In this document: one piece after another, positions 1 through 53,735 of the stretch
Layout: the number at the start of each line of letters is the position of its first letter
Position numbering within the stretch: the stretch's first letter is position 1
From: a virus
Taxonomy: Duplodnaviria > Caudoviricetes
Length of the DNA stretch: 53,735 nucleotides
Virus record (IMG/VR): IMGVR_UViG_3300023223_000794
Span: 1 to 53,735 of that record
Strand: one strand, 5' to 3'
Notes under the pieces: model-generated
What the model was told of the DNA's origin: nothing
Seen by the model: only the letters and a program-made list of their open reading frames with translations
Database searches by the model: none
Position numbers and translations under genes: made by a program

Positions 1-144
1 GCGTGTAACCATTGGTTTCAAGTAAAGACCTTGTTTCCTGAGGGTAAAATTCCTATCGCACAAACTCTAGACATTGGTTACGCGCACTACTTTTACCTTG
101 CTAAATACCAGGCAGAGTATTTTCGATCGATTCTTGAGTTAATC
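1..144. repeat. Direct terminal repeat, left copy (circular assembly overlap)
   Basis: Bases 1-144 (gcgtgtaacc...gagttaatc) are identical to 53592-53735, and one ORF reads through the junction. Confidence 0.97.
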
Positions 145-222
145 CAAGAGCAATTCCCTGAACGCTGGAAGTATCTTCAGTCCTTAATTCTTTTGCACGA
201 CGACATTTCAAAGAACAGCTAA
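1..222 (+). CDS. C-terminal part of the junction-spanning glycosyltransferase-like (DUF6734-like) gene that starts at 52839
   Basis: In frame with the ORF from ATG 52839; the track's 63-aa ORF 31..222 is only its tail. Confidence 0.85.
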   Translation, partial: ACNHWFQVKTLFPEGKIPIAQTLDIGYAHYFYLAKYQAEYFRSILELIQEQFPERWKYLQSLILLHDDISKNS

Positions 223-227
223 CGACT

Positions 228-1337
228 ATGGCGATTCCCTTACATATTCCTGGTATTGATTTAACGGCATTCGCGTCAGTTACTGGGGCACAAATCGCGC
301 AAGCTACGTCACACTCAAATCCTCTTGTACCATATGGGTTTGTGTTTGAGTGGGATCTCTCCGGGGGGCCACCAGTAATCTCAGGGGATTCTGCCGTCAA
401 ACTGCGTTTTATTATGATCGACATACAAGATCCTATAGCGAAGGTCTTTCGTGTTTGGAACGCTGACACATCAACTTGGGTTCCTGTTACACTTGGTGTT
501 GGTTCTGTGTCAAATGCTTCGCTGGCTGCAAGCTCTGTGAGTTTAACGAAGTTAGACGTAGCTATGGGTGGGAAGTTACAAATCTTGCGAAAAGACGCAG
601 CGGGCACTGCCTGGACTGTACAGGACTTAACACTTGATGACAATTCGCTTACGTTAGATAAGATATCTAACGCAGGTATTACTGAACCTTCGTTAAAACT
701 CCTACGATGGAATGAAGCAGGAAATGCAGTAGAGAGCGTATCGTCAGAGATATTATTTGTTGCGGGAATCGGAGATGATACCCTAGAGGCTGTAAAGTTT
801 GCGAACGGTTCTTCAAAACTTGGGTATATCTTTCGTCGAACTGCTGAAGGTTGGGATTTCGAGCAGCCTAAAAAGATTCTTGACACTCCAGATGGTTCTT
901 CGGCAAACCAGTCGGTAGTCTGGAATAACGCGGGTAGTGCCTGGGAGAATAAAGCTGGAAGTTTCCTGCACGAGCAGCATATATTTACTTCAGCTGCTCT
1001 AGACACTTTTGCAGGTACAGTGATCCAGCCAGCTGTTACACATAATATGACTATTAGTACAGATAGCGTTGACAGTATTCAGGGATTCGTAGAAAATTTA
1101 ATTACAGAGCATAACTACCTAGTAGGCGATAGAATTCCATTAACATCTGTTTACGAAACAACAACCGGTTTTCCTGCCTTTCAACCTTGGGCAAATACAA
1201 CACAGTTTGGATTAAACCAGCAAACCGCAGCTGGAGCACTTCTGCGTGCACTAGACCGAGATCTTGGAACTCCTGTTACGCTCACGCCTACTAATTGGCG
1301 TATTAAGCTTTACATTCGGCACAGAAACTTTACTTAA
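228..1337 (+). CDS. Putative tail fibre / virion structural protein
   Basis: 369 aa; repeated fibre-shaft-like motifs (SVSLTKL, SLTLDKI, LRWNEAGNA, VVWNNAGSAWE); sits just before the tail adaptor/nozzle genes. Confidence 0.55.
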   Translation: MAIPLHIPGIDLTAFASVTGAQIAQATSHSNPLVPYGFVFEWDLSGGPPVISGDSAVKLRFIMIDIQDPIAKVFRVWNADTSTWVPVTLGVGSVSNASLAASSVSLTKLDVAMGGKLQILRKDAAGTAWTVQDLTLDDNSLTLDKISNAGITEPSLKLLRWNEAGNAVESVSSEILFVAGIGDDTLEAVKFANGSSKLGYIFRRTAEGWDFEQPKKILDTPDGSSANQSVVWNNAGSAWENKAGSFLHEQHIFTSAALDTFAGTVIQPAVTHNMTISTDSVDSIQGFVENLITEHNYLVGDRIPLTSVYETTTGFPAFQPWANTTQFGLNQQTAAGALLRALDRDLGTPVTLTPTNWRIKLYIRHRNFT

Positions 1338-1344
1338 TCTTACT

Positions 1345-2328
1345 ATGGCTTTACTGCATATACTTGAACGACTTCGCGCATCTGAAGGGATTCATTTTGA
1401 TGATCCGTTCCAGAAAACGAAGGTTATTGAACTGCTGAATCGTGTTATTGAGCAGTTCTACTCTACGAGAACATTGCCCGGGTCAGAGAAAACAGTTAAG
1501 CTTGATGTAACTACCACAAACCAACTTATCACATTGCCGCACTTCATCGACGATATTCGAGGATTGAGGTTGGATGACGCGAAAAATACAGGTGAATACC
1601 GAGATGTAGAGAATCGATTTGATCGATTTAACGCTAATGCGGATGTTCTAAAGTGGGATGATGCAGGAACTTCTCCGTTATATACAGAACTTTCAGAAGA
1701 TGGACCTCTGACCTTTACTTTGAAAGCAGTACAAGTTGATTCCTTTTCAGTTGTAATCTCAGGGAAAACTACAGTTGCAGATTTTCACACTGAAGAACTT
1801 GTATTTCCTCCGAACACTGGAACGAAGACTACGTCAAGTAGCTTTATTGCAAACTTTGTACGGTCGATTGCAAAGAACTTAGTGCCAACCGGCACAGATA
1901 TTTTGATCACTGACGCTGGAGGTGCCTCTGTTGGAACTCTACACTCAGACCAAAAAAATACGAGATATAAGGTTATTCGAATTGCTGATGTTAGTTCTAA
2001 TTCCTCGCTAAGCTTTAACCATTGCATCGAAGTTTTGTACAAGGAAAGCTTTCGACCGCTTCACCAAGACATGGATGTATTTCTTGATGGCTCTTTTGAT
2101 GATCTTCTGTTCTTTAGTTTCTTAGCAGATCTTTATTCAGGGCGTGAAGAAACTTTACTTAAACAACAGGCAGCGGCTCAACAGGTTGGTAGACTTCTTC
2201 AAGGAAAGAATCGTCAAGCTTCTCAAGGTAAACTTCGCCGGTTAGACTATATAGAGTCTAACTCTCTTCGCGCGATTCGATCTTCTAGATTTTCCCGTTA
2301 TCCTTACTTACACTCCTCTATGTACTAA
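1345..2328 (+). CDS. Putative tail adaptor (tail tubular protein A-like)
   Basis: Likely start ATG 1345 (MALLHIL), just after the upstream stop; helical ends flanking a beta insert; directly precedes the nozzle-like gene. Call is mainly positional. Confidence 0.5.
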   Translation: MALLHILERLRASEGIHFDDPFQKTKVIELLNRVIEQFYSTRTLPGSEKTVKLDVTTTNQLITLPHFIDDIRGLRLDDAKNTGEYRDVENRFDRFNANADVLKWDDAGTSPLYTELSEDGPLTFTLKAVQVDSFSVVISGKTTVADFHTEELVFPPNTGTKTTSSSFIANFVRSIAKNLVPTGTDILITDAGGASVGTLHSDQKNTRYKVIRIADVSSNSSLSFNHCIEVLYKESFRPLHQDMDVFLDGSFDDLLFFSFLADLYSGREETLLKQQAAAQQVGRLLQGKNRQASQGKLRRLDYIESNSLRAIRSSRFSRYPYLHSSMY

Positions 2329-4787
2329 TGCCTACTCCTGGTACAATACATTCGTTCCACGGTGGAATGGTTCAATCAGTAGATCCTACAAAGATCGCTG
2401 ATGATCAGTATTTTTTTCTCTCGAACGGTCGTGTAAGGCAGGACAAGGTTCGTGCAATCAATCAGCCAATACTTTTCGATGGATTAGTTAGCGGAAATAA
2501 GCAAGCTGTTGTTGGTATTGGTTCACGGATTTATGCAATTGTAGCAGGTAAACTCTATACGAGAGACTATGCAGATCTATTAAACACTGACTTTTTGCAA
2601 GTTGCTGGGTTCTCCCTGGACGCTACGGTAGATAGGATTTACCATGTACTCATTCCAGCCTCGAATACAAACTATGCCCGTGTGTCAGCTGATGGACTTC
2701 CTGATGGAGTGGTTACGTTTACTGTACAAGTCCCAGGGAATTCACCGGGATTCTTATTTCAGGACGGGATTAACCAGGCGTGGTTTGTAAACATCGCAAC
2801 GAATAAAGCTTTCCAGACTAGAGGATACAATCGGTGGAATACTACAAATCGTGAGTATGTTCCAATCGGAACTTTAATGACTTACGTAAGCGGGCGGTTG
2901 TATATAGCAGCTAAGGATCAGGAGAAAACTACATTGATACTCAGATCTGTAACTGGGCGACCGTTAGATTTCATGATTCAGATTAACTCCTCAGGTAATA
3001 AGATAGATGCGCTAGAGTCAATCGGGGGCGCGGCACCTGTAGCATATCGCGTATCAGCGTCAGAACTTACAGCCTTACATCCTTTGGATTTACAAAACCA
3101 GGCGTTTCTAGCTTGTACGGCTGCTGAATCGTTCTTTGTAATTCCTGACTTTAACAATCGACTTTTTGCAGAACCCACATTTTTTGATATTCGTTTCCTT
3201 GCAGTCGGTGCTATTAACCAAGAGTCTATTACAAATTTGCTAGGGAATACAGCGCTTATTGCACAAGCAGGAGTTCGGGATTTCAACTCAGTAGCTTATT
3301 TAGAGAATGCAGGCCGAAATTCCGTGTTAAACCGTAAGGTATTTAACCTAACTGAAGGCATTACCCAAGTAAATCCAGCAGCTATTACTTTCGATGACTA
3401 TGCGCTCTTTGCTATGGATACAAGGATCGGTAAAGGAGTTTTAGTTTATGATACTCAGTTAGAGCAGTTTGTAGCTTTTGATACATTCGATGCACTTGGT
3501 GGTGTGGTACAGTTTACGCTTATTGAAGTAGCAGGTGTGCGAAGACTCTTTGTTATTACGGACGGCGATGAACTTTACGAATACTCGCCACGTCTCGGTA
3601 CGCCCGCGCTAGTTCGTTTCTATCCTCGCGATGTAACTGGAGATCATAATAAAGCGTTAACATTAGCTTCTGTTGATCTTATCTTTGACTCTACGAAAAC
3701 TGGTGGGGTTGCTGCGGCAGAATGTTATGCAGATCGAATGGTTACTGATTCCGCTGAGGGACGTTATGCGGCAACACAAATCGATGACGAAGACGTACAA
3801 CAGCTTCCTTTCACAGCAGGCGTAAACAAACCGATTATTCAAAAGTTGCATCTACGTTTTAACGAATCTCCTGCTCAGGGCTCTCGCGTTGGAGTACTTG
3901 TTGCATGGGATGGCGGTGGATCTCTCATGTCGATGACGTTAAACTTAGTACCCGGTGGCATTGTTAACCAGAATCAAGCATTTAGTGAAACTCCACCCTC
4001 TCTCCCGGCTCGTTATAAGTTTGCACTTATCGGGGATGATGGTGTAGCTAATGATGCGAAGTTTGCAATAGTAGGGGCTATTCTACGGAATAACTATTCT
4101 GCTATTCTTGGTGCCGGTGATCATAATAACTATAACGATTTTAATGCTATCACAGCTTCAGCCTGGAAACCTTCAAAAGATGTTGACCGTACGTTTTTTG
4201 CCCTTGGTAATTCTGAACTTGATGACGGAATTCCTGGGACTAGACACACGGAGCATTATAAATTCTTTTTAGGGTCTAACGGAAATCGTTACTGGAAACA
4301 ATCTTTGAATGAAAACGCTGACGTGTTCTTTGTAAACTCAGGGTTTAACTCTGCTGGAACTCTTATAGAACCCGATGGAAATACAGCAGGTTCTAAACAA
4401 GGTCTTGCAGTAAAAGCATTACTTGCAGAGTCTACCGCATGGTTTAAACTAGTTGTAATGCATCATTCACCTTATGTCTCCCAGGCTAGTATTCAGCAGA
4501 TGGTTCTGCAATGGCCTTTTGTCAGTTGGGGCGCTACGATGCTAGCCTGTGGAGACCCTAATTTCTATGAGTATTTGTTGGTAGATCGTTTGCCTGTGGT
4601 TAATTGTGGAACAGGTACAGGACGAGCGCTAGGAACTCCGGATGAGATAGTGCGTAGCGATTCAATTTTCTTGGATAGCACGCATAATGGATTCTTAGAG
4701 TTTACAGTTACTTCATTTAAGGCAACTGTACAGTTTAAAAACTCCAATGACACAGTAATTCATTCTTTCCAAGTTCGCAGAAGATGA
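2328..4787 (+). CDS. Tail nozzle/stabilisation protein (tubular B-like) fused to a C-terminal calcineurin-like metallophosphoesterase domain
   Basis: N-terminus SFHGGM..DP typical of podovirus nozzle proteins, beta-rich body; C-terminal ~260 aa with IGDDG, GDHNNY, LGNSE, EPDG, HHSPY, QWPF..WGA motifs. Confidence 0.7.
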   Translation: MPTPGTIHSFHGGMVQSVDPTKIADDQYFFLSNGRVRQDKVRAINQPILFDGLVSGNKQAVVGIGSRIYAIVAGKLYTRDYADLLNTDFLQVAGFSLDATVDRIYHVLIPASNTNYARVSADGLPDGVVTFTVQVPGNSPGFLFQDGINQAWFVNIATNKAFQTRGYNRWNTTNREYVPIGTLMTYVSGRLYIAAKDQEKTTLILRSVTGRPLDFMIQINSSGNKIDALESIGGAAPVAYRVSASELTALHPLDLQNQAFLACTAAESFFVIPDFNNRLFAEPTFFDIRFLAVGAINQESITNLLGNTALIAQAGVRDFNSVAYLENAGRNSVLNRKVFNLTEGITQVNPAAITFDDYALFAMDTRIGKGVLVYDTQLEQFVAFDTFDALGGVVQFTLIEVAGVRRLFVITDGDELYEYSPRLGTPALVRFYPRDVTGDHNKALTLASVDLIFDSTKTGGVAAAECYADRMVTDSAEGRYAATQIDDEDVQQLPFTAGVNKPIIQKLHLRFNESPAQGSRVGVLVAWDGGGSLMSMTLNLVPGGIVNQNQAFSETPPSLPARYKFALIGDDGVANDAKFAIVGAILRNNYSAILGAGDHNNYNDFNAITASAWKPSKDVDRTFFALGNSELDDGIPGTRHTEHYKFFLGSNGNRYWKQSLNENADVFFVNSGFNSAGTLIEPDGNTAGSKQGLAVKALLAESTAWFKLVVMHHSPYVSQASIQQMVLQWPFVSWGATMLACGDPNFYEYLLVDRLPVVNCGTGTGRALGTPDEIVRSDSIFLDSTHNGFLEFTVTSFKATVQFKNSNDTVIHSFQVRRR

Positions 4788-5272
4788 TAACTTTAGCAGA
4801 AAAAATGGGGCTGCCTGTAGATACTGTTTTATCTTATGCACATGGTGTTATTGCTCTACGACCAAAAGATTTTTATGAAACAGAAAACGTTACAAAAGCT
4901 GCAGAATATTTATTTGAAGCATATCAAAGAAAGAATTCTTTAGCTAGTTTATATCGTCAGTGTAAAGAAGCTTCTGATTGTGGATTACTTTTTATAGCAT
5001 TAAATAATCATAGAGATATTATAGGCGTTGGTATAGTCTTTGCTTTTTTTGAGACAAAACGATTTTATGTAGAGCATTTGGCCACATCAACTAAAATAGC
5101 AAAAATCTCTCTAATCCTTCAGTTCCGTGACATGCTTAGAAAGCACGAAATTAATATTCGCGATTGGACTTTTGGGGGAACTAAATTTCGACATAATAAC
5201 ATACCAATAGCACTTTCAAGTAAGTGTATGTATCGATGGCAAAACGCAGAGGTTAATCATGGGAAGTCCTAA
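4784..5272 (+). CDS. GNAT-like protein in the tail module
   Basis: IIGVGIVF...FYVEHLATS strand pattern; ATGA overlap with the nozzle gene, where podoviruses often carry an acetyltransferase-like gene. Confidence 0.45.
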   Translation: MITLAEKMGLPVDTVLSYAHGVIALRPKDFYETENVTKAAEYLFEAYQRKNSLASLYRQCKEASDCGLLFIALNNHRDIIGVGIVFAFFETKRFYVEHLATSTKIAKISLILQFRDMLRKHEINIRDWTFGGTKFRHNNIPIALSSKCMYRWQNAEVNHGKS

Positions 5273-6020
5273 TGTACAATCCGCAGGGGAAACTACTGCG
5301 CAGCAAATTCAAGCACTTATTGCGAATCTTCCACAGCTTCTGGAGGCTATTGCAGGGGATATCGATACGGTAGATCGTGCACAGTTGGAATCTGCAAGAG
5401 AACTTTCTCCGCAAATTTCACAGCTTGGAGGGGAGATAGCCGCACAAGAAGCACAAGCTCGTGCAGAGGCTGAACTAAATATCATATCTGGTACTGGCCG
5501 TGAATTAGTTCGCGAGGCTACAGAAACAGCAAGAATAGCTGATCCAGAGTTCTTCAAACTTCGTGAACAAATAGCAGGAACGGCAGATACATTGCTCTCT
5601 CCTGAACTTACCGGTAGTGAACTTGAAGAAGTTTCTAGATTACATAGCCAGACATTTGGCAGTAACACTGCACAAGCTCCTATTAAATCACTTCAAGCTG
5701 CAACTCAATTTGGTTCTGGGCTTCGTGAACGGTTACAATCTGCTGCAGGATTTCTTGCTGGAATCGCGCCATCATTACGTTCTGGAGCAGATACTTTTGC
5801 AATCTCCACCGGACGTAGTGTAGTTCCAAACGCCTCACTTGCAGGAGTTTCTGGCGCTCGACAGACTGGATTACAAACTTCACAGTTTGGAAGTCAACTT
5901 CTAGGTGAGGCTGGAAGTACTGCAAGGACAACAGCACAAGCTCGTGCAGCTACACCAGGCGGATTTGAAAGGTTCACTCAAATAGCTGGAGGTATTGGAA
6001 GTTTAGGTAGCGCATTTTAA
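5259..6020 (+). CDS. Putative internal virion (ejection) protein
   Basis: Ala/Gln/Gly-rich helical 253 aa with a Gly-rich hydrophobic C-terminus; position after the nozzle. Confidence 0.55.
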   Translation: MGSPNVQSAGETTAQQIQALIANLPQLLEAIAGDIDTVDRAQLESARELSPQISQLGGEIAAQEAQARAEAELNIISGTGRELVREATETARIADPEFFKLREQIAGTADTLLSPELTGSELEEVSRLHSQTFGSNTAQAPIKSLQAATQFGSGLRERLQSAAGFLAGIAPSLRSGADTFAISTGRSVVPNASLAGVSGARQTGLQTSQFGSQLLGEAGSTARTTAQARAATPGGFERFTQIAGGIGSLGSAF

Positions 6021-6033
6021 GCAAGGAAACATC

Positions 6034-7311
6034 ATGGGACTTCTAAATTTATTCCAGTTCATCGAAGATCGGGTTACTAAAGAGCCAGAGCGAAACCCTG
6101 ATTTCCTGGACTCCGAAGGTATAGTGAACCCTGGAGAACTTCCATTCCTGGGTGGTTCAAGGCGCGGGCGAGAGCTTAATCGTTCTGTGCTTCTAGATCG
6201 GGCAAAGCGTGCACCCGATCGTGCGATTTCTCGTACAGGGCAGACTGGATCTGCTAGTAATATAGCTCTTCTAAAGTTCCGCAAAGAGGATAGAGACGAT
6301 CAGAAAAAGGCACTTGCACTTGGCCGCATTTTCCTCCAACAACAAGGTGCAAATCTCACACAATTTAGTAATGATGAGATTATCGATGCGTCATTTAATC
6401 CAGCTGCCGAAGAGCTAGCGTTAAGAGGACTGTCTGCCCGTGCAGGTTCACGGGAACAGCTTGCTCTCTTAGGTCAGGACGTTGAAGGAAAAGTTGTTGC
6501 TGAGTTTAACAGCGCGTTCGGTGCAACTAAAGCAGAAATTGCAGATCAAGTTCATGCAGAAAAGATTCGTAAAGATACACAACAAGCAGCTTTACTCGCC
6601 GCCAATACAGCTGTTCAACGAAGTTTTGATGAAGCCATAAATATCGAAGGTACTCTCGACCAAGAAAAAAGACTAGCTGCGGCAGAGCTTACCGCCGTAC
6701 AAGGTACAGCATCTCGGGCATTCAATGTATTTCCAGGGACATTTAATCCTGGCGCAGGCGGTTTACTCCCAGGGCAACAAGTTCAACAGCCGGTGCAAAA
6801 TATTCGAACTGAAGAGGTCACACCTGTCACAGAAAACGTTGGCAGATTCATAGGGACAGGGATAAATCAGCAGATTCTTGAGAGTCTTAAAGCCACTCCA
6901 ACAGGAGTACGTATAGGTTCTGATAATATCGATGCAGTAATAAATGGCTTGGCAGTTGAAAGTGGTGCTATCGCAGCAAGTGCTGGACGTTTTACAGGAG
7001 AGCCAACGTTACAACCAGGCTTACAAGGTGGTGGAGTAAGGCAAGTAGTTAATTCCGCACTTCTTGCTCCAATTCCTGAGTCTGCAGTTGGCTCAACACT
7101 TGCTCCAATCCCCCAAAGTACGCCAGCGCAAGCACCACTTTCCCTTCTAGATCCTACAGCACTTCAACGTCCATTGTCAAGTCAGGCTGTAGAGAAAGAC
7201 ACAGAAGGTAATGTAGTTAAAACTCGATCATTCATCCGTACGTCGGATGCAATCTGGCTCTTTAACTCTGAGAATAGTCAGTTTGAGATCTTTAAACGTA
7301 TAAAGAATTAA
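6034..7311 (+). CDS. Putative internal virion protein
   Basis: 425 aa Ala/Gln-rich; second of three genes of increasing size, as in podovirus ejection modules. Confidence 0.5.
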   Translation: MGLLNLFQFIEDRVTKEPERNPDFLDSEGIVNPGELPFLGGSRRGRELNRSVLLDRAKRAPDRAISRTGQTGSASNIALLKFRKEDRDDQKKALALGRIFLQQQGANLTQFSNDEIIDASFNPAAEELALRGLSARAGSREQLALLGQDVEGKVVAEFNSAFGATKAEIADQVHAEKIRKDTQQAALLAANTAVQRSFDEAINIEGTLDQEKRLAAAELTAVQGTASRAFNVFPGTFNPGAGGLLPGQQVQQPVQNIRTEEVTPVTENVGRFIGTGINQQILESLKATPTGVRIGSDNIDAVINGLAVESGAIAASAGRFTGEPTLQPGLQGGGVRQVVNSALLAPIPESAVGSTLAPIPQSTPAQAPLSLLDPTALQRPLSSQAVEKDTEGNVVKTRSFIRTSDAIWLFNSENSQFEIFKRIKN

Positions 7312-7315
7312 CATT

Positions 7316-7558
7316 ATGCTAATGTCTCGTGATTATTCTAAATTTCAAAAAGCATTTGTTAAAGACAAATTGTCTGCACTAGTTTTTGATATTTTGTCGA
7401 ACAACTTTAGATGGGATGAAGATTGGCCCATAGCTTATTTTACACAAGTCTTCGTGAGGTCTCAGATAAGAGATTTACATAAATTTGCTTGGATTGATTT
7501 TGTAGATATTCACAATGAAGTTATTATACAACGAGAAAAACTTTTAAGTTTTAAATAA
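7316..7558 (+). CDS. Hypothetical protein in an AT-rich insert
   Basis: 80-aa ORF tightly packed after the preceding gene; visibly more AT-rich than its flanks. Confidence 0.55.
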   Translation: MLMSRDYSKFQKAFVKDKLSALVFDILSNNFRWDEDWPIAYFTQVFVRSQIRDLHKFAWIDFVDIHNEVIIQREKLLSFK

Positions 7559-7572
7559 CTGACCCCCTTGCT

Positions 7573-7890
7573 ATGCAAAGTAAAACTATACACGCACAAG
7601 CAGAGTTAAACCCTAGAGGTGTATTTCGATAAACAAATACATATCCTTATTGGAAACGATTTTTTAAATGCATTTGGCCGAGCACAATACCACCGTTAGG
7701 TGAACTATCAGGATGGGCTAATGATGGAATCATTGTAAAAGCTAAAGTAAATTTTTCTTTCATCGATCGAATTAGGCTTTTAACTAGTGGAAATTTAAGT
7801 ATAAAAACTGTTATAGAGTGTGCAAATATACCAGGTGCTTGCCAATCTAAAGTGTATGTACAGCCTGATCCACCTAAATTTTTAGACTAA
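7573..7890 (+). pseudogene. ORF interrupted by a single in-frame TAA at 7630-7632
   Basis: ATG 7573 to TAA 7888-7890 spans 106 codons with one internal stop at codon 20, and fills the intergenic gap. Confidence 0.55.
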
Positions 7891-7898
7891 TTCCCGTT

Positions 7899-10800
7899 AT
7901 GCCACCCCAAGCTATTACTTCTGTTGACGCTGACGAACTCATGGTTCTTCTAAATTCTGGTGACATTAAGCCTGAGCAGCTCGAAGATCCACCAGAAACT
8001 TCCACGCCGCAGAGTATTTCACCACAGGCATCGTTAGAACTCTTAGCTTCTGAGTCAGCTAGAAAAGCCTCAGACGCACGCCAAGAGCACGCGGTCATAA
8101 TGGCTCGCAATGAACAAAAAGTAAAACGTACAGCTCTCCTCCAAGAACAGAGAGAACTTACCCGTCAGCAGAATCAGGTAGATCGAGCGGAGAATGCTGG
8201 TGTTATACCTGTTACTGTTGCAGAAGGTTTTGGGAACTTCGGTGGTGCTTTGATGAAACCTCTGAAAACTGTCGCACCTCGAGTTACTCCAAATGAAGTT
8301 GCTCATGCGTTTAACATACGTACTGACTTTTCCCGTAACGTAGCTGCGCCTTTTATTAATGCCTTTTCTACGGTAGCCAACGAATCTACTTCACCTATGA
8401 TGATCGTTGGTTCTCTTGCGGGTATTGGTCCAGGTAAGGCTGCGGTAGCTGGGGTGATGAAAACAGCCGGTGCACTTACAGCACTTACAGTTCCTTCTCG
8501 CGTAAAGGAAACTGCTATTGCTGCTGGTCGTGGAGATGTTCCTCAAGCCATAGAGAATGCAGTTATTGGAGGGCTAGAAGTTGCTGGAATTGGTGCAGCT
8601 TTTAAGACTGGAAGTATCTTGAAACGCCAGGCGCGTGAAGCTTCTTCGGAAACTCCCGGCTTGTCCGTGCAAGGTAAGGAAGACTTTAAGCGAATGGAAG
8701 AAGAAGTTTTTGATGAGCTTGACACAATCCTCAAGGAAAAAGTAGATGAGAAAACCACCTTTGAAGAGATCGCTCAAATGATTGAAGTTACCATGGGTCC
8801 AGATGCAAGAGTGCATATCCCTGGGGCGTGGAATAAAATGCTTCGAGCAAAACGGCCACGCTATGATCTTGATAATACCACAGAGCTTATTGTAAATGTA
8901 GCGAAAAATGCTCCAGATGCTAGAGCAAAACAGATTGCAAAACCAACGCCTAAGTCATTCGTCGGACGAGCAAACATCGTCGAGCCTGCTGTAAATAAAA
9001 TCGCGCGCCTCGGTGCTGCCGGGAAGCATCTCGCAGTAGCCTTCATTGAACATGCACGGATGAAAGCACGACTTCGTGGTCCTCTAGAAACTAAACCTTT
9101 TTTGGTAATAAAGAAAGCTAAGCTCTCTAAGGACGAGAAAGAAACTCTAGAGTTTTTCCTCTGGGAGCAGCAGAATAAAGACCAGGGAAATCGTAGTATA
9201 CTCTGGGAAGACTTATCCGATGCCCAAAAGAACGTAGCAACTGAACTGCGGAGTTACTTTCACGGAACTCAGGCTGCACAAAACTCTCCAGAGCTTAACA
9301 TTGAAGTCGATAATCGGCGAGCGCGTTCAGATCCAAACTATTTTCCTGGGATTGTCTCACGTGAGGTTTTACTAGAGATTACTAATAGTCCTGAGGCTCC
9401 ATTTGCTCTTGCACGAAAAGAGGATTGGATTACGCATACAATGGAGCAGGCTCAGCGGCGTGTAAACGCTACGCGTGGAGCGAAAGAAAGTGTAGGTCCT
9501 GGAGTAACAGCACCGCAGCCAGGTCCTGGCACTTCTGATCCTTTACTTACACGCGAAGGTGCTACTAGTGCTTACGAAGAGTTTATTACCGGAATCTCTA
9601 AGACTACAAGGCAAATCATGGAAGAGAATCCAAACAACCCGCAAGCACAACAACAAGCTTTCGCAGCTATTCGTCAAGAACAAGGTCTAGGTATTCCCTG
9701 GAGTTGGACGGACAAAGACCTTTCTTCTGTAGTTACTCGTTATGGGCGTCGTGTTGGAAGTGATATGGCTTTTGATCTAGCCTTTCGTTCAAATCCTGTT
9801 GCGCGAACTGTCTATGGGCTACAAAAACCTGGCGCGAATAACCCAAAGAATGTGCCAGGAACAGATATCCCAATTCAAAGGTCCTTTGCGGCAAATCCTA
9901 TGGTGAATAAGCTTTACGCACAAGAAATTGCTGATCTTGATTTTGCGTCACCAGGGACAGCCGAGGCCATCGCTACCGAAGCCGGCGTACTCCTCAAATC
10001 CGGGCTACTTACTATTGCAAAGTCCGGTATCCGAGATCTTCTTTCAAATCAGGCAAACATGGCTCCGCATATTCGTATGTCAGATGTGGAGAACTTTCAT
10101 AAGGCTACGAAAAACCTTAGCTTTAATGCTGTTCGTGCGTATGAGCTTGGATTAGGTAAAGAATCTATGCTAGCGCTCACTGATCCTACGCGCGGTCTTC
10201 CAGGTATTGCGCTTCGTATGCGTCAAGCTGCTGAGTTTCAGCAGAAGTGGGCTGGTCGAACTCTTTATGAGAACGGTATTCGTACCCACACCCTTGGGAT
10301 GGCTGATCTAGTTAGTATGGACTTCCGCGCACAGATGTTCCGCGCACCCAATGGCGAGATTCGTGGTCCTAAAGAAGCTTTAAGGTTCATGGACGATTTT
10401 GGCGATACAGTTAACTGGCAACCTTACATTGGACCCGAAGCTCAGGCCATGCCACCAAGGCTCCAGGATGAAATGTCTGCTAGATTTGTAGAATCTATGC
10501 AAGGAACTTTTGATTTACGCCAGGTACCTACGGGAGTTCTGGACACACGTAGTTTCATTCGAGGATTTACTACCTTTATGAGCTATCCCATCGGTCGAGG
10601 GAACGAGTGGAATAATAAAGTTCTTGAACCATTGCTTCGTGGAAATGCTACTCCGTTCTTTAAATCCACCTTGGCTGCTCCTTTGGCGGGGGCTGCAACT
10701 CTTGCCTACAACGAGATGCTTTCAGGTCTTCGCTCCAGTGGTGCAACTTTTGAAGAGGCTATGGATCAAGATGAACTTGATGATGCGATGTTCCGACTGG

Positions 10801-11624
10801 CTTATCTTGCAACAGTATCAGGGGCTATGGGTATTCAAGCAGACTATGCGCTAGCTGGTTATAAAACCTTCCTTTCTGATCAGAATCAAGTTCGTGGTGC
10901 ATTGCCTTTCTTTCCTCTTGCAGACCTCGGTGCACAGATGGTTAAAACTACAGCGGATGCTCAGAAAGCTCTTCGAGATGGCGTTTCACCCTTTAACGTA
11001 GCATTACAGACCGCAGAACAATATGCCCGTGGTTGGAACCAATACGCAAACGTTATCTTTGCAGCTACAGCACGTCCAGCAGAGCGGTCACGCGTTAACC
11101 GTAACCGGGATATTGTCGCATTCCAATCTCTTAACAACGAGCCCCCAGATCCACGGTTTAACTTTTCCCCTTACTTTGACCCCAACATCCGTAAGTATAA
11201 ACGTTCTGAAGATCCTGCCGAGATTGGGAAGCTTCTACCTCCACTCCTCTCTCGTATAGTCAGAGACTATGCAGAAGATCCTATAGCATTACAGGCCCGG
11301 CTTCAGTCATTAAACTCCGAGTCAGTAACCTACCTACCAGATAGCACCGTGGATGAACTACTTTCTTTGAAGAACATGGAATTCATTTCCTGGAAAGCTC
11401 GTACAGATTCTCCAAAACATGCCGCACAACTTCTGGTTAACCAATACTCAGGGAATCTAGTTAACGGAGTTAAGAATGAGATCGTTGCAGGATTCAGCGA
11501 TCTTGTTGGAAACGATTTGGATTTGTTTGATCCACAGTTCATACCTAAAGGTAAAGCCCCAAGAGATGCGGCGCAGCAAGTATTTGAACAACCCACTACG
11601 CCACCACCGCCTTTATTTCGTTAG
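7899..11624 (+). CDS. Large internal virion / DNA ejection protein
   Basis: 1241 aa, helical, with a hydrophobic Ala/Gly segment; last gene of the late arm. Confidence 0.6.
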   Translation: MPPQAITSVDADELMVLLNSGDIKPEQLEDPPETSTPQSISPQASLELLASESARKASDARQEHAVIMARNEQKVKRTALLQEQRELTRQQNQVDRAENAGVIPVTVAEGFGNFGGALMKPLKTVAPRVTPNEVAHAFNIRTDFSRNVAAPFINAFSTVANESTSPMMIVGSLAGIGPGKAAVAGVMKTAGALTALTVPSRVKETAIAAGRGDVPQAIENAVIGGLEVAGIGAAFKTGSILKRQAREASSETPGLSVQGKEDFKRMEEEVFDELDTILKEKVDEKTTFEEIAQMIEVTMGPDARVHIPGAWNKMLRAKRPRYDLDNTTELIVNVAKNAPDARAKQIAKPTPKSFVGRANIVEPAVNKIARLGAAGKHLAVAFIEHARMKARLRGPLETKPFLVIKKAKLSKDEKETLEFFLWEQQNKDQGNRSILWEDLSDAQKNVATELRSYFHGTQAAQNSPELNIEVDNRRARSDPNYFPGIVSREVLLEITNSPEAPFALARKEDWITHTMEQAQRRVNATRGAKESVGPGVTAPQPGPGTSDPLLTREGATSAYEEFITGISKTTRQIMEENPNNPQAQQQAFAAIRQEQGLGIPWSWTDKDLSSVVTRYGRRVGSDMAFDLAFRSNPVARTVYGLQKPGANNPKNVPGTDIPIQRSFAANPMVNKLYAQEIADLDFASPGTAEAIATEAGVLLKSGLLTIAKSGIRDLLSNQANMAPHIRMSDVENFHKATKNLSFNAVRAYELGLGKESMLALTDPTRGLPGIALRMRQAAEFQQKWAGRTLYENGIRTHTLGMADLVSMDFRAQMFRAPNGEIRGPKEALRFMDDFGDTVNWQPYIGPEAQAMPPRLQDEMSARFVESMQGTFDLRQVPTGVLDTRSFIRGFTTFMSYPIGRGNEWNNKVLEPLLRGNATPFFKSTLAAPLAGAATLAYNEMLSGLRSSGATFEEAMDQDELDDAMFRLAYLATVSGAMGIQADYALAGYKTFLSDQNQVRGALPFFPLADLGAQMVKTTADAQKALRDGVSPFNVALQTAEQYARGWNQYANVIFAATARPAERSRVNRNRDIVAFQSLNNEPPDPRFNFSPYFDPNIRKYKRSEDPAEIGKLLPPLLSRIVRDYAEDPIALQARLQSLNSESVTYLPDSTVDELLSLKNMEFISWKARTDSPKHAAQLLVNQYSGNLVNGVKNEIVAGFSDLVGNDLDLFDPQFIPKGKAPRDAAQQVFEQPTTPPPPLFR

Positions 11625-11628
11625 GGTC

Positions 11629-11979
11629 TTACTTCTTATCTGCTCTCTCTTGCGCAGCTTGATCAGTGTACTTAAAGTTTTTATACCGTACACTAAGCTT
11701 CTTTATGTTATGCTTAATGCATCGATTTCTTGATATACCTAACTCTTGTCGTAAACCTTCCATATAGAATTCAAGGTCACCTAATTCTTCAATCACATTC
11801 TCTAGATCGAGGGGTTTTTGATAAATTGCCCATTTCTTAATAGCGTCAAGCAATTCACCAGCTTCACCAGAAATACCTACAGCCATGTGTAAGCTATTAG
11901 CTTGTCCTATAGTGAGTTCTATTATTATGTCTTCACCAGGTTTAACTAGCGTTGTAACCATTTGTTGATGTTTAGTCAT
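11629..11979 (-). CDS. mazG: MazG-like nucleoside triphosphate pyrophosphohydrolase
   Basis: GISGEAGELLDAIKK...EELGDLEFY...NIKKLSVRY, the phage MazG ExxE..ExxD signature. Confidence 0.9.
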   Translation of the reverse strand: MTKHQQMVTTLVKPGEDIIIELTIGQANSLHMAVGISGEAGELLDAIKKWAIYQKPLDLENVIEELGDLEFYMEGLRQELGISRNRCIKHNIKKLSVRYKNFKYTDQAAQERADKK

Positions 11980-11983
11980 TATA

Positions 11984-12355
11984 TTAGGTAGTTTTTATTG
12001 TTACATGTTCACCATCGTCACTTGAACTTAAGTGTTCATTTGTATGATTACATTCTACGAATTCTACAAGACAAAGGTTTGCTATGTCCACTAGGTGCTC
12101 CTTATTCCCGGTTTTCTCATAGAGATTTAACTGTCTTCTAATTAATGGAATCCTATCCCACTCAGGTTTTTCTGGGGAACGAAGTTTCCCGTAGCGAAGT
12201 GCTCCCATAATAAGGCGATTTCGCATAAAGGTTTCGAACGCTTCAGACCACTCGCTAAGCTTTAACGTTTCGTATATACGTTTCGATTCTGCCTTTGATC
12301 CATTAACTCTCGTTAGAAGTCTTCGGCGCATTAGTTGAAAGTAAGTCTCTTTCAT
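11984..12355 (-). CDS. Phage protein, possible all-alpha dNTP diphosphohydrolase
   Basis: MGALRYG...TGNKEHLVDIANLC pattern; adjacent to MazG. Confidence 0.45.
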   Translation of the reverse strand: MKETYFQLMRRRLLTRVNGSKAESKRIYETLKLSEWSEAFETFMRNRLIMGALRYGKLRSPEKPEWDRIPLIRRQLNLYEKTGNKEHLVDIANLCLVEFVECNHTNEHLSSSDDGEHVTIKTT

Positions 12356-12358
12356 TTT

Positions 12359-12619
12359 TTATTCTTTCGGTTCTTTGTCTTGTTCTGGTGGTTCTGTGTA
12401 ATCTAATTCCGAGAGTGCATGATATACGTCATCTCCTGGAAACTTTAAAGTTGCCGCTGTTAGAAGCCCAGGGCATTGCATCACACAACTGTAAAGGTAT
12501 TTACTCCCCTCTTCTAAAGGACCGAGCCAAGTTTTAGCACGACTGTAAACTACGTCACCTGCAACAAGTTTCTGTGATGCTCCTATTTCTTTATAGCCTT
12601 CTGGTATTTTAACGATCAT
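12359..12619 (-). CDS. Hypothetical protein
   Basis: 86-aa ORF, tightly packed in the operon. Confidence 0.55.
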   Translation of the reverse strand: MIVKIPEGYKEIGASQKLVAGDVVYSRAKTWLGPLEEGSKYLYSCVMQCPGLLTAATLKFPGDDVYHALSELDYTEPPEQDKEPKE

Positions 12620-12746
12620 TTTTTAGTTCCTTCTTTACTTATTTCTTTAGTCCATCCTTTTTTTGCTTCGCTTATGTTTTTTCTTAAACCTAGTCCTACA
12701 CCCAGGATCATTGATAATACAACTTTTATTATATGCGTAACTGCGA

Positions 12747-14183
12747 TCATAGTTTTTCTTCTTGTTGTTTAGCTATGGCTTCTTCATAGCGTTTTTCTAT
12801 TTCTACGGCTTGCCCTGCCTCGTCTAACTCTTTACTTGCACGATCTTTAAAGTATTCATTTACTTTATTGTTTTTAACAACTATTTCTACAGTGCCAGGT
12901 TTTGAAACTCTAATGTCCTTACGCATTTGAGCTAACTCAAAAGCTCCTCTTATAACTCCTTTCGAGTATGTAGCTCCTAATGTGCTGTACAAGGTACTAA
13001 TTGCTACGGACCCCCCGTGCCGCTCAACTAACGTCACTATTGTATCAGCCATTCGAGCCTGTGAAGACTTGTTGCTAGAATTCATAGCAGCATATGTAAA
13101 AAGTTCGTATTCTGTCACGATATCCCAAGCTTGATCGATATGATCTATTGTTAAAGCCATTTTCTCCCATGGTTGAGCAAATAACAATGCTAGGGCAAGC
13201 TTTCGTGCGTGCATGTGTTTCCTCGTATAGAAATCATCCATGCGCGGATCTTTAATTGCTCGATTTTTCTTGTTCACAACCCCATCTTGAAATCGAGAGT
13301 TTAAATGGGCTAACACTTCTGGTGGTAAAGCTACTTGCCCTAATGCCTGTGCAACGATTGTAAGATGCTTTAACAATACTGACTCTGCGGCATCTTGTCT
13401 TGGGTCAGCATCTTTCTGAAATACTTCTTCATGTCTAGGTTTATCTGCTTCAAGAAATACCATCCGTGCAAGTAACCCATCTTGAATCATCCCCTTGCTA
13501 AGTATTAAATTCAGATTATCTGTTGTAATACCCCCAAGTAAATTCAAACAGGGATTAGGTATTACATCATCGCCGCGTCCTATAGTTACTTTTCGATACG
13601 AGCTACAGTCCCACATCTTTGCAAGATATACAGTTAATTCTTTTGGCGGGGCACTCCCAAACAACGTGAGTAATTCGTCTAAGATAAAGGCTAGTGAGAA
13701 ATGCGTATACACTAAAGATTTCCCTGTTACCGGATCTTTGTAAAATTTGGTTCGTACAGACTGGGATTGTACGTAAATTAATGCATCATAATTTACATGA
13801 TCAGGCGCAATTTTTACTAAAGCTCTATCGTTCTTTTCATTCTTCGAGGGCTTATTTTCCGCAACACCATAGTATTCTTGTAAAGCTTCTTTTGCATTTA
13901 TTCGACCGGCAATTTCTGCAGACGTTGGTTCGCATTGAAGTTCTTCCAGGAGCTTTTTAATTGTTTCTATTACAATTGATTTTCCATGGCCAGGAGCTGC
14001 AATGAATACAACAAACTGATTAGCAAAAATTGGCATATGTCTTAGAGAACCTAGCCATACGTTACGTTGGAGTGCGGCGGATATCATGGATAAAAATCCA
14101 GCTTTGATAAAAATTTGGGGTGTTGAGAATTTTTCTGTATATGTTAGCCATGCGTCGTATACCTTTCCGTAATTTTCGGGCAT
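12747..14183 (-). CDS. DUF3987/YfjI-like P-loop helicase (putative replicative helicase)
   Basis: Walker A AAPGHGKS, Walker B FILDEL, then PCLNLLGGIT and DGLLARMVF; probable winged-helix C-terminus. Confidence 0.75.
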   Translation of the reverse strand: MPENYGKVYDAWLTYTEKFSTPQIFIKAGFLSMISAALQRNVWLGSLRHMPIFANQFVVFIAAPGHGKSIVIETIKKLLEELQCEPTSAEIAGRINAKEALQEYYGVAENKPSKNEKNDRALVKIAPDHVNYDALIYVQSQSVRTKFYKDPVTGKSLVYTHFSLAFILDELLTLFGSAPPKELTVYLAKMWDCSSYRKVTIGRGDDVIPNPCLNLLGGITTDNLNLILSKGMIQDGLLARMVFLEADKPRHEEVFQKDADPRQDAAESVLLKHLTIVAQALGQVALPPEVLAHLNSRFQDGVVNKKNRAIKDPRMDDFYTRKHMHARKLALALLFAQPWEKMALTIDHIDQAWDIVTEYELFTYAAMNSSNKSSQARMADTIVTLVERHGGSVAISTLYSTLGATYSKGVIRGAFELAQMRKDIRVSKPGTVEIVVKNNKVNEYFKDRASKELDEAGQAVEIEKRYEEAIAKQQEEKL

Positions 14184-14199
14184 TAGTTTCCTGAGATTT

Positions 14200-14298
14200 T
14201 TATGTCATGTAAAATCTTAAAGTTAATCCTGCTAATACCACCAATACTATTAGCAGCGCGTAGCCTACTTCTCGTTCCTCTGAACTCCAATAGTTCAT
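14200..14298 (-). CDS. Small membrane peptide (not in ORF track)
   Basis: MNYWSSEEREVGYALLIVLVVLAGLTLRFYMT; ATGA overlap with the upstream stop. Confidence 0.45.
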   Translation of the reverse strand: MNYWSSEEREVGYALLIVLVVLAGLTLRFYMT

Positions 14299-14483
14299 CG
14301 TTGATTATTGTAAGGGGTTTTATCTTTGTTCTTTGCATCAGCTTTTGCTTTCTTGTCATCCCAACAGCCTAGTGTCCAAAGTCCTAAGACTAAGATCCCT
14401 AACAGAAATTGAACTGCAATGAATAGAATAAGCATAGCCTTGCCTAGCCATTTAAAATTCTCAACTGTAAATAATTCTATCAT
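14295..14483 (-). CDS. Small membrane protein
   Basis: One long hydrophobic segment followed by a basic tail; ATGA coupling on both sides. Confidence 0.6.
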   Translation of the reverse strand: MIELFTVENFKWLGKAMLILFIAVQFLLGILVLGLWTLGCWDDKKAKADAKNKDKTPYNNQR

Positions 14484-14737
14484 GTTTTTATTTCCGGTGG
14501 GATTGAAATACCTTGCGCATTATAACGCACAAGATAACCTTTTTCAAAATGCGCCTTCCTGGTTGGCATTAGGAAAAGAAACTCAAAAGGAGCATTAATA
14601 TACTTAGGATTAGGAATCAATCTTTCGTTTACAGCTAGTGAATGTTTTACTTTAAACTTCGATAACCTCAAACCGGTGAATGGTATAGCCATGACTAGCC
14701 CTAACATCAAACCCTGTATAAACTTTCTACGTTTCAT
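14480..14737 (-). CDS. Small protein with twin-arginine-like N-terminus
   Basis: Probable start 14737 (ATGA overlap): MKRRKFIQGLMLGLVMAIPF. Confidence 0.55.
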   Translation of the reverse strand: MKRRKFIQGLMLGLVMAIPFTGLRLSKFKVKHSLAVNERLIPNPKYINAPFEFLFLMPTRKAHFEKGYLVRYNAQGISIPPEIKT

Positions 14738-14973
14738 AACTTTTCTTTCTGTGCATTTTCCCAAAGTTTTACATCCTCTTGTCCCAAACTATTCCATCGT
14801 GTAACCATAAGCTGAGGATTTTTAGGTTGGACATAATGACTAAAACCGCAAGAACATTGCATTCGAACTGCATTCATAAACTCTAGCTCCAGGTCTGTAA
14901 ATATTTCTATGTTATCAAGTTGTTTACAACGTGGACAACAATACAGTAGGCGAAAAAAGTTTTTTACAAACAT
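14734..14973 (-). CDS. Small Zn-ribbon protein (Lar-like)
   Basis: CPRC...CSC...RWN pattern. Confidence 0.5.
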   Translation of the reverse strand: MFVKNFFRLLYCCPRCKQLDNIEIFTDLELEFMNAVRMQCSCGFSHYVQPKNPQLMVTRWNSLGQEDVKLWENAQKEKL

Positions 14974-15056
14974 TACAAATTATTGTTTGTGTATAGAACT
15001 TATTGTACTCAAGATTAGGAATGCATACATAAACTTCCTACGTTTCATAATTTTTC

Positions 15057-15236
15057 TTAATAGTTTAAACCTTCTAAGTAATTTAAACGTTCGAATTCTT
15101 GCTCTTTTTTATATCTTATATAGGCTTCTTCATTAGCTTTTCGTTCAAATTTCCAACAGACAGAGCAAAAATAACTATTCCCTTGTAATTCGTCTTCTTT
15201 TGTTAATGATATTCCACAATTATTACAACTATTCAT
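15057..15236 (-). CDS. Small Zn-finger protein
   Basis: CNNC...CSVC; probable start 15236 overlaps the polymerase stop (ATGA). Confidence 0.5.
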   Translation of the reverse strand: MNSCNNCGISLTKEDELQGNSYFCSVCWKFERKANEEAYIRYKKEQEFERLNYLEGLNY

Positions 15237-16222
15237 AATTTTAACCTTTCCATTTTCTTCACATTTCTTCCCCACTCTGCTTCGGTTTTCATTTGAAACT
15301 TTCTGTCCTTGTGCTCAAACTTAATACTCATAAACTCACTTAACTTTTCCGCCACTTCCTTGACATCTCGTTCCGGTGCTTGCATCAATACGCTGTCATG
15401 CTTATTACTTAGTACGTCCCACTCTACCTTCCCCTTGTCTTCCACATACTCTTGCATTTTTGTCAGCGCTATATGTGTAATACATCCTACAGTACTTTGT
15501 GGACAGTATGAATAATAGCTCTTGATTTTTTCTTGATTCAAATGTCCTGTGATTTTAATCGGATACCCGAATAAATTCACTATTTGCCCTGTGTCAAACG
15601 CCTCACGACGCACTGCGAAATGCCAGCATTTAATCTCTGGAAACAGTGTATGATATATCCTTAGAAACCTGCGTGCTTCGTCTAACGCCAAGTAAACCCT
15701 GCCCTGACTTTTTATCAAACAGTTCATTTGAAAAGTCTGCGCTTCCATGCCATAGTTAGCAGCATGACAAATCATCTTCCCTAGATCATAATATCTAAAC
15801 TCACTAGAATTCGGAAGATACAGTTCTTTAATTAGTTCGTCCAGCGTGGTCCAGTTCTCAGACTTCGCTAATTCTCCTGGTCTACAAGACAAATACCGCG
15901 CTTCAAACAGCTCGGGACTTACTTCCAACTCTTTCGCCCACTCTTTCGAGAACACATGCATTGCTACGAATACGTGTGATTTTACTCCTGCCTGGAATAA
16001 TTCCAAAAACTGCCCAGGCGGTGCAATGTTTGCAACAATAAATGCTTCGGCTCCTGCTTGATCTACGTTTACGAATACTTTATCTTCGTCAGGAATCCAG
16101 AGTGACACCATAGTCTGCGAAGGGTTCTGAACATTCCCTCCCTGCCGAAGTATCGTTTTTCGAGAAGACGCACGATACGTATCAGTTCCAGACAAGGCAT
16201 AGTTAGTTGAGATGCGGATCAT
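15233..16222 (-). CDS. polA: Family A DNA polymerase, C-terminal (palm/fingers) part
   Basis: TDTYRASS..NVQN, motif A VNVDQAGAEA, motif B GKMICHAANYG, PQSTV, motif C NKHDSV. Confidence 0.9.
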   Translation of the reverse strand: MIRISTNYALSGTDTYRASSRKTILRQGGNVQNPSQTMVSLWIPDEDKVFVNVDQAGAEAFIVANIAPPGQFLELFQAGVKSHVFVAMHVFSKEWAKELEVSPELFEARYLSCRPGELAKSENWTTLDELIKELYLPNSSEFRYYDLGKMICHAANYGMEAQTFQMNCLIKSQGRVYLALDEARRFLRIYHTLFPEIKCWHFAVRREAFDTGQIVNLFGYPIKITGHLNQEKIKSYYSYCPQSTVGCITHIALTKMQEYVEDKGKVEWDVLSNKHDSVLMQAPERDVKEVAEKLSEFMSIKFEHKDRKFQMKTEAEWGRNVKKMERLKL

Positions 16223-16383
16223 TTTAATTTCTTCTTAAGCGCATTTAATTTTTCTATGTACAACATCCATTCATCGTAATCTGGATGGTCTATAAGCGGG
16301 TGTGGATACTCGCGTAATAGTAGCAATAATCCATCGCGAAGGCATTCACGCTCAAAAGGGTTTAGTTTTATTGTTTTAGTCAT
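16219..16383 (-). CDS. Small hypothetical protein (54 aa, not in ORF track)
   Basis: MTKTIKLNPFERECLRDG...; its TGA overlaps the ATG of the polymerase C-terminal gene. Confidence 0.55.
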   Translation of the reverse strand: MTKTIKLNPFERECLRDGLLLLLREYPHPLIDHPDYDEWMLYIEKLNALKKKLK

Positions 16384-16432
16384 GGTAGTTCTTGAAGTTC
16401 CAAAGGGTAGAGTGCTTCTTTGCTTCGTATTC

Positions 16433-16732
16433 TTAGATATCCCGAGGTTTCTCGTATTTTACGCCCGGTAGTGGATCCCGTACCATTGTATGCACTTCCT
16501 TTTGAAGATACTGGTTTAAATAATACTCCTCACTCAGGAACTCTGTGTTAAACGGTTTTTCTTCTGTGGCTGCACTCCAAGCAGCCCATAGATCCCGTTC
16601 AAACATAAACGGATTATGACCAGCGCGGCCTTTGTATTTCTTAATCAGATCTTTGCAGAATAACTTTAGGTCTTCTTCTGAAGTTTTTGGAGTAGGCGGA
16701 TTTACTGGTATTGAACTTGAATCTTTACTCAT
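16433..16732 (-). CDS. Hypothetical protein between the polymerase halves
   Basis: 99-aa ORF; no homing endonuclease motif seen. Confidence 0.6.
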   Translation of the reverse strand: MSKDSSSIPVNPPTPKTSEEDLKLFCKDLIKKYKGRAGHNPFMFERDLWAAWSAATEEKPFNTEFLSEEYYLNQYLQKEVHTMVRDPLPGVKYEKPRDI

Positions 16733-16757
16733 TTTCTTTTTCCTTTTCCTTTTCTTG

Positions 16758-17102
16758 TTAGTTGTTGTTAATATCTAGAGTCATTGCGGTAACCCGCATT
16801 ATATGATCTAGAAAAGCAGACTTAATGTAATTAATTATATTTCCAGTGTTCTTTGTTGTAATCATCACGCTTCCTGGAAATGGTTGTGTCCTTTCCATGC
16901 AAGTGATTAATATGCGGTCAGTACAAGCATCATCAGGATTACTTAATCTGATATGTATAGTATAATGACATTCTAAGAAACTGGTAAATAATAAAGTTTT
17001 ACCTCCATTGTTTATGTATTCTATGCAATCGGCCGCACGATAAAGCTTTAAAGCCTTTAACTGCGCAGTCAGGGTTCTTACGTCTTCTTTAGTTAAGTTC
17101 AT
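16758..17102 (-). CDS. Hypothetical protein between the polymerase halves
   Basis: 114-aa ORF; ATGA overlap with the polymerase N-terminal gene. Confidence 0.6.
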   Translation of the reverse strand: MNLTKEDVRTLTAQLKALKLYRAADCIEYINNGGKTLLFTSFLECHYTIHIRLSNPDDACTDRILITCMERTQPFPGSVMITTKNTGNIINYIKSAFLDHIMRVTAMTLDINNN

Positions 17103-18667
17103 AGCTCATCCCAATTCATTGGCTCAAATTTTAACTCTCCTGCAATTTTTGCATATTTCCTATAAGCCAAACACACATCAATCACAGCATTCTTGTCATG
17201 TGCAAGCTTTAGTTTATACATAGAATCTTTCGCTAGACTTGCCAATCCAGTTTTCTTTGATTTCATCACTATAGGATAACATAATTCATCATGGAAATAC
17301 TTAGCTAATTGTGGTGGACTACCAGGATTTATATCATAACCTACTAGCTCTTTTAGCATTCGAAGATAGAAGTTTAACCTTACGTCAATATCCTTTTTAA
17401 GCTTAAGCATTCGTTCTTCGTCCACTTTAATCCCTGTAAGCTCTACAATAATATATGGTCGGATACTTTTAGACACCTGCTCGATACTTGCCTTCACTCC
17501 AGGCCTTATGCTAGCATACGTATCAATTCCTTCTTTAATTAGCATCATAAGTCTCACATCTTTCGCACAATACATCCACAGTTGTTCTTGTTGCTTCGTA
17601 TTGTGTGGGTTAAAAATACCTTCGTCTTTATGAAACGTTTCCTCAGTCCAATAACTTCCGCAGTGTCCAAGACTTCGCTCTATGAATGGAAAACATCGAT
17701 GATGTGCAAGCATAGTATCGTAAAGCTTACGCCCTAGCGGTAGATGGTATTTTCGCGCCAGCACTAAGTAATCAAAACTTTTGCCGTTATGTGCCACAGT
17801 TTGATTTCGAGACATTGCAAAGACCAATGCCCGCAGAATTCTATTCAATGCTGTCGGTGAGTAAACCCCTTCGTACCGAAAGTTCACTAAAGGCACTACG
17901 TATACGTTTTTTGTGTCAAATCCAAAACCAAAGCATGACATCTCAAGCGTCGGCGGCATAGTCTCTATATCCAGGAACAAATCCCTGCCTTCGTTCTGAC
18001 GGAGCACTTGCTCTACAAGTTCTAACGTCGGCACAAGATGGAATTGAGTCTTTACTTCAGGTAGTAACCCTCTGGTAGCCCATTTTCTCGCACGCAGCAT
18101 GTCAGACTTAAACCAAAACCTGTAATTCTTTCTTTGTGTTTTGCCGTGTCGCCGTTTTTCATCCCCGACTTCATCTTTATTGGAGGCTTCATGGCTGGCG
18201 TAAGGATTAAATCTAGCTTCATAATCCACCTGGTCAAAACAATCTTGGTAAGCGAAAGTAGAAGTACAGATAATATCTGTAGTATCCGATCGAATAATTC
18301 CAGTTATTTCTCTCATTCCTGTTATATACTTACACACCTTTGGAGTTCCTCTAGCTTCTTGGAGTAAGTAATCAGTATCCGACGTCTTTATATAAAAGTT
18401 GTGAGCTTTCTCACCCAAAGCTACGATTACTTTAGTCCCCGACCGAATTATTCCAGTATCTCCAAGTATTCGAACTTCTGTATGGTCTAACGAGAACTTG
18501 TTCCCAAGGCAAGATTTTACAAATTTTCCAGCAGTTCCGCTAAGTAACTGTTTTTGGTTATCAAATCTTGATGGATGTGATACTACTAGAGTAATCCCAC
18601 GATACTCTTTTGTAGGATTCATTCGATATGGATAAGGTTTAATCATGGTATTAGACTTATAGGGCAT
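17099..18667 (-). CDS. polA: Family A DNA polymerase, N-terminal part: degenerate UDG-like domain, 3'-5' exonuclease and thumb
   Basis: Exo I LDIET, Exo II AHNGKSFD, DTMLAH, Exo III YCAKD; thumb GIKVD..INPGSPPQL..LAYRKYAK; N-terminal SGTAG..VIVALGEKA resembling family 4 UDG. True start may be a downstream Met. Confidence 0.88.
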   Translation of the reverse strand: MPYKSNTMIKPYPYRMNPTKEYRGITLVVSHPSRFDNQKQLLSGTAGKFVKSCLGNKFSLDHTEVRILGDTGIIRSGTKVIVALGEKAHNFYIKTSDTDYLLQEARGTPKVCKYITGMREITGIIRSDTTDIICTSTFAYQDCFDQVDYEARFNPYASHEASNKDEVGDEKRRHGKTQRKNYRFWFKSDMLRARKWATRGLLPEVKTQFHLVPTLELVEQVLRQNEGRDLFLDIETMPPTLEMSCFGFGFDTKNVYVVPLVNFRYEGVYSPTALNRILRALVFAMSRNQTVAHNGKSFDYLVLARKYHLPLGRKLYDTMLAHHRCFPFIERSLGHCGSYWTEETFHKDEGIFNPHNTKQQEQLWMYCAKDVRLMMLIKEGIDTYASIRPGVKASIEQVSKSIRPYIIVELTGIKVDEERMLKLKKDIDVRLNFYLRMLKELVGYDINPGSPPQLAKYFHDELCYPIVMKSKKTGLASLAKDSMYKLKLAHDKNAVIDVCLAYRKYAKIAGELKFEPMNWDEL

Positions 18668-18909
18668 TTAACTAGAACTTCAAGTTTAGTCTCTAACTTT
18701 GACGATCTTACTAAAAATCCTAGGAATATTATGTCTTCTTTTCCGTGAATATCCACCCTACGCCATAAGTACGCTGCGTTTGTAAGGATTTTTAACTCTT
18801 GCCGGCCTAATTCAATTGCAATGACAGAAAAGTTTTTTTCTTTTGCTTTACTTAAGAGCTGTTGAATTTGCTCGAGTATTAGATCAGGATTTAATAAATT
18901 TTTGCTCAT
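18643..18909 (-). CDS. Hypothetical protein
   Basis: 88-aa ORF in operon. Confidence 0.55.
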   Translation of the reverse strand: MSKNLLNPDLILEQIQQLLSKAKEKNFSVIAIELGRQELKILTNAAYLWRRVDIHGKEDIIFLGFLVRSSKLETKLEVLVKCPISLIP

Positions 18910-18913
18910 ATAG

Positions 18914-19243
18914 CTAAATTCCTTTCATGTCTATTAAAATCCCAAGCGTAATTAACACACAAGTTAGTGCACTTATCGCCAAAAGCATCCAATAGCTCCA
19001 TTTCTCTAGCCTAGTTATCCTATATGTGCTTTTGGCAATTTCGTAGCCTCTCGAGGACAACCCAAAGCCAAGGCTTTTCTGTGACTCCTCAACAGCATTT
19101 AACCTACGTTCTATCGCAGACCATCGACGCTCACGTTCTGTATATACTTTTTTCCAACCATTATTTGCGTTCTCTAATTGCTCAAAACAAATAGTAATCC
19201 GATCATTGAGTAGTTCAAACTCTTCTAAGCTCATGGGTAGCAT
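18914..19243 (-). CDS. Coiled-coil protein with C-terminal TM helix
   Basis: Heptad-like region followed by WMLLAISALTCVLITLGILI. Confidence 0.6.
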   Translation of the reverse strand: MLPMSLEEFELLNDRITICFEQLENANNGWKKVYTERERRWSAIERRLNAVEESQKSLGFGLSSRGYEIAKSTYRITRLEKWSYWMLLAISALTCVLITLGILIDMKGI

Positions 19244-19271
19244 TATCTGTGGTTTTGGGTTAGGTTCTCTC

Positions 19272-19574
19272 TTATTGTAAACCTACTTCTCTACGGGCCG
19301 CTTCTGTAGTTCCTACGGGTATTACCACTACTCCACTACCACCATTTGGGAAGTTAATCAAAGCAACTTCTCTACCATAGACATTCGAAAAATCTATTCC
19401 TGGCGTTGGCGGCGTCATTGCTTTTAGCATTACCTGTTGCTTGTATGCTATATAACTTAGCAACAAAAACATCACAAACAACCCGCATGCTAGGGCTTTT
19501 ATTAACTCTTTTAAAGTAGCTAAGTCTTTTAGATCACCGTATTCATCCATATGTACCAAGGTTTTTTCTTGCAT
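19272..19574 (-). CDS. Small membrane protein
   Basis: Single hydrophobic segment ALACGLFVMFLLLSYIAY. Confidence 0.6.
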   Translation of the reverse strand: MQEKTLVHMDEYGDLKDLATLKELIKALACGLFVMFLLLSYIAYKQQVMLKAMTPPTPGIDFSNVYGREVALINFPNGGSGVVVIPVGTTEAARREVGLQ

Positions 19575-19590
19575 AATTTTAGTTCTTCTT

Positions 19591-19630
19591 AGAAAGGGCG
19601 GTAGAGGCTCTACTCCTCCCCTACCGCCCT
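19591..19630 (-). terminator. Probable intrinsic terminator after the SSB-like gene
   Basis: Minus strand AGGGCGGTAGGGG-(10 nt)-CCTCTACCGCCCT (13-bp stem with one G-U) followed by a short TTCT. Confidence 0.6.
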
Positions 19631-19656
19631 GGGAGTTTAACTTTAACTCTTAACTT

Positions 19657-20319
19657 TTAACCTGCTGCTTGCGCAGCCATTTCTGCCTTTTCGTCACGTG
19701 TAGTGCACCAATTTAATGCATTCTTTGTATAATCTTCAGAAGCCAGCCCTGCGATATCCCGCAGCCATGCACTCGCACGGAATCCTCGAGTTAACTTCTC
19801 ACCGGTATCCATGTCTTTTATTATATCACCTTGGTCATCCCTCTCAAACTGTTGCTCAGATGAAACTTTGCACTTGACAAACTTTCCGAATAATTCATCG
19901 ATACACTCTTCGATATTTGCTACTTCAATATTGCCGGCTCCATCCGTAGGAATCTTTATCCCGCAGTCAGTTAACAACTGTGCGATCTCAAGAAGACCAT
20001 TACTTTTCTTTCCATGCACCATCCTATGGTAAATGGTTAGTTTTGTTCCGGCGACTGGAATATCTATTTCTTTTACTTCTTCTGCGGGATCTCTTCCAGG
20101 TGGATATGCAAGTACACTCTCAGGCCAACAGATTTCTAGTTCAAGATCTACGCGTTGTTTGTAGTCTTTGTCGCCAGGAGTTCCAGCGTTCTTAAACGTT
20201 TTATCCACGACACGAAGAACATACTGGCGACTTGGAATATACCCAAACATGCTGCTAGAAGTCTCTGTGGTTTCATTATCTGCGGTAGGATTTGTTAGTT
20301 CATTAATGTTAATGCTCAT
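19657..20319 (-). CDS. Putative single-stranded DNA-binding protein (DUF669-like OB fold)
   Basis: YIPSRQYVLRVV...LFGKFVKCKV pattern; same module as the Sak4-like ATPase and Cas4-like nuclease. Confidence 0.55.
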   Translation of the reverse strand: MSININELTNPTADNETTETSSSMFGYIPSRQYVLRVVDKTFKNAGTPGDKDYKQRVDLELEICWPESVLAYPPGRDPAEEVKEIDIPVAGTKLTIYHRMVHGKKSNGLLEIAQLLTDCGIKIPTDGAGNIEVANIEECIDELFGKFVKCKVSSEQQFERDDQGDIIKDMDTGEKLTRGFRASAWLRDIAGLASEDYTKNALNWCTTRDEKAEMAAQAAG

Positions 20320-20371
20320 ATTTGTTTTGTTTTTTGGTTTTTTGGTTTCTGTGGTTTTACTTTATTCGCAT

Positions 20372-20722
20372 TTATTGCAATAATCTCTTTAAAGATTTAA
20401 CAATGTTAGCAAATAAAACATCTTTAAGTTGTTGTTCAAGAGGAAGTTCGTTAAACAGGACAATGCAGGGATGGGTTTTAAGCTTCAGGTCTTTCGTTTT
20501 TCCGTATACCCAGCCATTTTTTACTTTATCTGCCATCCACGCTTCATGTGAATGTGCTGGAGTGCTATCTTTAACGCTTAAATGGTAGTGAACTCCTTCT
20601 ATAGCTGAATCTCGCTGCCATTGATCGGCATCATCCCAAGGGCTCTGAGAATAATCACCGAGTTGTTGACAATAAGCTCGGTTAGCCTCATGACATACTT
20701 GTGCAATGTTTTCTATGATCAT
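20372..20722 (-). CDS. RyR-domain protein
   Basis: CHEANRAYC...SHEAWM..K..GWVYG..KD...KTHPCIV.FNELP..QQ.KD signature. Confidence 0.85.
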   Translation of the reverse strand: MIIENIAQVCHEANRAYCQQLGDYSQSPWDDADQWQRDSAIEGVHYHLSVKDSTPAHSHEAWMADKVKNGWVYGKTKDLKLKTHPCIVLFNELPLEQQLKDVLFANIVKSLKRLLQ

Positions 20723-20796
20723 AATTCTTATGGTTTCTGTGGTTAATCACTCCTTACGAAGGAATAAAAGTTTTCAAGGAAAAAATCCTGTGGCGA

Positions 20797-20997
20797 TTAT
20801 TTGAATATTATTTGATACCATATTACTACTAAACACGAGAAATTTATGAAAGTCTTAATAGGTGCAGGAATAAACAAAAAAGAAAATAACATCAATAGTA
20901 TAGCTATAGAAGCTATTCTAAAGGATTTATCATCTTTAAGATTTTGTAGAAGACCTTCTCTTGAAGTCCAATGTTTGAGCATATTAGTTATTTTCAT
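20797..20997 (-). CDS. Small two-TM membrane protein
   Basis: Two hydrophobic segments; ATGA overlap with the methyltransferase gene. Confidence 0.55.
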   Translation of the reverse strand: MKITNMLKHWTSREGLLQNLKDDKSFRIASIAILLMLFSFLFIPAPIKTFINFSCLVVIWYQIIFK

Positions 20998-21635
20998 GTT
21001 TCTTGTTCTTTACATTCTTTGTGTTTTATACTTCCTATTCCATGTATTGGTTGTTCTTTATGTGCAGGTAGTAACCTTACGTCTCTACGAAAGTAAAATG
21101 ACGTCGTCCAAGTATACCCATTAAGTGGTCCAAAGCCTGACATGTCTACTTCAAATAACCCAGCTTCTCTTAGTAATCTTGACGTAAGTTCTTTCCAATC
21201 AGAATTATCTAGGATAATAAAGCCATTGTGGGACAACATTTTAAGCGCTTCAATTGCGCACTCGTAACGGTGACTTCCGTCGATAATAATAACATCAAAT
21301 TTTTCTGTATGTTGATGGATAAAATTCACGTATTTTTCCTTCTCAGGACAAAAATTATAAATTCCACGGCAGCTTGTATCTCTAAACCATTTTTGAAACC
21401 ACTTTTTATTATCTTCTACTGAAGCTAGCATTTTACAACGATGCCTCCAATATCGAGTAGAGTTACCTGAACCGTACTCAAAAACGTTACAGTTCATGAG
21501 ATCTAGTTGCTCTAAGTATTCAATGGCTGGATAAGTGTACCAAGGAAGATCACCTTTTGCGTACCGCCGATCCCATTCGCGCAAGATACGGTACTGCTCA
21601 AATTTAGCTAGAGCACTTTTAATTACTTTACGCAT
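20994..21635 (-). CDS. Class I SAM-dependent methyltransferase (glycan/O-methyltransferase-like)
   Basis: PWYTYPAI, VFEYGSGNST, SVED, DVIIIDG..R, IILDNSD; no DNA-MTase DPPY/PC motif. Confidence 0.85.
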   Translation of the reverse strand: MRKVIKSALAKFEQYRILREWDRRYAKGDLPWYTYPAIEYLEQLDLMNCNVFEYGSGNSTRYWRHRCKMLASVEDNKKWFQKWFRDTSCRGIYNFCPEKEKYVNFIHQHTEKFDVIIIDGSHRYECAIEALKMLSHNGFIILDNSDWKELTSRLLREAGLFEVDMSGFGPLNGYTWTTSFYFRRDVRLLPAHKEQPIHGIGSIKHKECKEQET

Positions 21636-21862
21636 TATTTTTTGGTTTTGTTATTAAGCCATTTCTTAGCCTGAAACGTTTCACCGTTATTCATAGATTC
21701 CATATCTATAAAAGAAGCTATAAAACCTCTAGCCTCTATAGATCTATAGGTGCGTAGGTTACCATCATTTCTAGAACTAGTAAACTCAAAGCCGAAAGAT
21801 TTAAACCAGTCATCTAAAATTATGCCAGATAATTTTATTGGAAGTGCATCAAGTATATTCAT
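21635..21862 (-). CDS. Hypothetical protein
   Basis: 75-aa ORF with 1-nt stop/start overlaps on both sides. Confidence 0.55.
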   Translation of the reverse strand: MNILDALPIKLSGIILDDWFKSFGFEFTSSRNDGNLRTYRSIEARGFIASFIDMESMNNGETFQAKKWLNNKTKK

Positions 21863-22611
21863 TATTTTAATTCCCTTATGTCAGGTTCTTGGTATTCTAT
21901 ACCTGGTGCATACTTATAAATATGTTCCCACTTAAAGGGTAAATCTTTACCGGCTAAGTGCTTACTTCTACAACCTGCGGTAACATCCCCAAGGTTCTTG
22001 AACGAAATCCGTAGCGCAGATCCTAAACGATACACGTAGCCTACTGCATCTGCTTCGGCCGCAACTATAGTTGTCAGTTTTCCTGTTAAATCTAAATCCT
22101 TACCTAAAGACTTTGCACCATCTTTAGTTTCAATCTCTTTATCTCGTATATGCGCAGTGAAAATCACCCTTGGCGCAGTTAGTTTCCATTCAAATAAATA
22201 CTTTCGCATCACTTCCCTTAAGTAACGATATCCATAACCGTGAGGTAAGTCTAGAACGCTATCTCCTGTAAAACGCTTTCCTAGCGTACTTTTTTTGTAA
22301 ATCCTAGTTGCTATAGGTTCACAGAAATCCTCAAACCTACTGATCGTATCTACCGCAACAAAGTCGAATTTCTTCTCGATAATTTCAGGGATTAATTTAT
22401 GCCAGTCAGTAATACTTTTGTCAGATGTAATATGCTGGGCTGTACATTTTAAAAATGCTGTTCCATCTTCTGTATCCATGATAAGATGCCGAGGTAACTT
22501 TGCTAGCATCTCTGTTTTTCCAGACTTAGCAGGGCCATAGATTACCAGTAGCCTAGGATCTTCGTGGCGGGCATCTGTTGTTTCCCCCGGTTCAGGTATA
22601 ATAAGGTTCAT
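21862..22611 (-). CDS. Sak4-like / AAA_24 ATPase (single-strand annealing recombinase)
   Basis: YGPAKSGKT, MDTEDGT, VAVDTIS, IFTAH, ADAVGY. Confidence 0.8.
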   Translation of the reverse strand: MNLIIPEPGETTDARHEDPRLLVIYGPAKSGKTEMLAKLPRHLIMDTEDGTAFLKCTAQHITSDKSITDWHKLIPEIIEKKFDFVAVDTISRFEDFCEPIATRIYKKSTLGKRFTGDSVLDLPHGYGYRYLREVMRKYLFEWKLTAPRVIFTAHIRDKEIETKDGAKSLGKDLDLTGKLTTIVAAEADAVGYVYRLGSALRISFKNLGDVTAGCRSKHLAGKDLPFKWEHIYKYAPGIEYQEPDIRELK

Positions 22612-22645
22612 AGTTCTGCGGTTTTAAGGTTCTAAGGTTTTCTTC

Positions 22646-23014
22646 TTATATTTTCTTACCTTTCCATAACTCTAGGCAAAATGTGGCTCTTGTAATTGCT
22701 CGCTTCAAATGCCCTTCTGGACCTTCTCTATCCTTGGGTTCCGTGCCATGCACTTGATTATACGCTGTAGTCAAATGTCGTATTGCACGCATGTAATGAT
22801 AAGCAGGATCTATTTGCCAATCTTCAGTGTACCATTCACCAGGACCAGATTTATTTGACCCTGTCTGTGAAGTCCCTTGCGGAGACATTATATCAAGTAC
22901 AGCATTGCAAGCATGTGCTGCAACTTCTTCCCTAAATGGATATAGTTCTTTTTCTTTCGGCTTACTTTCCGAACTTGAGGGGTTCGTAGATTTTTCGTTC
23001 ATAACTTGGATCAC
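22646..23014 (-). CDS. dATP/dGTP diphosphohydrolase-domain (DUF5664-like) protein
   Basis: G..K.G..EW...HYMRAIRHL...D.E...HL..A..R pattern; true start may lie downstream of 23014. Confidence 0.55.
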   Translation of the reverse strand: MIQVMNEKSTNPSSSESKPKEKELYPFREEVAAHACNAVLDIMSPQGTSQTGSNKSGPGEWYTEDWQIDPAYHYMRAIRHLTTAYNQVHGTEPKDREGPEGHLKRAITRATFCLELWKGKKI

Positions 23015-23930
23015 TTTCTATACTTTGTAGGGTTAACGTTTCACCAACTATTGGTTTACAACAGAAATTATAAAATTGACACTTACCATAAACAGATTCA
23101 CACGTGTGATTCATGATACCTTCTGGTTCTCTTAGTCTAGCAAATTTTTTAGTCTCAAATTTATTTATAAGATCCCAGATTTTAACATATACCATTTCTC
23201 GGTATTCGTTTAGCTGTTCTGTCGAGAATTCAAACACAGATGACATACGGAAAAACGGCGCCTTTGCATTTAAGAATACTCCGTCAATCTGTGCTCCTTG
23301 TATTTTCCGCGCTATTTTTCCAAGCTCTTTTAACTCTGGATGTTTCTTACAGAAATCTCTTAGCATTACTATGTAAAATAACATTTGCGTATGACACTCA
23401 TATCCTGCAAAGTAATCCCAAGGATTCCTGCACATTGCAGTAGTCTTCATGTCGCAAATTATAGGACCTTGCGGTGTTTTACAGATCGAATCAATCGTAC
23501 CGCAGATTACCACCTTCAGCTCTGCTGTCTCGTAGAAAGTAAATGCAAAAGTTAACTCGCTTGCAGGCTTTCCGTTTGCTATGCGTAATACTTGGAAAGG
23601 TTTCTCATCCCATACATAACGCTCGTAAGCAACAAATGTAGACATAAGAAATCCTTTTGTTAGATATCTTTTATCCTTGCGTTCTACAGTAAGGTTAGGA
23701 TTCCATGCATGTACTTCTTCTGCCATTGTTTTAATTGACTTAAATGATCCCGGCTCCCATGCTTCTGTTAGCATCTTATGCCTAAACGAGTGCATACGAC
23801 TGCCAAAATCCATTGATAGCGTAGATTGTGTTTTACTCTGCCAGCCTTCCAGACAAGTTAGCTGATGCTTTCGAGCACAATGCATAGTTTGCAAACTCGA
23901 AGCGTCAAGGTAAATTATAGTTTGTTCCAT
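22962..23930 (-). CDS. Cas4-like PD-(D/E)XK exonuclease
   Basis: LDASSL..CARK, FGSRMH, E, GTID, DMKT, Q..FY and C-terminal C.....C.F...C cysteines. Confidence 0.85.
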   Translation of the reverse strand: MEQTIIYLDASSLQTMHCARKHQLTCLEGWQSKTQSTLSMDFGSRMHSFRHKMLTEAWEPGSFKSIKTMAEEVHAWNPNLTVERKDKRYLTKGFLMSTFVAYERYVWDEKPFQVLRIANGKPASELTFAFTFYETAELKVVICGTIDSICKTPQGPIICDMKTTAMCRNPWDYFAGYECHTQMLFYIVMLRDFCKKHPELKELGKIARKIQGAQIDGVFLNAKAPFFRMSSVFEFSTEQLNEYREMVYVKIWDLINKFETKKFARLREPEGIMNHTCESVYGKCQFYNFCCKPIVGETLTLQSIESDPSYERKIYEPLKFGK

Positions 23931-24187
23931 ATTTTATCCAAGTTTCTTTGCTGTTGTTTCAGTTGTGCAAGATCGAGTTGCTCCTTGACTTGTGCTAATT
24001 TTCTTTGTTTTTCGTTCGCCATTAACTGCCCGCGTAGAAGTCCAAGATGGTAACACGTTACAGCATAACTATCTAAACTTTGATTTTCAGTCGAGGTCTG
24101 GATTTTTGCAAAAGCTTCAACAGCTAGTTGCGTTTGATAATCGCTAATGATCATTTTTCCCTTCTTTCCCTCCTTTCCCTCCTTCAC
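23915..24187 (-). CDS. Hypothetical protein
   Basis: ORF in operon; start uncertain. Confidence 0.5.
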   Translation of the reverse strand: MKEGKEGKKGKMIISDYQTQLAVEAFAKIQTSTENQSLDSYAVTCYHLGLLRGQLMANEKQRKLAQVKEQLDLAQLKQQQRNLDKIWNKL

Positions 24188-24437
24188 TCACTCCTTCCAA
24201 GGCTTTTAACATCCTGGCAATAGTATTATTCAATTCAAGTTCTTTCATTTCTCGTGCTTTCTTTTTTGTCTGTGGTTTTGTGGTTTTAGCTTTTACGCTT
24301 TTCATTCCCTCAAGAGTCTCAGCACTTAATGGAGTTCTTGTTACTATTAAATATGGTGCAAGAAACTCTTTTAGCTGTGCATCTGTCATGCTTTCCATAA
24401 GATCAACAGACATGCTTAGTAGTGCATCAATAGTCAT
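24144..24437 (-). CDS. Hypothetical protein
   Basis: 97 aa; ATGA coupling. Confidence 0.55.
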   Translation of the reverse strand: MTIDALLSMSVDLMESMTDAQLKEFLAPYLIVTRTPLSAETLEGMKSVKAKTTKPQTKKKAREMKELELNNTIARMLKALEGVSEGGKGGKEGKNDH

Positions 24438-24697
24438 GGATTCTTACTTTCATCGTTTTCAGTATTTGCATTATTTGCTAGTTTCTTGAAATTTACTATA
24501 TCTATTAAATTTAGCATAGCTTTAAGCAGTGTTATTACACTTAAAATATAGCCAGGTGGACAAAACATTTCCGTAGTGTTGGCTTTAAGATCTAGCCTCA
24601 AGAGTAATTTACGTCCTTCATAAACTTCAACTATATTGTTAATTGGCGTTAAAGTAATACTTTTTTCGTTAAATTTTTTGTAGAAATCAATAGTCAT
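24434..24697 (-). CDS. Hypothetical protein
   Basis: 87 aa; ATGA coupling. Confidence 0.55.
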   Translation of the reverse strand: MTIDFYKKFNEKSITLTPINNIVEVYEGRKLLLRLDLKANTTEMFCPPGYILSVITLLKAMLNLIDIVNFKKLANNANTENDESKNP

Positions 24698-25278
24698 ACG
24701 CTTTTCACTAAATCTATTCTAATCTTTCCCTCTGTTGTAACACTCACGTTTATCTTAGTAGAATCTTTACATAGCAACCGAACTTGCTCTAAAAACATAT
24801 CACTAACGAGAACGAGTTCAGTAAAATCTCCTGGTTCGCCTTCTTCAATAAACATTCCCAACCCTTCTAACGTAGCCTGTGTGTCTAACTCCATGGCTGA
24901 AAACTCTCCTGCATCTAGTTCTTTTTGTAATCCTTCTGCGCCTTCGTTAAGCCTGTCAATAGGATCTAATGTTACGCTTCCTAGCATATCTTTATTGGGA
25001 CCACGCTTAACCCTACCGTCAGGGTTTAACCTTACACGCACTGTATTGGAACCCTCTTGATGTATAGTATATTGCTCCCAAATGGTATACCATTTAGAGG
25101 CTTTGTTATTCTCTGCTAGCCATTCAATTCCTGCGCGTATTTTTTGTGTAAAAGAATTTTGTTGTAATCCAACGTCAGAGGGATGCATTTCAAATTCAAT
25201 AAGCTTTTCATTTAACACCCGTTCCAGTATTTGCTGAACTTCTTTTCCATTTCTTTCAGTCTTATATCCACCTGTCAT
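24694..25278 (-). CDS. Hypothetical protein translationally coupled to the sigma54 activator gene
   Basis: 194 aa; ATGA overlap at 25275-25278. Confidence 0.6.
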   Translation of the reverse strand: MTGGYKTERNGKEVQQILERVLNEKLIEFEMHPSDVGLQQNSFTQKIRAGIEWLAENNKASKWYTIWEQYTIHQEGSNTVRVRLNPDGRVKRGPNKDMLGSVTLDPIDRLNEGAEGLQKELDAGEFSAMELDTQATLEGLGMFIEEGEPGDFTELVLVSDMFLEQVRLLCKDSTKINVSVTTEGKIRIDLVKSV

Positions 25279-26186
25279 GTCAACTCTCCTTTCAATAGAA
25301 AATTTATATACATCTCGCGTAACTCTCCTTCAAGTTGTCTAACATTCCCTTTCTTTACAAGGGTTGCCCACGTGTTTTTATCCCAAGCTGTTTCATTAAA
25401 CACTTTACTGAACTCTGAACCCCAGTCGTTTAATGCGATAATATGTTCAGCGATTGGAGGTATATCAGACATACGGTCTACGAGTGCCGGAATTTGAATT
25501 TGAATCCTTGCTAGCCGATGGTATAAGTCTTCCCTTAGTATAGGGTGTTCAGTACTAAAGACTCTTGAAGTTGCTGCTAAAAATCTACAGTTTGCAGTTT
25601 CATGTTGGTCTGAACCTACAGGTTTAAAAGTCCTATCTTCTAAAACTCTCAAGAGCTTTACTTGTATAAGCTCTGGTAAATCCCCAATTTCATCAAGAAA
25701 CAGTGTCCCATCATCAGCCGCACGTATTAATCCCTTACGATCGTTCACAGCACCCGTAAATGATCCCTTTATGTGTCCAAACAGTTCACTTTCGATTAAA
25801 GTTTCTGTCATTGCGTTTGCGTTACACGCTATGAATTGTCCAGTTCGTTCACCATGCAACGCGCGGGCTATGATTTCTTTTCCAACGCCTGTAGGTCCTT
25901 GGATAAATACAGAGTCTTCCATCGCACTAGCTAGCGTAACTTTTGCTTTCATGTCTATGCATAGCTGACTCTGGATTGTTATAAAGTTTTCTAATTCGTC
26001 TAGGACTTTACAATAATGATATTTATTTAACTTAACTTTCATTATCTCACTACAACTGTTTGCGAGAGATAGTGAACCAAACACTTCAGTTACAGTATCT
26101 TGTTCATGGTCTAATTGATAGATAGTTCGAAAATATCCTAAGATATCCTTTCCTATAATTCGTTGGGTAGGGTGTGTTTTATTCAT
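25275..26186 (-). CDS. Sigma54-dependent transcriptional activator (bacterial enhancer-binding protein AAA+ domain) lacking an HTH
   Basis: GPTGVGKE, ARALH, IESELFGH-IK-GSFTGA, GTLFLDEIGDLP, QVKLLRVLE, AAT, REDLYHRL, GNVRQLE; ends 17 aa after GNVRQLE. Confidence 0.93.
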   Translation of the reverse strand: MNKTHPTQRIIGKDILGYFRTIYQLDHEQDTVTEVFGSLSLANSCSEIMKVKLNKYHYCKVLDELENFITIQSQLCIDMKAKVTLASAMEDSVFIQGPTGVGKEIIARALHGERTGQFIACNANAMTETLIESELFGHIKGSFTGAVNDRKGLIRAADDGTLFLDEIGDLPELIQVKLLRVLEDRTFKPVGSDQHETANCRFLAATSRVFSTEHPILREDLYHRLARIQIQIPALVDRMSDIPPIAEHIIALNDWGSEFSKVFNETAWDKNTWATLVKKGNVRQLEGELREMYINFLLKGELT

Positions 26187-26213
26187 AATGTGGTAGATAG
26201 TAGGTTCCTAAAG

Positions 26214-28118
26214 TTATGGGCAGCGGAGGTAATCAGTAGTTATAAGCGGTTTAAACTCTAGTAGTTTAGGTTCGGCAGGGAAAGTAAGTAACTTAAGCTC
26301 TAGCTCTGGCTTTAACTCTATAACATCTTCCTCAACTGCAGACTCCACAAATGCAGAGTTAGCTAATTCTTCCCGTTCGGCTTTAAAATCTTCCGTTATT
26401 TCCTCCTCAGTGGCCGCACGAAAGTTTTTAAGGTCTTTGGCATTTATTTTTCCGTTCGTAGCTTCTACGCCTCGCTTGATTAGCAATTCATTCCAGTCTT
26501 CTTTTGTTCGAATTACTTCTTTTAAACATCCTAATTTTGGTTTCATGTTATCATGCACTTCCTCTTCGACAGTCCCGGTGTAATAAATCATAGACTGATA
26601 TGCATCTGAAATAGAATTATACCGTAGCGCACGACCAAACACTTGAACTACTTCATACGCGTCGTAAGATGGTGTTCCGTTCAGTACACGAGGGCGAGAA
26701 TCTACATGCTCGTGATGAAGATCTAGACTAGCGCCGCCAGCTTTTGCTGTGAATAGGCAAGTGCTTCGGCCACCTTGTTGATATTCGTCAATGACATCTT
26801 GTTGCCTTTTGTCTCCCATAGGCTTAAAGAAAGCTTTAAGTTTTTCCCATTGCTTTTCTGTGGCAGTAATCTTATCATACTCTAGATGTAATGGTTTATG
26901 TTGAATAAACTCGTTTAAGTCTGCTACGCCTCCCCAGATTAGCGTAATATGCTCTAAAGGTACACCATGTTTACAGTATAATTCGATTACACAACGGATA
27001 ATAGTTCCTTTGAAATTCGTTGCAATGAGTGGATACTTGTCATTCTCTAGAGCTGTTATGGTTCGTTCTACTAGGATAGAGCATCGTACTAATTCTCCAC
27101 GTTCTCTGAAAATGTTCTTTGCTACCATCATTGCCATTCCAGAGCCTGGTGCACTACGATCAATTTTCCGTAGCCTTTCGAGATAGTCATCCCATGCACG
27201 GGTAAACCAAGCTTTGTGACCAGAGGACTGAAATTCAAGTAACTCTGCCCGATTATAGGCCTTACACTTCGGCCGAGCATTCTTTAATCGTATGATGTTA
27301 GACCCTAACCAGTCTACTATACGAGCCATGCCGGCCTGGTTAGGAATCGTAGGGTCACTTTTGTAAAGTTCTTGTGCCCGTTCCATTAGTTCCTTTGGCC
27401 TGAACATCTGAGTGCTAAGAATAAAAGTCTCTGCGTGGGCGAGATGAACCCATGGAGTAGCTGTTACCATCATCTGAAGAAATTTAAAGTTCTTGGTTTT
27501 AATTCTTCGGGCCATCTCTGTAAAATTCCTGGCAATTTGGGTCTGTTTACTATTCGCATTTCTTAAGTCATGCGATTCGTCTATAACAAGAATCTGCGGT
27601 GCAAACATAGGATTCCAGACAGGCATGATATAAATATCTCCAGCATGAACAAAGGTTTCCCAAGAGATGAACTTCTTTCCGGCTCTGTTTCGTAGTTCAC
27701 CCCAAGTCATGATAGCCACGGAACCGCCTGACTCTACAGGTAAACCAAATTTGTTCTTTAATTCTCTGTAAGTTTTGATCTTTGCTTTTTTTCGGACTAC
27801 GATTACGACGGCCGCGCTTCCTAGAGGTTTCTTAATGAAACCTGAGTCGTAAAGTTCTCGAAGCCATTCCCCAAAAACGATTGTTTTTCCACAACCTGTT
27901 ACACCTTGGACTAACGCAGAAAAGCTCTTTCCTCGGCTAAAATGCTCTGCAATAGAATTCAGTCCAGTTTTTTGAAAATCATGTGGTCCTCCATAGTTCC
28001 TTCGAGTCTTTAATACAATTGCCGGCGCTTTCTCACGGAACATCTTAGCTCCAATGATATCGTTAATCAGCTTTGTAGAAGTCTGGGAAGGTAAATCTTC
28101 GAAGGAAGTGATACTCAT
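26214..28118 (-). CDS. Superfamily 2 helicase (C-terminus resembles strawberry-notch-type helicases)
   Basis: GVTGCGKT, VIDESH, TATP, AGGASLDLH..RPR, QVFGRALR. Confidence 0.85.
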   Translation of the reverse strand: MSITSFEDLPSQTSTKLINDIIGAKMFREKAPAIVLKTRRNYGGPHDFQKTGLNSIAEHFSRGKSFSALVQGVTGCGKTIVFGEWLRELYDSGFIKKPLGSAAVVIVVRKKAKIKTYRELKNKFGLPVESGGSVAIMTWGELRNRAGKKFISWETFVHAGDIYIMPVWNPMFAPQILVIDESHDLRNANSKQTQIARNFTEMARRIKTKNFKFLQMMVTATPWVHLAHAETFILSTQMFRPKELMERAQELYKSDPTIPNQAGMARIVDWLGSNIIRLKNARPKCKAYNRAELLEFQSSGHKAWFTRAWDDYLERLRKIDRSAPGSGMAMMVAKNIFRERGELVRCSILVERTITALENDKYPLIATNFKGTIIRCVIELYCKHGVPLEHITLIWGGVADLNEFIQHKPLHLEYDKITATEKQWEKLKAFFKPMGDKRQQDVIDEYQQGGRSTCLFTAKAGGASLDLHHEHVDSRPRVLNGTPSYDAYEVVQVFGRALRYNSISDAYQSMIYYTGTVEEEVHDNMKPKLGCLKEVIRTKEDWNELLIKRGVEATNGKINAKDLKNFRAATEEEITEDFKAEREELANSAFVESAVEEDVIELKPELELKLLTFPAEPKLLEFKPLITTDYLRCP

Positions 28119-28120
28119 GG

Positions 28121-28417
28121 TTACAAATTATGTTCTTTACAGAGTGCTATTATCTCGACATGAGTTCTATCTGGATGATCTTGCCAGCTAGCTATTCCAG
28201 TATAATTTTTAACAATGTTGTGTATTGCAATTTCGAGAATTCCTCGCACTTTGTAGTATTCATCAGATCCGGTTTTATAGCATTTTCTCATAGCTCCCTG
28301 TAGACACCAACAAGTTGCTTTAGGATCTTCTGAGAATATTTGGAAACCTAGTAAATCGCGGGCTAAAGCATTTTTTATCCAAGCCGTTGGGTTTTCTAAG
28401 AGTTCGTAGATTTTCAT
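28121..28417 (-). CDS. Conserved small phage protein (DUF6197-like)
   Basis: W...ALARD...ATCWCLQGA...WQDHPDRTHVEI motif. Confidence 0.6.
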   Translation of the reverse strand: MKIYELLENPTAWIKNALARDLLGFQIFSEDPKATCWCLQGAMRKCYKTGSDEYYKVRGILEIAIHNIVKNYTGIASWQDHPDRTHVEIIALCKEHNL

Positions 28418-28453
28418 GTTAGGGTTAGGATTTTGTAGTTTCTTGAAAGTGAA

Positions 28454-28567
28454 TTGAACCAGCCCAAATGAGTGATAAGTTCATTACCCGTGTAGGAATA
28501 TCTTGCTTTATCATAGCACATTATCCATTGGATTACTTGCGTGATGACGATGTATGAGCTGGTTCAA
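28454..28567 (-). ncRNA. Unclassified structured RNA (multibranch, possible pseudoknot)
   Basis: 13-bp closing stem UUGAACCAGCUCA/UGGGCUGGUUCAA; internal hairpins; loop UGAUAA complementary to downstream UUAUCA. Confidence 0.55.
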
Positions 28568-28570
28568 AAT

Positions 28571-28642
28571 TGGGGCGTCGGAGAGGACTCGAACCTCTAA
28601 TGTGGCTTTTAGGCCTAGTTTACCTGTTAACATACCGACTCC
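28571..28642 (-). tRNA. tRNA-like gene with truncated anticodon arm (identity undetermined)
   Basis: GGAGTCGG TA TGTT-AACAGGTA-AACT A GGC-CTAAAA-GCC ACATT AGAGG-TTCGAGT-CCTCT CCGACGC C CCA: canonical T arm and encoded CCA; anticodon arm only 3 bp plus a 6-nt loop. Confidence 0.75.
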
Positions 28643-28653
28643 ATTAAATTAAC

Positions 28654-28749
28654 GCCAAGGAACTGGGATTACACCAGTTAACGTAATCGATACGTTTCCA
28701 AGGTTGGAGCGCGGAAGATTGGGAGTTTTCCGTCTATTACGGACTTGGC
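28654..28749 (-). ncRNA. tRNA-like RNA with Gly(CCC)-type anticodon loop and two extra hairpins
   Basis: Closing stem GCCAAG/CTTGGC; arms CCGT-AATAG-ACGG, GAAAA-CTCCCAA-TCTTC, TCCA-ACCT-TGGA, AACGTA-TCGAT-TACGTT, AACTGG-TGTAATC-CCAGTT; no encoded CCA. Confidence 0.55.
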
Positions 28750-28760
28750 AAAAGTATAAA

Positions 28761-28838
28761 ACTCTCCAACTACCGACAAATGCATATGATCCTGGGCGGT
28801 ATGGACTCACGCAGGTGGTTTGAAGATAGTTGGAGAGT
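28761..28838 (-). ncRNA. Long irregular hairpin RNA
   Basis: Perfect 12-bp stem ACTCTCCAACTA/TAGTTGGAGAGT with further internal pairing, followed by a T-rich run on the minus strand. Confidence 0.45.
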
Positions 28839-28869
28839 AAAGTGTTCATGGTGGGTTAGATCGAAAATT

Positions 28870-29121
28870 TTAATTTTCTCCGCATGTGATTAGTTTAGCT
28901 CCAGCTACTATAGCAGCTTGGAATTCATCGCGAGTAACAAAGTCAACAAGGATATTACTGTCGCGATCATATATATAATCACCAAGTTCCTGATCAGTGT
29001 CTGAGGAATTTAAGTATATTCCATCAAATCGCGTTACGTCTTCATTGACTAAACGGAAGCGCACTATGTCATCCATGGATTCCCATATTATCGCTGTTTT
29101 TATTGTTTCTATATCAGGCAT
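28870..29121 (-). CDS. Hypothetical acidic protein
   Basis: 83-aa ORF on the locally coding strand. Confidence 0.6.
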   Translation of the reverse strand: MPDIETIKTAIIWESMDDIVRFRLVNEDVTRFDGIYLNSSDTDQELGDYIYDRDSNILVDFVTRDEFQAAIVAGAKLITCGEN

Positions 29122-29131
29122 AATTTATTAG

Positions 29132-29165
29132 AAGGTTAAAAGGTTAAAAGGTTAAAAGGTTAAAA
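29132..29165. repeat. Tandem repeat (AAGGTTAA)x4
   Basis: Read directly; intergenic, just upstream of the 29121 start codon. Confidence 0.9.
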
Positions 29166-29253
29166 CATCATTGGTGGGCCGGCATCTTCATCTACAGGAG
29201 GTTCTGATATTGCAGAAGATTCCATTGTAGTGCTACAACCGCTCCACGTAGTG

Positions 29254-29727
29254 CTAAGCACTAGCAAAACGCCAATTACGAATAATTTGTTCTCTGAGTT
29301 CTTCATTGTAGTGTGTTATTAGTCCATTCTGGGGTTCAAGGAAATACCATTCTTCGTTGTTACAGTAAGTCATGATAGTAACGTGTGCTCCAGGTCCGGG
29401 GATTCTGTTTAATGCTTCATCACGTTCGATGAATACCCAAGCTTCAATCATGGCGGGTGCAGTTTTCTTTACTAAGGTTTCGTTCTTACACAATGCTAAA
29501 GAGGCTTGCACTAATCCCCAGCGAGTAAAATCATCACAGTCGAAGGATTCATCTATAAATTCTCGTGGTGCTTCGTTTTTTAAGAACGATCCAAAATCGT
29601 CAAGCCATTCTAATGATGGCATGAAGTAGTTCTTGTCACGCATGGGAGCAACTTGGAGAAACCCGAGTTCTATTTCCATGAGTAGCTTGAGTCCTGAAGC
29701 TGTTATTGTTATTGGGTCGTCAGTCAT
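29254..29727 (-). CDS. Papain-like cysteine hydrolase (agglutinin C-terminal / MOA-related type)
   Basis: FDCDDF...GAHV...WYFLEPQNG gives a Cys-His-Glu triad; probable start MTDDP at 29727. Confidence 0.65.
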   Translation of the reverse strand: MTDDPITITASGLKLLMEIELGFLQVAPMRDKNYFMPSLEWLDDFGSFLKNEAPREFIDESFDCDDFTRWGLVQASLALCKNETLVKKTAPAMIEAWVFIERDEALNRIPGPGAHVTIMTYCNNEEWYFLEPQNGLITHYNEELREQIIRNWRFASA

Positions 29728-30415
29728 TAGTGGTTTCTGCGGTTTCTGCGTTTTCGTTTTCGTTTTCGTTTTCGTTAGTGGAGAATAATTCAAGCGCGCG
29801 CTTTAACTTTCCAAGGTCTTTAATGCCGGTCTCTAATTTATCTTCAATGATTCGATTGGCTATTTTCCAGTTTATGCCCAGATTTTTTACGAGACAATGT
29901 CGGAGTTCATCAAGGGTTTCTAGTTTCTCTAACCGTTTTTGTCGTTCCATGTCTGCCTGCTCTTTTACTTTCGTGCGGCGGTTAATTGACACTTTCCACT
30001 CAGTGATTCTCCAGAGTTGGAAATACTTATGGAGATGTTCAAGATCTTTTTCACAAGTGTGACAGGGTTCAAGATGGCAAATAGTTAGATTGTTCCGTTG
30101 AATGAGGATTGCATTAGCTACTATTTCATTAACTATCGCATATTCTTTAGTGTGAACTGCAAGATCAACGAAATAGGCAAGATCAATAACGATAGTAGGT
30201 TTATCGGGTTTTCTTGCAAGAGGTTCTAGAGGAGGTTTTACGGGTTCAATTCTTGAGTAACCTTGCTGCTCTTTAAACCATTTGAATAAATGACGTTTAC
30301 CTTTATGATCTTGCCATTCAGCGTGATTAATTTTTACCCAACCTCGTTGAGCATTAGCCAGTTCTACTAGATGGTCGTGGGTGCTTATTATAAGAGGTAT
30401 ATTAGGTTCTTTCAT
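29720..30415 (-). CDS. Hypothetical early protein with ENENEN/AETAET low-complexity tail
   Basis: 231-aa ORF; (GTTTTC)x4 and (GGTTTCTGC)x2 repeats at 29732-29773. Confidence 0.6.
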   Translation of the reverse strand: MKEPNIPLIISTHDHLVELANAQRGWVKINHAEWQDHKGKRHLFKWFKEQQGYSRIEPVKPPLEPLARKPDKPTIVIDLAYFVDLAVHTKEYAIVNEIVANAILIQRNNLTICHLEPCHTCEKDLEHLHKYFQLWRITEWKVSINRRTKVKEQADMERQKRLEKLETLDELRHCLVKNLGINWKIANRIIEDKLETGIKDLGKLKRALELFSTNENENENENAETAETTND

Positions 30416-30591
30416 CGGAGGGTTCTTTCTTGGATAACAAACCTAGGCGGACTACACGCTACTCAGGTTACTACATGTTATTGCATGCAGTCCGCCATGG
30501 TTTGGTATCTGTTACGCTGGATTCATATTTCGTCCGTCGCCTTTCTTTGTTAACTTATGTTTCTGTCGGTTCTAGAAGGAAGGTTCCCTGC

Positions 30592-31242
30592 TTAATCGTC
30601 TGTGGAGCGTTTCTTACGTTCGACAATTTTTGCTTTGATATCATCTTGTTCTCTGACCAGTTCCAAGATTTCTAGTTGCATTTTCTTTGCTTCTTCTGGT
30701 TTCCCTTGCTCAGAGTATTCTACAATTTTACTCCAATCCATATTAGTCATCCGCTCGACTACGCTTTCTAGCTGACTTTCCAAGTCCGTAATCGAGATCG
30801 GCTTGAATTGCATTTCCTCGAAGTCCTTGGTGAATTGTTCAATATCGAAGTGTTGATTCGGGTCATCGCCTTTGAGAAGCTCAATTCCCAGCATTGCCAA
30901 GCCTCCATTATAACCGTTCGCTAGGTTCTCCGCACAAGAGGTTACAAGCTTCCGTCGAACAACTTGATTAACTGCATGAGCTACGTTTGCACGTCCAAGC
31001 ACTTTAATCACATCGAGTAAGTTATCTTCATCGACTCGCACAGTAACAAACGGATGTTTCGTTCCACCGCCTTTCGTTTTTAGAAAACTGTCACATTCTA
31101 AGATTACATCCCCAAATGTCAGCGTTGGCGGAGTGAGTTTTTTTAGCTTCTTAAGTGGATCAATTTTTTTAGGATCATTTCCGCCTTCAGAGCTAACGCT
31201 AGTTCCAGCCGTGGATTCAGTAGGTTTATTTAATAGACTCAT
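30592..31242 (-). CDS. Hypothetical early protein with C-terminal coiled coil
   Basis: 216-aa ORF with an A-rich leader. Confidence 0.65.
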   Translation of the reverse strand: MSLLNKPTESTAGTSVSSEGGNDPKKIDPLKKLKKLTPPTLTFGDVILECDSFLKTKGGGTKHPFVTVRVDEDNLLDVIKVLGRANVAHAVNQVVRRKLVTSCAENLANGYNGGLAMLGIELLKGDDPNQHFDIEQFTKDFEEMQFKPISITDLESQLESVVERMTNMDWSKIVEYSEQGKPEEAKKMQLEILELVREQDDIKAKIVERKKRSTDD

Positions 31243-31291
31243 AACTTTGTTTCTTTATATTCTTTCTTTTCTTTTTTTTGTTTCTGGTAGA

Positions 31292-31549
31292 TTAACTTCC
31301 TGAAAATAGGAAGTTCTCTTTAGGAATTTCTTTCCCTTCGAGAGCATATTGCAGTTCTTCAAGTTTTTTCACAAGTGTTTCGTATTCTGCAATTTCTAAA
31401 TTCTTCTGGATCCACGCCAGCCGTATCAAACCTCTGCGATTTCGTTCTGCTGGCGTTGCTTTTACGTGTGCTTTAATTCGTGGAACACCGTAAGGATTCC
31501 CTCCAGCTTCGTGGATTCTAATCCCGCCTATTTTAACTTTCCTCGGCAT
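31292..31549 (-). CDS. Hypothetical basic protein
   Basis: 85-aa ORF in operon. Confidence 0.55.
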   Translation of the reverse strand: MPRKVKIGGIRIHEAGGNPYGVPRIKAHVKATPAERNRRGLIRLAWIQKNLEIAEYETLVKKLEELQYALEGKEIPKENFLFSGS

Positions 31550-31553
31550 GATG

Positions 31554-31949
31554 TTACTGTGCTATTGGCACGTAATTTTCTAGCAATTTTAATTGTTCAT
31601 CCCAAACTTCTATTTGTCCTTCGAGTTTCTTTCTTAATTCCACCGTGCAACTACTACAATCCTTTCTTGTTTTTCGAATCTCCCGTTTTAGTATATCTCC
31701 AAGCACAACTGCTACAATGTGTTCGAATGTTGACCCCGACGGGCTAACTGTTGGTTCCTTCGGATCTGCTTTTGCTCTTTCCACGCTTTCTTTTAACTCC
31801 TCTGCTGTTGTGGCTTCTAAAATCCGTTTATATAACACATCTAACATCATTTCTTCTTTTGTGTCTGGTAATACAAGTGGGCTAATAACAAAAGCCCGTA
31901 TTGCTACCTCAAGTATCGCTGCTTCGTTCGATGTTAGTGTAAGAGTCAT
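31554..31949 (-). CDS. Hypothetical early protein (start revised to 31949)
   Basis: The track start at 32027 overlaps a sigma54 promoter; the in-frame ATG at 31949 lies ~50 nt after the predicted transcription start. Confidence 0.55.
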   Translation of the reverse strand: MTLTLTSNEAAILEVAIRAFVISPLVLPDTKEEMMLDVLYKRILEATTAEELKESVERAKADPKEPTVSPSGSTFEHIVAVVLGDILKREIRKTRKDCSSCTVELRKKLEGQIEVWDEQLKLLENYVPIAQ

Positions 31950-32010
31950 ATCAAGTTCCGTTGTTCTGCGAGGTTCTGTGAGAGCCCTCGGCTCTGCTAC
32001 CCCTATAGAA

Positions 32011-32026
32011 AGCAAGTCTTGTGCCA
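32011..32026 (-). promoter_or_regulatory. Sigma54 (-24/-12) promoter
   Basis: Minus strand TGGCACAAGACTTGCT; exact spacing; faces the early genes. Confidence 0.8.
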
Positions 32027-32399
32027 TATCGCCCGCCCGCTTGCCTTTCTCCTTAAAGGCGCTCTTCTTGTTTTAGCACAATACCTGGTTTCTCTTTAAA
32101 TACTTTAACTCTTAAATTGCATAGTTTACGTAGTAGAAATTTTTAGTCTGGGGTACACCCCCTGGGACGTAAATTGTGCATTTAGTTTAACTCTTATTTA
32201 AAGTTTTTTCATGTTCTGTGTATTGTGCTAGGTCTTAGTAGCGTTAAAGTTGCTAAAAAAGAGTAAATAGAGCCTATTAGTTTAAATAGGAGTTAGTCAT
32301 ATTAGTGTAAAAGTTTAATTTCAATATAGACATATATTTACACTCCATAAACTCCACTAACTAACAGTTAAAGTATATTGGAGGAATCGTGGTTAAGTG

Positions 32400-32678
32400 C
32401 TAAGTCTTAAAGTTTAAATCACCGCGTACTGCATCCTCTATCAGCAAGAGGATATTTATAGTTTCACTTTCCGTAAAGGTGCAGTCTTTATGTCCCGGCC
32501 ATAGTAATGCAATCTTTTTGATCTTGGCTCGTAGTTCTATTTTAGTCTGTTCTGCACGTTTTGCTAAGTGCTCTAGTGCAGCTTTATTATATTTGTATTC
32601 CTGTAAGAGAAGTTCTTGTGCTGCAATGCGAGCCTCTAGATCTTCTATGTATTTCAACGCTTGTTCTAGGTCCATCAT
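32400..32678 (-). CDS. Hypothetical coiled-coil protein, first gene of the minus arm
   Basis: 92-aa ORF starting ~34 nt after a sigma54 promoter. Confidence 0.6.
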   Translation of the reverse strand: MMDLEQALKYIEDLEARIAAQELLLQEYKYNKAALEHLAKRAEQTKIELRAKIKKIALLWPGHKDCTFTESETINILLLIEDAVRGDLNFKT

Positions 32679-32711
32679 AGTGGTTCTTTCTTAGTGGTTA
32701 CCGTTACTAGT

Positions 32712-32727
32712 AGCAATTACCTTGCCA
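32712..32727 (-). promoter_or_regulatory. Sigma54 (-24/-12) promoter, leftward
   Basis: Minus strand TGGCAAGGTAATTGCT; intergenic, at the head of the minus arm. Confidence 0.75.
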
Positions 32728-32797
32728 ATTGCGCGTGGTCTGTTGTTTCTATTCCTTTAACGTTAAATTCCTTTACGTTTCCTTAGCGCCCGCGCCT

Positions 32798-32819
32798 ATG
32801 CGTCATCTTCCCCACGCAT
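32798..32819. promoter_or_regulatory. Candidate enhancer palindrome ATGCGT-N10-ACGCAT
   Basis: Perfect inverted repeat between the divergent sigma54 promoters; extra half-sites TGCGT 32821, GCGCAT 32833, ACGCAT 32858. Confidence 0.4.
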
Positions 32820-32974
32820 TTGCGTCATACTCGCGCATCCGTTGGGTGTATCCATCCACGCATACAGTTTAAGAATAGGGGGTGGGGGGCCAAGAATCCG
32901 ATTAGATCCAAGAACATAGCAACTCGTAAAATTTTAAAATCTGAAATCTGAAACTAAACTTAGAAATCTAAATA

Positions 32975-32990
32975 TGGCATAGAGAATGCT
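32975..32990 (+). promoter_or_regulatory. Sigma54 (-24/-12) promoter, rightward
   Basis: TGGCATAGAGAATGCT at the head of the late arm; shares TATGGCAT-N6-TGCTAT with the capsid promoter. Confidence 0.75.
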
Positions 32991-33003
32991 ATGAATATGG
33001 TAC

Positions 33004-33165
33004 ATGGAAGCTCGGGACGAGAAGGAAAAGAAAGGTGAAGCGGAAGCTAACGCGAGGAAAGCTTTAAGAAGTAGTGCAAGGGAAGCGCGGGAAGCGAAGA
33101 CTGAAGCTAGTGGAATGGAAAAATGGGGAAGGGAGTTAGAAGAAAAGGAGTTAGGAGACCCGTGA
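33004..33165 (+). CDS. Small charged protein (53 aa, not in ORF track)
   Basis: MEARDEKEKKGEAEANARK...; ATG lies close to the predicted transcription start; its TGA overlaps an in-frame GTG of the next gene. Confidence 0.4.
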   Translation: MEARDEKEKKGEAEANARKALRSSAREAREAKTEASGMEKWGRELEEKELGDP

Positions 33166-33395
33166 AACCTGTAGAGTGGATGGTAGGGGGAATGGTGCTG
33201 ACGGTGTGTGGAAGTATAGGAGCTACAGTGGGAGTACATTTGTGGCAAGGGACAGAGTTAAGTGAAGCAGGGGAGAAAATGTTTAGTGATACGCTACATG
33301 TAATGCTGGGAATGATTTCAACGTTTGTAGGGTTGAGATTAGCAGCAGAAGGGAAAGTTGAAAAGAAAATTGAAAAGACAAATGAGGAAACTTGA
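33123..33395 (+). CDS. Small two-TM membrane protein (possible holin)
   Basis: Two hydrophobic segments and a charged C-terminus; start may be GTG 33162. Confidence 0.5.
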   Translation: MGKGVRRKGVRRPVKPVEWMVGGMVLTVCGSIGATVGVHLWQGTELSEAGEKMFSDTLHVMLGMISTFVGLRLAAEGKVEKKIEKTNEET

Positions 33396-33753
33396 TGAAT
33401 GGTTTCCGGACGAGTTAGATTTACGATTTCGGGATATGGCGATGAAAAAGCGGCCGTTCATGCTACTCGCGAATTTTCGTTACGTAAGAAGTAACGGTGA
33501 AGTGATTACTGTTCCCAGCGGATACACAACGGATTTTGCAAGTATTCCACGAGTACTTCATGGAGTGTTTAATCCGATTGGACGTTATGGAAAAGCTGCA
33601 ATAGTACATGATTGGCTATGTGATACACGCAAACGGCCAAGCGTAGAAACACATAATATGTTTATAGAAGCTATGCACGCATTACGAGTAAAACGAAGAA
33701 CCATTTGGGCCTTAGGATTTGCGGTTCGTATATTTGGATCTCGATGGAAATAA
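33382..33753 (+). CDS. DUF1353 family protein
   Basis: ITVPSGYTTDFASIPR...KAAIVHDWLC...F.EAM...AVRIFG; start taken as ATG 33382. Confidence 0.85.
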   Translation: MRKLDEWFPDELDLRFRDMAMKKRPFMLLANFRYVRSNGEVITVPSGYTTDFASIPRVLHGVFNPIGRYGKAAIVHDWLCDTRKRPSVETHNMFIEAMHALRVKRRTIWALGFAVRIFGSRWK

Positions 33754-33760
33754 CTAAATA

Positions 33761-34240
33761 ATGAGCACGAAACTGGAAACTGAAGAGTCTCGCATAGGAA
33801 CTATGAATGCAGTGGAAACTGTAGTTTGTGAACGTTTCGAAACAGGCGATGATACACTCAAAGAAATTGCCGCAGACTTGTCTTTACCAGAAGTACAAGT
33901 TGTAGCGATTCTATCAAAGTTTTCTCCACAATTTCGTGATCACTTGCCGGTGGAAGGTGAAGGAAATGGAGAAGTTCTGATTCGGGATTCAGTAATTGTA
34001 GCAAACCAAGGTGAATTTGATAAACTACGAAACCATGCACATGATTTAGCAATATCTGCGGAGAGTGAGGCAGTTCAGTGGAGTGCGACAAGATATCTCT
34101 TAGATGAAGTAAAGGGCCGAAACGATCAGAAAGAAGATAACGGTAGAACTCAACTTAACGTACAGTTTCAAATAATTGCTGCAAGAAAAGAGAATACAGA
34201 AAAACTCATTAAACAGCAATTAGCAATAACAACAGGATAA
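33761..34240 (+). CDS. terS: Putative terminase small subunit
   Basis: N-terminal HTH (TLKEIAADLSLPEVQVVAIL), SEAVQWSATRYLLD helix; upstream of TerL. Confidence 0.6.
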   Translation: MSTKLETEESRIGTMNAVETVVCERFETGDDTLKEIAADLSLPEVQVVAILSKFSPQFRDHLPVEGEGNGEVLIRDSVIVANQGEFDKLRNHAHDLAISAESEAVQWSATRYLLDEVKGRNDQKEDNGRTQLNVQFQIIAARKENTEKLIKQQLAITTG

Positions 34241-34244
34241 AATT

Positions 34245-34355
34245 ATGGCATTTGATAATCATAAAAAACCAACTAAGCATAAAAAAACTTTTCATGAAGT
34301 AAGACCAAAAGAGAAAACATTTCACAAAACGAAAAAGAAGATGAAAACTAAATGA
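34245..34355 (+). CDS. 36-aa Lys/His-rich peptide (not in ORF track)
   Basis: MAFDNHKKPTKHKKTFHEVRPKEKTFHKTKKKMKTK; fills the terS-terL gap with an ATGA overlap into terL. Confidence 0.5.
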   Translation: MAFDNHKKPTKHKKTFHEVRPKEKTFHKTKKKMKTK

Positions 34356-36223
34356 TTCAAGCCGTTCCCACTACCGAAACTCCACAAGCTTTTGAAACTG
34401 AAGCTATTGCAGATTACTCTTCAGATTTTTCTCGACGAAATACAGACTTTTCAGAACGTCCTGATCCTCTCACAGAAGCTGAGAGAAATACTGTTAACGA
34501 TTTCGAAGGTCCGAGCCAATATCTTCCGCTCCCCTTTGAAGATCCAATTAACATGTATGGATTTTTCTCTACGCCATTCCAGCGCGGAGACCTTATTCTA
34601 TCAAAATGGCAATTAGAAACTTGCTCGTATGTAGTTCACGGAATCCAAGGGGTAACACCAACTGCAAAGATTCCCTTGAAGTTTCTTCTTCGTGCATGCA
34701 ATGGCTCAGGAAAAGATGCGTTTTTTACGGCGCCTCTTGTGGTATTTCTTACGGCCACCTGTATACGTCACAGATCGATTGTAACTTCTTCTTCAGATAA
34801 CCAACTTAACACACAAACTGAAGCATATATTCGTACATATGCCCAGACCATTAACGATTTCTTCGACTCCAAAATCTTTATAATCAAGCGTCGACATATT
34901 ATTTGTTCACTTACGGGTTCTGAAATTGTACTTTTCGCCACTGATGAAGCTGGACGTGCTGAAGGTTTTCATCCATTCCCTGATTATCCTGATACCGGTA
35001 TGCTTATTGCAATGAATGAAGCTAAATCTATTGAAAAGGATATCTATCAGGCTTTACGTCGTTGTAATGGTTTTAACCGTTGGGTAGAAGTTTCTTCTCC
35101 TGGGCAAATGGAAGGAGAGTTTTACGAAAACGACGAGCGAGCTATACCTTGGGATCAAAAAGAAATTGCGCCGTATGACAAAGCTATTTATATTAAACGA
35201 AAGATTCCGTATACAATGTGCCCTCATTTGCAAACAGCAGATAGTGAAAATCTAATTGAGGTTCACGGTAAGGATGATCCTTGGATTCAATCAATGCTGT
35301 TTGCAAACTTTTCTAACGATCCCGAGGGTACTATCATTGATGGAGTGTTACTGGCAAAAAATAAACGTAATGCTGTAAAGTACTTAAAGATTAAAGGTGA
35401 TGCAATTGGGTTAGATTTTTCTATGGGAGGGGATGCATTAACTTATGCATATCGTTCAGGTAATACTTTAAAATTCCCCGTTCGTTCTTTTAGAGAATCT
35501 AAAGCACAAAAAATTGCGGACCAATATGTAAGATGGTTTATCGAAGATAAGGTTCCCCTAGCGCAGGAGATTGACGATGGCGCAGAGCAAATTGTTATTA
35601 ATGGGGATGATGGTGGCGTTGGTAAACCTATTATTGATCTTATAGAGGCAAAGGGTTATCGGATAAACAGAATTACAAATAACTCACCACCAACGATTAC
35701 GAACACTCGAATACGCCGTTATGGTAATATGGGTGCTCAAATGTATTTTACAGTGAGGTTTATGTTAACGCATGGCGTTATTAATCTTGATACCGCAGCC
35801 GAGAGTACTCGAAAACAATTGCGCAATCGAAGATATGAACGGCGGGGTAACACTAAGTATCTTTTTCTAGAGAAAAAGGAAGATTTACGGAGAGTTGGTA
35901 GACCTTCCCCGGATGAAGCAGATGCCTTAGTCCTTGCATTTCGAAATCTCACTGTATTTGATTTCTTGCGTGAGGGACATATCACGTCTGTACGGCAGAC
36001 TTATGAGAGCGCTAAGATGACTAAAGAAATTAAAACGGTTCAAACTATAAGAACCGTTAAAAACGAAGTCAGAGGTGCGGTATATACGCTTGAACAACTT
36101 TTTAAAATGGCAGAGCTTCCAACAGTTAAACATAAACCAGGTAATCCAGGAATAGTTCGTAAAGCAATAGGAGTTGTTGCGCTTTCCAGGGGCTCTGGAA
36201 GAAATAGGAGAATACGACAATGA
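34352..36223 (+). CDS. terL: Terminase large subunit
   Basis: RACNGSGKD Walker A, EGFH, MNEAK Walker B-like, SSP, nuclease IGLDFSMGGD, DDGGVG, SPDEADAL. Confidence 0.92.
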   Translation: MIQAVPTTETPQAFETEAIADYSSDFSRRNTDFSERPDPLTEAERNTVNDFEGPSQYLPLPFEDPINMYGFFSTPFQRGDLILSKWQLETCSYVVHGIQGVTPTAKIPLKFLLRACNGSGKDAFFTAPLVVFLTATCIRHRSIVTSSSDNQLNTQTEAYIRTYAQTINDFFDSKIFIIKRRHIICSLTGSEIVLFATDEAGRAEGFHPFPDYPDTGMLIAMNEAKSIEKDIYQALRRCNGFNRWVEVSSPGQMEGEFYENDERAIPWDQKEIAPYDKAIYIKRKIPYTMCPHLQTADSENLIEVHGKDDPWIQSMLFANFSNDPEGTIIDGVLLAKNKRNAVKYLKIKGDAIGLDFSMGGDALTYAYRSGNTLKFPVRSFRESKAQKIADQYVRWFIEDKVPLAQEIDDGAEQIVINGDDGGVGKPIIDLIEAKGYRINRITNNSPPTITNTRIRRYGNMGAQMYFTVRFMLTHGVINLDTAAESTRKQLRNRRYERRGNTKYLFLEKKEDLRRVGRPSPDEADALVLAFRNLTVFDFLREGHITSVRQTYESAKMTKEIKTVQTIRTVKNEVRGAVYTLEQLFKMAELPTVKHKPGNPGIVRKAIGVVALSRGSGRNRRIRQ

Positions 36224-38115
36224 GTGCAGGATTGCATGATTTTCAACCTGATGATTCAACTGTAGATACAGTGGGTGTGGTTAAGCCGCAAGTTACTCTT
36301 ACAACAGAAGTACTTACACCAGCAGAAGAGGACGAAAAGCTTCCAACTTATGAATCAATTCGGCCACGCGTTTCTGCAATTTTGAGTTATTGGAAAACTT
36401 CTATCATGCCTCAACTTGATGCTCAGTCTGAAGATCGACGTTTTGAGATTGATGTTGCTGAGCAACGAAGAGAAGGGAATCTTGATGCAGATGAAATCAT
36501 GGTCCCAATTCGAACAATTTCACAGAACGTAGAGACAGCTAAAGCTGGATTTGTAGAACTTTTGGGCGGTGAGTCTGGTGCGCTTGTTTCATTACACAGT
36601 GACCATTTCTTAGAAGAGCCTGATAAAATTGTGTACTTACAAAAGTTAATCAATCGAGAGATTAAATCTCGTGGTTGGTTGAAAACTCATGTACGGGTAA
36701 TCGATTCATTTTGCACTCACGGGTTTTCTCACTATGAACTTATTGTTGACAATGATGCTCCATTAGGTTGGCGAATTGCAGATATACCAGCACGGACTTT
36801 ACTATTTCCAGAAGCGGTTAATTCTATTGCAGACGCGGATATTGTAATTCGGCGAAAGACTATTCTACCAAGTAGACTTCAAGCACTTGCTAAGATTGAT
36901 AGTATGGAATTTGAACCAGATGCTGTAGCAGAGATTTTGTTACAGCATACTATTTCAGAGAAGAGCGATGATGTTGACACTACAAAGCGTTTAAATGCTT
37001 CTATACTTTCTGATACTACATTAGATAGTATGCGAATTGAATATTTAAAGATTTACTTTCGGAATCCTGACGATGACAATGCACTTTATCAAGGGCTAGC
37101 ATGGGAGAATGGGTCTCTCTGGCTCCGCAAGCCCCAAAAATTGATGTCAGGAAAACTGAGGGATACTACAAAACCTGATTCTGACGTTAAGTTTGTTGAA
37201 GAACCTGCCCGTAGAATGCCTTTCTACGAATCTATTCTAATTGAAGACGAATCGGATGTTTTAACTGAGAAACGTGGCCGTGCACAGTTAGATAAACCCA
37301 CGCAAGAAGCAAATACTGTACTTGCTTCTGCTTTTGCTAATGGTGCTCAACGTTCTTCAAATATTCATGCATCACCTGCAAACCCGCAATTCGAGGGTGA
37401 AGCGTCACTAACAAATAAGAAGGTTATGAATGGTGTTGCGTGGGATTCTCCTATGAATTTTCATCAGCAACAACCACCAAGTGACTCTTTGCTCCTGGGA
37501 ATGCGGCAATTCACTGCAGAGAATAACAAAGATGCAGGGAATATTACATTTTCTACGTTAGATCGTGCAAAATCGAATACAACTGCGCAAGAATTACGGA
37601 CTTCACAAGGTGTTTCGGATAGTTTATCTACTATTTCAAAATTAGGGTTCATTAACACTCTTCGATCAATGTTTGCAGATGCGTTAGCTATTACTTTTTC
37701 TCGGATTCTCTTTGGTGAGCTTGAGATTCCAAGTATGAAACCCGATTTTCCGATTAAAGAGATTGTAGCTAAGCCAATCTTTGTAGGTTCTGCGGCTTCA
37801 GAAGATGTGATTGAACGAAATCGTATTCTGGGAAATATTGTACAGATTCTTCCGTTGTTACAAGCAGGCTCAAAATATAGTGACGTGCTGATAGAATTGA
37901 TGATTCGATTAATGTTTCCTGCAAGGGCGGCCGAGATTATTGGAGATGCTGACAAGAATGAGCAGACGCAAGAAGCAATGAAACAGCTTCTGGAACCGGC
38001 AAAACGCATGGCTGAGTTAATTTTGCAGTATGTGAATAGTAATGGACAACTTGATGCGCTTAAAACCGCTGAGTTGGCTGAACTGGCGAAGAGTTTTATT
38101 GAAACTAACGTATAA
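36220..38115 (+). CDS. Portal protein
   Basis: 631 aa coupled to terL; RG..LDKP.Q, TTAQE motif; size and position match podovirus portals. Confidence 0.8.
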   Translation: MSAGLHDFQPDDSTVDTVGVVKPQVTLTTEVLTPAEEDEKLPTYESIRPRVSAILSYWKTSIMPQLDAQSEDRRFEIDVAEQRREGNLDADEIMVPIRTISQNVETAKAGFVELLGGESGALVSLHSDHFLEEPDKIVYLQKLINREIKSRGWLKTHVRVIDSFCTHGFSHYELIVDNDAPLGWRIADIPARTLLFPEAVNSIADADIVIRRKTILPSRLQALAKIDSMEFEPDAVAEILLQHTISEKSDDVDTTKRLNASILSDTTLDSMRIEYLKIYFRNPDDDNALYQGLAWENGSLWLRKPQKLMSGKLRDTTKPDSDVKFVEEPARRMPFYESILIEDESDVLTEKRGRAQLDKPTQEANTVLASAFANGAQRSSNIHASPANPQFEGEASLTNKKVMNGVAWDSPMNFHQQQPPSDSLLLGMRQFTAENNKDAGNITFSTLDRAKSNTTAQELRTSQGVSDSLSTISKLGFINTLRSMFADALAITFSRILFGELEIPSMKPDFPIKEIVAKPIFVGSAASEDVIERNRILGNIVQILPLLQAGSKYSDVLIELMIRLMFPARAAEIIGDADKNEQTQEAMKQLLEPAKRMAELILQYVNSNGQLDALKTAELAELAKSFIETNV

Positions 38116-38136
38116 TGTAGAGAAAAAATCTTAGAT

Positions 38137-38460
38137 ATGACCACAGCAGCAGTACTACAAAGTCGGACACGGTCTACTGAAAAACAGGTAGAGCGTATTG
38201 CAGCATCAAAAAAAGATCCGCCATTAGATCCTGGCGAACCTGACTTACATGAAGTAGAGCTTAAACGCTGGTTAGCTTTGACAGTTACTCAAAAGTTTTT
38301 CACGGCTATTGAGAAGGAGGAAGTTATAGCCTATGAGCGGCAGTTAAGTAATTTACGTAAAGGAAACACTACTGTAGCTATGGTTTATACAACTGAACAA
38401 AATGTTTTACGTAAAGTGCTTGCAGCCCAAGATCTTGAAAGATTGAAAACTATAGTCTAA
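38137..38460 (+). CDS. Small head-module protein
   Basis: 107-aa helical ORF between portal and scaffold. Confidence 0.55.
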   Translation: MTTAAVLQSRTRSTEKQVERIAASKKDPPLDPGEPDLHEVELKRWLALTVTQKFFTAIEKEEVIAYERQLSNLRKGNTTVAMVYTTEQNVLRKVLAAQDLERLKTIV

Positions 38461-38481
38461 AAAAGAAAGAAACACCTTACT

Positions 38482-39699
38482 ATGCCTGAAAAAACGATAG
38501 AACAACAAGTAGAAGAAGTTAAAAGAAAAGATTTTGTAATTCAAGATCCTATGGATTATATGGGTCAAGTTGTAAAAGAGCAAAAAGATTTAGACGAAAA
38601 GCAAAAGAAGGAAAAAATAGAGGAAGGGGAAGAAAAAGATGTAGACGAAGAAGAACAAGAAGATGTAGACGAATCTAAAGATTCTACTAAAGATTCTACT
38701 GAGGAGGGTATAATAGAAGATTCTTCTAAAGAAGATTCGTCTACACAGGAAGACTCTTCTAATGAGTCTAGTAAGTCTAGTGAGTCCACGGAAATAACTA
38801 CTGAAACTACTGCTGAAGCAGAAGATGTTACAACAAAAATTGAACGAGGCGCAACTAGAGATTTATCTGATTTTGCTGAGGAACACCATCAGCATCTTCG
38901 AAAGATGGGAAATCAGGCGTTTGCTCATGTAGGTGAGATCCTGAAACAACGTAAGGTTGAACAGGAAGAGTTAGTAGTTGTACAAGCAAAAGTCACGGAT
39001 TTAGAGAAAGGAATTGTTAGTTCTTACCAGGAACACCCTCAAGCTTTTGTATTAACTCCTAAGTACTCATCATTAGTTGCCGAAGAATCTGAGATAACTA
39101 GTCATATCACGCACTGGGAGCGTCAGAAAAGTTTAATCGCAGCAGGAAAACAATGGGTTAATCTTGAAATGGTTGGAAATCAGCTTGTAAATTCTGCACC
39201 AAAAGATCCTTCTGATGAAGACGGTATTGCAATAAATGCAAAACTTCTAGAGCTAAAAGGTAAAATACAGCATATAGGAGATCAAGCACAGCAGCTTGGT
39301 GCTGCGCATAAAGAGCGACATATAAGTTATTTGGCTGGGATTAAAAGTTTTGCCCAGAAAGCGTTTCCTCAGTTTGACGATAGTTCAAATGAGCCTGCAA
39401 AAAAAGCTTTGCTTAAAAGTGAGGGTGAAGCAAAAGCTGCTGGCTTAGAAGGAAATCCTTTAGCTCCTTTATTTGCGAGAAGTTTTGCAACGATTGAGTT
39501 ACAAGCCCAGATCATCAAAGACTTAAAAGAAACCTCTGCTACGGTCAGAAAGAAGAAGCGTAAAGATTTAGCTACAGTGAAACAAAAGGCAGATAAAATC
39601 TTAGAGAGTGCATCTACAACTAGCATTATAAAAAATAAACCATCATCTAGTGCTGAAGATGGCTGGGGGACTGTGGAGTATTCATCTTTCGAGAGCTAA
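38482..39699 (+). CDS. Putative scaffolding protein
   Basis: Very acidic disordered N-terminus plus coiled coil; directly upstream of the capsid gene. Confidence 0.7.
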   Translation: MPEKTIEQQVEEVKRKDFVIQDPMDYMGQVVKEQKDLDEKQKKEKIEEGEEKDVDEEEQEDVDESKDSTKDSTEEGIIEDSSKEDSSTQEDSSNESSKSSESTEITTETTAEAEDVTTKIERGATRDLSDFAEEHHQHLRKMGNQAFAHVGEILKQRKVEQEELVVVQAKVTDLEKGIVSSYQEHPQAFVLTPKYSSLVAEESEITSHITHWERQKSLIAAGKQWVNLEMVGNQLVNSAPKDPSDEDGIAINAKLLELKGKIQHIGDQAQQLGAAHKERHISYLAGIKSFAQKAFPQFDDSSNEPAKKALLKSEGEAKAAGLEGNPLAPLFARSFATIELQAQIIKDLKETSATVRKKKRKDLATVKQKADKILESASTTSIIKNKPSSSAEDGWGTVEYSSFES

Positions 39700-39713
39700 T
39701 TTCATGGGCACTA

Positions 39714-39729
39714 TGGCATGATTCTTGCT
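39714..39729 (+). promoter_or_regulatory. Sigma54 (-24/-12) promoter for the major capsid gene
   Basis: TGGCATGATTCTTGCT; intergenic, ~100 nt upstream of ATG 39832. Confidence 0.85.
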
Positions 39730-39831
39730 ATAGTATAGACAGTCACTACAAGGATTGGGCTACCATTTAGACTAATTGTCACTAATTTTGCATTGGGCAG
39801 TGCTACTGATGTAAACTTAACTCTTAGACTT

Positions 39832-41121
39832 ATGGCAACAATAGCAGTTCCTAGTATTGATCAACCAAGAAATATTGAGATTCAATTCTCGATAGAAGAT
39901 AGAGAGCGATATAATACGCTACCGTTCTATTTTGCAAAATTTCAAGTGGATGATATGCGCTTGAATTCTGTGTATGCAAAGATGACGCGTAAAAGACGAT
40001 GGCAACCAAATGAAGGTCCGACAATGACTGCGGTTAAGAAAGCACGTTCACCTTTGATTCGTCAAAATGCATTCCCAGTCGGTGTTCAAAGTGAACCATT
40101 GATTGATACTTACGATGTGACTGAGGTGGCGAAGCGCGCGAATGTACATCGCCAGAACTTTCAATCGCCAGTATTTAAATTCGGTCCGCATTTTGAAAGT
40201 TTCTTTGCAGATAATATTCAACCGAATGTAGATAACATTATTACTCAGATTCGGATGTTCCGGGAGTTCTTTCTTCGGACAAGGATGTTTCATAAAGCTC
40301 CGTATATTTATCTTCCTGATTCAGTGGATAGACTTTATGCTGCACCTAGTACTGAAGGTGCTGCGGATGGTTCTGTTGGAAAGACTACGGACTGGCTTCA
40401 AGCTATGTCAACGCAAGTCGGTGATCCAGGAAATCTTTCGCTGAATACTGTTTATCAGACAGCACAAGCAATGTCTACAGACATTGGTGCGCTGCCGTTT
40501 AAGCCTGGTGGAGATATTGTGAATTCAAACGGTCTTAAGGACAAGTATGTTCTGATTACTTCGGAAGAGGCTTATATGCAGTTTAACTTTGATCCTTTTC
40601 GCTTGGAAAATCGAGAACTTTCTTTGGATGTAGTTACAGATAATTTTAAAGGTGATATTTTTGGTCGAGTTACTTGTATGACAGAGACGCATCCTTTGCG
40701 CATGTTGAATGATGGAACTTTTCCAGCACCGGAAACTCGGATTGAAGAGTCGGCAGGAGCGCCGGATCTTATTGGCGAAACGGTTCCAAATCCTGCATAT
40801 GTTACAGCTCCTTGGGAAATTGCGCTTATGTTTGGTGCCGATTCCTTCGAGTCTTTTGAGGTTGGTCCTCCACCAAAACACTTCTCGTCGAACACTGCGC
40901 CTAGTAAGCAGAAGTTTAATGCGATGCGGTGGAATGGTGAGGTTCGCATGATTGATAATATGATCATACCTGATGGTTCTGGCGGCTATGCTACGAATGA
41001 GTGGGGTGAGTATCTCAAGTTAATCGCTGATGTTACAATTGGTGCAATTGCAGTAAGAGAATTGAACGTAGTTCCTATCTTATTCAAGCGTATTAGAGGC
41101 GTTGAAAATTCCATTGCATAA
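39832..41121 (+). CDS. Major capsid protein
   Basis: 429 aa from ATG 39832; follows portal and scaffold; own promoter; KYVLITSEEAYMQF..D P-domain-like segment. Confidence 0.75.
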   Translation: MATIAVPSIDQPRNIEIQFSIEDRERYNTLPFYFAKFQVDDMRLNSVYAKMTRKRRWQPNEGPTMTAVKKARSPLIRQNAFPVGVQSEPLIDTYDVTEVAKRANVHRQNFQSPVFKFGPHFESFFADNIQPNVDNIITQIRMFREFFLRTRMFHKAPYIYLPDSVDRLYAAPSTEGAADGSVGKTTDWLQAMSTQVGDPGNLSLNTVYQTAQAMSTDIGALPFKPGGDIVNSNGLKDKYVLITSEEAYMQFNFDPFRLENRELSLDVVTDNFKGDIFGRVTCMTETHPLRMLNDGTFPAPETRIEESAGAPDLIGETVPNPAYVTAPWEIALMFGADSFESFEVGPPPKHFSSNTAPSKQKFNAMRWNGEVRMIDNMIIPDGSGGYATNEWGEYLKLIADVTIGAIAVRELNVVPILFKRIRGVENSIA

Positions 41122-41144
41122 TTAATTAAACACAATATAACATA

Positions 41145-41660
41145 ATGAAAAAACTATTAAGTGTTTTGATGTTGGTAGCCGGACTGTCGGTTATGCAAGC
41201 AGCGGTAGAGGTTTACACACTAGATCCTGCTGTTAACTTTGATGTGGGTCGTCCGTTTATTCGAACAAATGTGTTCATTACGGCTAAGACGGTTACTCGG
41301 GTACAATTGTTTGTTGCGGGCACAGCAACTACAGTTCAGGCTAACTTCTACGATTCGAACGATACGAATGAGCTGTTTCAGCTTACTGGATTTCAGACAA
41401 TTACAAATTACCAGACGAATTTCACGCAGGTGCTTACAAACCTTGTAGGACCCGAGATTGTGTTGTTTACAAACACGTTCTCGGGTATGGTTTCATTGAC
41501 ACAAGCTACGGTGACTGAAATTGCATTACCTGTGAAAGGTGCATTTATTGCTATTACTACGGCGCCCGTGGATGAAACACTTAATCCGCCTTGGAATATC
41601 ATTAGGGGTCTTTTAGTAGATTTCCAAACAAACGCAACGTTGATCATCCACACGCGGTAA
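41145..41660 (+). CDS. Thr/Asn-rich beta protein with Sec-type signal peptide
   Basis: MKKLLSVLMLVAGLSVMQA-AV N-terminus; seven TN dipeptides. Confidence 0.65.
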   Translation: MKKLLSVLMLVAGLSVMQAAVEVYTLDPAVNFDVGRPFIRTNVFITAKTVTRVQLFVAGTATTVQANFYDSNDTNELFQLTGFQTITNYQTNFTQVLTNLVGPEIVLFTNTFSGMVSLTQATVTEIALPVKGAFIAITTAPVDETLNPPWNIIRGLLVDFQTNATLIIHTR

Positions 41661-41709
41661 AGAATCTTGTGCAAGTCTGTGGTAGATAGCACGGGGTAGG
41701 GTAAAAATC

Positions 41710-41775
41710 GATGGACGAGAAGAAGTATAAGTGTTAGGTTCCGCTTTTCTAATTCTCGTCCATCAAATCTTTTTT
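41710..41775 (+). terminator. Possible terminator/attenuator after the capsid operon
   Basis: 12-bp inverted repeat GATGGACGAGAA/TTCTCGTCCATC with a 31-nt loop, then AAATCTTTTTT. Confidence 0.45.
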
Positions 41776-41780
41776 AAGTT

Positions 41781-42227
41781 ATGTCTGTATCTCTAGGAGC
41801 AGGAACATTACCAAAACAGCCAACTGCCTTTGAAGTAATTTTCTCGCAGTTGAAAACAATGCAGACGGCGCAGGCAACGCTTTTAACAGAACTTCGAGTA
41901 GGAACTGAAGTAGTATTTGTTGCGCCAGATACAAATCCAATTGTTATTGCAGTAACTGATACAGCTGAACGGTTACATGCTGTGGACGGAGAGCTTCTAG
42001 TTCGTAGCGTAATTCTTCATGGAGTTAAGAGTTTTGATGCAAATGGTAAAGGTATTTCAAACGGGAATAATGTACGATTTGGAATTGCTAATGATAAAAT
42101 GCCTGTTGTAATTACACCGGGCGGATTTGCAGTTTATACAGCACCTGGATTTTCTTTCTTTGATCTGAATGACGTTTGGATTATTGGAGACGCAGGGGAC
42201 GGTGTGCATATTGATGGAATGAGGTAA
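41781..42227 (+). CDS. Putative virion accessory protein
   Basis: 148 aa, beta-rich C-terminal part, in the structural arm. Confidence 0.55.
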   Translation: MSVSLGAGTLPKQPTAFEVIFSQLKTMQTAQATLLTELRVGTEVVFVAPDTNPIVIAVTDTAERLHAVDGELLVRSVILHGVKSFDANGKGISNGNNVRFGIANDKMPVVITPGGFAVYTAPGFSFFDLNDVWIIGDAGDGVHIDGMR

Positions 42228-42233
42228 TAGCAA

Positions 42234-44432
42234 ATGGGATTTAACGCGTCAGGTGTGTCAGGTGGGCAATTGCAAGTTTACGGAACTCCGTTCTCTGATC
42301 CTGCTGTTATTACTGACATTGCGTTATTTCGTGCTAGGTTTGTAGGACCAGTACACACGCCCCTGCCAACCGTAGATTTTCCTGCGCCTTTGGGACCAGT
42401 TTTGGATAACCTTAATCCGCCTACAGGAGCTATTGCATTGAAAGATTCTTTAGAGAGTTATAATTTAGGGGATGTAACAAACCAAAAGATGAATGGAGGA
42501 GTTGGGTGGTCTGGTCCTTGGCGTACAGGAATAAACCCAGGAGCTTCGGAGGGGACTGGTCTTGCTGAGGATTTTGCTCGTGGTGCAGTTACAGGTTTTG
42601 ACGCCTTGGATTATGAGTTAACGGCAGAGCAATCTAACGCTGATCCGGATCCTATTATACTTGGGCGTCCGGCGCTAAACTTTGCAGGGCTGACTCAATG
42701 GGATGCTATTAATTCTCTCGGTGCTCCTGCGGGACAACTCGGTTACCCAGATTTGGTAAAGTTTCGGGCAAAAAGCGATCCTTTTGGTGTAGGACTTGAT
42801 GCGCTATGGTATCCGAACGACGGGATGTATTTGGATATGGTAGGTTCCCCTGGTGGTGCATTAACTCCTGCGGCAGAAGATGGCGCAGAGATTCAGAGTG
42901 GCTGGAGTTTAGTACATTTGCGGACTAAGGCAAGCTGGGGTTTACAACCGGGGGTTAAATATCGTATACGAATTCGGTTTGCAGGAAATGGTAGGAGTGT
43001 TATTCATGGGAATGATCTGGAAGTGTATCTTACTACAACACTCTTTGATAACCTTCCGGATACCGGTAGAAGTATTGCTAGAGCTTCCGTGTCAAATCCA
43101 ATTTTAAAAACTCGACCACAGTATAAAATAATTAAAAACATCGATATTAATCACCCACAAGAAGATCTAATTTTAGTTTTTTCTGTTTCACCATCATCTT
43201 CGAATTTTAAATTAAATATTCGATGTTCTTTCGTTGGGAATTTAAGGACCAGGACATCACAAAATTTAGTTAATGCTTCTTTTGGGCCTTTAGTTTTTGA
43301 GGTGGAGATTAAAACTCCTAATGGAGAAGTAGTATTCTTTGATGACTTTGATACTGAGAATCCGCCCGCAAAAGATCCAGGGCTGGTTTTAGAAACTTCG
43401 CAAGGGAAATTTGTAAACTCAGGTGATGTATTTCTACCATGGGGCGGTGAAGGCTCATGGTCAGGGCCTTGGAAGATTGGAGCTGAAGATGGTGTCGGGG
43501 ATGATTCGATGGAATCGTATGAGATTGCAAGTAGTAGTGCACTGAATAGATTAGGCGGTGGGATTGGATGGTCTGGTCCTTGGAAAGTAGGGCGTGCAAA
43601 TCAAGATTTAGCTTTTCCTGAAACTGAAGATCCTGCGGAACCTTTATTAGGATCAGATACTATTGAAAGTTATGCTTTGGGCGCTGTGGTGGCTGTATTG
43701 AGTAATTATCCTTCTAAACTAATTCCTTTATCTTCGTTAAATTCTTTAGTTTCTTCGTTGGTAGATTCTGGTACAAACAGTACTGTGCGGCCACCTTGGT
43801 TTCAGGTTGGTGGAGGTACAGAGTTTAATACTTTTGAAGGCGTAGGGTTATATTTACTGCTTCGACCGTCTAGTAATTCATTGCTTACTTCGGCTGATCC
43901 TGATGAAGATTTTGGAGCACAGATTGATGCAACCTATTCGTTGGATTCCGCAGATGTCCCAGCTCTTGTAGCCGAAAGATTTAACACTGTATCAACCTTT
44001 GATCTTTTAATAGGAACTTTAGTGCGTTTAACGTTGACAGTTGGGTCTAGCCCTTATTCTCCCGAATCTGCATATTTCTGGGCACGCTGGGGAAGTATTG
44101 GTACAGAGAGTACAAAGTTTCTTTCGACAAACCAGAATTTCATGCAAGAAGTAAATACGCTTGCTATAAACACTGGAGCGGCTAAGCAGCCTACGACATT
44201 GGTGCTTCTTATGACAGTGGGCACAAGTGGTCCACAGAGTTTAAACCTTGGTGCTGCTTGTGTAACGCGGGCTAGTAAAACAGGCCGGCCATTCTTGCTG
44301 GAGATTCTGTTGGAGAATGTAGATAATGGTGCAACAATATTCTCTGAGAATTTCGATACGTCTAATTCAGTAACTCGTGAACCTTTAGACGGAGGTTCTG
44401 CATGGGATGGACCTTGGGTGGTAGATCCTTAA
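42234..44432 (+). CDS. Large virion-associated protein with GG-x-x-W-x-GPW repeats and two related beta-sandwich inserts
   Basis: Four W(S/D)GPW motifs and three D(S/T)xESY motifs; the two inserts end in similar FFDDFDTEN / FSENFDTSN. Confidence 0.6.
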   Translation: MGFNASGVSGGQLQVYGTPFSDPAVITDIALFRARFVGPVHTPLPTVDFPAPLGPVLDNLNPPTGAIALKDSLESYNLGDVTNQKMNGGVGWSGPWRTGINPGASEGTGLAEDFARGAVTGFDALDYELTAEQSNADPDPIILGRPALNFAGLTQWDAINSLGAPAGQLGYPDLVKFRAKSDPFGVGLDALWYPNDGMYLDMVGSPGGALTPAAEDGAEIQSGWSLVHLRTKASWGLQPGVKYRIRIRFAGNGRSVIHGNDLEVYLTTTLFDNLPDTGRSIARASVSNPILKTRPQYKIIKNIDINHPQEDLILVFSVSPSSSNFKLNIRCSFVGNLRTRTSQNLVNASFGPLVFEVEIKTPNGEVVFFDDFDTENPPAKDPGLVLETSQGKFVNSGDVFLPWGGEGSWSGPWKIGAEDGVGDDSMESYEIASSSALNRLGGGIGWSGPWKVGRANQDLAFPETEDPAEPLLGSDTIESYALGAVVAVLSNYPSKLIPLSSLNSLVSSLVDSGTNSTVRPPWFQVGGGTEFNTFEGVGLYLLLRPSSNSLLTSADPDEDFGAQIDATYSLDSADVPALVAERFNTVSTFDLLIGTLVRLTLTVGSSPYSPESAYFWARWGSIGTESTKFLSTNQNFMQEVNTLAINTGAAKQPTTLVLLMTVGTSGPQSLNLGAACVTRASKTGRPFLLEILLENVDNGATIFSENFDTSNSVTREPLDGGSAWDGPWVVDP

Positions 44433-44459
44433 ACGAGTTAATAAAATAGATACAGTATT

Positions 44460-45197
44460 ATGGGATTAGCAGTAGTTGATATTTTCACGGGCGGTGATCA
44501 GTCTTTTAAGCTTGAGGATGTTCCGATTGCGCGAGGCATGTCTATGCCTGTGGCTGATCCATCTACTGTAGGTGGATCTGTTGGTACAAATTGGACGAAG
44601 TTACTGATTGGAATTCAATTTGCTATGGATGGAGCCGTGGATAACATTAGTAATCCTTACCTTTACCTTGGACTTTGTTCTGGCACGTCACAGATTCTAG
44701 GCGGTGGTGCACCAAGACATTTTATGGGTGGTCGTTTTGGTGGAGGGACTTTGACATATGCTGCTGGACCGCCTGAGTCTTTCTCAAACGGTGCAGGTGC
44801 CGTAACATTCCAGCGAAATCTTAATGGTACGGTAGTTGAAACTGGTTTTGGAGGCTCTTTTCAGAATAGATATTCTGGTGATCCAGAAGATCGTCGAGGA
44901 GTTCTTGCAATGCAGTTTGAGAAAACTGGAGGAAATATTGTTATGTGGGCAGGAGGTCAGGCAAACGCAACCACTTATCCTGATATTACTACGGTTAAAT
45001 TCAAGCAACTCTTTGATCTAACAGATTTGTCTGACATTGGAACTTGGGATTCAAACTATGCTGCTGTAGAAAACACTACTCCACTTTCAGACGAACAAGA
45101 TGTAACTAATGGTTGGTTAGATGCCATAAATATCTACTATAACAAAACTGCAATTCCGGCACACAAGTACGGGGTTCACTTTAAAAGGTTAGCATAA
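44460..45197 (+). CDS. Putative virion accessory protein
   Basis: 245 aa, Gly-rich and beta-rich. Confidence 0.55.
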   Translation: MGLAVVDIFTGGDQSFKLEDVPIARGMSMPVADPSTVGGSVGTNWTKLLIGIQFAMDGAVDNISNPYLYLGLCSGTSQILGGGAPRHFMGGRFGGGTLTYAAGPPESFSNGAGAVTFQRNLNGTVVETGFGGSFQNRYSGDPEDRRGVLAMQFEKTGGNIVMWAGGQANATTYPDITTVKFKQLFDLTDLSDIGTWDSNYAAVENTTPLSDEQDVTNGWLDAINIYYNKTAIPAHKYGVHFKRLA

Positions 45198-45739
45198 TGA
45201 GTGTTGGAGCACAAACAGTAAATGATAGGTTGCAGGGAAAAGCCGCAGCAACTGTTCCTGCGGCAATTAGTGATCAAGAACTTGTAGCTGCGTTGTTTGA
45301 TACCGTTGGAAGGTTAGTGACAGTCAGTGAGGATTTTGGACAGAAGCTTGCGAGGATAAGTGACATAACGCCAGCGGTAGCTAGATCTGCAACAATTTCT
45401 AATACACAACTTACAGCGCCAGGGAGGACGACTTATCAAGATATCTCGTGGGCTAGTTTTATAGCTTATCGAATTACAATTGCAGCTGTAGATACAGATG
45501 TAGATTTAAGTATTGTTCAAACTGATGATTTGGCAGATACTACTCCTGCTATTTCTCCTTTAGATTTTACAACCAAGGTGGCAGGATCAACACTTACAGA
45601 TCATGTAATTACAATTACAGTAAATGGAAAGTATTTATTGATTGCTAGGCGTATGGCAACACATGCTGCGTTAAGTTTTGATGCAGAAAATGGGGGGACA
45701 GCGGTAACAGTAGATAGCGCAACAATTATAGGAAGATAA
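45197..45739 (+). CDS. Putative virion accessory protein
   Basis: 180 aa, Thr/Ala-rich. Confidence 0.55.
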   Translation: MSVGAQTVNDRLQGKAAATVPAAISDQELVAALFDTVGRLVTVSEDFGQKLARISDITPAVARSATISNTQLTAPGRTTYQDISWASFIAYRITIAAVDTDVDLSIVQTDDLADTTPAISPLDFTTKVAGSTLTDHVITITVNGKYLLIARRMATHAALSFDAENGGTAVTVDSATIIGR

Positions 45740-45746
45740 AAATAAC

Positions 45747-46262
45747 ATGGCTAAAATTAACTTTAAAGAACAGTTTAATCCTAATGCTCCTAGAGCGGGA
45801 CAATTTGTTCCAGAAGAAGACCAGCATAAGCAAGAATCTGGTAGTCTATTAAGACCTGATTTTAATAAAGAAGATCCTGAACATCCTCTTATTGATCCAG
45901 GAGAAGTTACAAATACGGAACTTCGTAGGGCAGTTTTTGAGTCTTTAGCTGAAGGCATAGGGTTTGGCCAAGGATCAGGTTTAATTTACCGAGATTTAAA
46001 ACCGAAAAAACTTGCTACTGAACGTTGTCGTGCAATGTATAGAGAGGTCATGGAGATTAATGGAAATATGCTTTTTGTTAATTTTAATTCTCTCGATGAT
46101 TTTGATGCATATGAAATAGCAGTAGCAGAAAATACTCCGGGCGGGGATACTGATTTAGCTATAGATTGGTTAGCTCTTACAGCAGTACAGTACGGTCTTT
46201 TAGGTACAGCAACTTTTGATGAAGTAAAAGCAGTAATTCCAGATATTCCACAAGGGGTGTAA
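45747..46262 (+). CDS. Hypothetical protein in structural arm
   Basis: 171-aa ORF. Confidence 0.55.
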   Translation: MAKINFKEQFNPNAPRAGQFVPEEDQHKQESGSLLRPDFNKEDPEHPLIDPGEVTNTELRRAVFESLAEGIGFGQGSGLIYRDLKPKKLATERCRAMYREVMEINGNMLFVNFNSLDDFDAYEIAVAENTPGGDTDLAIDWLALTAVQYGLLGTATFDEVKAVIPDIPQGV

Positions 46263-47036
46263 ATGTCATTTAATATAAATATTCGCGATAGTAAACGTTT
46301 TACTGTCGATGATATAGGGTTTGGTTTAATTAGAGGATTATATCCAGGAGCTTTTCCTGTTATTCAAACAGGTAGTGTTGCCGGAATATCTGCGAATGTT
46401 AGAACAGTTGTTTGGAATGGCGCTTCTAGTGGTGACGAACCTTATCCTTGGCAAAATTCTGGTTTTTCTTTAGAGGTTGTTTCAAGTAGTCCTTTAGATG
46501 TTCAGGTTATAGAAATAGATGGATTAACTGTAGGACAAGAATTTCAGAATTCTGGACCACTCACTTTAAATGGAACAACTCCTGTAGCCGTTCCAGGGAC
46601 ATGGATTGGTGGTGTACACGGAGCAAAACTTTTAGCAAACAATGGCTTAGATATTAATGTAGGGACTATTGAAATTAGACTTGCAGGGGGCGGATTAGTT
46701 TTAGGAAAGATACTTCCAACAGAAGGTGCAACTCAAAATGCTATTTTTATGGTTCCTTTAGGTCTTACTTTATATATTCAAGCTATATTTCTTAGTTGCA
46801 TAGTTATGAATTTAGATTCTGTTGTAACTTTACAAATTTTTAAAAAGGACCCCGGAGGAACTTGGCAAGGACTAGTTCCTTTTAGCGCTGGTGCTCAATT
46901 TATTCCTTTTTTGATTCCATTTCCTGTTGGTCCCGGTTCTCAAGTAGAATTGCGAGGATTATGTAACAGAAATATGGCTACTATAAGTGTGGGATTTAGT
47001 GGTGTTCTTGTTCCGCCAGGCTTTGATGAATTTTAG
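46263..47036 (+). CDS. Putative virion structural protein
   Basis: VVSSSPLD...LTLNGTTPV...NVGTI...Q.AIFMVP.G pattern seen in phage beta-sandwich proteins. Confidence 0.55.
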   Translation: MSFNINIRDSKRFTVDDIGFGLIRGLYPGAFPVIQTGSVAGISANVRTVVWNGASSGDEPYPWQNSGFSLEVVSSSPLDVQVIEIDGLTVGQEFQNSGPLTLNGTTPVAVPGTWIGGVHGAKLLANNGLDINVGTIEIRLAGGGLVLGKILPTEGATQNAIFMVPLGLTLYIQAIFLSCIVMNLDSVVTLQIFKKDPGGTWQGLVPFSAGAQFIPFLIPFPVGPGSQVELRGLCNRNMATISVGFSGVLVPPGFDEF

Positions 47037-47042
47037 TTCATT

Positions 47043-48266
47043 ATGAGTAACGATAGTCATCCAGAAATTACTTTAGAGCGTTGGCGTGGAGCTGGAGCAG
47101 CATTCTCTCCGGACTTTAGCGCGTCGTTGGCGACCTTTGAGAAATATGGCTGGGCTGTTACCGGGAACCCTCTACATGTCGATGGGCCGACTGGTGGGAA
47201 GGCGTTAAGTTTTGATGGGGCGAGTAGACTGAACACGGGGAGTAAACCAGACCGAGGACTTACGGCTATTTCGATCTCGGTTTGGGCTTTTGTTGATCCT
47301 GATGATTTTGATGGTGGGGCAGCTACTATTCTCGATAATTCGGGATTATCCCCAGGCTCGAACAGCGGATTTGATTTATTATTCGATGATCGAGGAGGGG
47401 CGAACCCCACAAAAGGTGTTTTTTTTGAGTTTAAAGGTTCAAGCGGTAGAATAGGCAGATCAAATGATAATGTAATATCTGTTGCAGGTTGGTATCATAT
47501 TATATGCATCTACTCAGTCAACGTTTTTGAATTTTACATAAATGCAGTTGATGAAATGTCATCAGGAACGCCTGACGGAAACTATAACCCAGGTGACTTT
47601 AATCTAACAGTGGGAGCGAACACAACAGATGGAACATTTCCATTAACGGGACGTGTGGGAGATGTCCTGATCTTCCCCAGGGTCCTAACGGCAACTGAAG
47701 TCTCCCAAATCTACAACAACACCGTTTTCAAATACAAAGACAAGCTGATCAGCATGTGGCATGGGGATTCTCCGAATTGGAGAGATGCGATTGGAAGTAA
47801 TGACGGGACGGGAACAGGACTGGACGATACGAATATTGTAGCTGGGATCAATGGGTTGGATCGAGCGACGAGTTTTAATGGGACGGATGAGCGTGAGGAT
47901 ATGGGTGACATTGGATTGGTGAAAACCGTTGTTCATTTGGTTAATCCTGGCTCTACTACAGAACAGTTTACGCAATTGGATGCTGGTAAGTCAATTGATC
48001 TTTCAGGGGGGGCAGTGACTTATACGGGTATTACCGCATCCGCGACTTTTGTGGACGATGAAGCTAGCACAACCGTTGTGGCAGATAGGTTTCAGTTGAT
48101 TGTTTCAACATTTAACACGGCGATAGTCTCCGCTGATTTCTCGGTTGCTTATGACGGCACAAATTTTGGAGCTATTAAATCAAGTGTTGTCGGAGTATTC
48201 AGCGATGAACTCACCCAACTCCAAGTCACAGATATGAATAGGCTTATCCGACAAGGGACATTTTAA
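47043..48266 (+). CDS. LamG/concanavalin A-like jelly-roll protein (two domains)
   Basis: ALSFDG, ISISVW, GWYHIICIY, FYIN, GRVGDVLIFPRVLTATEVSQIY. Confidence 0.8.
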   Translation: MSNDSHPEITLERWRGAGAAFSPDFSASLATFEKYGWAVTGNPLHVDGPTGGKALSFDGASRLNTGSKPDRGLTAISISVWAFVDPDDFDGGAATILDNSGLSPGSNSGFDLLFDDRGGANPTKGVFFEFKGSSGRIGRSNDNVISVAGWYHIICIYSVNVFEFYINAVDEMSSGTPDGNYNPGDFNLTVGANTTDGTFPLTGRVGDVLIFPRVLTATEVSQIYNNTVFKYKDKLISMWHGDSPNWRDAIGSNDGTGTGLDDTNIVAGINGLDRATSFNGTDEREDMGDIGLVKTVVHLVNPGSTTEQFTQLDAGKSIDLSGGAVTYTGITASATFVDDEASTTVVADRFQLIVSTFNTAIVSADFSVAYDGTNFGAIKSSVVGVFSDELTQLQVTDMNRLIRQGTF

Positions 48267-48268
48267 AT

Positions 48269-48901
48269 ATGAGCGCGGTAGACCGTATATTTGATCCTTC
48301 GTTTCTCCAAGATTACTGGCCTTTGAACAAAGATGCTTTGGACTATAGTGGGCATGGGAGGGATGGGACGCCCACAGATTTGACGTTTGTGGAGGGGCCG
48401 TTTAACGGAAAGAACATTGGAGACTTTAACGGAAGCACAAGCGAAGTTGATCTTGACGATACAGTTTTACCAATAGGTTCTACTCCGCGTTCTATTACTT
48501 GTTTCTTTCAAGCAACTGATATAACTAGTGTAAAACTTTTTGATTATGGAACAGATACAACTGGGCAAAGGTTTGGTTTAGGAATTGGCGCAGGAAGTGT
48601 GCTAGAGTTTGACGGTTCTTCTGCTGACGTATCCGGAATTACAACTATTATTGCAGGACAACCTTATTTTACAGTAGTAACCTGGGATGGGGTAAGTTTG
48701 AAATTATATCTTAATAGCGTGTTTGAATCTGTTGGAACACCTACGCTTAATACAACACTTAGTGGTGGAGCTAAGATAGGAACTAAATTTGATGGTGCAA
48801 CTGAGGATTTCACTGGCCAAATTTGGAAAGTTAAGATTTTAAACGTAGCTCTTTCTGTTGAAGAAATTACAGTTCTTCATCAATTTGATAGTAATGCTTA
48901 A
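48269..48901 (+). CDS. LamG-like jelly-roll protein
   Basis: YWPLN..ALDYSG.G.DGT, VVTWDG..LKLYLN, F.GQI..VKILNVALS.EEI. Confidence 0.85.
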   Translation: MSAVDRIFDPSFLQDYWPLNKDALDYSGHGRDGTPTDLTFVEGPFNGKNIGDFNGSTSEVDLDDTVLPIGSTPRSITCFFQATDITSVKLFDYGTDTTGQRFGLGIGAGSVLEFDGSSADVSGITTIIAGQPYFTVVTWDGVSLKLYLNSVFESVGTPTLNTTLSGGAKIGTKFDGATEDFTGQIWKVKILNVALSVEEITVLHQFDSNA

Positions 48902-48902
48902 A

Positions 48903-49916
48903 ATGATAGCTAAGCAACCATATTCAATTTTTCCGGACTTAGAGATTACTACTTTAGAGGGCGTTTACTTTACGTTAGAAACGTCGTATAGCGGAGCTGA
49001 TGGTAGTGATAAACGTAATAATGCTACTTCTTTAACAAATGCATCTTTTCAAAGTGATGGTTCTGTAAGTTTTACCGCAGGGGATTTCGTTATTCCATCT
49101 ACAACGTTTACTACTCAAATCTATTGGATAAATGAAAGTGGTCAATGGAATCGTTACGTGGATAATGGGACTTTGATTTATAAGAATACTGTAGTGGTTG
49201 GATCAAAGCCTTTGACTATAACGTCTACAGGTTTTACAGGTGAAACTGTTCATGTTAAAGGGATTGAGTTATATTCTCATGTATACACTGTAGATGAAAT
49301 TAACGCAGATTTCCAGAAAGCTGTACCTGATTCGAACGTTGCATTCCTTACTAGTAACTTCATTGAAGATTTCAGCCGTTTTGGAGCAGGATTAACTCCT
49401 ACTGCTGTTTCCTTTCTTTCACGGTCTGCGCTTTTTCCTGTTGCTACTAGCGTAGTAGTCAGTGATAATGACTTTGCTCCTGTTGGTAATTGGAGTTGTG
49501 CGGGATGGTTAAGGTTAGCTTCATTTGGTGGTAGTAGTCTTGGTCGAATTTTGGACAATGGAGAAACTATTCTTCGTGTTGATGATACTAATGACACGCT
49601 TTCCTTCGCCTCGGATGGCTCTACATTTGCAGTCTCGGCAACGAATAGCTTGGAGTTAAATCGCTGGATTATGTTCGGGATACGTCGAGCTGCTGACGGA
49701 ACTTGCGACTTCTTCGTAGATGGAGAGATTAACGGAACAGAAAGTCAAGCTTCAGGAACGCCGGCCGCTGGAACTACTTCTATGCACATAGGAAATGACT
49801 CTTCGTTTACTCCAGTGTTCGATGGAAAATTAACGTATTTTACTGTTTGGAATGGTTCACGTTCACGAGGAGAGTTTCGAAATTTCTATGAATCAACTAG
49901 ATCTTTAATTGGATAA
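48903..49916 (+). CDS. LamG-like jelly-roll protein
   Basis: WSCAGWL, LNRWIMF, FFVDG, HIGN...FDGKL..FTVWN; start taken as ATG 48903. Confidence 0.75.
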   Translation: MIAKQPYSIFPDLEITTLEGVYFTLETSYSGADGSDKRNNATSLTNASFQSDGSVSFTAGDFVIPSTTFTTQIYWINESGQWNRYVDNGTLIYKNTVVVGSKPLTITSTGFTGETVHVKGIELYSHVYTVDEINADFQKAVPDSNVAFLTSNFIEDFSRFGAGLTPTAVSFLSRSALFPVATSVVVSDNDFAPVGNWSCAGWLRLASFGGSSLGRILDNGETILRVDDTNDTLSFASDGSTFAVSATNSLELNRWIMFGIRRAADGTCDFFVDGEINGTESQASGTPAAGTTSMHIGNDSSFTPVFDGKLTYFTVWNGSRSRGEFRNFYESTRSLIG

Positions 49917-50217
49917 GACTATGAAAGCAAGTAGAACTGACATTTACATTGGTACGGCTTTGGCTACTCTGGTGCTTTTCTTGGGTTGGCTTTCTACTCA
50001 ACAGGCTAATACTAAATCTCGTGTAACAATTATTGAAAACAGTTTTAGCAGTCCGGAAAAGTTGGGTGAGCTTTCTAGCTCTTTGCGTAAGTTAATTGAT
50101 GGTAATGTACTAACCGCCAGAGAAGAACGAAAAGAAATTTTACAGAGTGTTAACACATTGAATCTTGCAGTAGCAGTCTTGGATGAAAGGGTTTCTCGTA
50201 TTTTAGAAGAAAAATAA
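49909..50217 (+). CDS. Membrane-anchored coiled-coil protein (possible lysis-related)
   Basis: N-terminal TM segment followed by heptads. Confidence 0.55.
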   Translation: MDKTMKASRTDIYIGTALATLVLFLGWLSTQQANTKSRVTIIENSFSSPEKLGELSSSLRKLIDGNVLTAREERKEILQSVNTLNLAVAVLDERVSRILEEK

Positions 50218-50222
50218 ATGTT

Positions 50223-50738
50223 ATGAATTCTGAAGATGGCGAAGGGGGCCAAAGGGGAATAGAAGAAAATCATGCATCACTAGTCGTTGACTTAATGGTA
50301 AGAAAAGGCTATCCGGTAGTTCAACCAAGTCATGAATCGCACAAAAACAATTTCTTTAAATTTACAGTAATTTCCTTTGGCTTTATCCTAGGTCTACTCT
50401 TAGTTTGCAATTTAAAGATTGTCTCACAGTGGCGAATAACAATCGATGAAGATTTAAAAACCGTAGATCAAAAGTTAAAAGCTTCCCTGATCGTACCGCT
50501 TCTGTTACACTCGAATGTAACTAAAAACACTGCGATATTAAATGGCACGAAAATTGCTGTAAGTAGTTTAGAGAAGGCGAAAAACGAAAACACTATTCGA
50601 ATAAATAACTTGTATATGATGCTTGAGCAAGTGCAATTTGATTTGAAAACCCTCAAGAGTGAAAATCTTATACTCCTTGATTCGATGGTAAATGGAAATA
50701 ACGAAGTAGTAAGAACCCCAAAGAAAGAAAAATTATGA
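50223..50738 (+). CDS. Membrane-anchored coiled-coil protein
   Basis: TM segment FTVISFGFILGLLLVC followed by coiled coil. Confidence 0.55.
   Translation: MNSEDGEGGQRGIEENHASLVVDLMVRKGYPVVQPSHESHKNNFFKFTVISFGFILGLLLVCNLKIVSQWRITIDEDLKTVDQKLKASLIVPLLLHSNVTKNTAILNGTKIAVSSLEKAKNENTIRINNLYMMLEQVQFDLKTLKSENLILLDSMVNGNNEVVRTPKKEKL
50543..50558 (+). promoter_or_regulatory. Sigma54 (-24/-12) promoter, internal to a CDS, facing the tail genes
   Basis: TGGCACGAAAATTGCT, a full match to TGGCACG-N4-TTGCW. Confidence 0.65.
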
Positions 50739-50911
50739 GTTACCGTGATGATTTACCAGAGATTGACTGTGAAATAGGTGTTGATGTTATGGAACCGCCA
50801 GAGTTTAGTCCGTCTTCGATTTCTAGATTTCCCTTGAGCCCTCATGGGCAGCCTGTAATACCAATACCAAATCCTTCGTGTTCCATCAGCCCTAATACTT
50901 GCAGTCCTTGA
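50735..50911 (+). CDS. Small Pro/Cys-rich protein (58 aa, not in ORF track)
   Basis: MSYRDDLPEIDCEIG...NTCSP; ATGA overlap; fills the gap. Confidence 0.5.
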   Translation: MSYRDDLPEIDCEIGVDVMEPPEFSPSSISRFPLSPHGQPVIPIPNPSCSISPNTCSP

Positions 50912-50917
50912 CCTATC

Positions 50918-51319
50918 ATGAGTGATCTAAGCGATGCGCTAGAATTAGAATTTGGCCAGCACTTTACTGGTATTACAGCAATGACACAACCTGCGGCGTT
51001 GTGGGTAGCGTTGTTTACAGCTGCACCTACAGACGCGGGCGGGGGCACTGAAGTTTCAGGCGGAAGTTACGCGAGGATTAACATGGGAGTAGGTGCTGGA
51101 AATTGGACAGATGTAGGGGATGGAAGTTTTACTAACGCGAACGTTATCACTTTCGTTACACCTACAGCAGACTGGGGAACTGTAACGCATTTTGCATTGT
51201 ATAGCCTCGTAACTGCAGGGACTCTCTACCTGCACAGCGCTTTAACTGTGACAGAGATTATCACTAGTGGTTCTCCTGTAATTTTTCCTGTTGCTGCGTT
51301 AACGTTTACACTTGACTGA
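50918..51319 (+). CDS. Conserved small phage tail-fibre-associated protein
   Basis: LWVALFTAAPTDAGGGTEVSGGSYAR...ITF.TPTADWGTVTHFAL, a widespread phage motif. Confidence 0.8.
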   Translation: MSDLSDALELEFGQHFTGITAMTQPAALWVALFTAAPTDAGGGTEVSGGSYARINMGVGAGNWTDVGDGSFTNANVITFVTPTADWGTVTHFALYSLVTAGTLYLHSALTVTEIITSGSPVIFPVAALTFTLD

Positions 51320-52350
51320 TGGCTCTTGCTGATCACAATCCTAACACTGTTGTTCATTGTCGAATGGACGAAGCTCTTGGTGGTCATAATCTTCGAAACC
51401 TGGCAGGCACAGATATTACTGTAGTAAACTCTCCTGTGGTTGCCTTAGCAGCATTTCCGGGAATTTCAGGGGAAGGATTTACCGGAGCGCGAGGTTTTTT
51501 TAACGTTGGAGATATATCAAGTGAAGAGCGGCAGTATGCGATTAATATTGCACCTGACACGAAACTGACAGGTGGTGCTAATTCATTCTCTGTAGCTTTC
51601 TGGTATAAGGCGGATTTTGGCACACAGTTAACCAACGCAACAGATACTCTTTTTGGTTATTTTAAAAACAATAGTGCATTTGGACGTAACACTATTGTTC
51701 TTGGCCGGCGCAGTGGGGAATTTCGTTATACTGCATTTTATGGTGCTTCCTTTGGTGATAATATAGTAGTACAAGGGCCTTTGTCTATTTCCGACGGCGA
51801 ATGGCACAGTGTAGTATTTGTTTGGAACATAGCGACTACCAGTATTATTATTTATCTCGATGGCTCTGCAAATAGCATGTCAACAGTAGACGCGAATTTA
51901 GCAACAGTAAATGTTGATGCAGACGAGGCTCCCTTGTATATTGGCTGGGCTGACATTGCGTCGCAGAGATCAGCCGAAGGTGAGTTCGATTTATTTTCTA
52001 TTTGGGATCAAGTTGCGTTAACGCCTACTGAAGTCGATGAGTTTCACACAGATCAAGCACAGGGTCTTTGGTATGGTCGAAATGTAGAAGGAGAATTCGA
52101 GGGCGTAGGAATATTTGCGGGAACATTAGAAATTTCAAGAGAGTTGAACGGAACTTTTAGCGGTGCTGGATTTCTTGAAGGTACTTTGAACGTTAACGGA
52201 AATTCTCTTACCGGAAAGTTTAGTGGTTCTGGCTTTCTTACTGGAACTCTTCAGGTGGGCGATAACGTTGTAACGCACACGCTTCCGAGAACACTCACGG
52301 AAGAAGGTCGGAAATTGCCAAGAACCTTAACAGCTATAAAGTTAAACTAA
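51319..52350 (+). CDS. LamG-like protein with C-terminal G-x-F-x-G-x-G repeats
   Basis: FSVAFWYK, DGEWHSVVFVW, IYLDG, GEFD.FSIWD..LTPTEV; three repeats GEFEGVG / GTFSGAG / GKFSGSG. Confidence 0.8.
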   Translation: MALADHNPNTVVHCRMDEALGGHNLRNLAGTDITVVNSPVVALAAFPGISGEGFTGARGFFNVGDISSEERQYAINIAPDTKLTGGANSFSVAFWYKADFGTQLTNATDTLFGYFKNNSAFGRNTIVLGRRSGEFRYTAFYGASFGDNIVVQGPLSISDGEWHSVVFVWNIATTSIIIYLDGSANSMSTVDANLATVNVDADEAPLYIGWADIASQRSAEGEFDLFSIWDQVALTPTEVDEFHTDQAQGLWYGRNVEGEFEGVGIFAGTLEISRELNGTFSGAGFLEGTLNVNGNSLTGKFSGSGFLTGTLQVGDNVVTHTLPRTLTEEGRKLPRTLTAIKLN

Positions 52351-52351
52351 T

Positions 52352-52846
52352 ATGAGAGCTAATGAAGTAATTACTTTAGAAGCATTTAGTGATACGACAG
52401 CTTCAGATGCTAGTGGAGCCCATGCTTCGTATATATTTCGTCGATGGGATATTACGTTGAAGGCCCCTTTTCGATTGTACAGAATACCGAAGCCTATTGA
52501 CGTAACATTTATTCTTTCTGTAAGGGCTGCTGGAACTGGCCCTGTTTCTGCAAGATATATGCTCTGGGAAGATGAAGCTGCTCGGATGCCTTCAGATGCT
52601 ACGTTATATAGGAGTGAGAAACTTCCAGCAGTGGCAACCTTTGAAGCCTGGACAATTGTCGACCAGACTACTCCAGCTTTAGCAGAAGATTTGAACCTTC
52701 GTACAGGGTTACATGCAGATGACATATCTTGTGATGCAGATGACGAGTTAAGTACAGCAGCTACGATTGTTAAACTATACGCTGAGCTTCCTTGGCTTAA
52801 TCCAAATGCTGGGGTACCTTTAGTCTTTAACGGAGCCTATGCTTGA
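52352..52846 (+). CDS. Hypothetical protein in tail region
   Basis: 164-aa ORF, tightly packed. Confidence 0.55.
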   Translation: MRANEVITLEAFSDTTASDASGAHASYIFRRWDITLKAPFRLYRIPKPIDVTFILSVRAAGTGPVSARYMLWEDEAARMPSDATLYRSEKLPAVATFEAWTIVDQTTPALAEDLNLRTGLHADDISCDADDELSTAATIVKLYAELPWLNPNAGVPLVFNGAYA

Positions 52847-53735
52847 GCCTGAAATAGAGTGTATTCAAATACTTCCGGTTTTTACCATGTGGTCTAAGCC
52901 GTGGCTGTACGGTCGTGATGAAGGTAAAGTAACGTGTGGATATGAAGTACAACAACGCATACGTTATGATCTTGCATATGCCAGCGCTTCGATATTACTC
53001 GCAATAAAACACTATGGTCGTGCGATAGTTTATGCAGATGAGTTCTTTCACGGAGTTATAAAGAAGCTGGGATTTAACGTAGGCGTTGAGGTAATCCTAG
53101 AGGATCTTCCTGCTACTCCACCTTTAGATCAGTTATTCTACACTGCGTATAAGTTAGCTGTAGTTGCTGATGCACAAGAAACTTATATAGATAATGGACT
53201 CTGCAAAACATTAGTGCATCTCGATTTAGATGTGTTTTTGTTAGAGCCCTTAGCCGTGAATGAGAACGATTTGGATAATACTATACTTGTGCAGTCCTCA
53301 GAGTTATTTTTTCCGAATCACATGCATTACGTGGATTTTTACTTATACCTAAAGGACAAAGTTAGGTTTGAATTCACTAGACAAGAACATGATTACTTTC
53401 AAGACATTCTTAATGGTCGAGCGTTTAACACAGGGATCATGATATTAGATTGCTCTGCTCGAATGCGTCCTTTAGCTACAGCCTCGTTAGATTTATTCCA
53501 GAGATTAACGAAACATATCCTAGAACTTAAAAAGTATCGAAGTATTTCATTTCCTTCAGCTTTCGTAGAACAGGGAACTGTAGGTCTGGCAGCGTGTAAC
53601 CATTGGTTTCAAGTAAAGACCTTGTTTCCTGAGGGTAAAATTCCTATCGCACAAACTCTAGACATTGGTTACGCGCACTACTTTTACCTTGCTAAATACC
53701 AGGCAGAGTATTTTCGATCGATTCTTGAGTTAATC
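52839..53735 (+). CDS. GT-A glycosyltransferase-like (DUF6734-like) protein, 324 aa, continuing across the junction to base 222
   Basis: Hand translation is open from ATG 52839: FTMWSKP...YADE...YK...LVHLDLDVFL (DxD)...FNTGIM...FVEQ...GYAH. Confidence 0.75.
   Translation, partial: MLEPEIECIQILPVFTMWSKPWLYGRDEGKVTCGYEVQQRIRYDLAYASASILLAIKHYGRAIVYADEFFHGVIKKLGFNVGVEVILEDLPATPPLDQLFYTAYKLAVVADAQETYIDNGLCKTLVHLDLDVFLLEPLAVNENDLDNTILVQSSELFFPNHMHYVDFYLYLKDKVRFEFTRQEHDYFQDILNGRAFNTGIMILDCSARMRPLATASLDLFQRLTKHILELKKYRSISFPSAFVEQGTVGLAACNHWFQVKTLFPEGKIPIAQTLDIGYAHYFYLAKYQAEYFRSILELI
53592..53735. repeat. Direct terminal repeat, right copy
   Basis: Identical to 1-144. Confidence 0.97.

Follow-up and report, generated by a model that had tools for sequence, protein, structure and literature searches.

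The stretch of DNA analyzed here (hereafter the window) comprises all 53,735 nucleotides of positions 1 to 53,735 of the IMG/VR virus record IMGVR_UViG_3300023223_000794. On its minus strand, an open reading frame (ORF) at 25275..26186 encodes a 303-residue protein, which the ORF, its match to Pfam family PF00158, a structural model, and comparison with PDB folds identify as a sigma54 activator (bEBP) consisting of the AAA+ domain only. The match to PF00158 (Sigma54_activat) covers residues 72-231 with an E value of 3.9e-49 and a score of 167 bits, far above the cut-off of 20.2. Using the functional names generally given to bEBP motifs (Walker, arginine finger, sensor II, and contact loop), we located each of them on the minus strand. 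The alpha/beta subdomain of the AAA+ fold (25488..25991) holds Walker A (25875-25898, residues 97-104), the ESELFGH motif (25773-25793, residues 132-138), the sigma54-contact loop GSFTGA (25749-25766, residues 141-146), Walker B with the sequence FLDEIG (25683-25700, residues 163-168), and the arginine-finger stretch REDLYHRL (25512-25535, residues 218-225). The helical lid subdomain (25278..25487), made up of helices at residues 235-252, 256-265, 270-276, and 282-298, contains the sensor II motif GNVR (25338-25349, residues 280-283). The contact loop of such activators is generally GAFTGA, of which the F and the T are essential.

An AlphaFold2 model of the protein (pLDDT 84, pTM 0.80) was confident from about residue 55 to residue 300. 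Its C-terminus consists of the four lid helices (residues 235-298), and the protein stops 20 residues past sensor II, which leaves no space for a helix-turn-helix (HTH) domain. The fold resembled the AAA+ domains of FleQ, NtrC1, NtrC4, FlrC, LuxO, and PspF in the PDB with target-normalized TM scores of 0.74-0.78; the top Foldseek matches were FleQ, NtrC4, and NtrC1, and the best PDB sequence match was FlrA (3.9e-43). At the other end lies an N-terminal extension (residues 1-65; 25992..26186, minus strand) for which the Pfam search returned no match and which was modeled with low confidence, pLDDT being below 50 across residues 1-53. None of the nine Pfam families listed for the protein was HTH_8, REC, GAF, or PAS; most bEBPs, though not all, have an HTH at the C-terminus and a sensory or regulatory domain at the N-terminus. 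As to the surroundings of the gene, its ORF closes at a stop codon and is overlapped by the next ORF (24694-25278), which is unrelated and had no match in a Pfam search. Directly upstream, in the same block and on the same strand, lies an SNF2-type helicase gene (26214..28118; phrog_62 and the DNA helicase family phrog_16), a neighbor kept in 56 of 80 loci and in 13 of 13 genomes compared. Gene calls throughout rest on longest-ORF heuristics.

Proteins related to this activator are encoded on 210 IMG/VR stretches, and the features described above recurred in the family. PF00158 was present in all 35 aligned members, whereas HTH_8, REC (Response_reg), GAF, and PAS were found in none of the 35, HTH_8 being absent from the 16 Pfam families listed for them. 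In the alignment of the 35 phage homologues, K103, D165, E166, R224, and R283 were invariant and R218 nearly so; within the contact loop, G141, T144, G145, and A146 were invariant and F143 nearly so. The N-terminal region, by contrast, varied from 0 to about 130 residues in length and was not conserved, its sole conserved element being an L..FIT.D motif just ahead of the AAA+ core. The short form is common beyond the alignment as well: 113 of the 150 best representatives of clusters formed at 50% identity were no longer than 360 residues. These results show that ORF 25275-26186 encodes a complete sigma54-activator AAA+ domain with intact motifs, preceded by a short unstructured N-terminus and lacking a DNA-binding domain; that the protein assembles into a ring and hydrolyzes ATP is inferred. 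The initial annotation had named the same motifs in this ORF and had noted the absence of a C-terminal HTH, and both claims held, the first by ORF, motif location, and Pfam match and the second by Pfam, the model, and all 35 relatives. Two of the checks it proposed, a Sigma54_activat profile search and structure prediction, each confirmed the activator domain. Its description of an unrecognized N-terminus of about 85 residues held only in part: there was indeed no REC, GAF, or PAS match, but the region is closer to 55-70 residues long.

The window is rated 100% complete, has a terminal repeat of 144 bp, and contains terminase, portal, N4-type capsid, and ejection-protein-like genes. The major capsid protein gene (N4 gp56-like; 39832..41121, plus strand) is listed as an ORF from 39793, and its likely start is M14 at 39832, a methionine invariant in the capsid alignment. 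Its identity leans mainly on a comparison with the ESM Atlas, in which an Atlas model of the protein matched clusters of N4-gp56 capsids with query-normalized TM scores of 0.59-0.61. Our own capsid model was poor (pLDDT 51.9), and its top PDB matches, all of them phage capsids, were weak (best E value 1.3e-3); a profile search with the capsid found no PDB sequence. Searches of the structural proteins against PHROGs and Pfam returned almost no matches. No tRNA was found in the window, and no Rfam family scored above its gathering threshold.

Neither the bEBP nor the terminase had close single-protein relatives in IMG/VR, megablast of 24 kb found no match among GenBank phages, and tblastn with the capsid protein found none in the GenBank phage collection. 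There, the polymerase had only four matches (21-24% identity), and the bEBP had 65 tblastn matches, all below 60% identity; among the 40 of these that were listed, those that could be judged were bacterial assemblies or unannotated fragments. Across the 13 genomes compared, 12 protein families were common to all, and the bEBP was one of them. Our findings thus place the activator among the core genes of a large, diverse, and uncultivated clade of phages of about 50 kb.

In searches of the window, we detected no sigma54, no sigma70 region 2, and no T7-like RNA polymerase, as the initial annotation had supposed when it described the phage as lacking a recognizable RNA polymerase or sigma factor, and Sigma54_DBD was encoded by none of 24 whole relatives. 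The window resembles N4 and the Schitoviridae in its N4 gp56-type capsid and in the large ejection-type protein at the end of its structural block. Those phages, however, have a giant virion RNA polymerase, and we found neither such an enzyme nor a T7-like RNA polymerase domain in the window. We considered the 1241-residue protein as a hidden N4 virion RNA polymerase and rejected it, since neither the protein nor its family resembled that enzyme (best BLASTP E value 0.15; hhalign probability 1.1%); it has a weak match to ejection or internal virion proteins (8e-5). A search for RNA polymerase with PF00940 also gave no match, although this was a weak test, as its control matched nowhere either. 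A Sigma70_r4-like stretch in the ORF at 33761-34240 scored 14.3 bits, below the cut-off, and we read it as the HTH of a small terminase subunit and not as a sigma factor. Sites resembling other promoter classes were not enriched in the window, neither the Bacteroidota-type -7 word (51 versus 55 expected) nor sigma70-like sites (18 versus 23.5 expected).

Sigma54 promoters have the consensus TGGCAC-N5-TTGC, with the GG and GC doublets 10 nucleotides apart. Allowing at most one mismatch and requiring the invariant GG and GC, we found six such -24/-12 sites in the window versus 1.2 expected, a number reached in none of 200 shuffles; two sites were perfect versus 0.085 expected (1 of 200 shuffles). 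Spacers of 1-4 and 6-10 nucleotides yielded only 0-2 sites each. A looser search with two free mismatches (48 versus 37 expected; 6 of 100 shuffles) and a search for bare GG-N10-GC (220 versus 201 expected) gave no significant excess, which shows that the window's -24/-12 excess over chance holds only when GG and GC are required to be invariant. We then scored sites with a PWM trained on loci of relatives from which the window had been left out; PWM counts in the relatives themselves are partly circular, whereas counts made by pattern do not depend on the PWM. By the same measure, lambda and the first 50 kb of N4 had no site of 15 bits or more.

The best-scoring site in the window (39714..39728, plus strand; 22.7 bits) lies in the intergenic gap at 39700-39831, before the major capsid gene. 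Two others are on the minus strand. The first (32713..32727; 20.4 bits), intergenic and co-oriented with the genes, heads the leftward block of replication genes and the bEBP gene, 34 nucleotides before the ORF at 32400-32678; the second, a perfect site (32012..32026; 21.9 bits) at the end of a 372-nucleotide gap, overlaps the first listed ATG of the ORF at 31554-32027, which may actually begin at M27 (31949). The other perfect site (50543..50557, plus strand; 20.2 bits) is inside the ORF at 50223-50738, 177 nucleotides before the next ORFs, which lead to the gene of family f16 (52352-52846); two relatives (G004 and G014) also carry sites ahead of this f16 block. The four sites are thus placed before three units: the leftward block with the replication genes, the major capsid gene, and the tail-side block. 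Two candidates are weaker. One (7089..7103, plus strand; 16.1 bits), inside the ORF at 6034-7311, is upstream of an 80-residue ORF and the 1241-residue ejection-protein-like gene, and relatives have sites before the corresponding f11/BIG block. The other (32975..32989, plus strand; 14.6 bits, two mismatches) heads the rightward packaging and structural block, and in 8 of 12 relatives the equivalent position, before the block of small and large terminase genes (terS/terL), holds a site scoring 15 bits or more. One of the six sites found by pattern, at 49616, fits poorly outside the core (below 9 bits) and, like those at 7089 and 50543, the last of them a strong site, falls within an ORF. All five window sites of 15 bits or more are co-oriented with genes. 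The five -24/-12 promoters counted by the initial annotation are therefore only partly borne out, and are better described as four strong sites (39714+, 32012-, 32713-, and 50543+; 20.2-22.7 bits) and two weaker ones (7089+ and 32975+).

The relatives provided a far larger sample. Since many of the 80 loci were near-duplicates, we dereplicated them to 34 loci (608,682 nucleotides), which at spacer 5 contained 93 sites (20 perfect); the other spacers gave 12-23 sites and 0-3 perfect ones, so that there was a 4- to 8-fold excess at spacer 5 only. At least one site was present in 33 of the 34 loci. At positions outside the search pattern, T occurred at -1 in 48 of the 93 sites, G or A followed TGGCAC in 85, and T followed TTGC in 74, letters that agree with the sigma54 consensus. 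Over all 80 loci, 120 of 153 sites were intergenic and 91 of 153 had an ORF start within -20 to +150 nucleotides, whereas with four control spacers only 4-10 of 23-40 sites were intergenic. Sites were found in all 24 whole relatives (190 matches versus 40 for the reversed pattern), and 88 of 95 sites were co-oriented with genes. All 13 genomes had a strong site ahead of the capsid orthologue, as did both of two MAG contigs found via the capsid alone (15/15), and in the 13 upstream regions of the genomes the only conserved letters were those of the -24/-12 motif. Immediately after the bEBP gene, 11 of 12 relatives have a site and the window has none. No other promoter motif was enriched in intergenic DNA. 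It is thus shown that these motifs are enriched, correctly spaced, oriented with genes, and conserved in position. That they are sigma54 promoters is likely, but is inferred from sequence without data on rpoN dependence or on transcription starts, which at such promoters lie about 12 nucleotides downstream of the GC.

Our findings suggest that the phage supplies an enhancer-independent activator with which host sigma54-RNA polymerase fires phage promoters. We consider this reading likely, and it rests on comparative sequence evidence only, without experiment, transcript data, or a known host. In this model, the phage would make a minimal activator, with an AAA+ domain, a short unstructured N-terminus, and no sensory or DNA-binding domain, which would form the usual ring and bind ATP. 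Its GSFTGA loop would remodel host sigma54-RNA polymerase in closed complexes on the phage -24/-12 promoters, with the activator working from solution and not from an enhancer. The promoters so fired would be those that precede the replication genes of the leftward block, the gene for the major capsid protein, and the tail and ejection-protein side, together with the weaker site before the packaging block. An enhancer search found no upstream word of 9 nucleotides or more shared by three or more of six upstream regions in the window, the outcome to be expected if the activator does not bind DNA. Because the leftward block contains the activator gene itself, the model predicts positive feedback; the timing of expression is likewise inferred. 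The activator gene itself is preceded by sigma54 sites, with no sigma70-type or other promoter motif recognized, so that the model does not account for the synthesis of the first activator molecules. The absence of a DNA-binding domain also means that the activator should fire host sigma54 promoters. Both proposals were made in the initial annotation. The first, that the activator drives the phage's own promoters through host sigma54, is supported in every part that sequence can address, rpoN dependence remaining inferred, and the condition set for its refutation, relatives with the gene but without enriched motifs, was not fulfilled (sites in 24/24 whole relatives and 33/34 loci). The second, an effect on host sigma54 genes, is plausible by analogy to DctD250 (PMC3844500) and has not been shown.

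Known activators provide partial parallels. FleT is likewise an AAA+ sigma54-activator domain without sensory or DNA-binding domains, and a 2020 review described it as the only known bEBP lacking both. FleT, which works together with the DNA-binding FleQ, is however chromosomal and flagellar, whereas the phage protein is a phage-borne clade core gene product with no DNA-binding partner identified. DctD250, an engineered AAA+-only protein, is constitutively active, needs no enhancer, and acts promiscuously on sigma54 promoters while in solution (PMC3844500); it shares the domain content of the phage bEBP and acts in the way we propose for it, but is a laboratory truncation about 10-fold weaker than its enhancer-bound parent (PMC3844500), in contrast to the natural and conserved phage form. 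PspF 1-275 is another engineered AAA+-only activator. FlgR of Helicobacter and CtcC of Chlamydia, group 5 bEBPs without a DNA-binding domain (PMC7175178), are natural HTH-free and enhancer-free activators like the phage protein, but they keep a phosphorylation-controlled receiver domain, whereas Response_reg was found in 0/35 members of the phage family. The nearest sequence relatives were response regulators of the GlrR/QseF type, as named by JGI and NCBI, with 37-49% identity over 64-94% of the query. Their AAA+ core has the same GSFTGA form of the loop, which occurred in 110 of 120 listed proteins, the window protein being among them and the majority being full-length GlrR-type regulators; unlike the phage protein, they are 430-470 residues long and have REC and mostly HTH_8 domains. 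In an unrooted tree, the 35 phage proteins and 36 bacterial GlrR-type proteins fell on opposite sides of one branch (SH-aLRT 99). Htm (Gp204) of an Escherichia coli phage has a distinct N-terminal domain and lacks the GAFTGA loop (bioRxiv 10.64898/2026.10.06.757011), and the relevant sections of that report describe no sigma54 promoters for its phage; the window bEBP, by contrast, has the full loop, and its genome has the promoters.

Three other explanations were considered. The first sees in the activator a gene for host takeover or an auxiliary function that serves mainly to induce the host sigma54 regulon (nitrogen, envelope, or motility genes), with phage genes being transcribed otherwise and the -24/-12 sites being secondary. 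In its favor, an AAA+ domain lacking a DNA-binding domain is promiscuous on host sigma54 promoters, as DctD250 illustrates (PMC3844500), and the gene is placed among early and replication genes. Against it, the 4- to 8-fold enrichment of the motif is confined to the correct spacer, the sites are intergenic and co-oriented with genes and precede the capsid gene in 15/15 cases, and intergenic DNA has no other enriched promoter motif. We regard this explanation as very unlikely; it denies only the role at phage promoters, and both effects may coexist. According to the second, which is also very unlikely, the phage -24/-12 promoters are real but are fired by host enhancer-binding proteins, and the phage AAA+ protein titrates or blocks sigma54 or remodels some other target. 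In its favor, newly made phage protein cannot account for the initial expression of the leftward block, which needs some other activator. However, the window promoters share no enhancer-like upstream word, gene and promoters co-occur in 24/24 whole relatives, and the catalytic and sigma54-contact positions are all invariant, for which an inhibitor would have no need. The third, that the record is a plasmid-like or chromosomal fragment and the activator a bacterial regulator truncated by assembly or gene-calling error, could draw on several GenBank phage-collection matches that are bacterial assemblies filed as phage and on structural genes without PHROG or Pfam matches, but is all but excluded by the 144-bp terminal repeat and 100% completeness rating, the N4-type capsid, portal and terminase family, and ejection-protein-like gene, the short architecture in 35/35 relatives and in 113/150 best cluster representatives (no more than 360 residues), and an ORF that is closed by a stop codon and overlaps the next, unrelated one.

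The preferred reading, an activator supplied by the phage for its own sigma54 promoters, can be extended. In a bolder version, the whole widespread clade of about 50 kb would run essentially its entire program (replication, packaging, capsid, and tail) through host sigma54-RNA polymerase, relying on a single constitutive activator of the AAA+-only type that feeds back positively on its own expression, and doing without an RNA polymerase or sigma factor of its own and without sigma70-type promoters. The evidence does not quite carry us that far, and we lean slightly against it. If it were true, the genome would be transcriptionally dark until ignition, since closed complexes of sigma54 yield no transcripts unless an activator is present; ignition would come from a host activator working from solution, a weak unrecognized promoter, or an activator carried in the virion. 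Expression would be all-or-none thereafter, and the whole host sigma54 regulon would be turned on as a side effect. Such phages would represent a new class of transcription strategy and would be restricted to rpoN-bearing hosts.

Phages are known to transcribe their genes with phage RNA polymerases, phage sigma factors, sigma70 appropriators, antiterminators, or clamp-coupled activation; to our knowledge, no phage strategy uses the enhancer-dependent sigma54 pathway. In the literature searched, mostly without subscription journals and without supplements, we found neither a phage-encoded activator bearing GAFTGA nor a sigma54-driven phage program, and the suggestion that no characterized phage works in this way thus held within the open-access literature searched. 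A minimal activator together with canonical sigma54 promoters heading the main gene blocks of a complete 54-kb phage genome therefore seems to be an undescribed way to run phage expression. As the activator belongs to the core genes of a diverse, uncultivated clade, this would add a phage transcription strategy and not a one-off case, and it multiplies the natural examples of bEBPs without regulatory and DNA-binding domains. It may also provide compact, enhancer-free, orthogonal activator/promoter pairs for synthetic biology, and it offers a host-prediction rule that requires only sequence: the host must have rpoN. On the identity of the host there are only hints. No Shine-Dalgarno signal was found in the window, which possibly points to a Bacteroidota-like host without showing it. 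A capsid-based scan of species genomes led to the two MAG contigs mentioned above, labeled Deltaproteobacteria and Terracidiphilus, although binning is weak evidence of a host. One of these contigs also encodes a 253-residue bEBP frame, and both MAGs carry rpoN.

The protein encoded by the ORF at 25275-26186 (minus strand, 303 aa) matched the Pfam family Sigma54_activat over residues 72-231 (E = 3.9e-49), while the same Pfam search returned no match to any DNA-binding or signal-sensing domain. Every motif that the initial annotation had listed for the AAA+ core of this sigma54 activator (bEBP) was found, and the observation is confirmed. In an AlphaFold2 model based on 35 relatives (pLDDT 84, pTM 0.80), everything after about residue 55 is confidently predicted, including the four AAA+ lid helices with which the protein finishes; residues 1-53 appear as short helices of low confidence. 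Foldseek placed the model on the AAA+ domains of FleQ, NtrC4, NtrC1, FlrC, LuxO, ZraR, and PspF over ~240 columns, and the closest PDB entry by sequence is FlrA (3.9e-43). The GSFTGA form of the sigma54-contact loop is no defect, because it is shared by 110 of the 120 nearest listed proteins, a list that includes the window's own protein and otherwise consists mostly of full-length GlrR-type regulators. Such proteins are already covered by the PHROGs family phrog_7998, labelled "function unknown".

We searched IMG/VR with a profile made from four short homologues and obtained 210 relatives, from which 80 loci were kept, many on contigs of 47-56 kb. A simple motif rule located the activator ORF in 70 of the 80 loci; in 67 of these it ends 142-170 residues past the loop and is therefore too short to contain an HTH. 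PF00158 was matched by all 35 aligned members, and HTH_8, REC, GAF, and PAS by none of them. In the window, the activator gene lies directly 3' of the SNF2 helicase gene, within a leftward block that also encodes a primase-helicase, a family A DNA polymerase (two ORFs), a Sak4-like annealing protein, and an exonuclease. These replication genes recur in the loci; of the 80, 69 have the exonuclease and 56 the SNF2 helicase. Across the window and 12 fully fetched relatives (13 genomes), 12 protein families are common to all, including the activator, the portal, the capsid protein, and a large ejection-type protein. This universal presence, together with the retained replication neighbours, argues that the activator belongs to the core genes of a phage clade rather than being a stray pickup. 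When 1.84 billion cluster representatives were scanned with the family profile, 113 of the best 150 proteins were no longer than 360 aa. In a quick, unrooted tree with a narrow bacterial sample, the 35 phage proteins and 36 of their nearest bacterial counterparts part at one branch (SH-aLRT 99).

We next consider the promoters. Loose searches of the window for the -24/-12 motif gave nothing above chance. A canonical search (consensus TGGCAC-N5-TTGC, invariant GG and GC required, at most one mismatch) detected six sites versus 1.2 expected, a number reached by none of 200 dinucleotide shuffles, and two perfect sites versus 0.085 expected; control spacers of 1-4 or 6-10 yielded 0-2 matches each. 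A weight matrix trained only on the relatives ranked 39714 (plus strand), 32012 and 32713 (both minus), and 50543 (plus) highest in the window, at 20-23 bits, followed by 7089 (plus, 16.1 bits) and 32975 (plus, 14.6 bits). Every window site scoring 15 bits or more is co-oriented with the genes, and neither lambda nor 50 kb of N4 has a site that strong. Site 39714 falls in the gap preceding the gene that we identify, by N4 gp56-type structural matches (TM ~0.6), as that of the major capsid protein, whose likely start is M14 (nucleotide 39832). Sites 32713 and 32012 stand at the head of the leftward block and 32975 at the head of the packaging block; 50543 and 7089 fall within ORFs that precede tail-side genes.

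The same enrichment was found across the clade. The 80 loci contain 153 sites versus 38 expected from shuffles and 23-43 matches at wrong spacers. After dereplication at 70% protein identity, the remaining 34 loci hold 93 sites (20 perfect) versus 12-23 (0-3 perfect) at wrong spacers, with at least one site in 33 of the 34. In the full set, 120 of the 153 sites are intergenic, compared with 4-10 of 23-40 for control spacers, and 91 have an ORF start just downstream. Motif positions left free by the search agree with the known sigma54 consensus. Twenty-four whole records gave 190 matches versus 40 for the reversed pattern, and none of the 24 carries a sigma54 gene. Among oriented words in the intergenic DNA of the 13 genomes, the strongest enrichment falls on fragments of the sigma54 elements, with no sigma70-like word prominent.

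Site positions are also conserved. A site of 20-25 bits precedes the capsid orthologue in all 13 genomes, although weight-matrix counts in the relatives are partly circular, and conservation in the aligned capsid-upstream regions is confined to the -24/-12 letters. Two further contigs, retrieved from species genomes by capsid homology alone, both carry a 24-bit site at the same place. Both of their MAGs contain rpoN, and one of the contigs also encodes a bEBP, in a frame of 253 aa (that MAG's other bEBP frames are 271-467 aa). Sites also recur at the head of the packaging block, at the f16 block, the f11/large-protein block, and the block with the SNF2 helicase and activator, and in the gap that immediately follows the activator gene. 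That gap holds a strong site in 11 of 12 relatives but not in the window. In the relatives (G001-G018) the site heads genes of families f17 and f18 and the exonuclease; in the window its place is taken by ORF 24694-25278, whose 194-aa product belongs to no known family and which overlaps the stop codon of the activator gene.

The initial annotation had proposed that the phage supplies its own activator to the host sigma54-RNA polymerase at phage promoters, and this interpretation is supported by the independent comparative evidence. Its likely best reading, for which there is neither an experiment nor a known host, is that the phage would provide host sigma54 holoenzyme sitting at phage promoters with an activator that is constitutive and needs no enhancer. 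We found no enhancer-like word shared upstream of the sites. The engineered AAA+-only protein DctD250 activates many sigma54 promoters from solution without enhancers (PMC3844500); such action is demonstrated for DctD250, whereas for the phage protein it is proposed by analogy. Sigma54 sites lie upstream of the activator gene itself, its strand carries no terminator-like site in between, and no other recognizable promoter was found for it. The loop would therefore be self-reinforcing yet in need of ignition, possibly by a packaged protein, a weak promoter that escaped recognition, or host activators working from solution.

According to a 2020 review, FleT is the only known bEBP without both regulatory and DNA-binding domains, while FlgR and CtcC lack only the latter (PMC7175178). 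The phage AAA+ protein Htm has a bEBP-like structure without a GAFTGA loop and is proposed to act on sigma54-RNA polymerase (2026 preprint, bioRxiv 10.64898/2026.10.06.757011). No phage combining a loop-bearing activator with sigma54 promoters appeared in the literature that we searched by full text, which excluded most subscription journals and supplements. The parts, bEBPs and sigma54 promoters, are already known; what the comparative evidence, without experiment, leads us to infer as new is their arrangement, in which a domain-stripped activator is a phage core gene and the main phage operons throughout a large clade are headed by sigma54 promoters.

The window gave no match to Sigma54_DBD or Sigma70_r2, nor to T7-like RNA polymerase, the latter in a weak search whose control genomes lacked the family. 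In the 159-aa product of ORF 33761-34240 (plus strand), a Sigma70_r4-like HTH scored 14.3 bits, below threshold. The ORF immediately precedes the terminase gene and recurs in 11 of 13 genomes; its product is probably the small terminase subunit. The 1241-aa protein at 7899-11624 (plus strand) gives weak matches to solved ejection or internal virion proteins of phages (8e-5), and LPD38 is carried by one cluster among its Atlas neighbours; full-length copies in relatives span 1015-2450 aa, besides a 342-aa fragment at the end of a contig. The tests run rejected it as an RNA polymerase, with no likeness to the N4 virion enzyme.

The 53,735-bp virus record has an exact 144-bp terminal repeat and a completeness rating of 100%. 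By our crude ORF calls, the leftward genes span ~32.7 to 11.6 kb; the rightward ones start at ~33.0 kb, pass the end of the record, and extend up to 11.6 kb. The divergent intergenic region between the blocks (32730-32960) is rich in GC, contains a G-run, and repeats several short words of the ACGCA/TGCGT type; it may be an origin or operator region. Neither the window nor the 12 relatives showed a Shine-Dalgarno signal before genes; the -14 to -5 interval is depleted in G rather than enriched, and leaders are rich in A. This points to, without proving, a host that initiates translation independently of SD, for example a member of the Bacteroidota. The two polymerase ORFs (15233-16222 and 17099-18667, minus strand) are separated by three small ORFs (54, 99, and 114 aa); relatives also have two, adjacent or with an insert. 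A tRNA-like element with a shortened anticodon arm (28574-28641, minus strand) occupies the gap before the SNF2 helicase and activator genes; it scored 27.5 bits against Rfam tRNA (gathering score 29), was not called by ARAGORN, and could be the remnant of an attachment site or a tRNA gene that has decayed. ORF 28870-29121 is directly preceded by four head-to-tail copies of an 8-nt unit (29122-29165, read on the minus strand).

Follow-up and report, generated by a model that had tools for sequence, protein, structure and literature searches.

Predicted sigma-54 promoters and a phage-encoded activator ATPase in an uncultured clade of phages

The window, by which we mean the whole 53,735-bp stretch of DNA analyzed here, is a complete phage genome with a 144-bp terminal repeat, and the phage belongs to an uncultured clade of ~50-kb phages. 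Five predicted sigma-54 promoters, named here by arm (P_L, left; P_R, right), and the genes around them are listed below, together with the activator gene and a weak sixth site; scores for sites are from the PWM described afterwards.

5029..5044, plus strand: weak candidate sixth site TGGTATAGTCTTTGCT; PWM 13.1 bits, inside the range of the simulations
25275..26186, minus strand: sigma-54 activator (bEBP), 303 aa; PF00158, 167 bits
31554..32027, minus strand: first gene behind P_L2; 157 aa (ATG 32027) or 131 aa (ATG 31949)
32011..32026, minus strand: P_L2, predicted sigma-54 promoter TGGCACAAGACTTGCT heading the 20-kb left (replication) arm; PWM 19.2 bits
32400..32678, minus strand: 92-aa gene behind P_L1; no family found
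32712..32727, minus strand: P_L1, predicted sigma-54 promoter TGGCAAGGTAATTGCT, intergenic; PWM 21.3 bits
32789..32863, no strand assigned: repeat cluster between P_L1 and P_R1, candidate operator/enhancer; CCCRCGCMTWTGCGTCAT twice, 22 bp apart
32975..32990, plus strand: P_R1, predicted sigma-54 promoter TGGCATAGAGAATGCT heading the right arm, intergenic; PWM 21.4 bits
39714..39729, plus strand: P_R2, predicted sigma-54 promoter TGGCATGATTCTTGCT of the putative major capsid gene, intergenic; PWM 20.3 bits
39832..41121, plus strand: putative major capsid protein, 429 aa from ATG 39832, the start set by alignment
50543..50558, plus strand: P_R3, predicted sigma-54 promoter TGGCACGAAAATTGCT, perfect consensus; PWM 22.5 bits
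50918..51319, plus strand: fibre protein (Pfam Gp80, podophage GP4 fibre I; 114.5 bits), first annotated gene behind P_R3
51319-52350: Laminin_G_3 protein, next after the fibre gene

The sequence-only reading had picked out five TGGCA-N6-WTGCT sites by eye, with the caution that the scan might be incomplete, and had estimated ~0.2 chance matches. Scanning both strands of the window with TGGCANNNNNNWTGCT returned exactly those five, identical in coordinates, strands and letters, so the eye had missed none of this pattern. The shuffled expectation is 0.23 (mean of 100 dinucleotide-preserving shuffles, maximum 2), in agreement with that estimate, and none of the 100 shuffles got to five matches. 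A looser pattern, TGGC-N8-TGC, gave 13 matches in the window against 4.0 expected. The reading had also proposed a PWM scan against randomized sequence as a check, and equal numbers of antisense or random matches as evidence to the contrary. A PWM trained on 56 intergenic sites from 12 related phages, with the window left out of training, placed the five sites at ranks 1-5 (22.5, 21.4, 21.3, 20.3 and 19.2 bits), none of them antisense; rank 6, at 14.6 bits, is antisense within an ORF, and the best score per run in 20 first-order Markov simulations was 10.1-16.9 bits. All five sites are oriented with their own arm, their GG and GC doublets are exactly 10 nt apart, as the -24/-12 spacing of sigma-54 demands, and they carry 0, 0, 1, 1 and 2 mismatches to TGGCAC-N5-TTGCW.

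The claim that the sites face the heads of local genes held for P_L1, P_R1 and P_R2, which are intergenic. P_L1 and P_R1 diverge, with 247 bp between them; the predicted start of P_L1 (~32701) lies 23 nt ahead of ATG 32678 of the 92-aa coiled-coil gene, and that of P_R1 (~33001) leaves a leader of ~122 nt before an arm of small genes, DUF1353, terminase and portal. For P_R2 the predicted start is ~39740 and the leader ~92 nt. P_L2 fits the claim less well: with a predicted start at ~32000, it overlaps ATG 32027 of ORF 31554-32027, and if it is used, translation would start at the in-frame ATG 31949. The product of this ORF has no family and no homologue among the 12 relatives. P_R3 (predicted start ~50569) is indeed followed by fibre genes, and the gp80-like fibre gene and Laminin_G_3 proteins suit the earlier label of tail genes, but the site itself is within ORF 50223-50738, and the fibre gene begins 359 nt further on, at 50918. 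Co-oriented sites inside small tail-region ORFs are also found in relatives; the genes downstream of P_R3 have no homologues in the 12 relatives. The candidate site at 5029..5044 sits in a small ORF right after the gene of an 819-aa protein, and its sole support comes from three relatives (G009, G010 and G015) with strict sites in a small ORF after the 819-aa homologue.

Of the 25 ACGCAT words in the window, 3 fall inside a 66-bp stretch of the repeat cluster between P_L1 and P_R1. The cluster is specific to this window, was not found at the other three promoters, and would have no space in some relatives, in which the divergent promoters stand back to back. The word TGCGTCAT was considered as a shared enhancer and rejected (35 occurrences against 32.5 expected, and missing upstream of P_L2, P_R2 and P_R3), as was a structured RNA at 32095-32200 (z-score -0.91). 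The Rfam scan gave no family at gathering score, and intrinsic terminators were at chance level only.

The label of capsid gene given to the target of P_R2 is backed by synteny and by structural likeness. The order terminase-portal-405 aa-capsid candidate fits it, every one of the 12 relatives has a homologue, with 31-40% identity, and the ESM-Atlas model of the candidate resembles N4-gp56 family capsid proteins (TM 0.6-0.8). Sequence searches gave no Pfam, PHROG or PDB match and a PDB profile search gave 0 matches; AlphaFold run with 8 sequences reached a pLDDT of 31. All 13 of 13 whole genomes have the element ahead of their capsid homologue; among loci retrieved by capsid homology alone it lies 96-271 nt upstream of the gene at 41 of 43, with one antisense. 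Across the 13 capsid promoters neither TGGCAY nor TGCT varies, nor does the spacing between them, while the six bases beyond vary freely.

The motif is not confined to the capsid gene. It is present in 28 of 29 whole relatives, where it matches 175 times and the reversed pattern 3 times; the exception, G003, has CTGCT or GTGCT at -12 and 5 sites under a relaxed pattern. In 13 genomes the relaxed pattern gave 103 matches against 3. These 13 genomes contain 85 sites, of which 79 are co-oriented with downstream coding and 58 are intergenic, non-coding DNA making up 15%. The arrangement of two tandem leftward sites and one rightward site at the arm junction recurs in relatives. In viral genomes a co-oriented site is found no more than 700 nt past the activator gene at 67 of 78 activator loci, with 0 antisense, but is missing directly after the activator gene in the window. 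Many of the 80 activator loci and 43 capsid loci are closely similar, so that these counts are not independent events.

What would open such promoters? The 303-aa protein encoded at 25275-26186 has a 72-aa N-terminal part followed by an AAA+ core; the motifs of this core are GPTGVGKE (Walker A), GSFTGA (the loop), DE (Walker B) and NVRQL (sensor II). GPTGVGKE, D165-E166 and N281-V282-R283 are invariant across 13 clade activators, and the loop reads G(A/S)FTGA in 12 of the 13 and NSFTGA in G012. The loop of the window activator is GSFTGA rather than GAFTGA, a variant that the loop table in PMC4641369 also gives for a Desulfovibrio nitrogen regulator. The nearest solved structures are FlrA, NifA, ZraR, NtrC, FleQ, NtrC1 and PspF, all classic bEBPs. 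Pfam detected no C-terminal HTH_8, the protein stops 18 aa past sensor II, and in the clade alignment all activators end shortly past this motif; residues 1-72 match no Pfam family, and hence no sensory or receiver domain, and this region is variable in the clade except for an F-I-T motif ahead of the AAA+ core. Lacking an HTH, the activator is of the FlgR/DctD250 type, and "enhancer-binding" is therefore a misnomer here. No gene for sigma-54 itself (PF04552) was found in the phage.

The activator accompanies the capsid gene and its promoter through the clade. PF00158 was detected in 12 of 15 capsid-retrieved records that were absent from the activator list, and in 11 of 11 that were at least 90% complete; the three without it are fragments 40-66% complete. 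Activator relatives are encoded on 210 viral metagenome contigs, although alignments rather than single proteins were needed to retrieve them: with the single activator or terminase protein as query no close relative was found among viral contigs. A DNA search of the phage collection found no near relatives, and most activator matches in the 'phages' collection were on records whose features are annotated as bacterial regulators. In the search for cultured relatives, terminases of Akkermansia phages shared no more than 29% identity with that of the window, and the polymerase gave 4 weak matches only. No capsid relative was found in 185,579 species genomes, a 29-nt stretch of a tRNA-like element had no exact match, and no tRNA genes were found. 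The genes are without Shine-Dalgarno motifs, which tentatively suggests a Bacteroidota-like host and hints that the promoter consensus of the host may also be unusual.

Sigma-54 holoenzyme binds its promoters as a closed complex and is unable to open the DNA alone. We consider it very probable, on the strength of the motif and the activator gene, that the five sites are -24/-12 promoters for the host sigma-54 holoenzyme, opened by the phage's own activator. The phage activator, the clade-wide motif, the fixed position of the capsid promoter and the recurring junction layout support the proposal of the sequence-only reading that sigma-54 promoters head the main transcription units. In the predicted circuit, host sigma-54 holoenzyme would bind the five sites and the 303-aa AAA+ ATPase would supply the missing opening step. 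Because the activator has no DNA-binding domain, it would probably need no enhancer and work from solution on whatever holoenzyme is bound, by analogy with FlgR and DctD250. P_L1 and P_L2, in tandem, would drive the small gene and the 20-kb replication arm leftward, P_R1 would drive the packaging/portal block rightward, P_R2 the capsid gene plus the genes after it, and P_R3 the fibre genes, with transcripts beginning at the predicted starts given above. The activator gene is reached from P_L2 after 5.8 kb in which no further sigma-54 site occurs, which would imply positive feedback. It also implies a bootstrapping problem, since sigma-54 promoters are silent without an activator and this one is encoded behind the promoters that need it. 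The model needs a primer, either a host activator or an unrecognized housekeeping promoter; a virion RNA polymerase was considered as the primer of the early genes and found no support in family and PDB searches of the largest protein, which gave no match beyond an LPD38 lead.

The further claim that early as well as late genes are sigma-54-dependent is supported at the motif level only, and the activator itself is behind those promoters. Might the sites instead serve middle and late genes only, the early genes and the first activator mRNA coming from housekeeping-sigma promoters, and the left-arm sites adding a later boost or feedback? This contests just the early dependence on sigma-54, and we regard it as a serious possibility that falls somewhat short of an even chance. 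Besides the silence of the promoters without activator and the 5.8 kb that separate it from P_L2, the left arm has unexplained non-coding DNA at 32028-32399 (372 bp) and 28418-28648 (231 bp), and the host promoter consensus may be unusual. Yet in the whole 20-kb left arm, including the activator gene, there is no recognizable promoter besides the sigma-54 sites. Sigma-70-type sites, by a consensus that may not be the host's, are not above chance at 24000-34000 (16 against 21.8 expected) or at 34000-53735 (40 against 43.4), and the Bacteroidota -7 word TAnnTTTG is at chance (51 against 50.5). The most enriched 7-mers in upstream intergenic DNA are the -24 words TGGCATG and TGGCACG, and the 297 upstream regions of 13 genomes yield no second promoter word. 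Most relatives, moreover, have a sigma-54 site 1.3-2.9 kb upstream of the helicase-activator pair.

Other explanations would take the sites away from sigma-54 altogether. An activator devoted to host takeover, acting on the host sigma-54 regulon while another phage factor binds the phage motif, is quite improbable: although a protein without a DNA-binding domain would also fire host promoters, as DctD250 does, an effect on host genes is for the same reason likely in any case. The motif is the canonical sigma-54 consensus at exact spacing, the searches turned up neither an RNA polymerase nor a sigma factor encoded by the phage, and motif and activator co-occur clade-wide. We give even less credence to an extended -10 housekeeping promoter (TGcTAtAaT), with TGGCA incidental or part of a -35-like TTGGCA. 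The clade consensus does go on as TGCT-A-t-a past the -12 element, and a simple scan gives TGGGCA-18-TATAGT with its TG overlapping P_R2, but the six bases after TGCT are variable (for example, ACCATC in G016 and TTATAC in G003), TTGGCA is 10 nt from the -10-like hexamer and thus too near for a -35, and a sigma-54 activator in every near-complete genome would be left unaccounted for. That the motif is an artefact of chance or composition is almost certainly wrong; nothing but the small number of sites speaks for it, and the shuffle, PWM, clade-wide and capsid-locus counts are all contrary to it.

In the light of the predicted sigma-54 circuit, we tentatively propose that the clade may run its entire programme, replication and virion genes alike, through host sigma-54 by means of a minimal, enhancer-independent activator with positive feedback, started off by activator that either belongs to the host or enters with the phage DNA, the host's whole sigma-54 regulon being switched on as a side effect. 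Phages redirect host RNA polymerase by their own sigma factors, anti-sigmas or appropriators, or bring polymerases. A lineage that relies on host sigma-54 and supplies only the activator ATPase would add a different strategy, and the clade is numerous among viral metagenome contigs. If this is so, phage growth would be rpoN-dependent, which would make sigma-54 both a route to resistance and a determinant of host range, and the activator suggests a forced switching-on of the infected cell's own sigma-54 regulon. A natural minimal, enhancer-free activator and compact promoters that are tightly off would be useful parts, and a simple sequence rule locates the capsid-gene promoter in genomes of the clade. 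A full-text literature search, which covered neither subscription journals nor supplements, found no description of such phages.

The closest parallels for the activator are bacterial. Going by the relevant passages, Helicobacter pylori FlgR activates without a DNA-binding domain (PMC3930126), and DctD250 fires many promoters, intragenic ones included, in the same condition (PMC3844500). As described there, both share with the phage protein an AAA+ core, a GAFTGA-type loop and the lack of a C-terminal HTH, and activate the closed complex from solution, enhancer-free. In these accounts, however, both proteins are bacterial, FlgR carrying a receiver domain and DctD250 having been truncated in the laboratory; the activator described here comes from a phage, begins with a short stretch that belongs to no known family, and seems to work for the phage's own structural and replication genes. 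Htm (Gp204) of an E. coli phage is, from the part of its description available, also an EBP-like AAA+ protein, but one without a GAFTGA loop and, in that part, without reported sigma-54 phage promoters; the protein here has both the loop and matching promoters.

Among phage promoters, the likeness is to Pseudomonas phage YuA, for which the excerpted account gives a promoter region assigned to sigma-54, the sigma-54-like promoter P015 (Ceyssens et al. 2008, cited in bioRxiv 10.1101/2023.10.13.562163). According to this excerpt, which mentions no phage activator, YuA has one sigma-54-like promoter, one sigma-70-like promoter and, apart from these, a motif specific to the phage; here, by contrast, sigma-54 sites are the sole recognizable promoter class, and the activator is phage-encoded and clade-conserved. 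The circuit is also reminiscent of T4, which supplies its own sigma-like proteins and uses a sliding clamp. In T4 late transcription (gp55, gp33, gp45), the topic of PMC2988020, host RNA polymerase is likewise redirected to late genes through an alternative promoter class and an activator that does not bind DNA sequence-specifically. Unlike T4, the phage described here would borrow the sigma-54 of its host and bring only the ATPase.

The TGGCA-N6-WTGCT pattern occurs five times in the window, and the coordinates and strands that the sequence-only reading gave for these sites were exactly right. The window, at 53,735 bp, makes up a complete virus record and has a direct terminal repeat of 144 bp; the junction of its two arms (32-33 kb) holds three of the five sites. 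The features discussed here are as follows.

32011-32026, minus strand: site 1
32712-32727, minus strand: site 2
32975-32990, plus strand: site 3
39714-39729, plus strand: site 4, upstream of the putative capsid gene
50543-50558, plus strand: site 5, putative fibre-gene promoter
5029-5044, plus strand: weak -24/-12-like site TGGTATAGTCTTTGCT (13.1 bits) within a small ORF after an 819-aa protein
32789-32863, between sites 2 and 3: repeat cluster, with the direct repeat CCCRCGCMTWTGCGTCAT twice, 22 bp apart
~32,027 to 11,629, minus strand: leftward arm, with helicase, PD-(D/E)XK nuclease, AAA_24 ATPase, split family-A DNA polymerase and DUF3987 protein
~33,000, past the record's end, to 11,624, plus strand: rightward arm, with terminase, probable portal, putative capsid protein, three Laminin_G_3 proteins, gp80-like fibre and 1241-aa protein
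15233-16222 and 17099-18667, minus strand: family-A DNA polymerase halves, one gene for the exonuclease/N-terminal part and one for the C-terminal palm/fingers part
25275-26186, minus strand, left arm: sigma-54 activator gene (PF00158, 167 bits)
28574-28641, minus strand: tRNA-like element with a shortened anticodon arm (Rfam tRNA 27.5 bits, gathering score 29, E 0.0014)
7899-11624, plus strand: last protein of the virion arm, 1241 aa long (range among relatives, 1000-2350 aa)

How far do the five sites stand out from the rest of the genome? Dinucleotide-preserving shuffles gave a mean of 0.23 strict matches and never reached five in 100 trials, and the looser TGGC-N8-TGC pattern occurs 13 times against 4.0 expected. 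A weight matrix trained on 56 intergenic sites from 12 relatives, with the window excluded, ranks the five sites first to fifth (19.2-22.5 bits); the sixth candidate, at 14.6 bits, is antisense within an ORF, and the top scores of 20 first-order Markov simulations ran from 10.1 to 16.9. On the shuffle counts, matrix ranking and simulation scores, the by-eye scan, which its author had warned might be incomplete, was complete, and the five sites are a class apart. The position analogous to 5029-5044 carries strict sites in three relatives.

A single activator or terminase protein used as query found nothing close; a query alignment that joined three short homologues to the activator retrieved 210 viral contigs, of which 80 were kept. 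Many of these are 47-56 kb long with terminal repeats, and they have in common with the window its genes for helicase, activator, nuclease, split polymerase and DUF3987 protein. The strict pattern is present in 28 of 29 whole records, which together gave 175 matches to it and 3 to the pattern read backwards; the sole exception, the related genome G003, has CTGCT or GTGCT at -12 and yields 5 sites when any base is allowed there. With the pattern relaxed in this way, 13 genomes gave 103 matches against 3. Among 85 sites in the window and 12 relatives fetched whole, 79 agree in orientation with downstream coding and 58 are intergenic, non-coding DNA being 15%. Across 297 upstream regions no 7-mer is more enriched than the -24 words, and no other promoter-like word emerged. 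A co-oriented site lies within 700 nt past the activator gene in 67 of 78 activator loci and an antisense site in none, counts that overstate independent events, many loci being close relatives of one another. The window has no site directly after its activator gene; it was either lost or never there. In most of the retrieved activator loci (L002-L081) the predicted promoter lies 35-200 nt past the activator's matched end, often as TGGCAYGAATCTTGCT.

Site 4 shows positional conservation. The protein behind it has homologues in all 12 relatives (31-40% identity), alignment places the start of the putative capsid gene at ATG 39832, and TGGCAY-N6-NTGCT lies upstream of this gene in 13 of 13 genomes. 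The distance from element to start is 118-277 nt in 11 of them; in the other two, G002 and G015, the element falls just within an over-long ORF, the first start of which is probably not the real one. Might the element instead be an extended -10 promoter? The bases past TGCT vary among the capsid-gene promoters while TGGCAY and TGCT are invariant, which argues against that reading. A second retrieval by capsid homology alone, ignoring the activator, returned 43 loci, with the element 96-271 nt upstream in 41 and an antisense match in one. PF00158 is encoded in 12 of the 15 records that lay outside the activator-derived list, and every record with completeness of 90% or more (11 of 11) is among these; the three that lack it are fragments of 40-66% completeness. 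As with the activator loci, many of these loci are closely related, and the counts overstate independent events. The sequence-only reading of the sites as sigma-54 promoters is thus supported by an activator gene, a clade-wide motif and positional conservation.

One or two small hairpins lie between the predicted promoter and the capsid ATG in nine relatives (G001, G002, G009, G010, G014, G015, G016, G021 and G024; for example loci L083, L091, L098, L101 and L114). The loop is AAGGGCAT or a one-base variant, as in gcgAAGGGCATcgc, and AAGGGCA and AGGGCAT are among the enriched upstream 7-mers. These hairpins are a candidate conserved leader RNA motif, which the window's own capsid leader does not contain.

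Site 1 overlaps ATG 32027, and if it is used the gene there, which has no homologues in the 12 relatives, would have to start at the in-frame ATG 31949. Site 5 lies within ORF 50223-50738, and its position is not comparable across relatives because none of the 12 has homologues of the genes downstream. Elsewhere in the arms, the polymerase halves are ~900 bp apart with two small ORFs in the gap; the gene is split likewise in 10 of 12 relatives, and in G002 a single ORF matches both halves. The 1241-aa protein has no family match, its sole lead being the polyvalent-protein domain LPD38 in one ESM-Atlas row, and it is possibly an internal protein that is ejected; RNA polymerase features were not found in the largest virion-arm protein. 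The tRNA-like element, at which ARAGORN calls no tRNA, lies in a gap of 231 bp that precedes the DUF6197-helicase-activator genes.

The activator carries Walker A (GPTGVGKE), the GSFTGA loop, Walker B (DE) and sensor II (NVRQL), and ends 18 residues past sensor II; neither a receiver domain nor HTH_8 was found in it. Its nearest solved structures are the AAA+ domains of FlrA, NifA, ZraR, NtrC, FleQ, NtrC1, LuxO and PspF. Clade activators are 263-355 aa long (13 of 13), and the loop is G(A/S)FTGA in 12 of 13 and NSFTGA in G012. Judging from the alignment, none of the 13 has a DNA-binding domain, because every one ends soon after the sensor II motif. This fits the lack of an upstream element common to the window's five sites and the divergent promoters that stand back to back in some relatives. 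The phage genome has no sigma-54 gene. We infer holoenzyme binding, start sites and timing from the sequence features observed here: the host's sigma-54 holoenzyme would sit on the five sites and the phage ATPase would remodel it from solution, with predicted starts near 32701, 32000, 33001, 39740 and 50569.

Since the activator gene itself lies 5.8 kb behind site 1, a predicted sigma-54 promoter, and no further promoter is recognisable, the circuit needs a primer, which may be an activator of the host, a promoter that escaped recognition or a protein delivered by the phage. Counts of sigma-70-type sites, of terminators and of the Bacteroidota -7 word each match chance expectation. The cluster at 32789-32863 is window-specific and packs three ACGCAT words, of 25 in the window, into 66 bp; its geometry is that of an enhancer or operator, it may be either, and it might help to explain the priming. 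Genes of the window and 12 relatives do without Shine-Dalgarno motifs (5-26% of genes versus 9-16% background) and have A-rich leaders, which hints that the host initiates translation in a Bacteroidota-like way.

What began as five motifs in a single genome would widen to a transcription strategy shared by a clade. In openly searchable full text we found no phage that encodes a GAFTGA-type activator of its own alongside promoters to match, and sigma-54 goes unmentioned in a survey of jumbo phages; an earlier description may exist elsewhere. The closest items found are Pseudomonas phage YuA, with a sigma-54-like promoter (bioRxiv 10.1101/2023.10.13.562163), and Htm, an EBP-like phage protein that is without the GAFTGA loop (bioRxiv 10.64898/2026.10.06.757011). 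Precedents for the clade activators come from two proteins that are reported to work without a DNA-binding domain: H. pylori FlgR, which acts on the closed complex without DNA contact (PMC3930126), and DctD250, a bare AAA+ domain that needs no enhancer and fires diverse promoters, including intragenic ones (PMC3844500).
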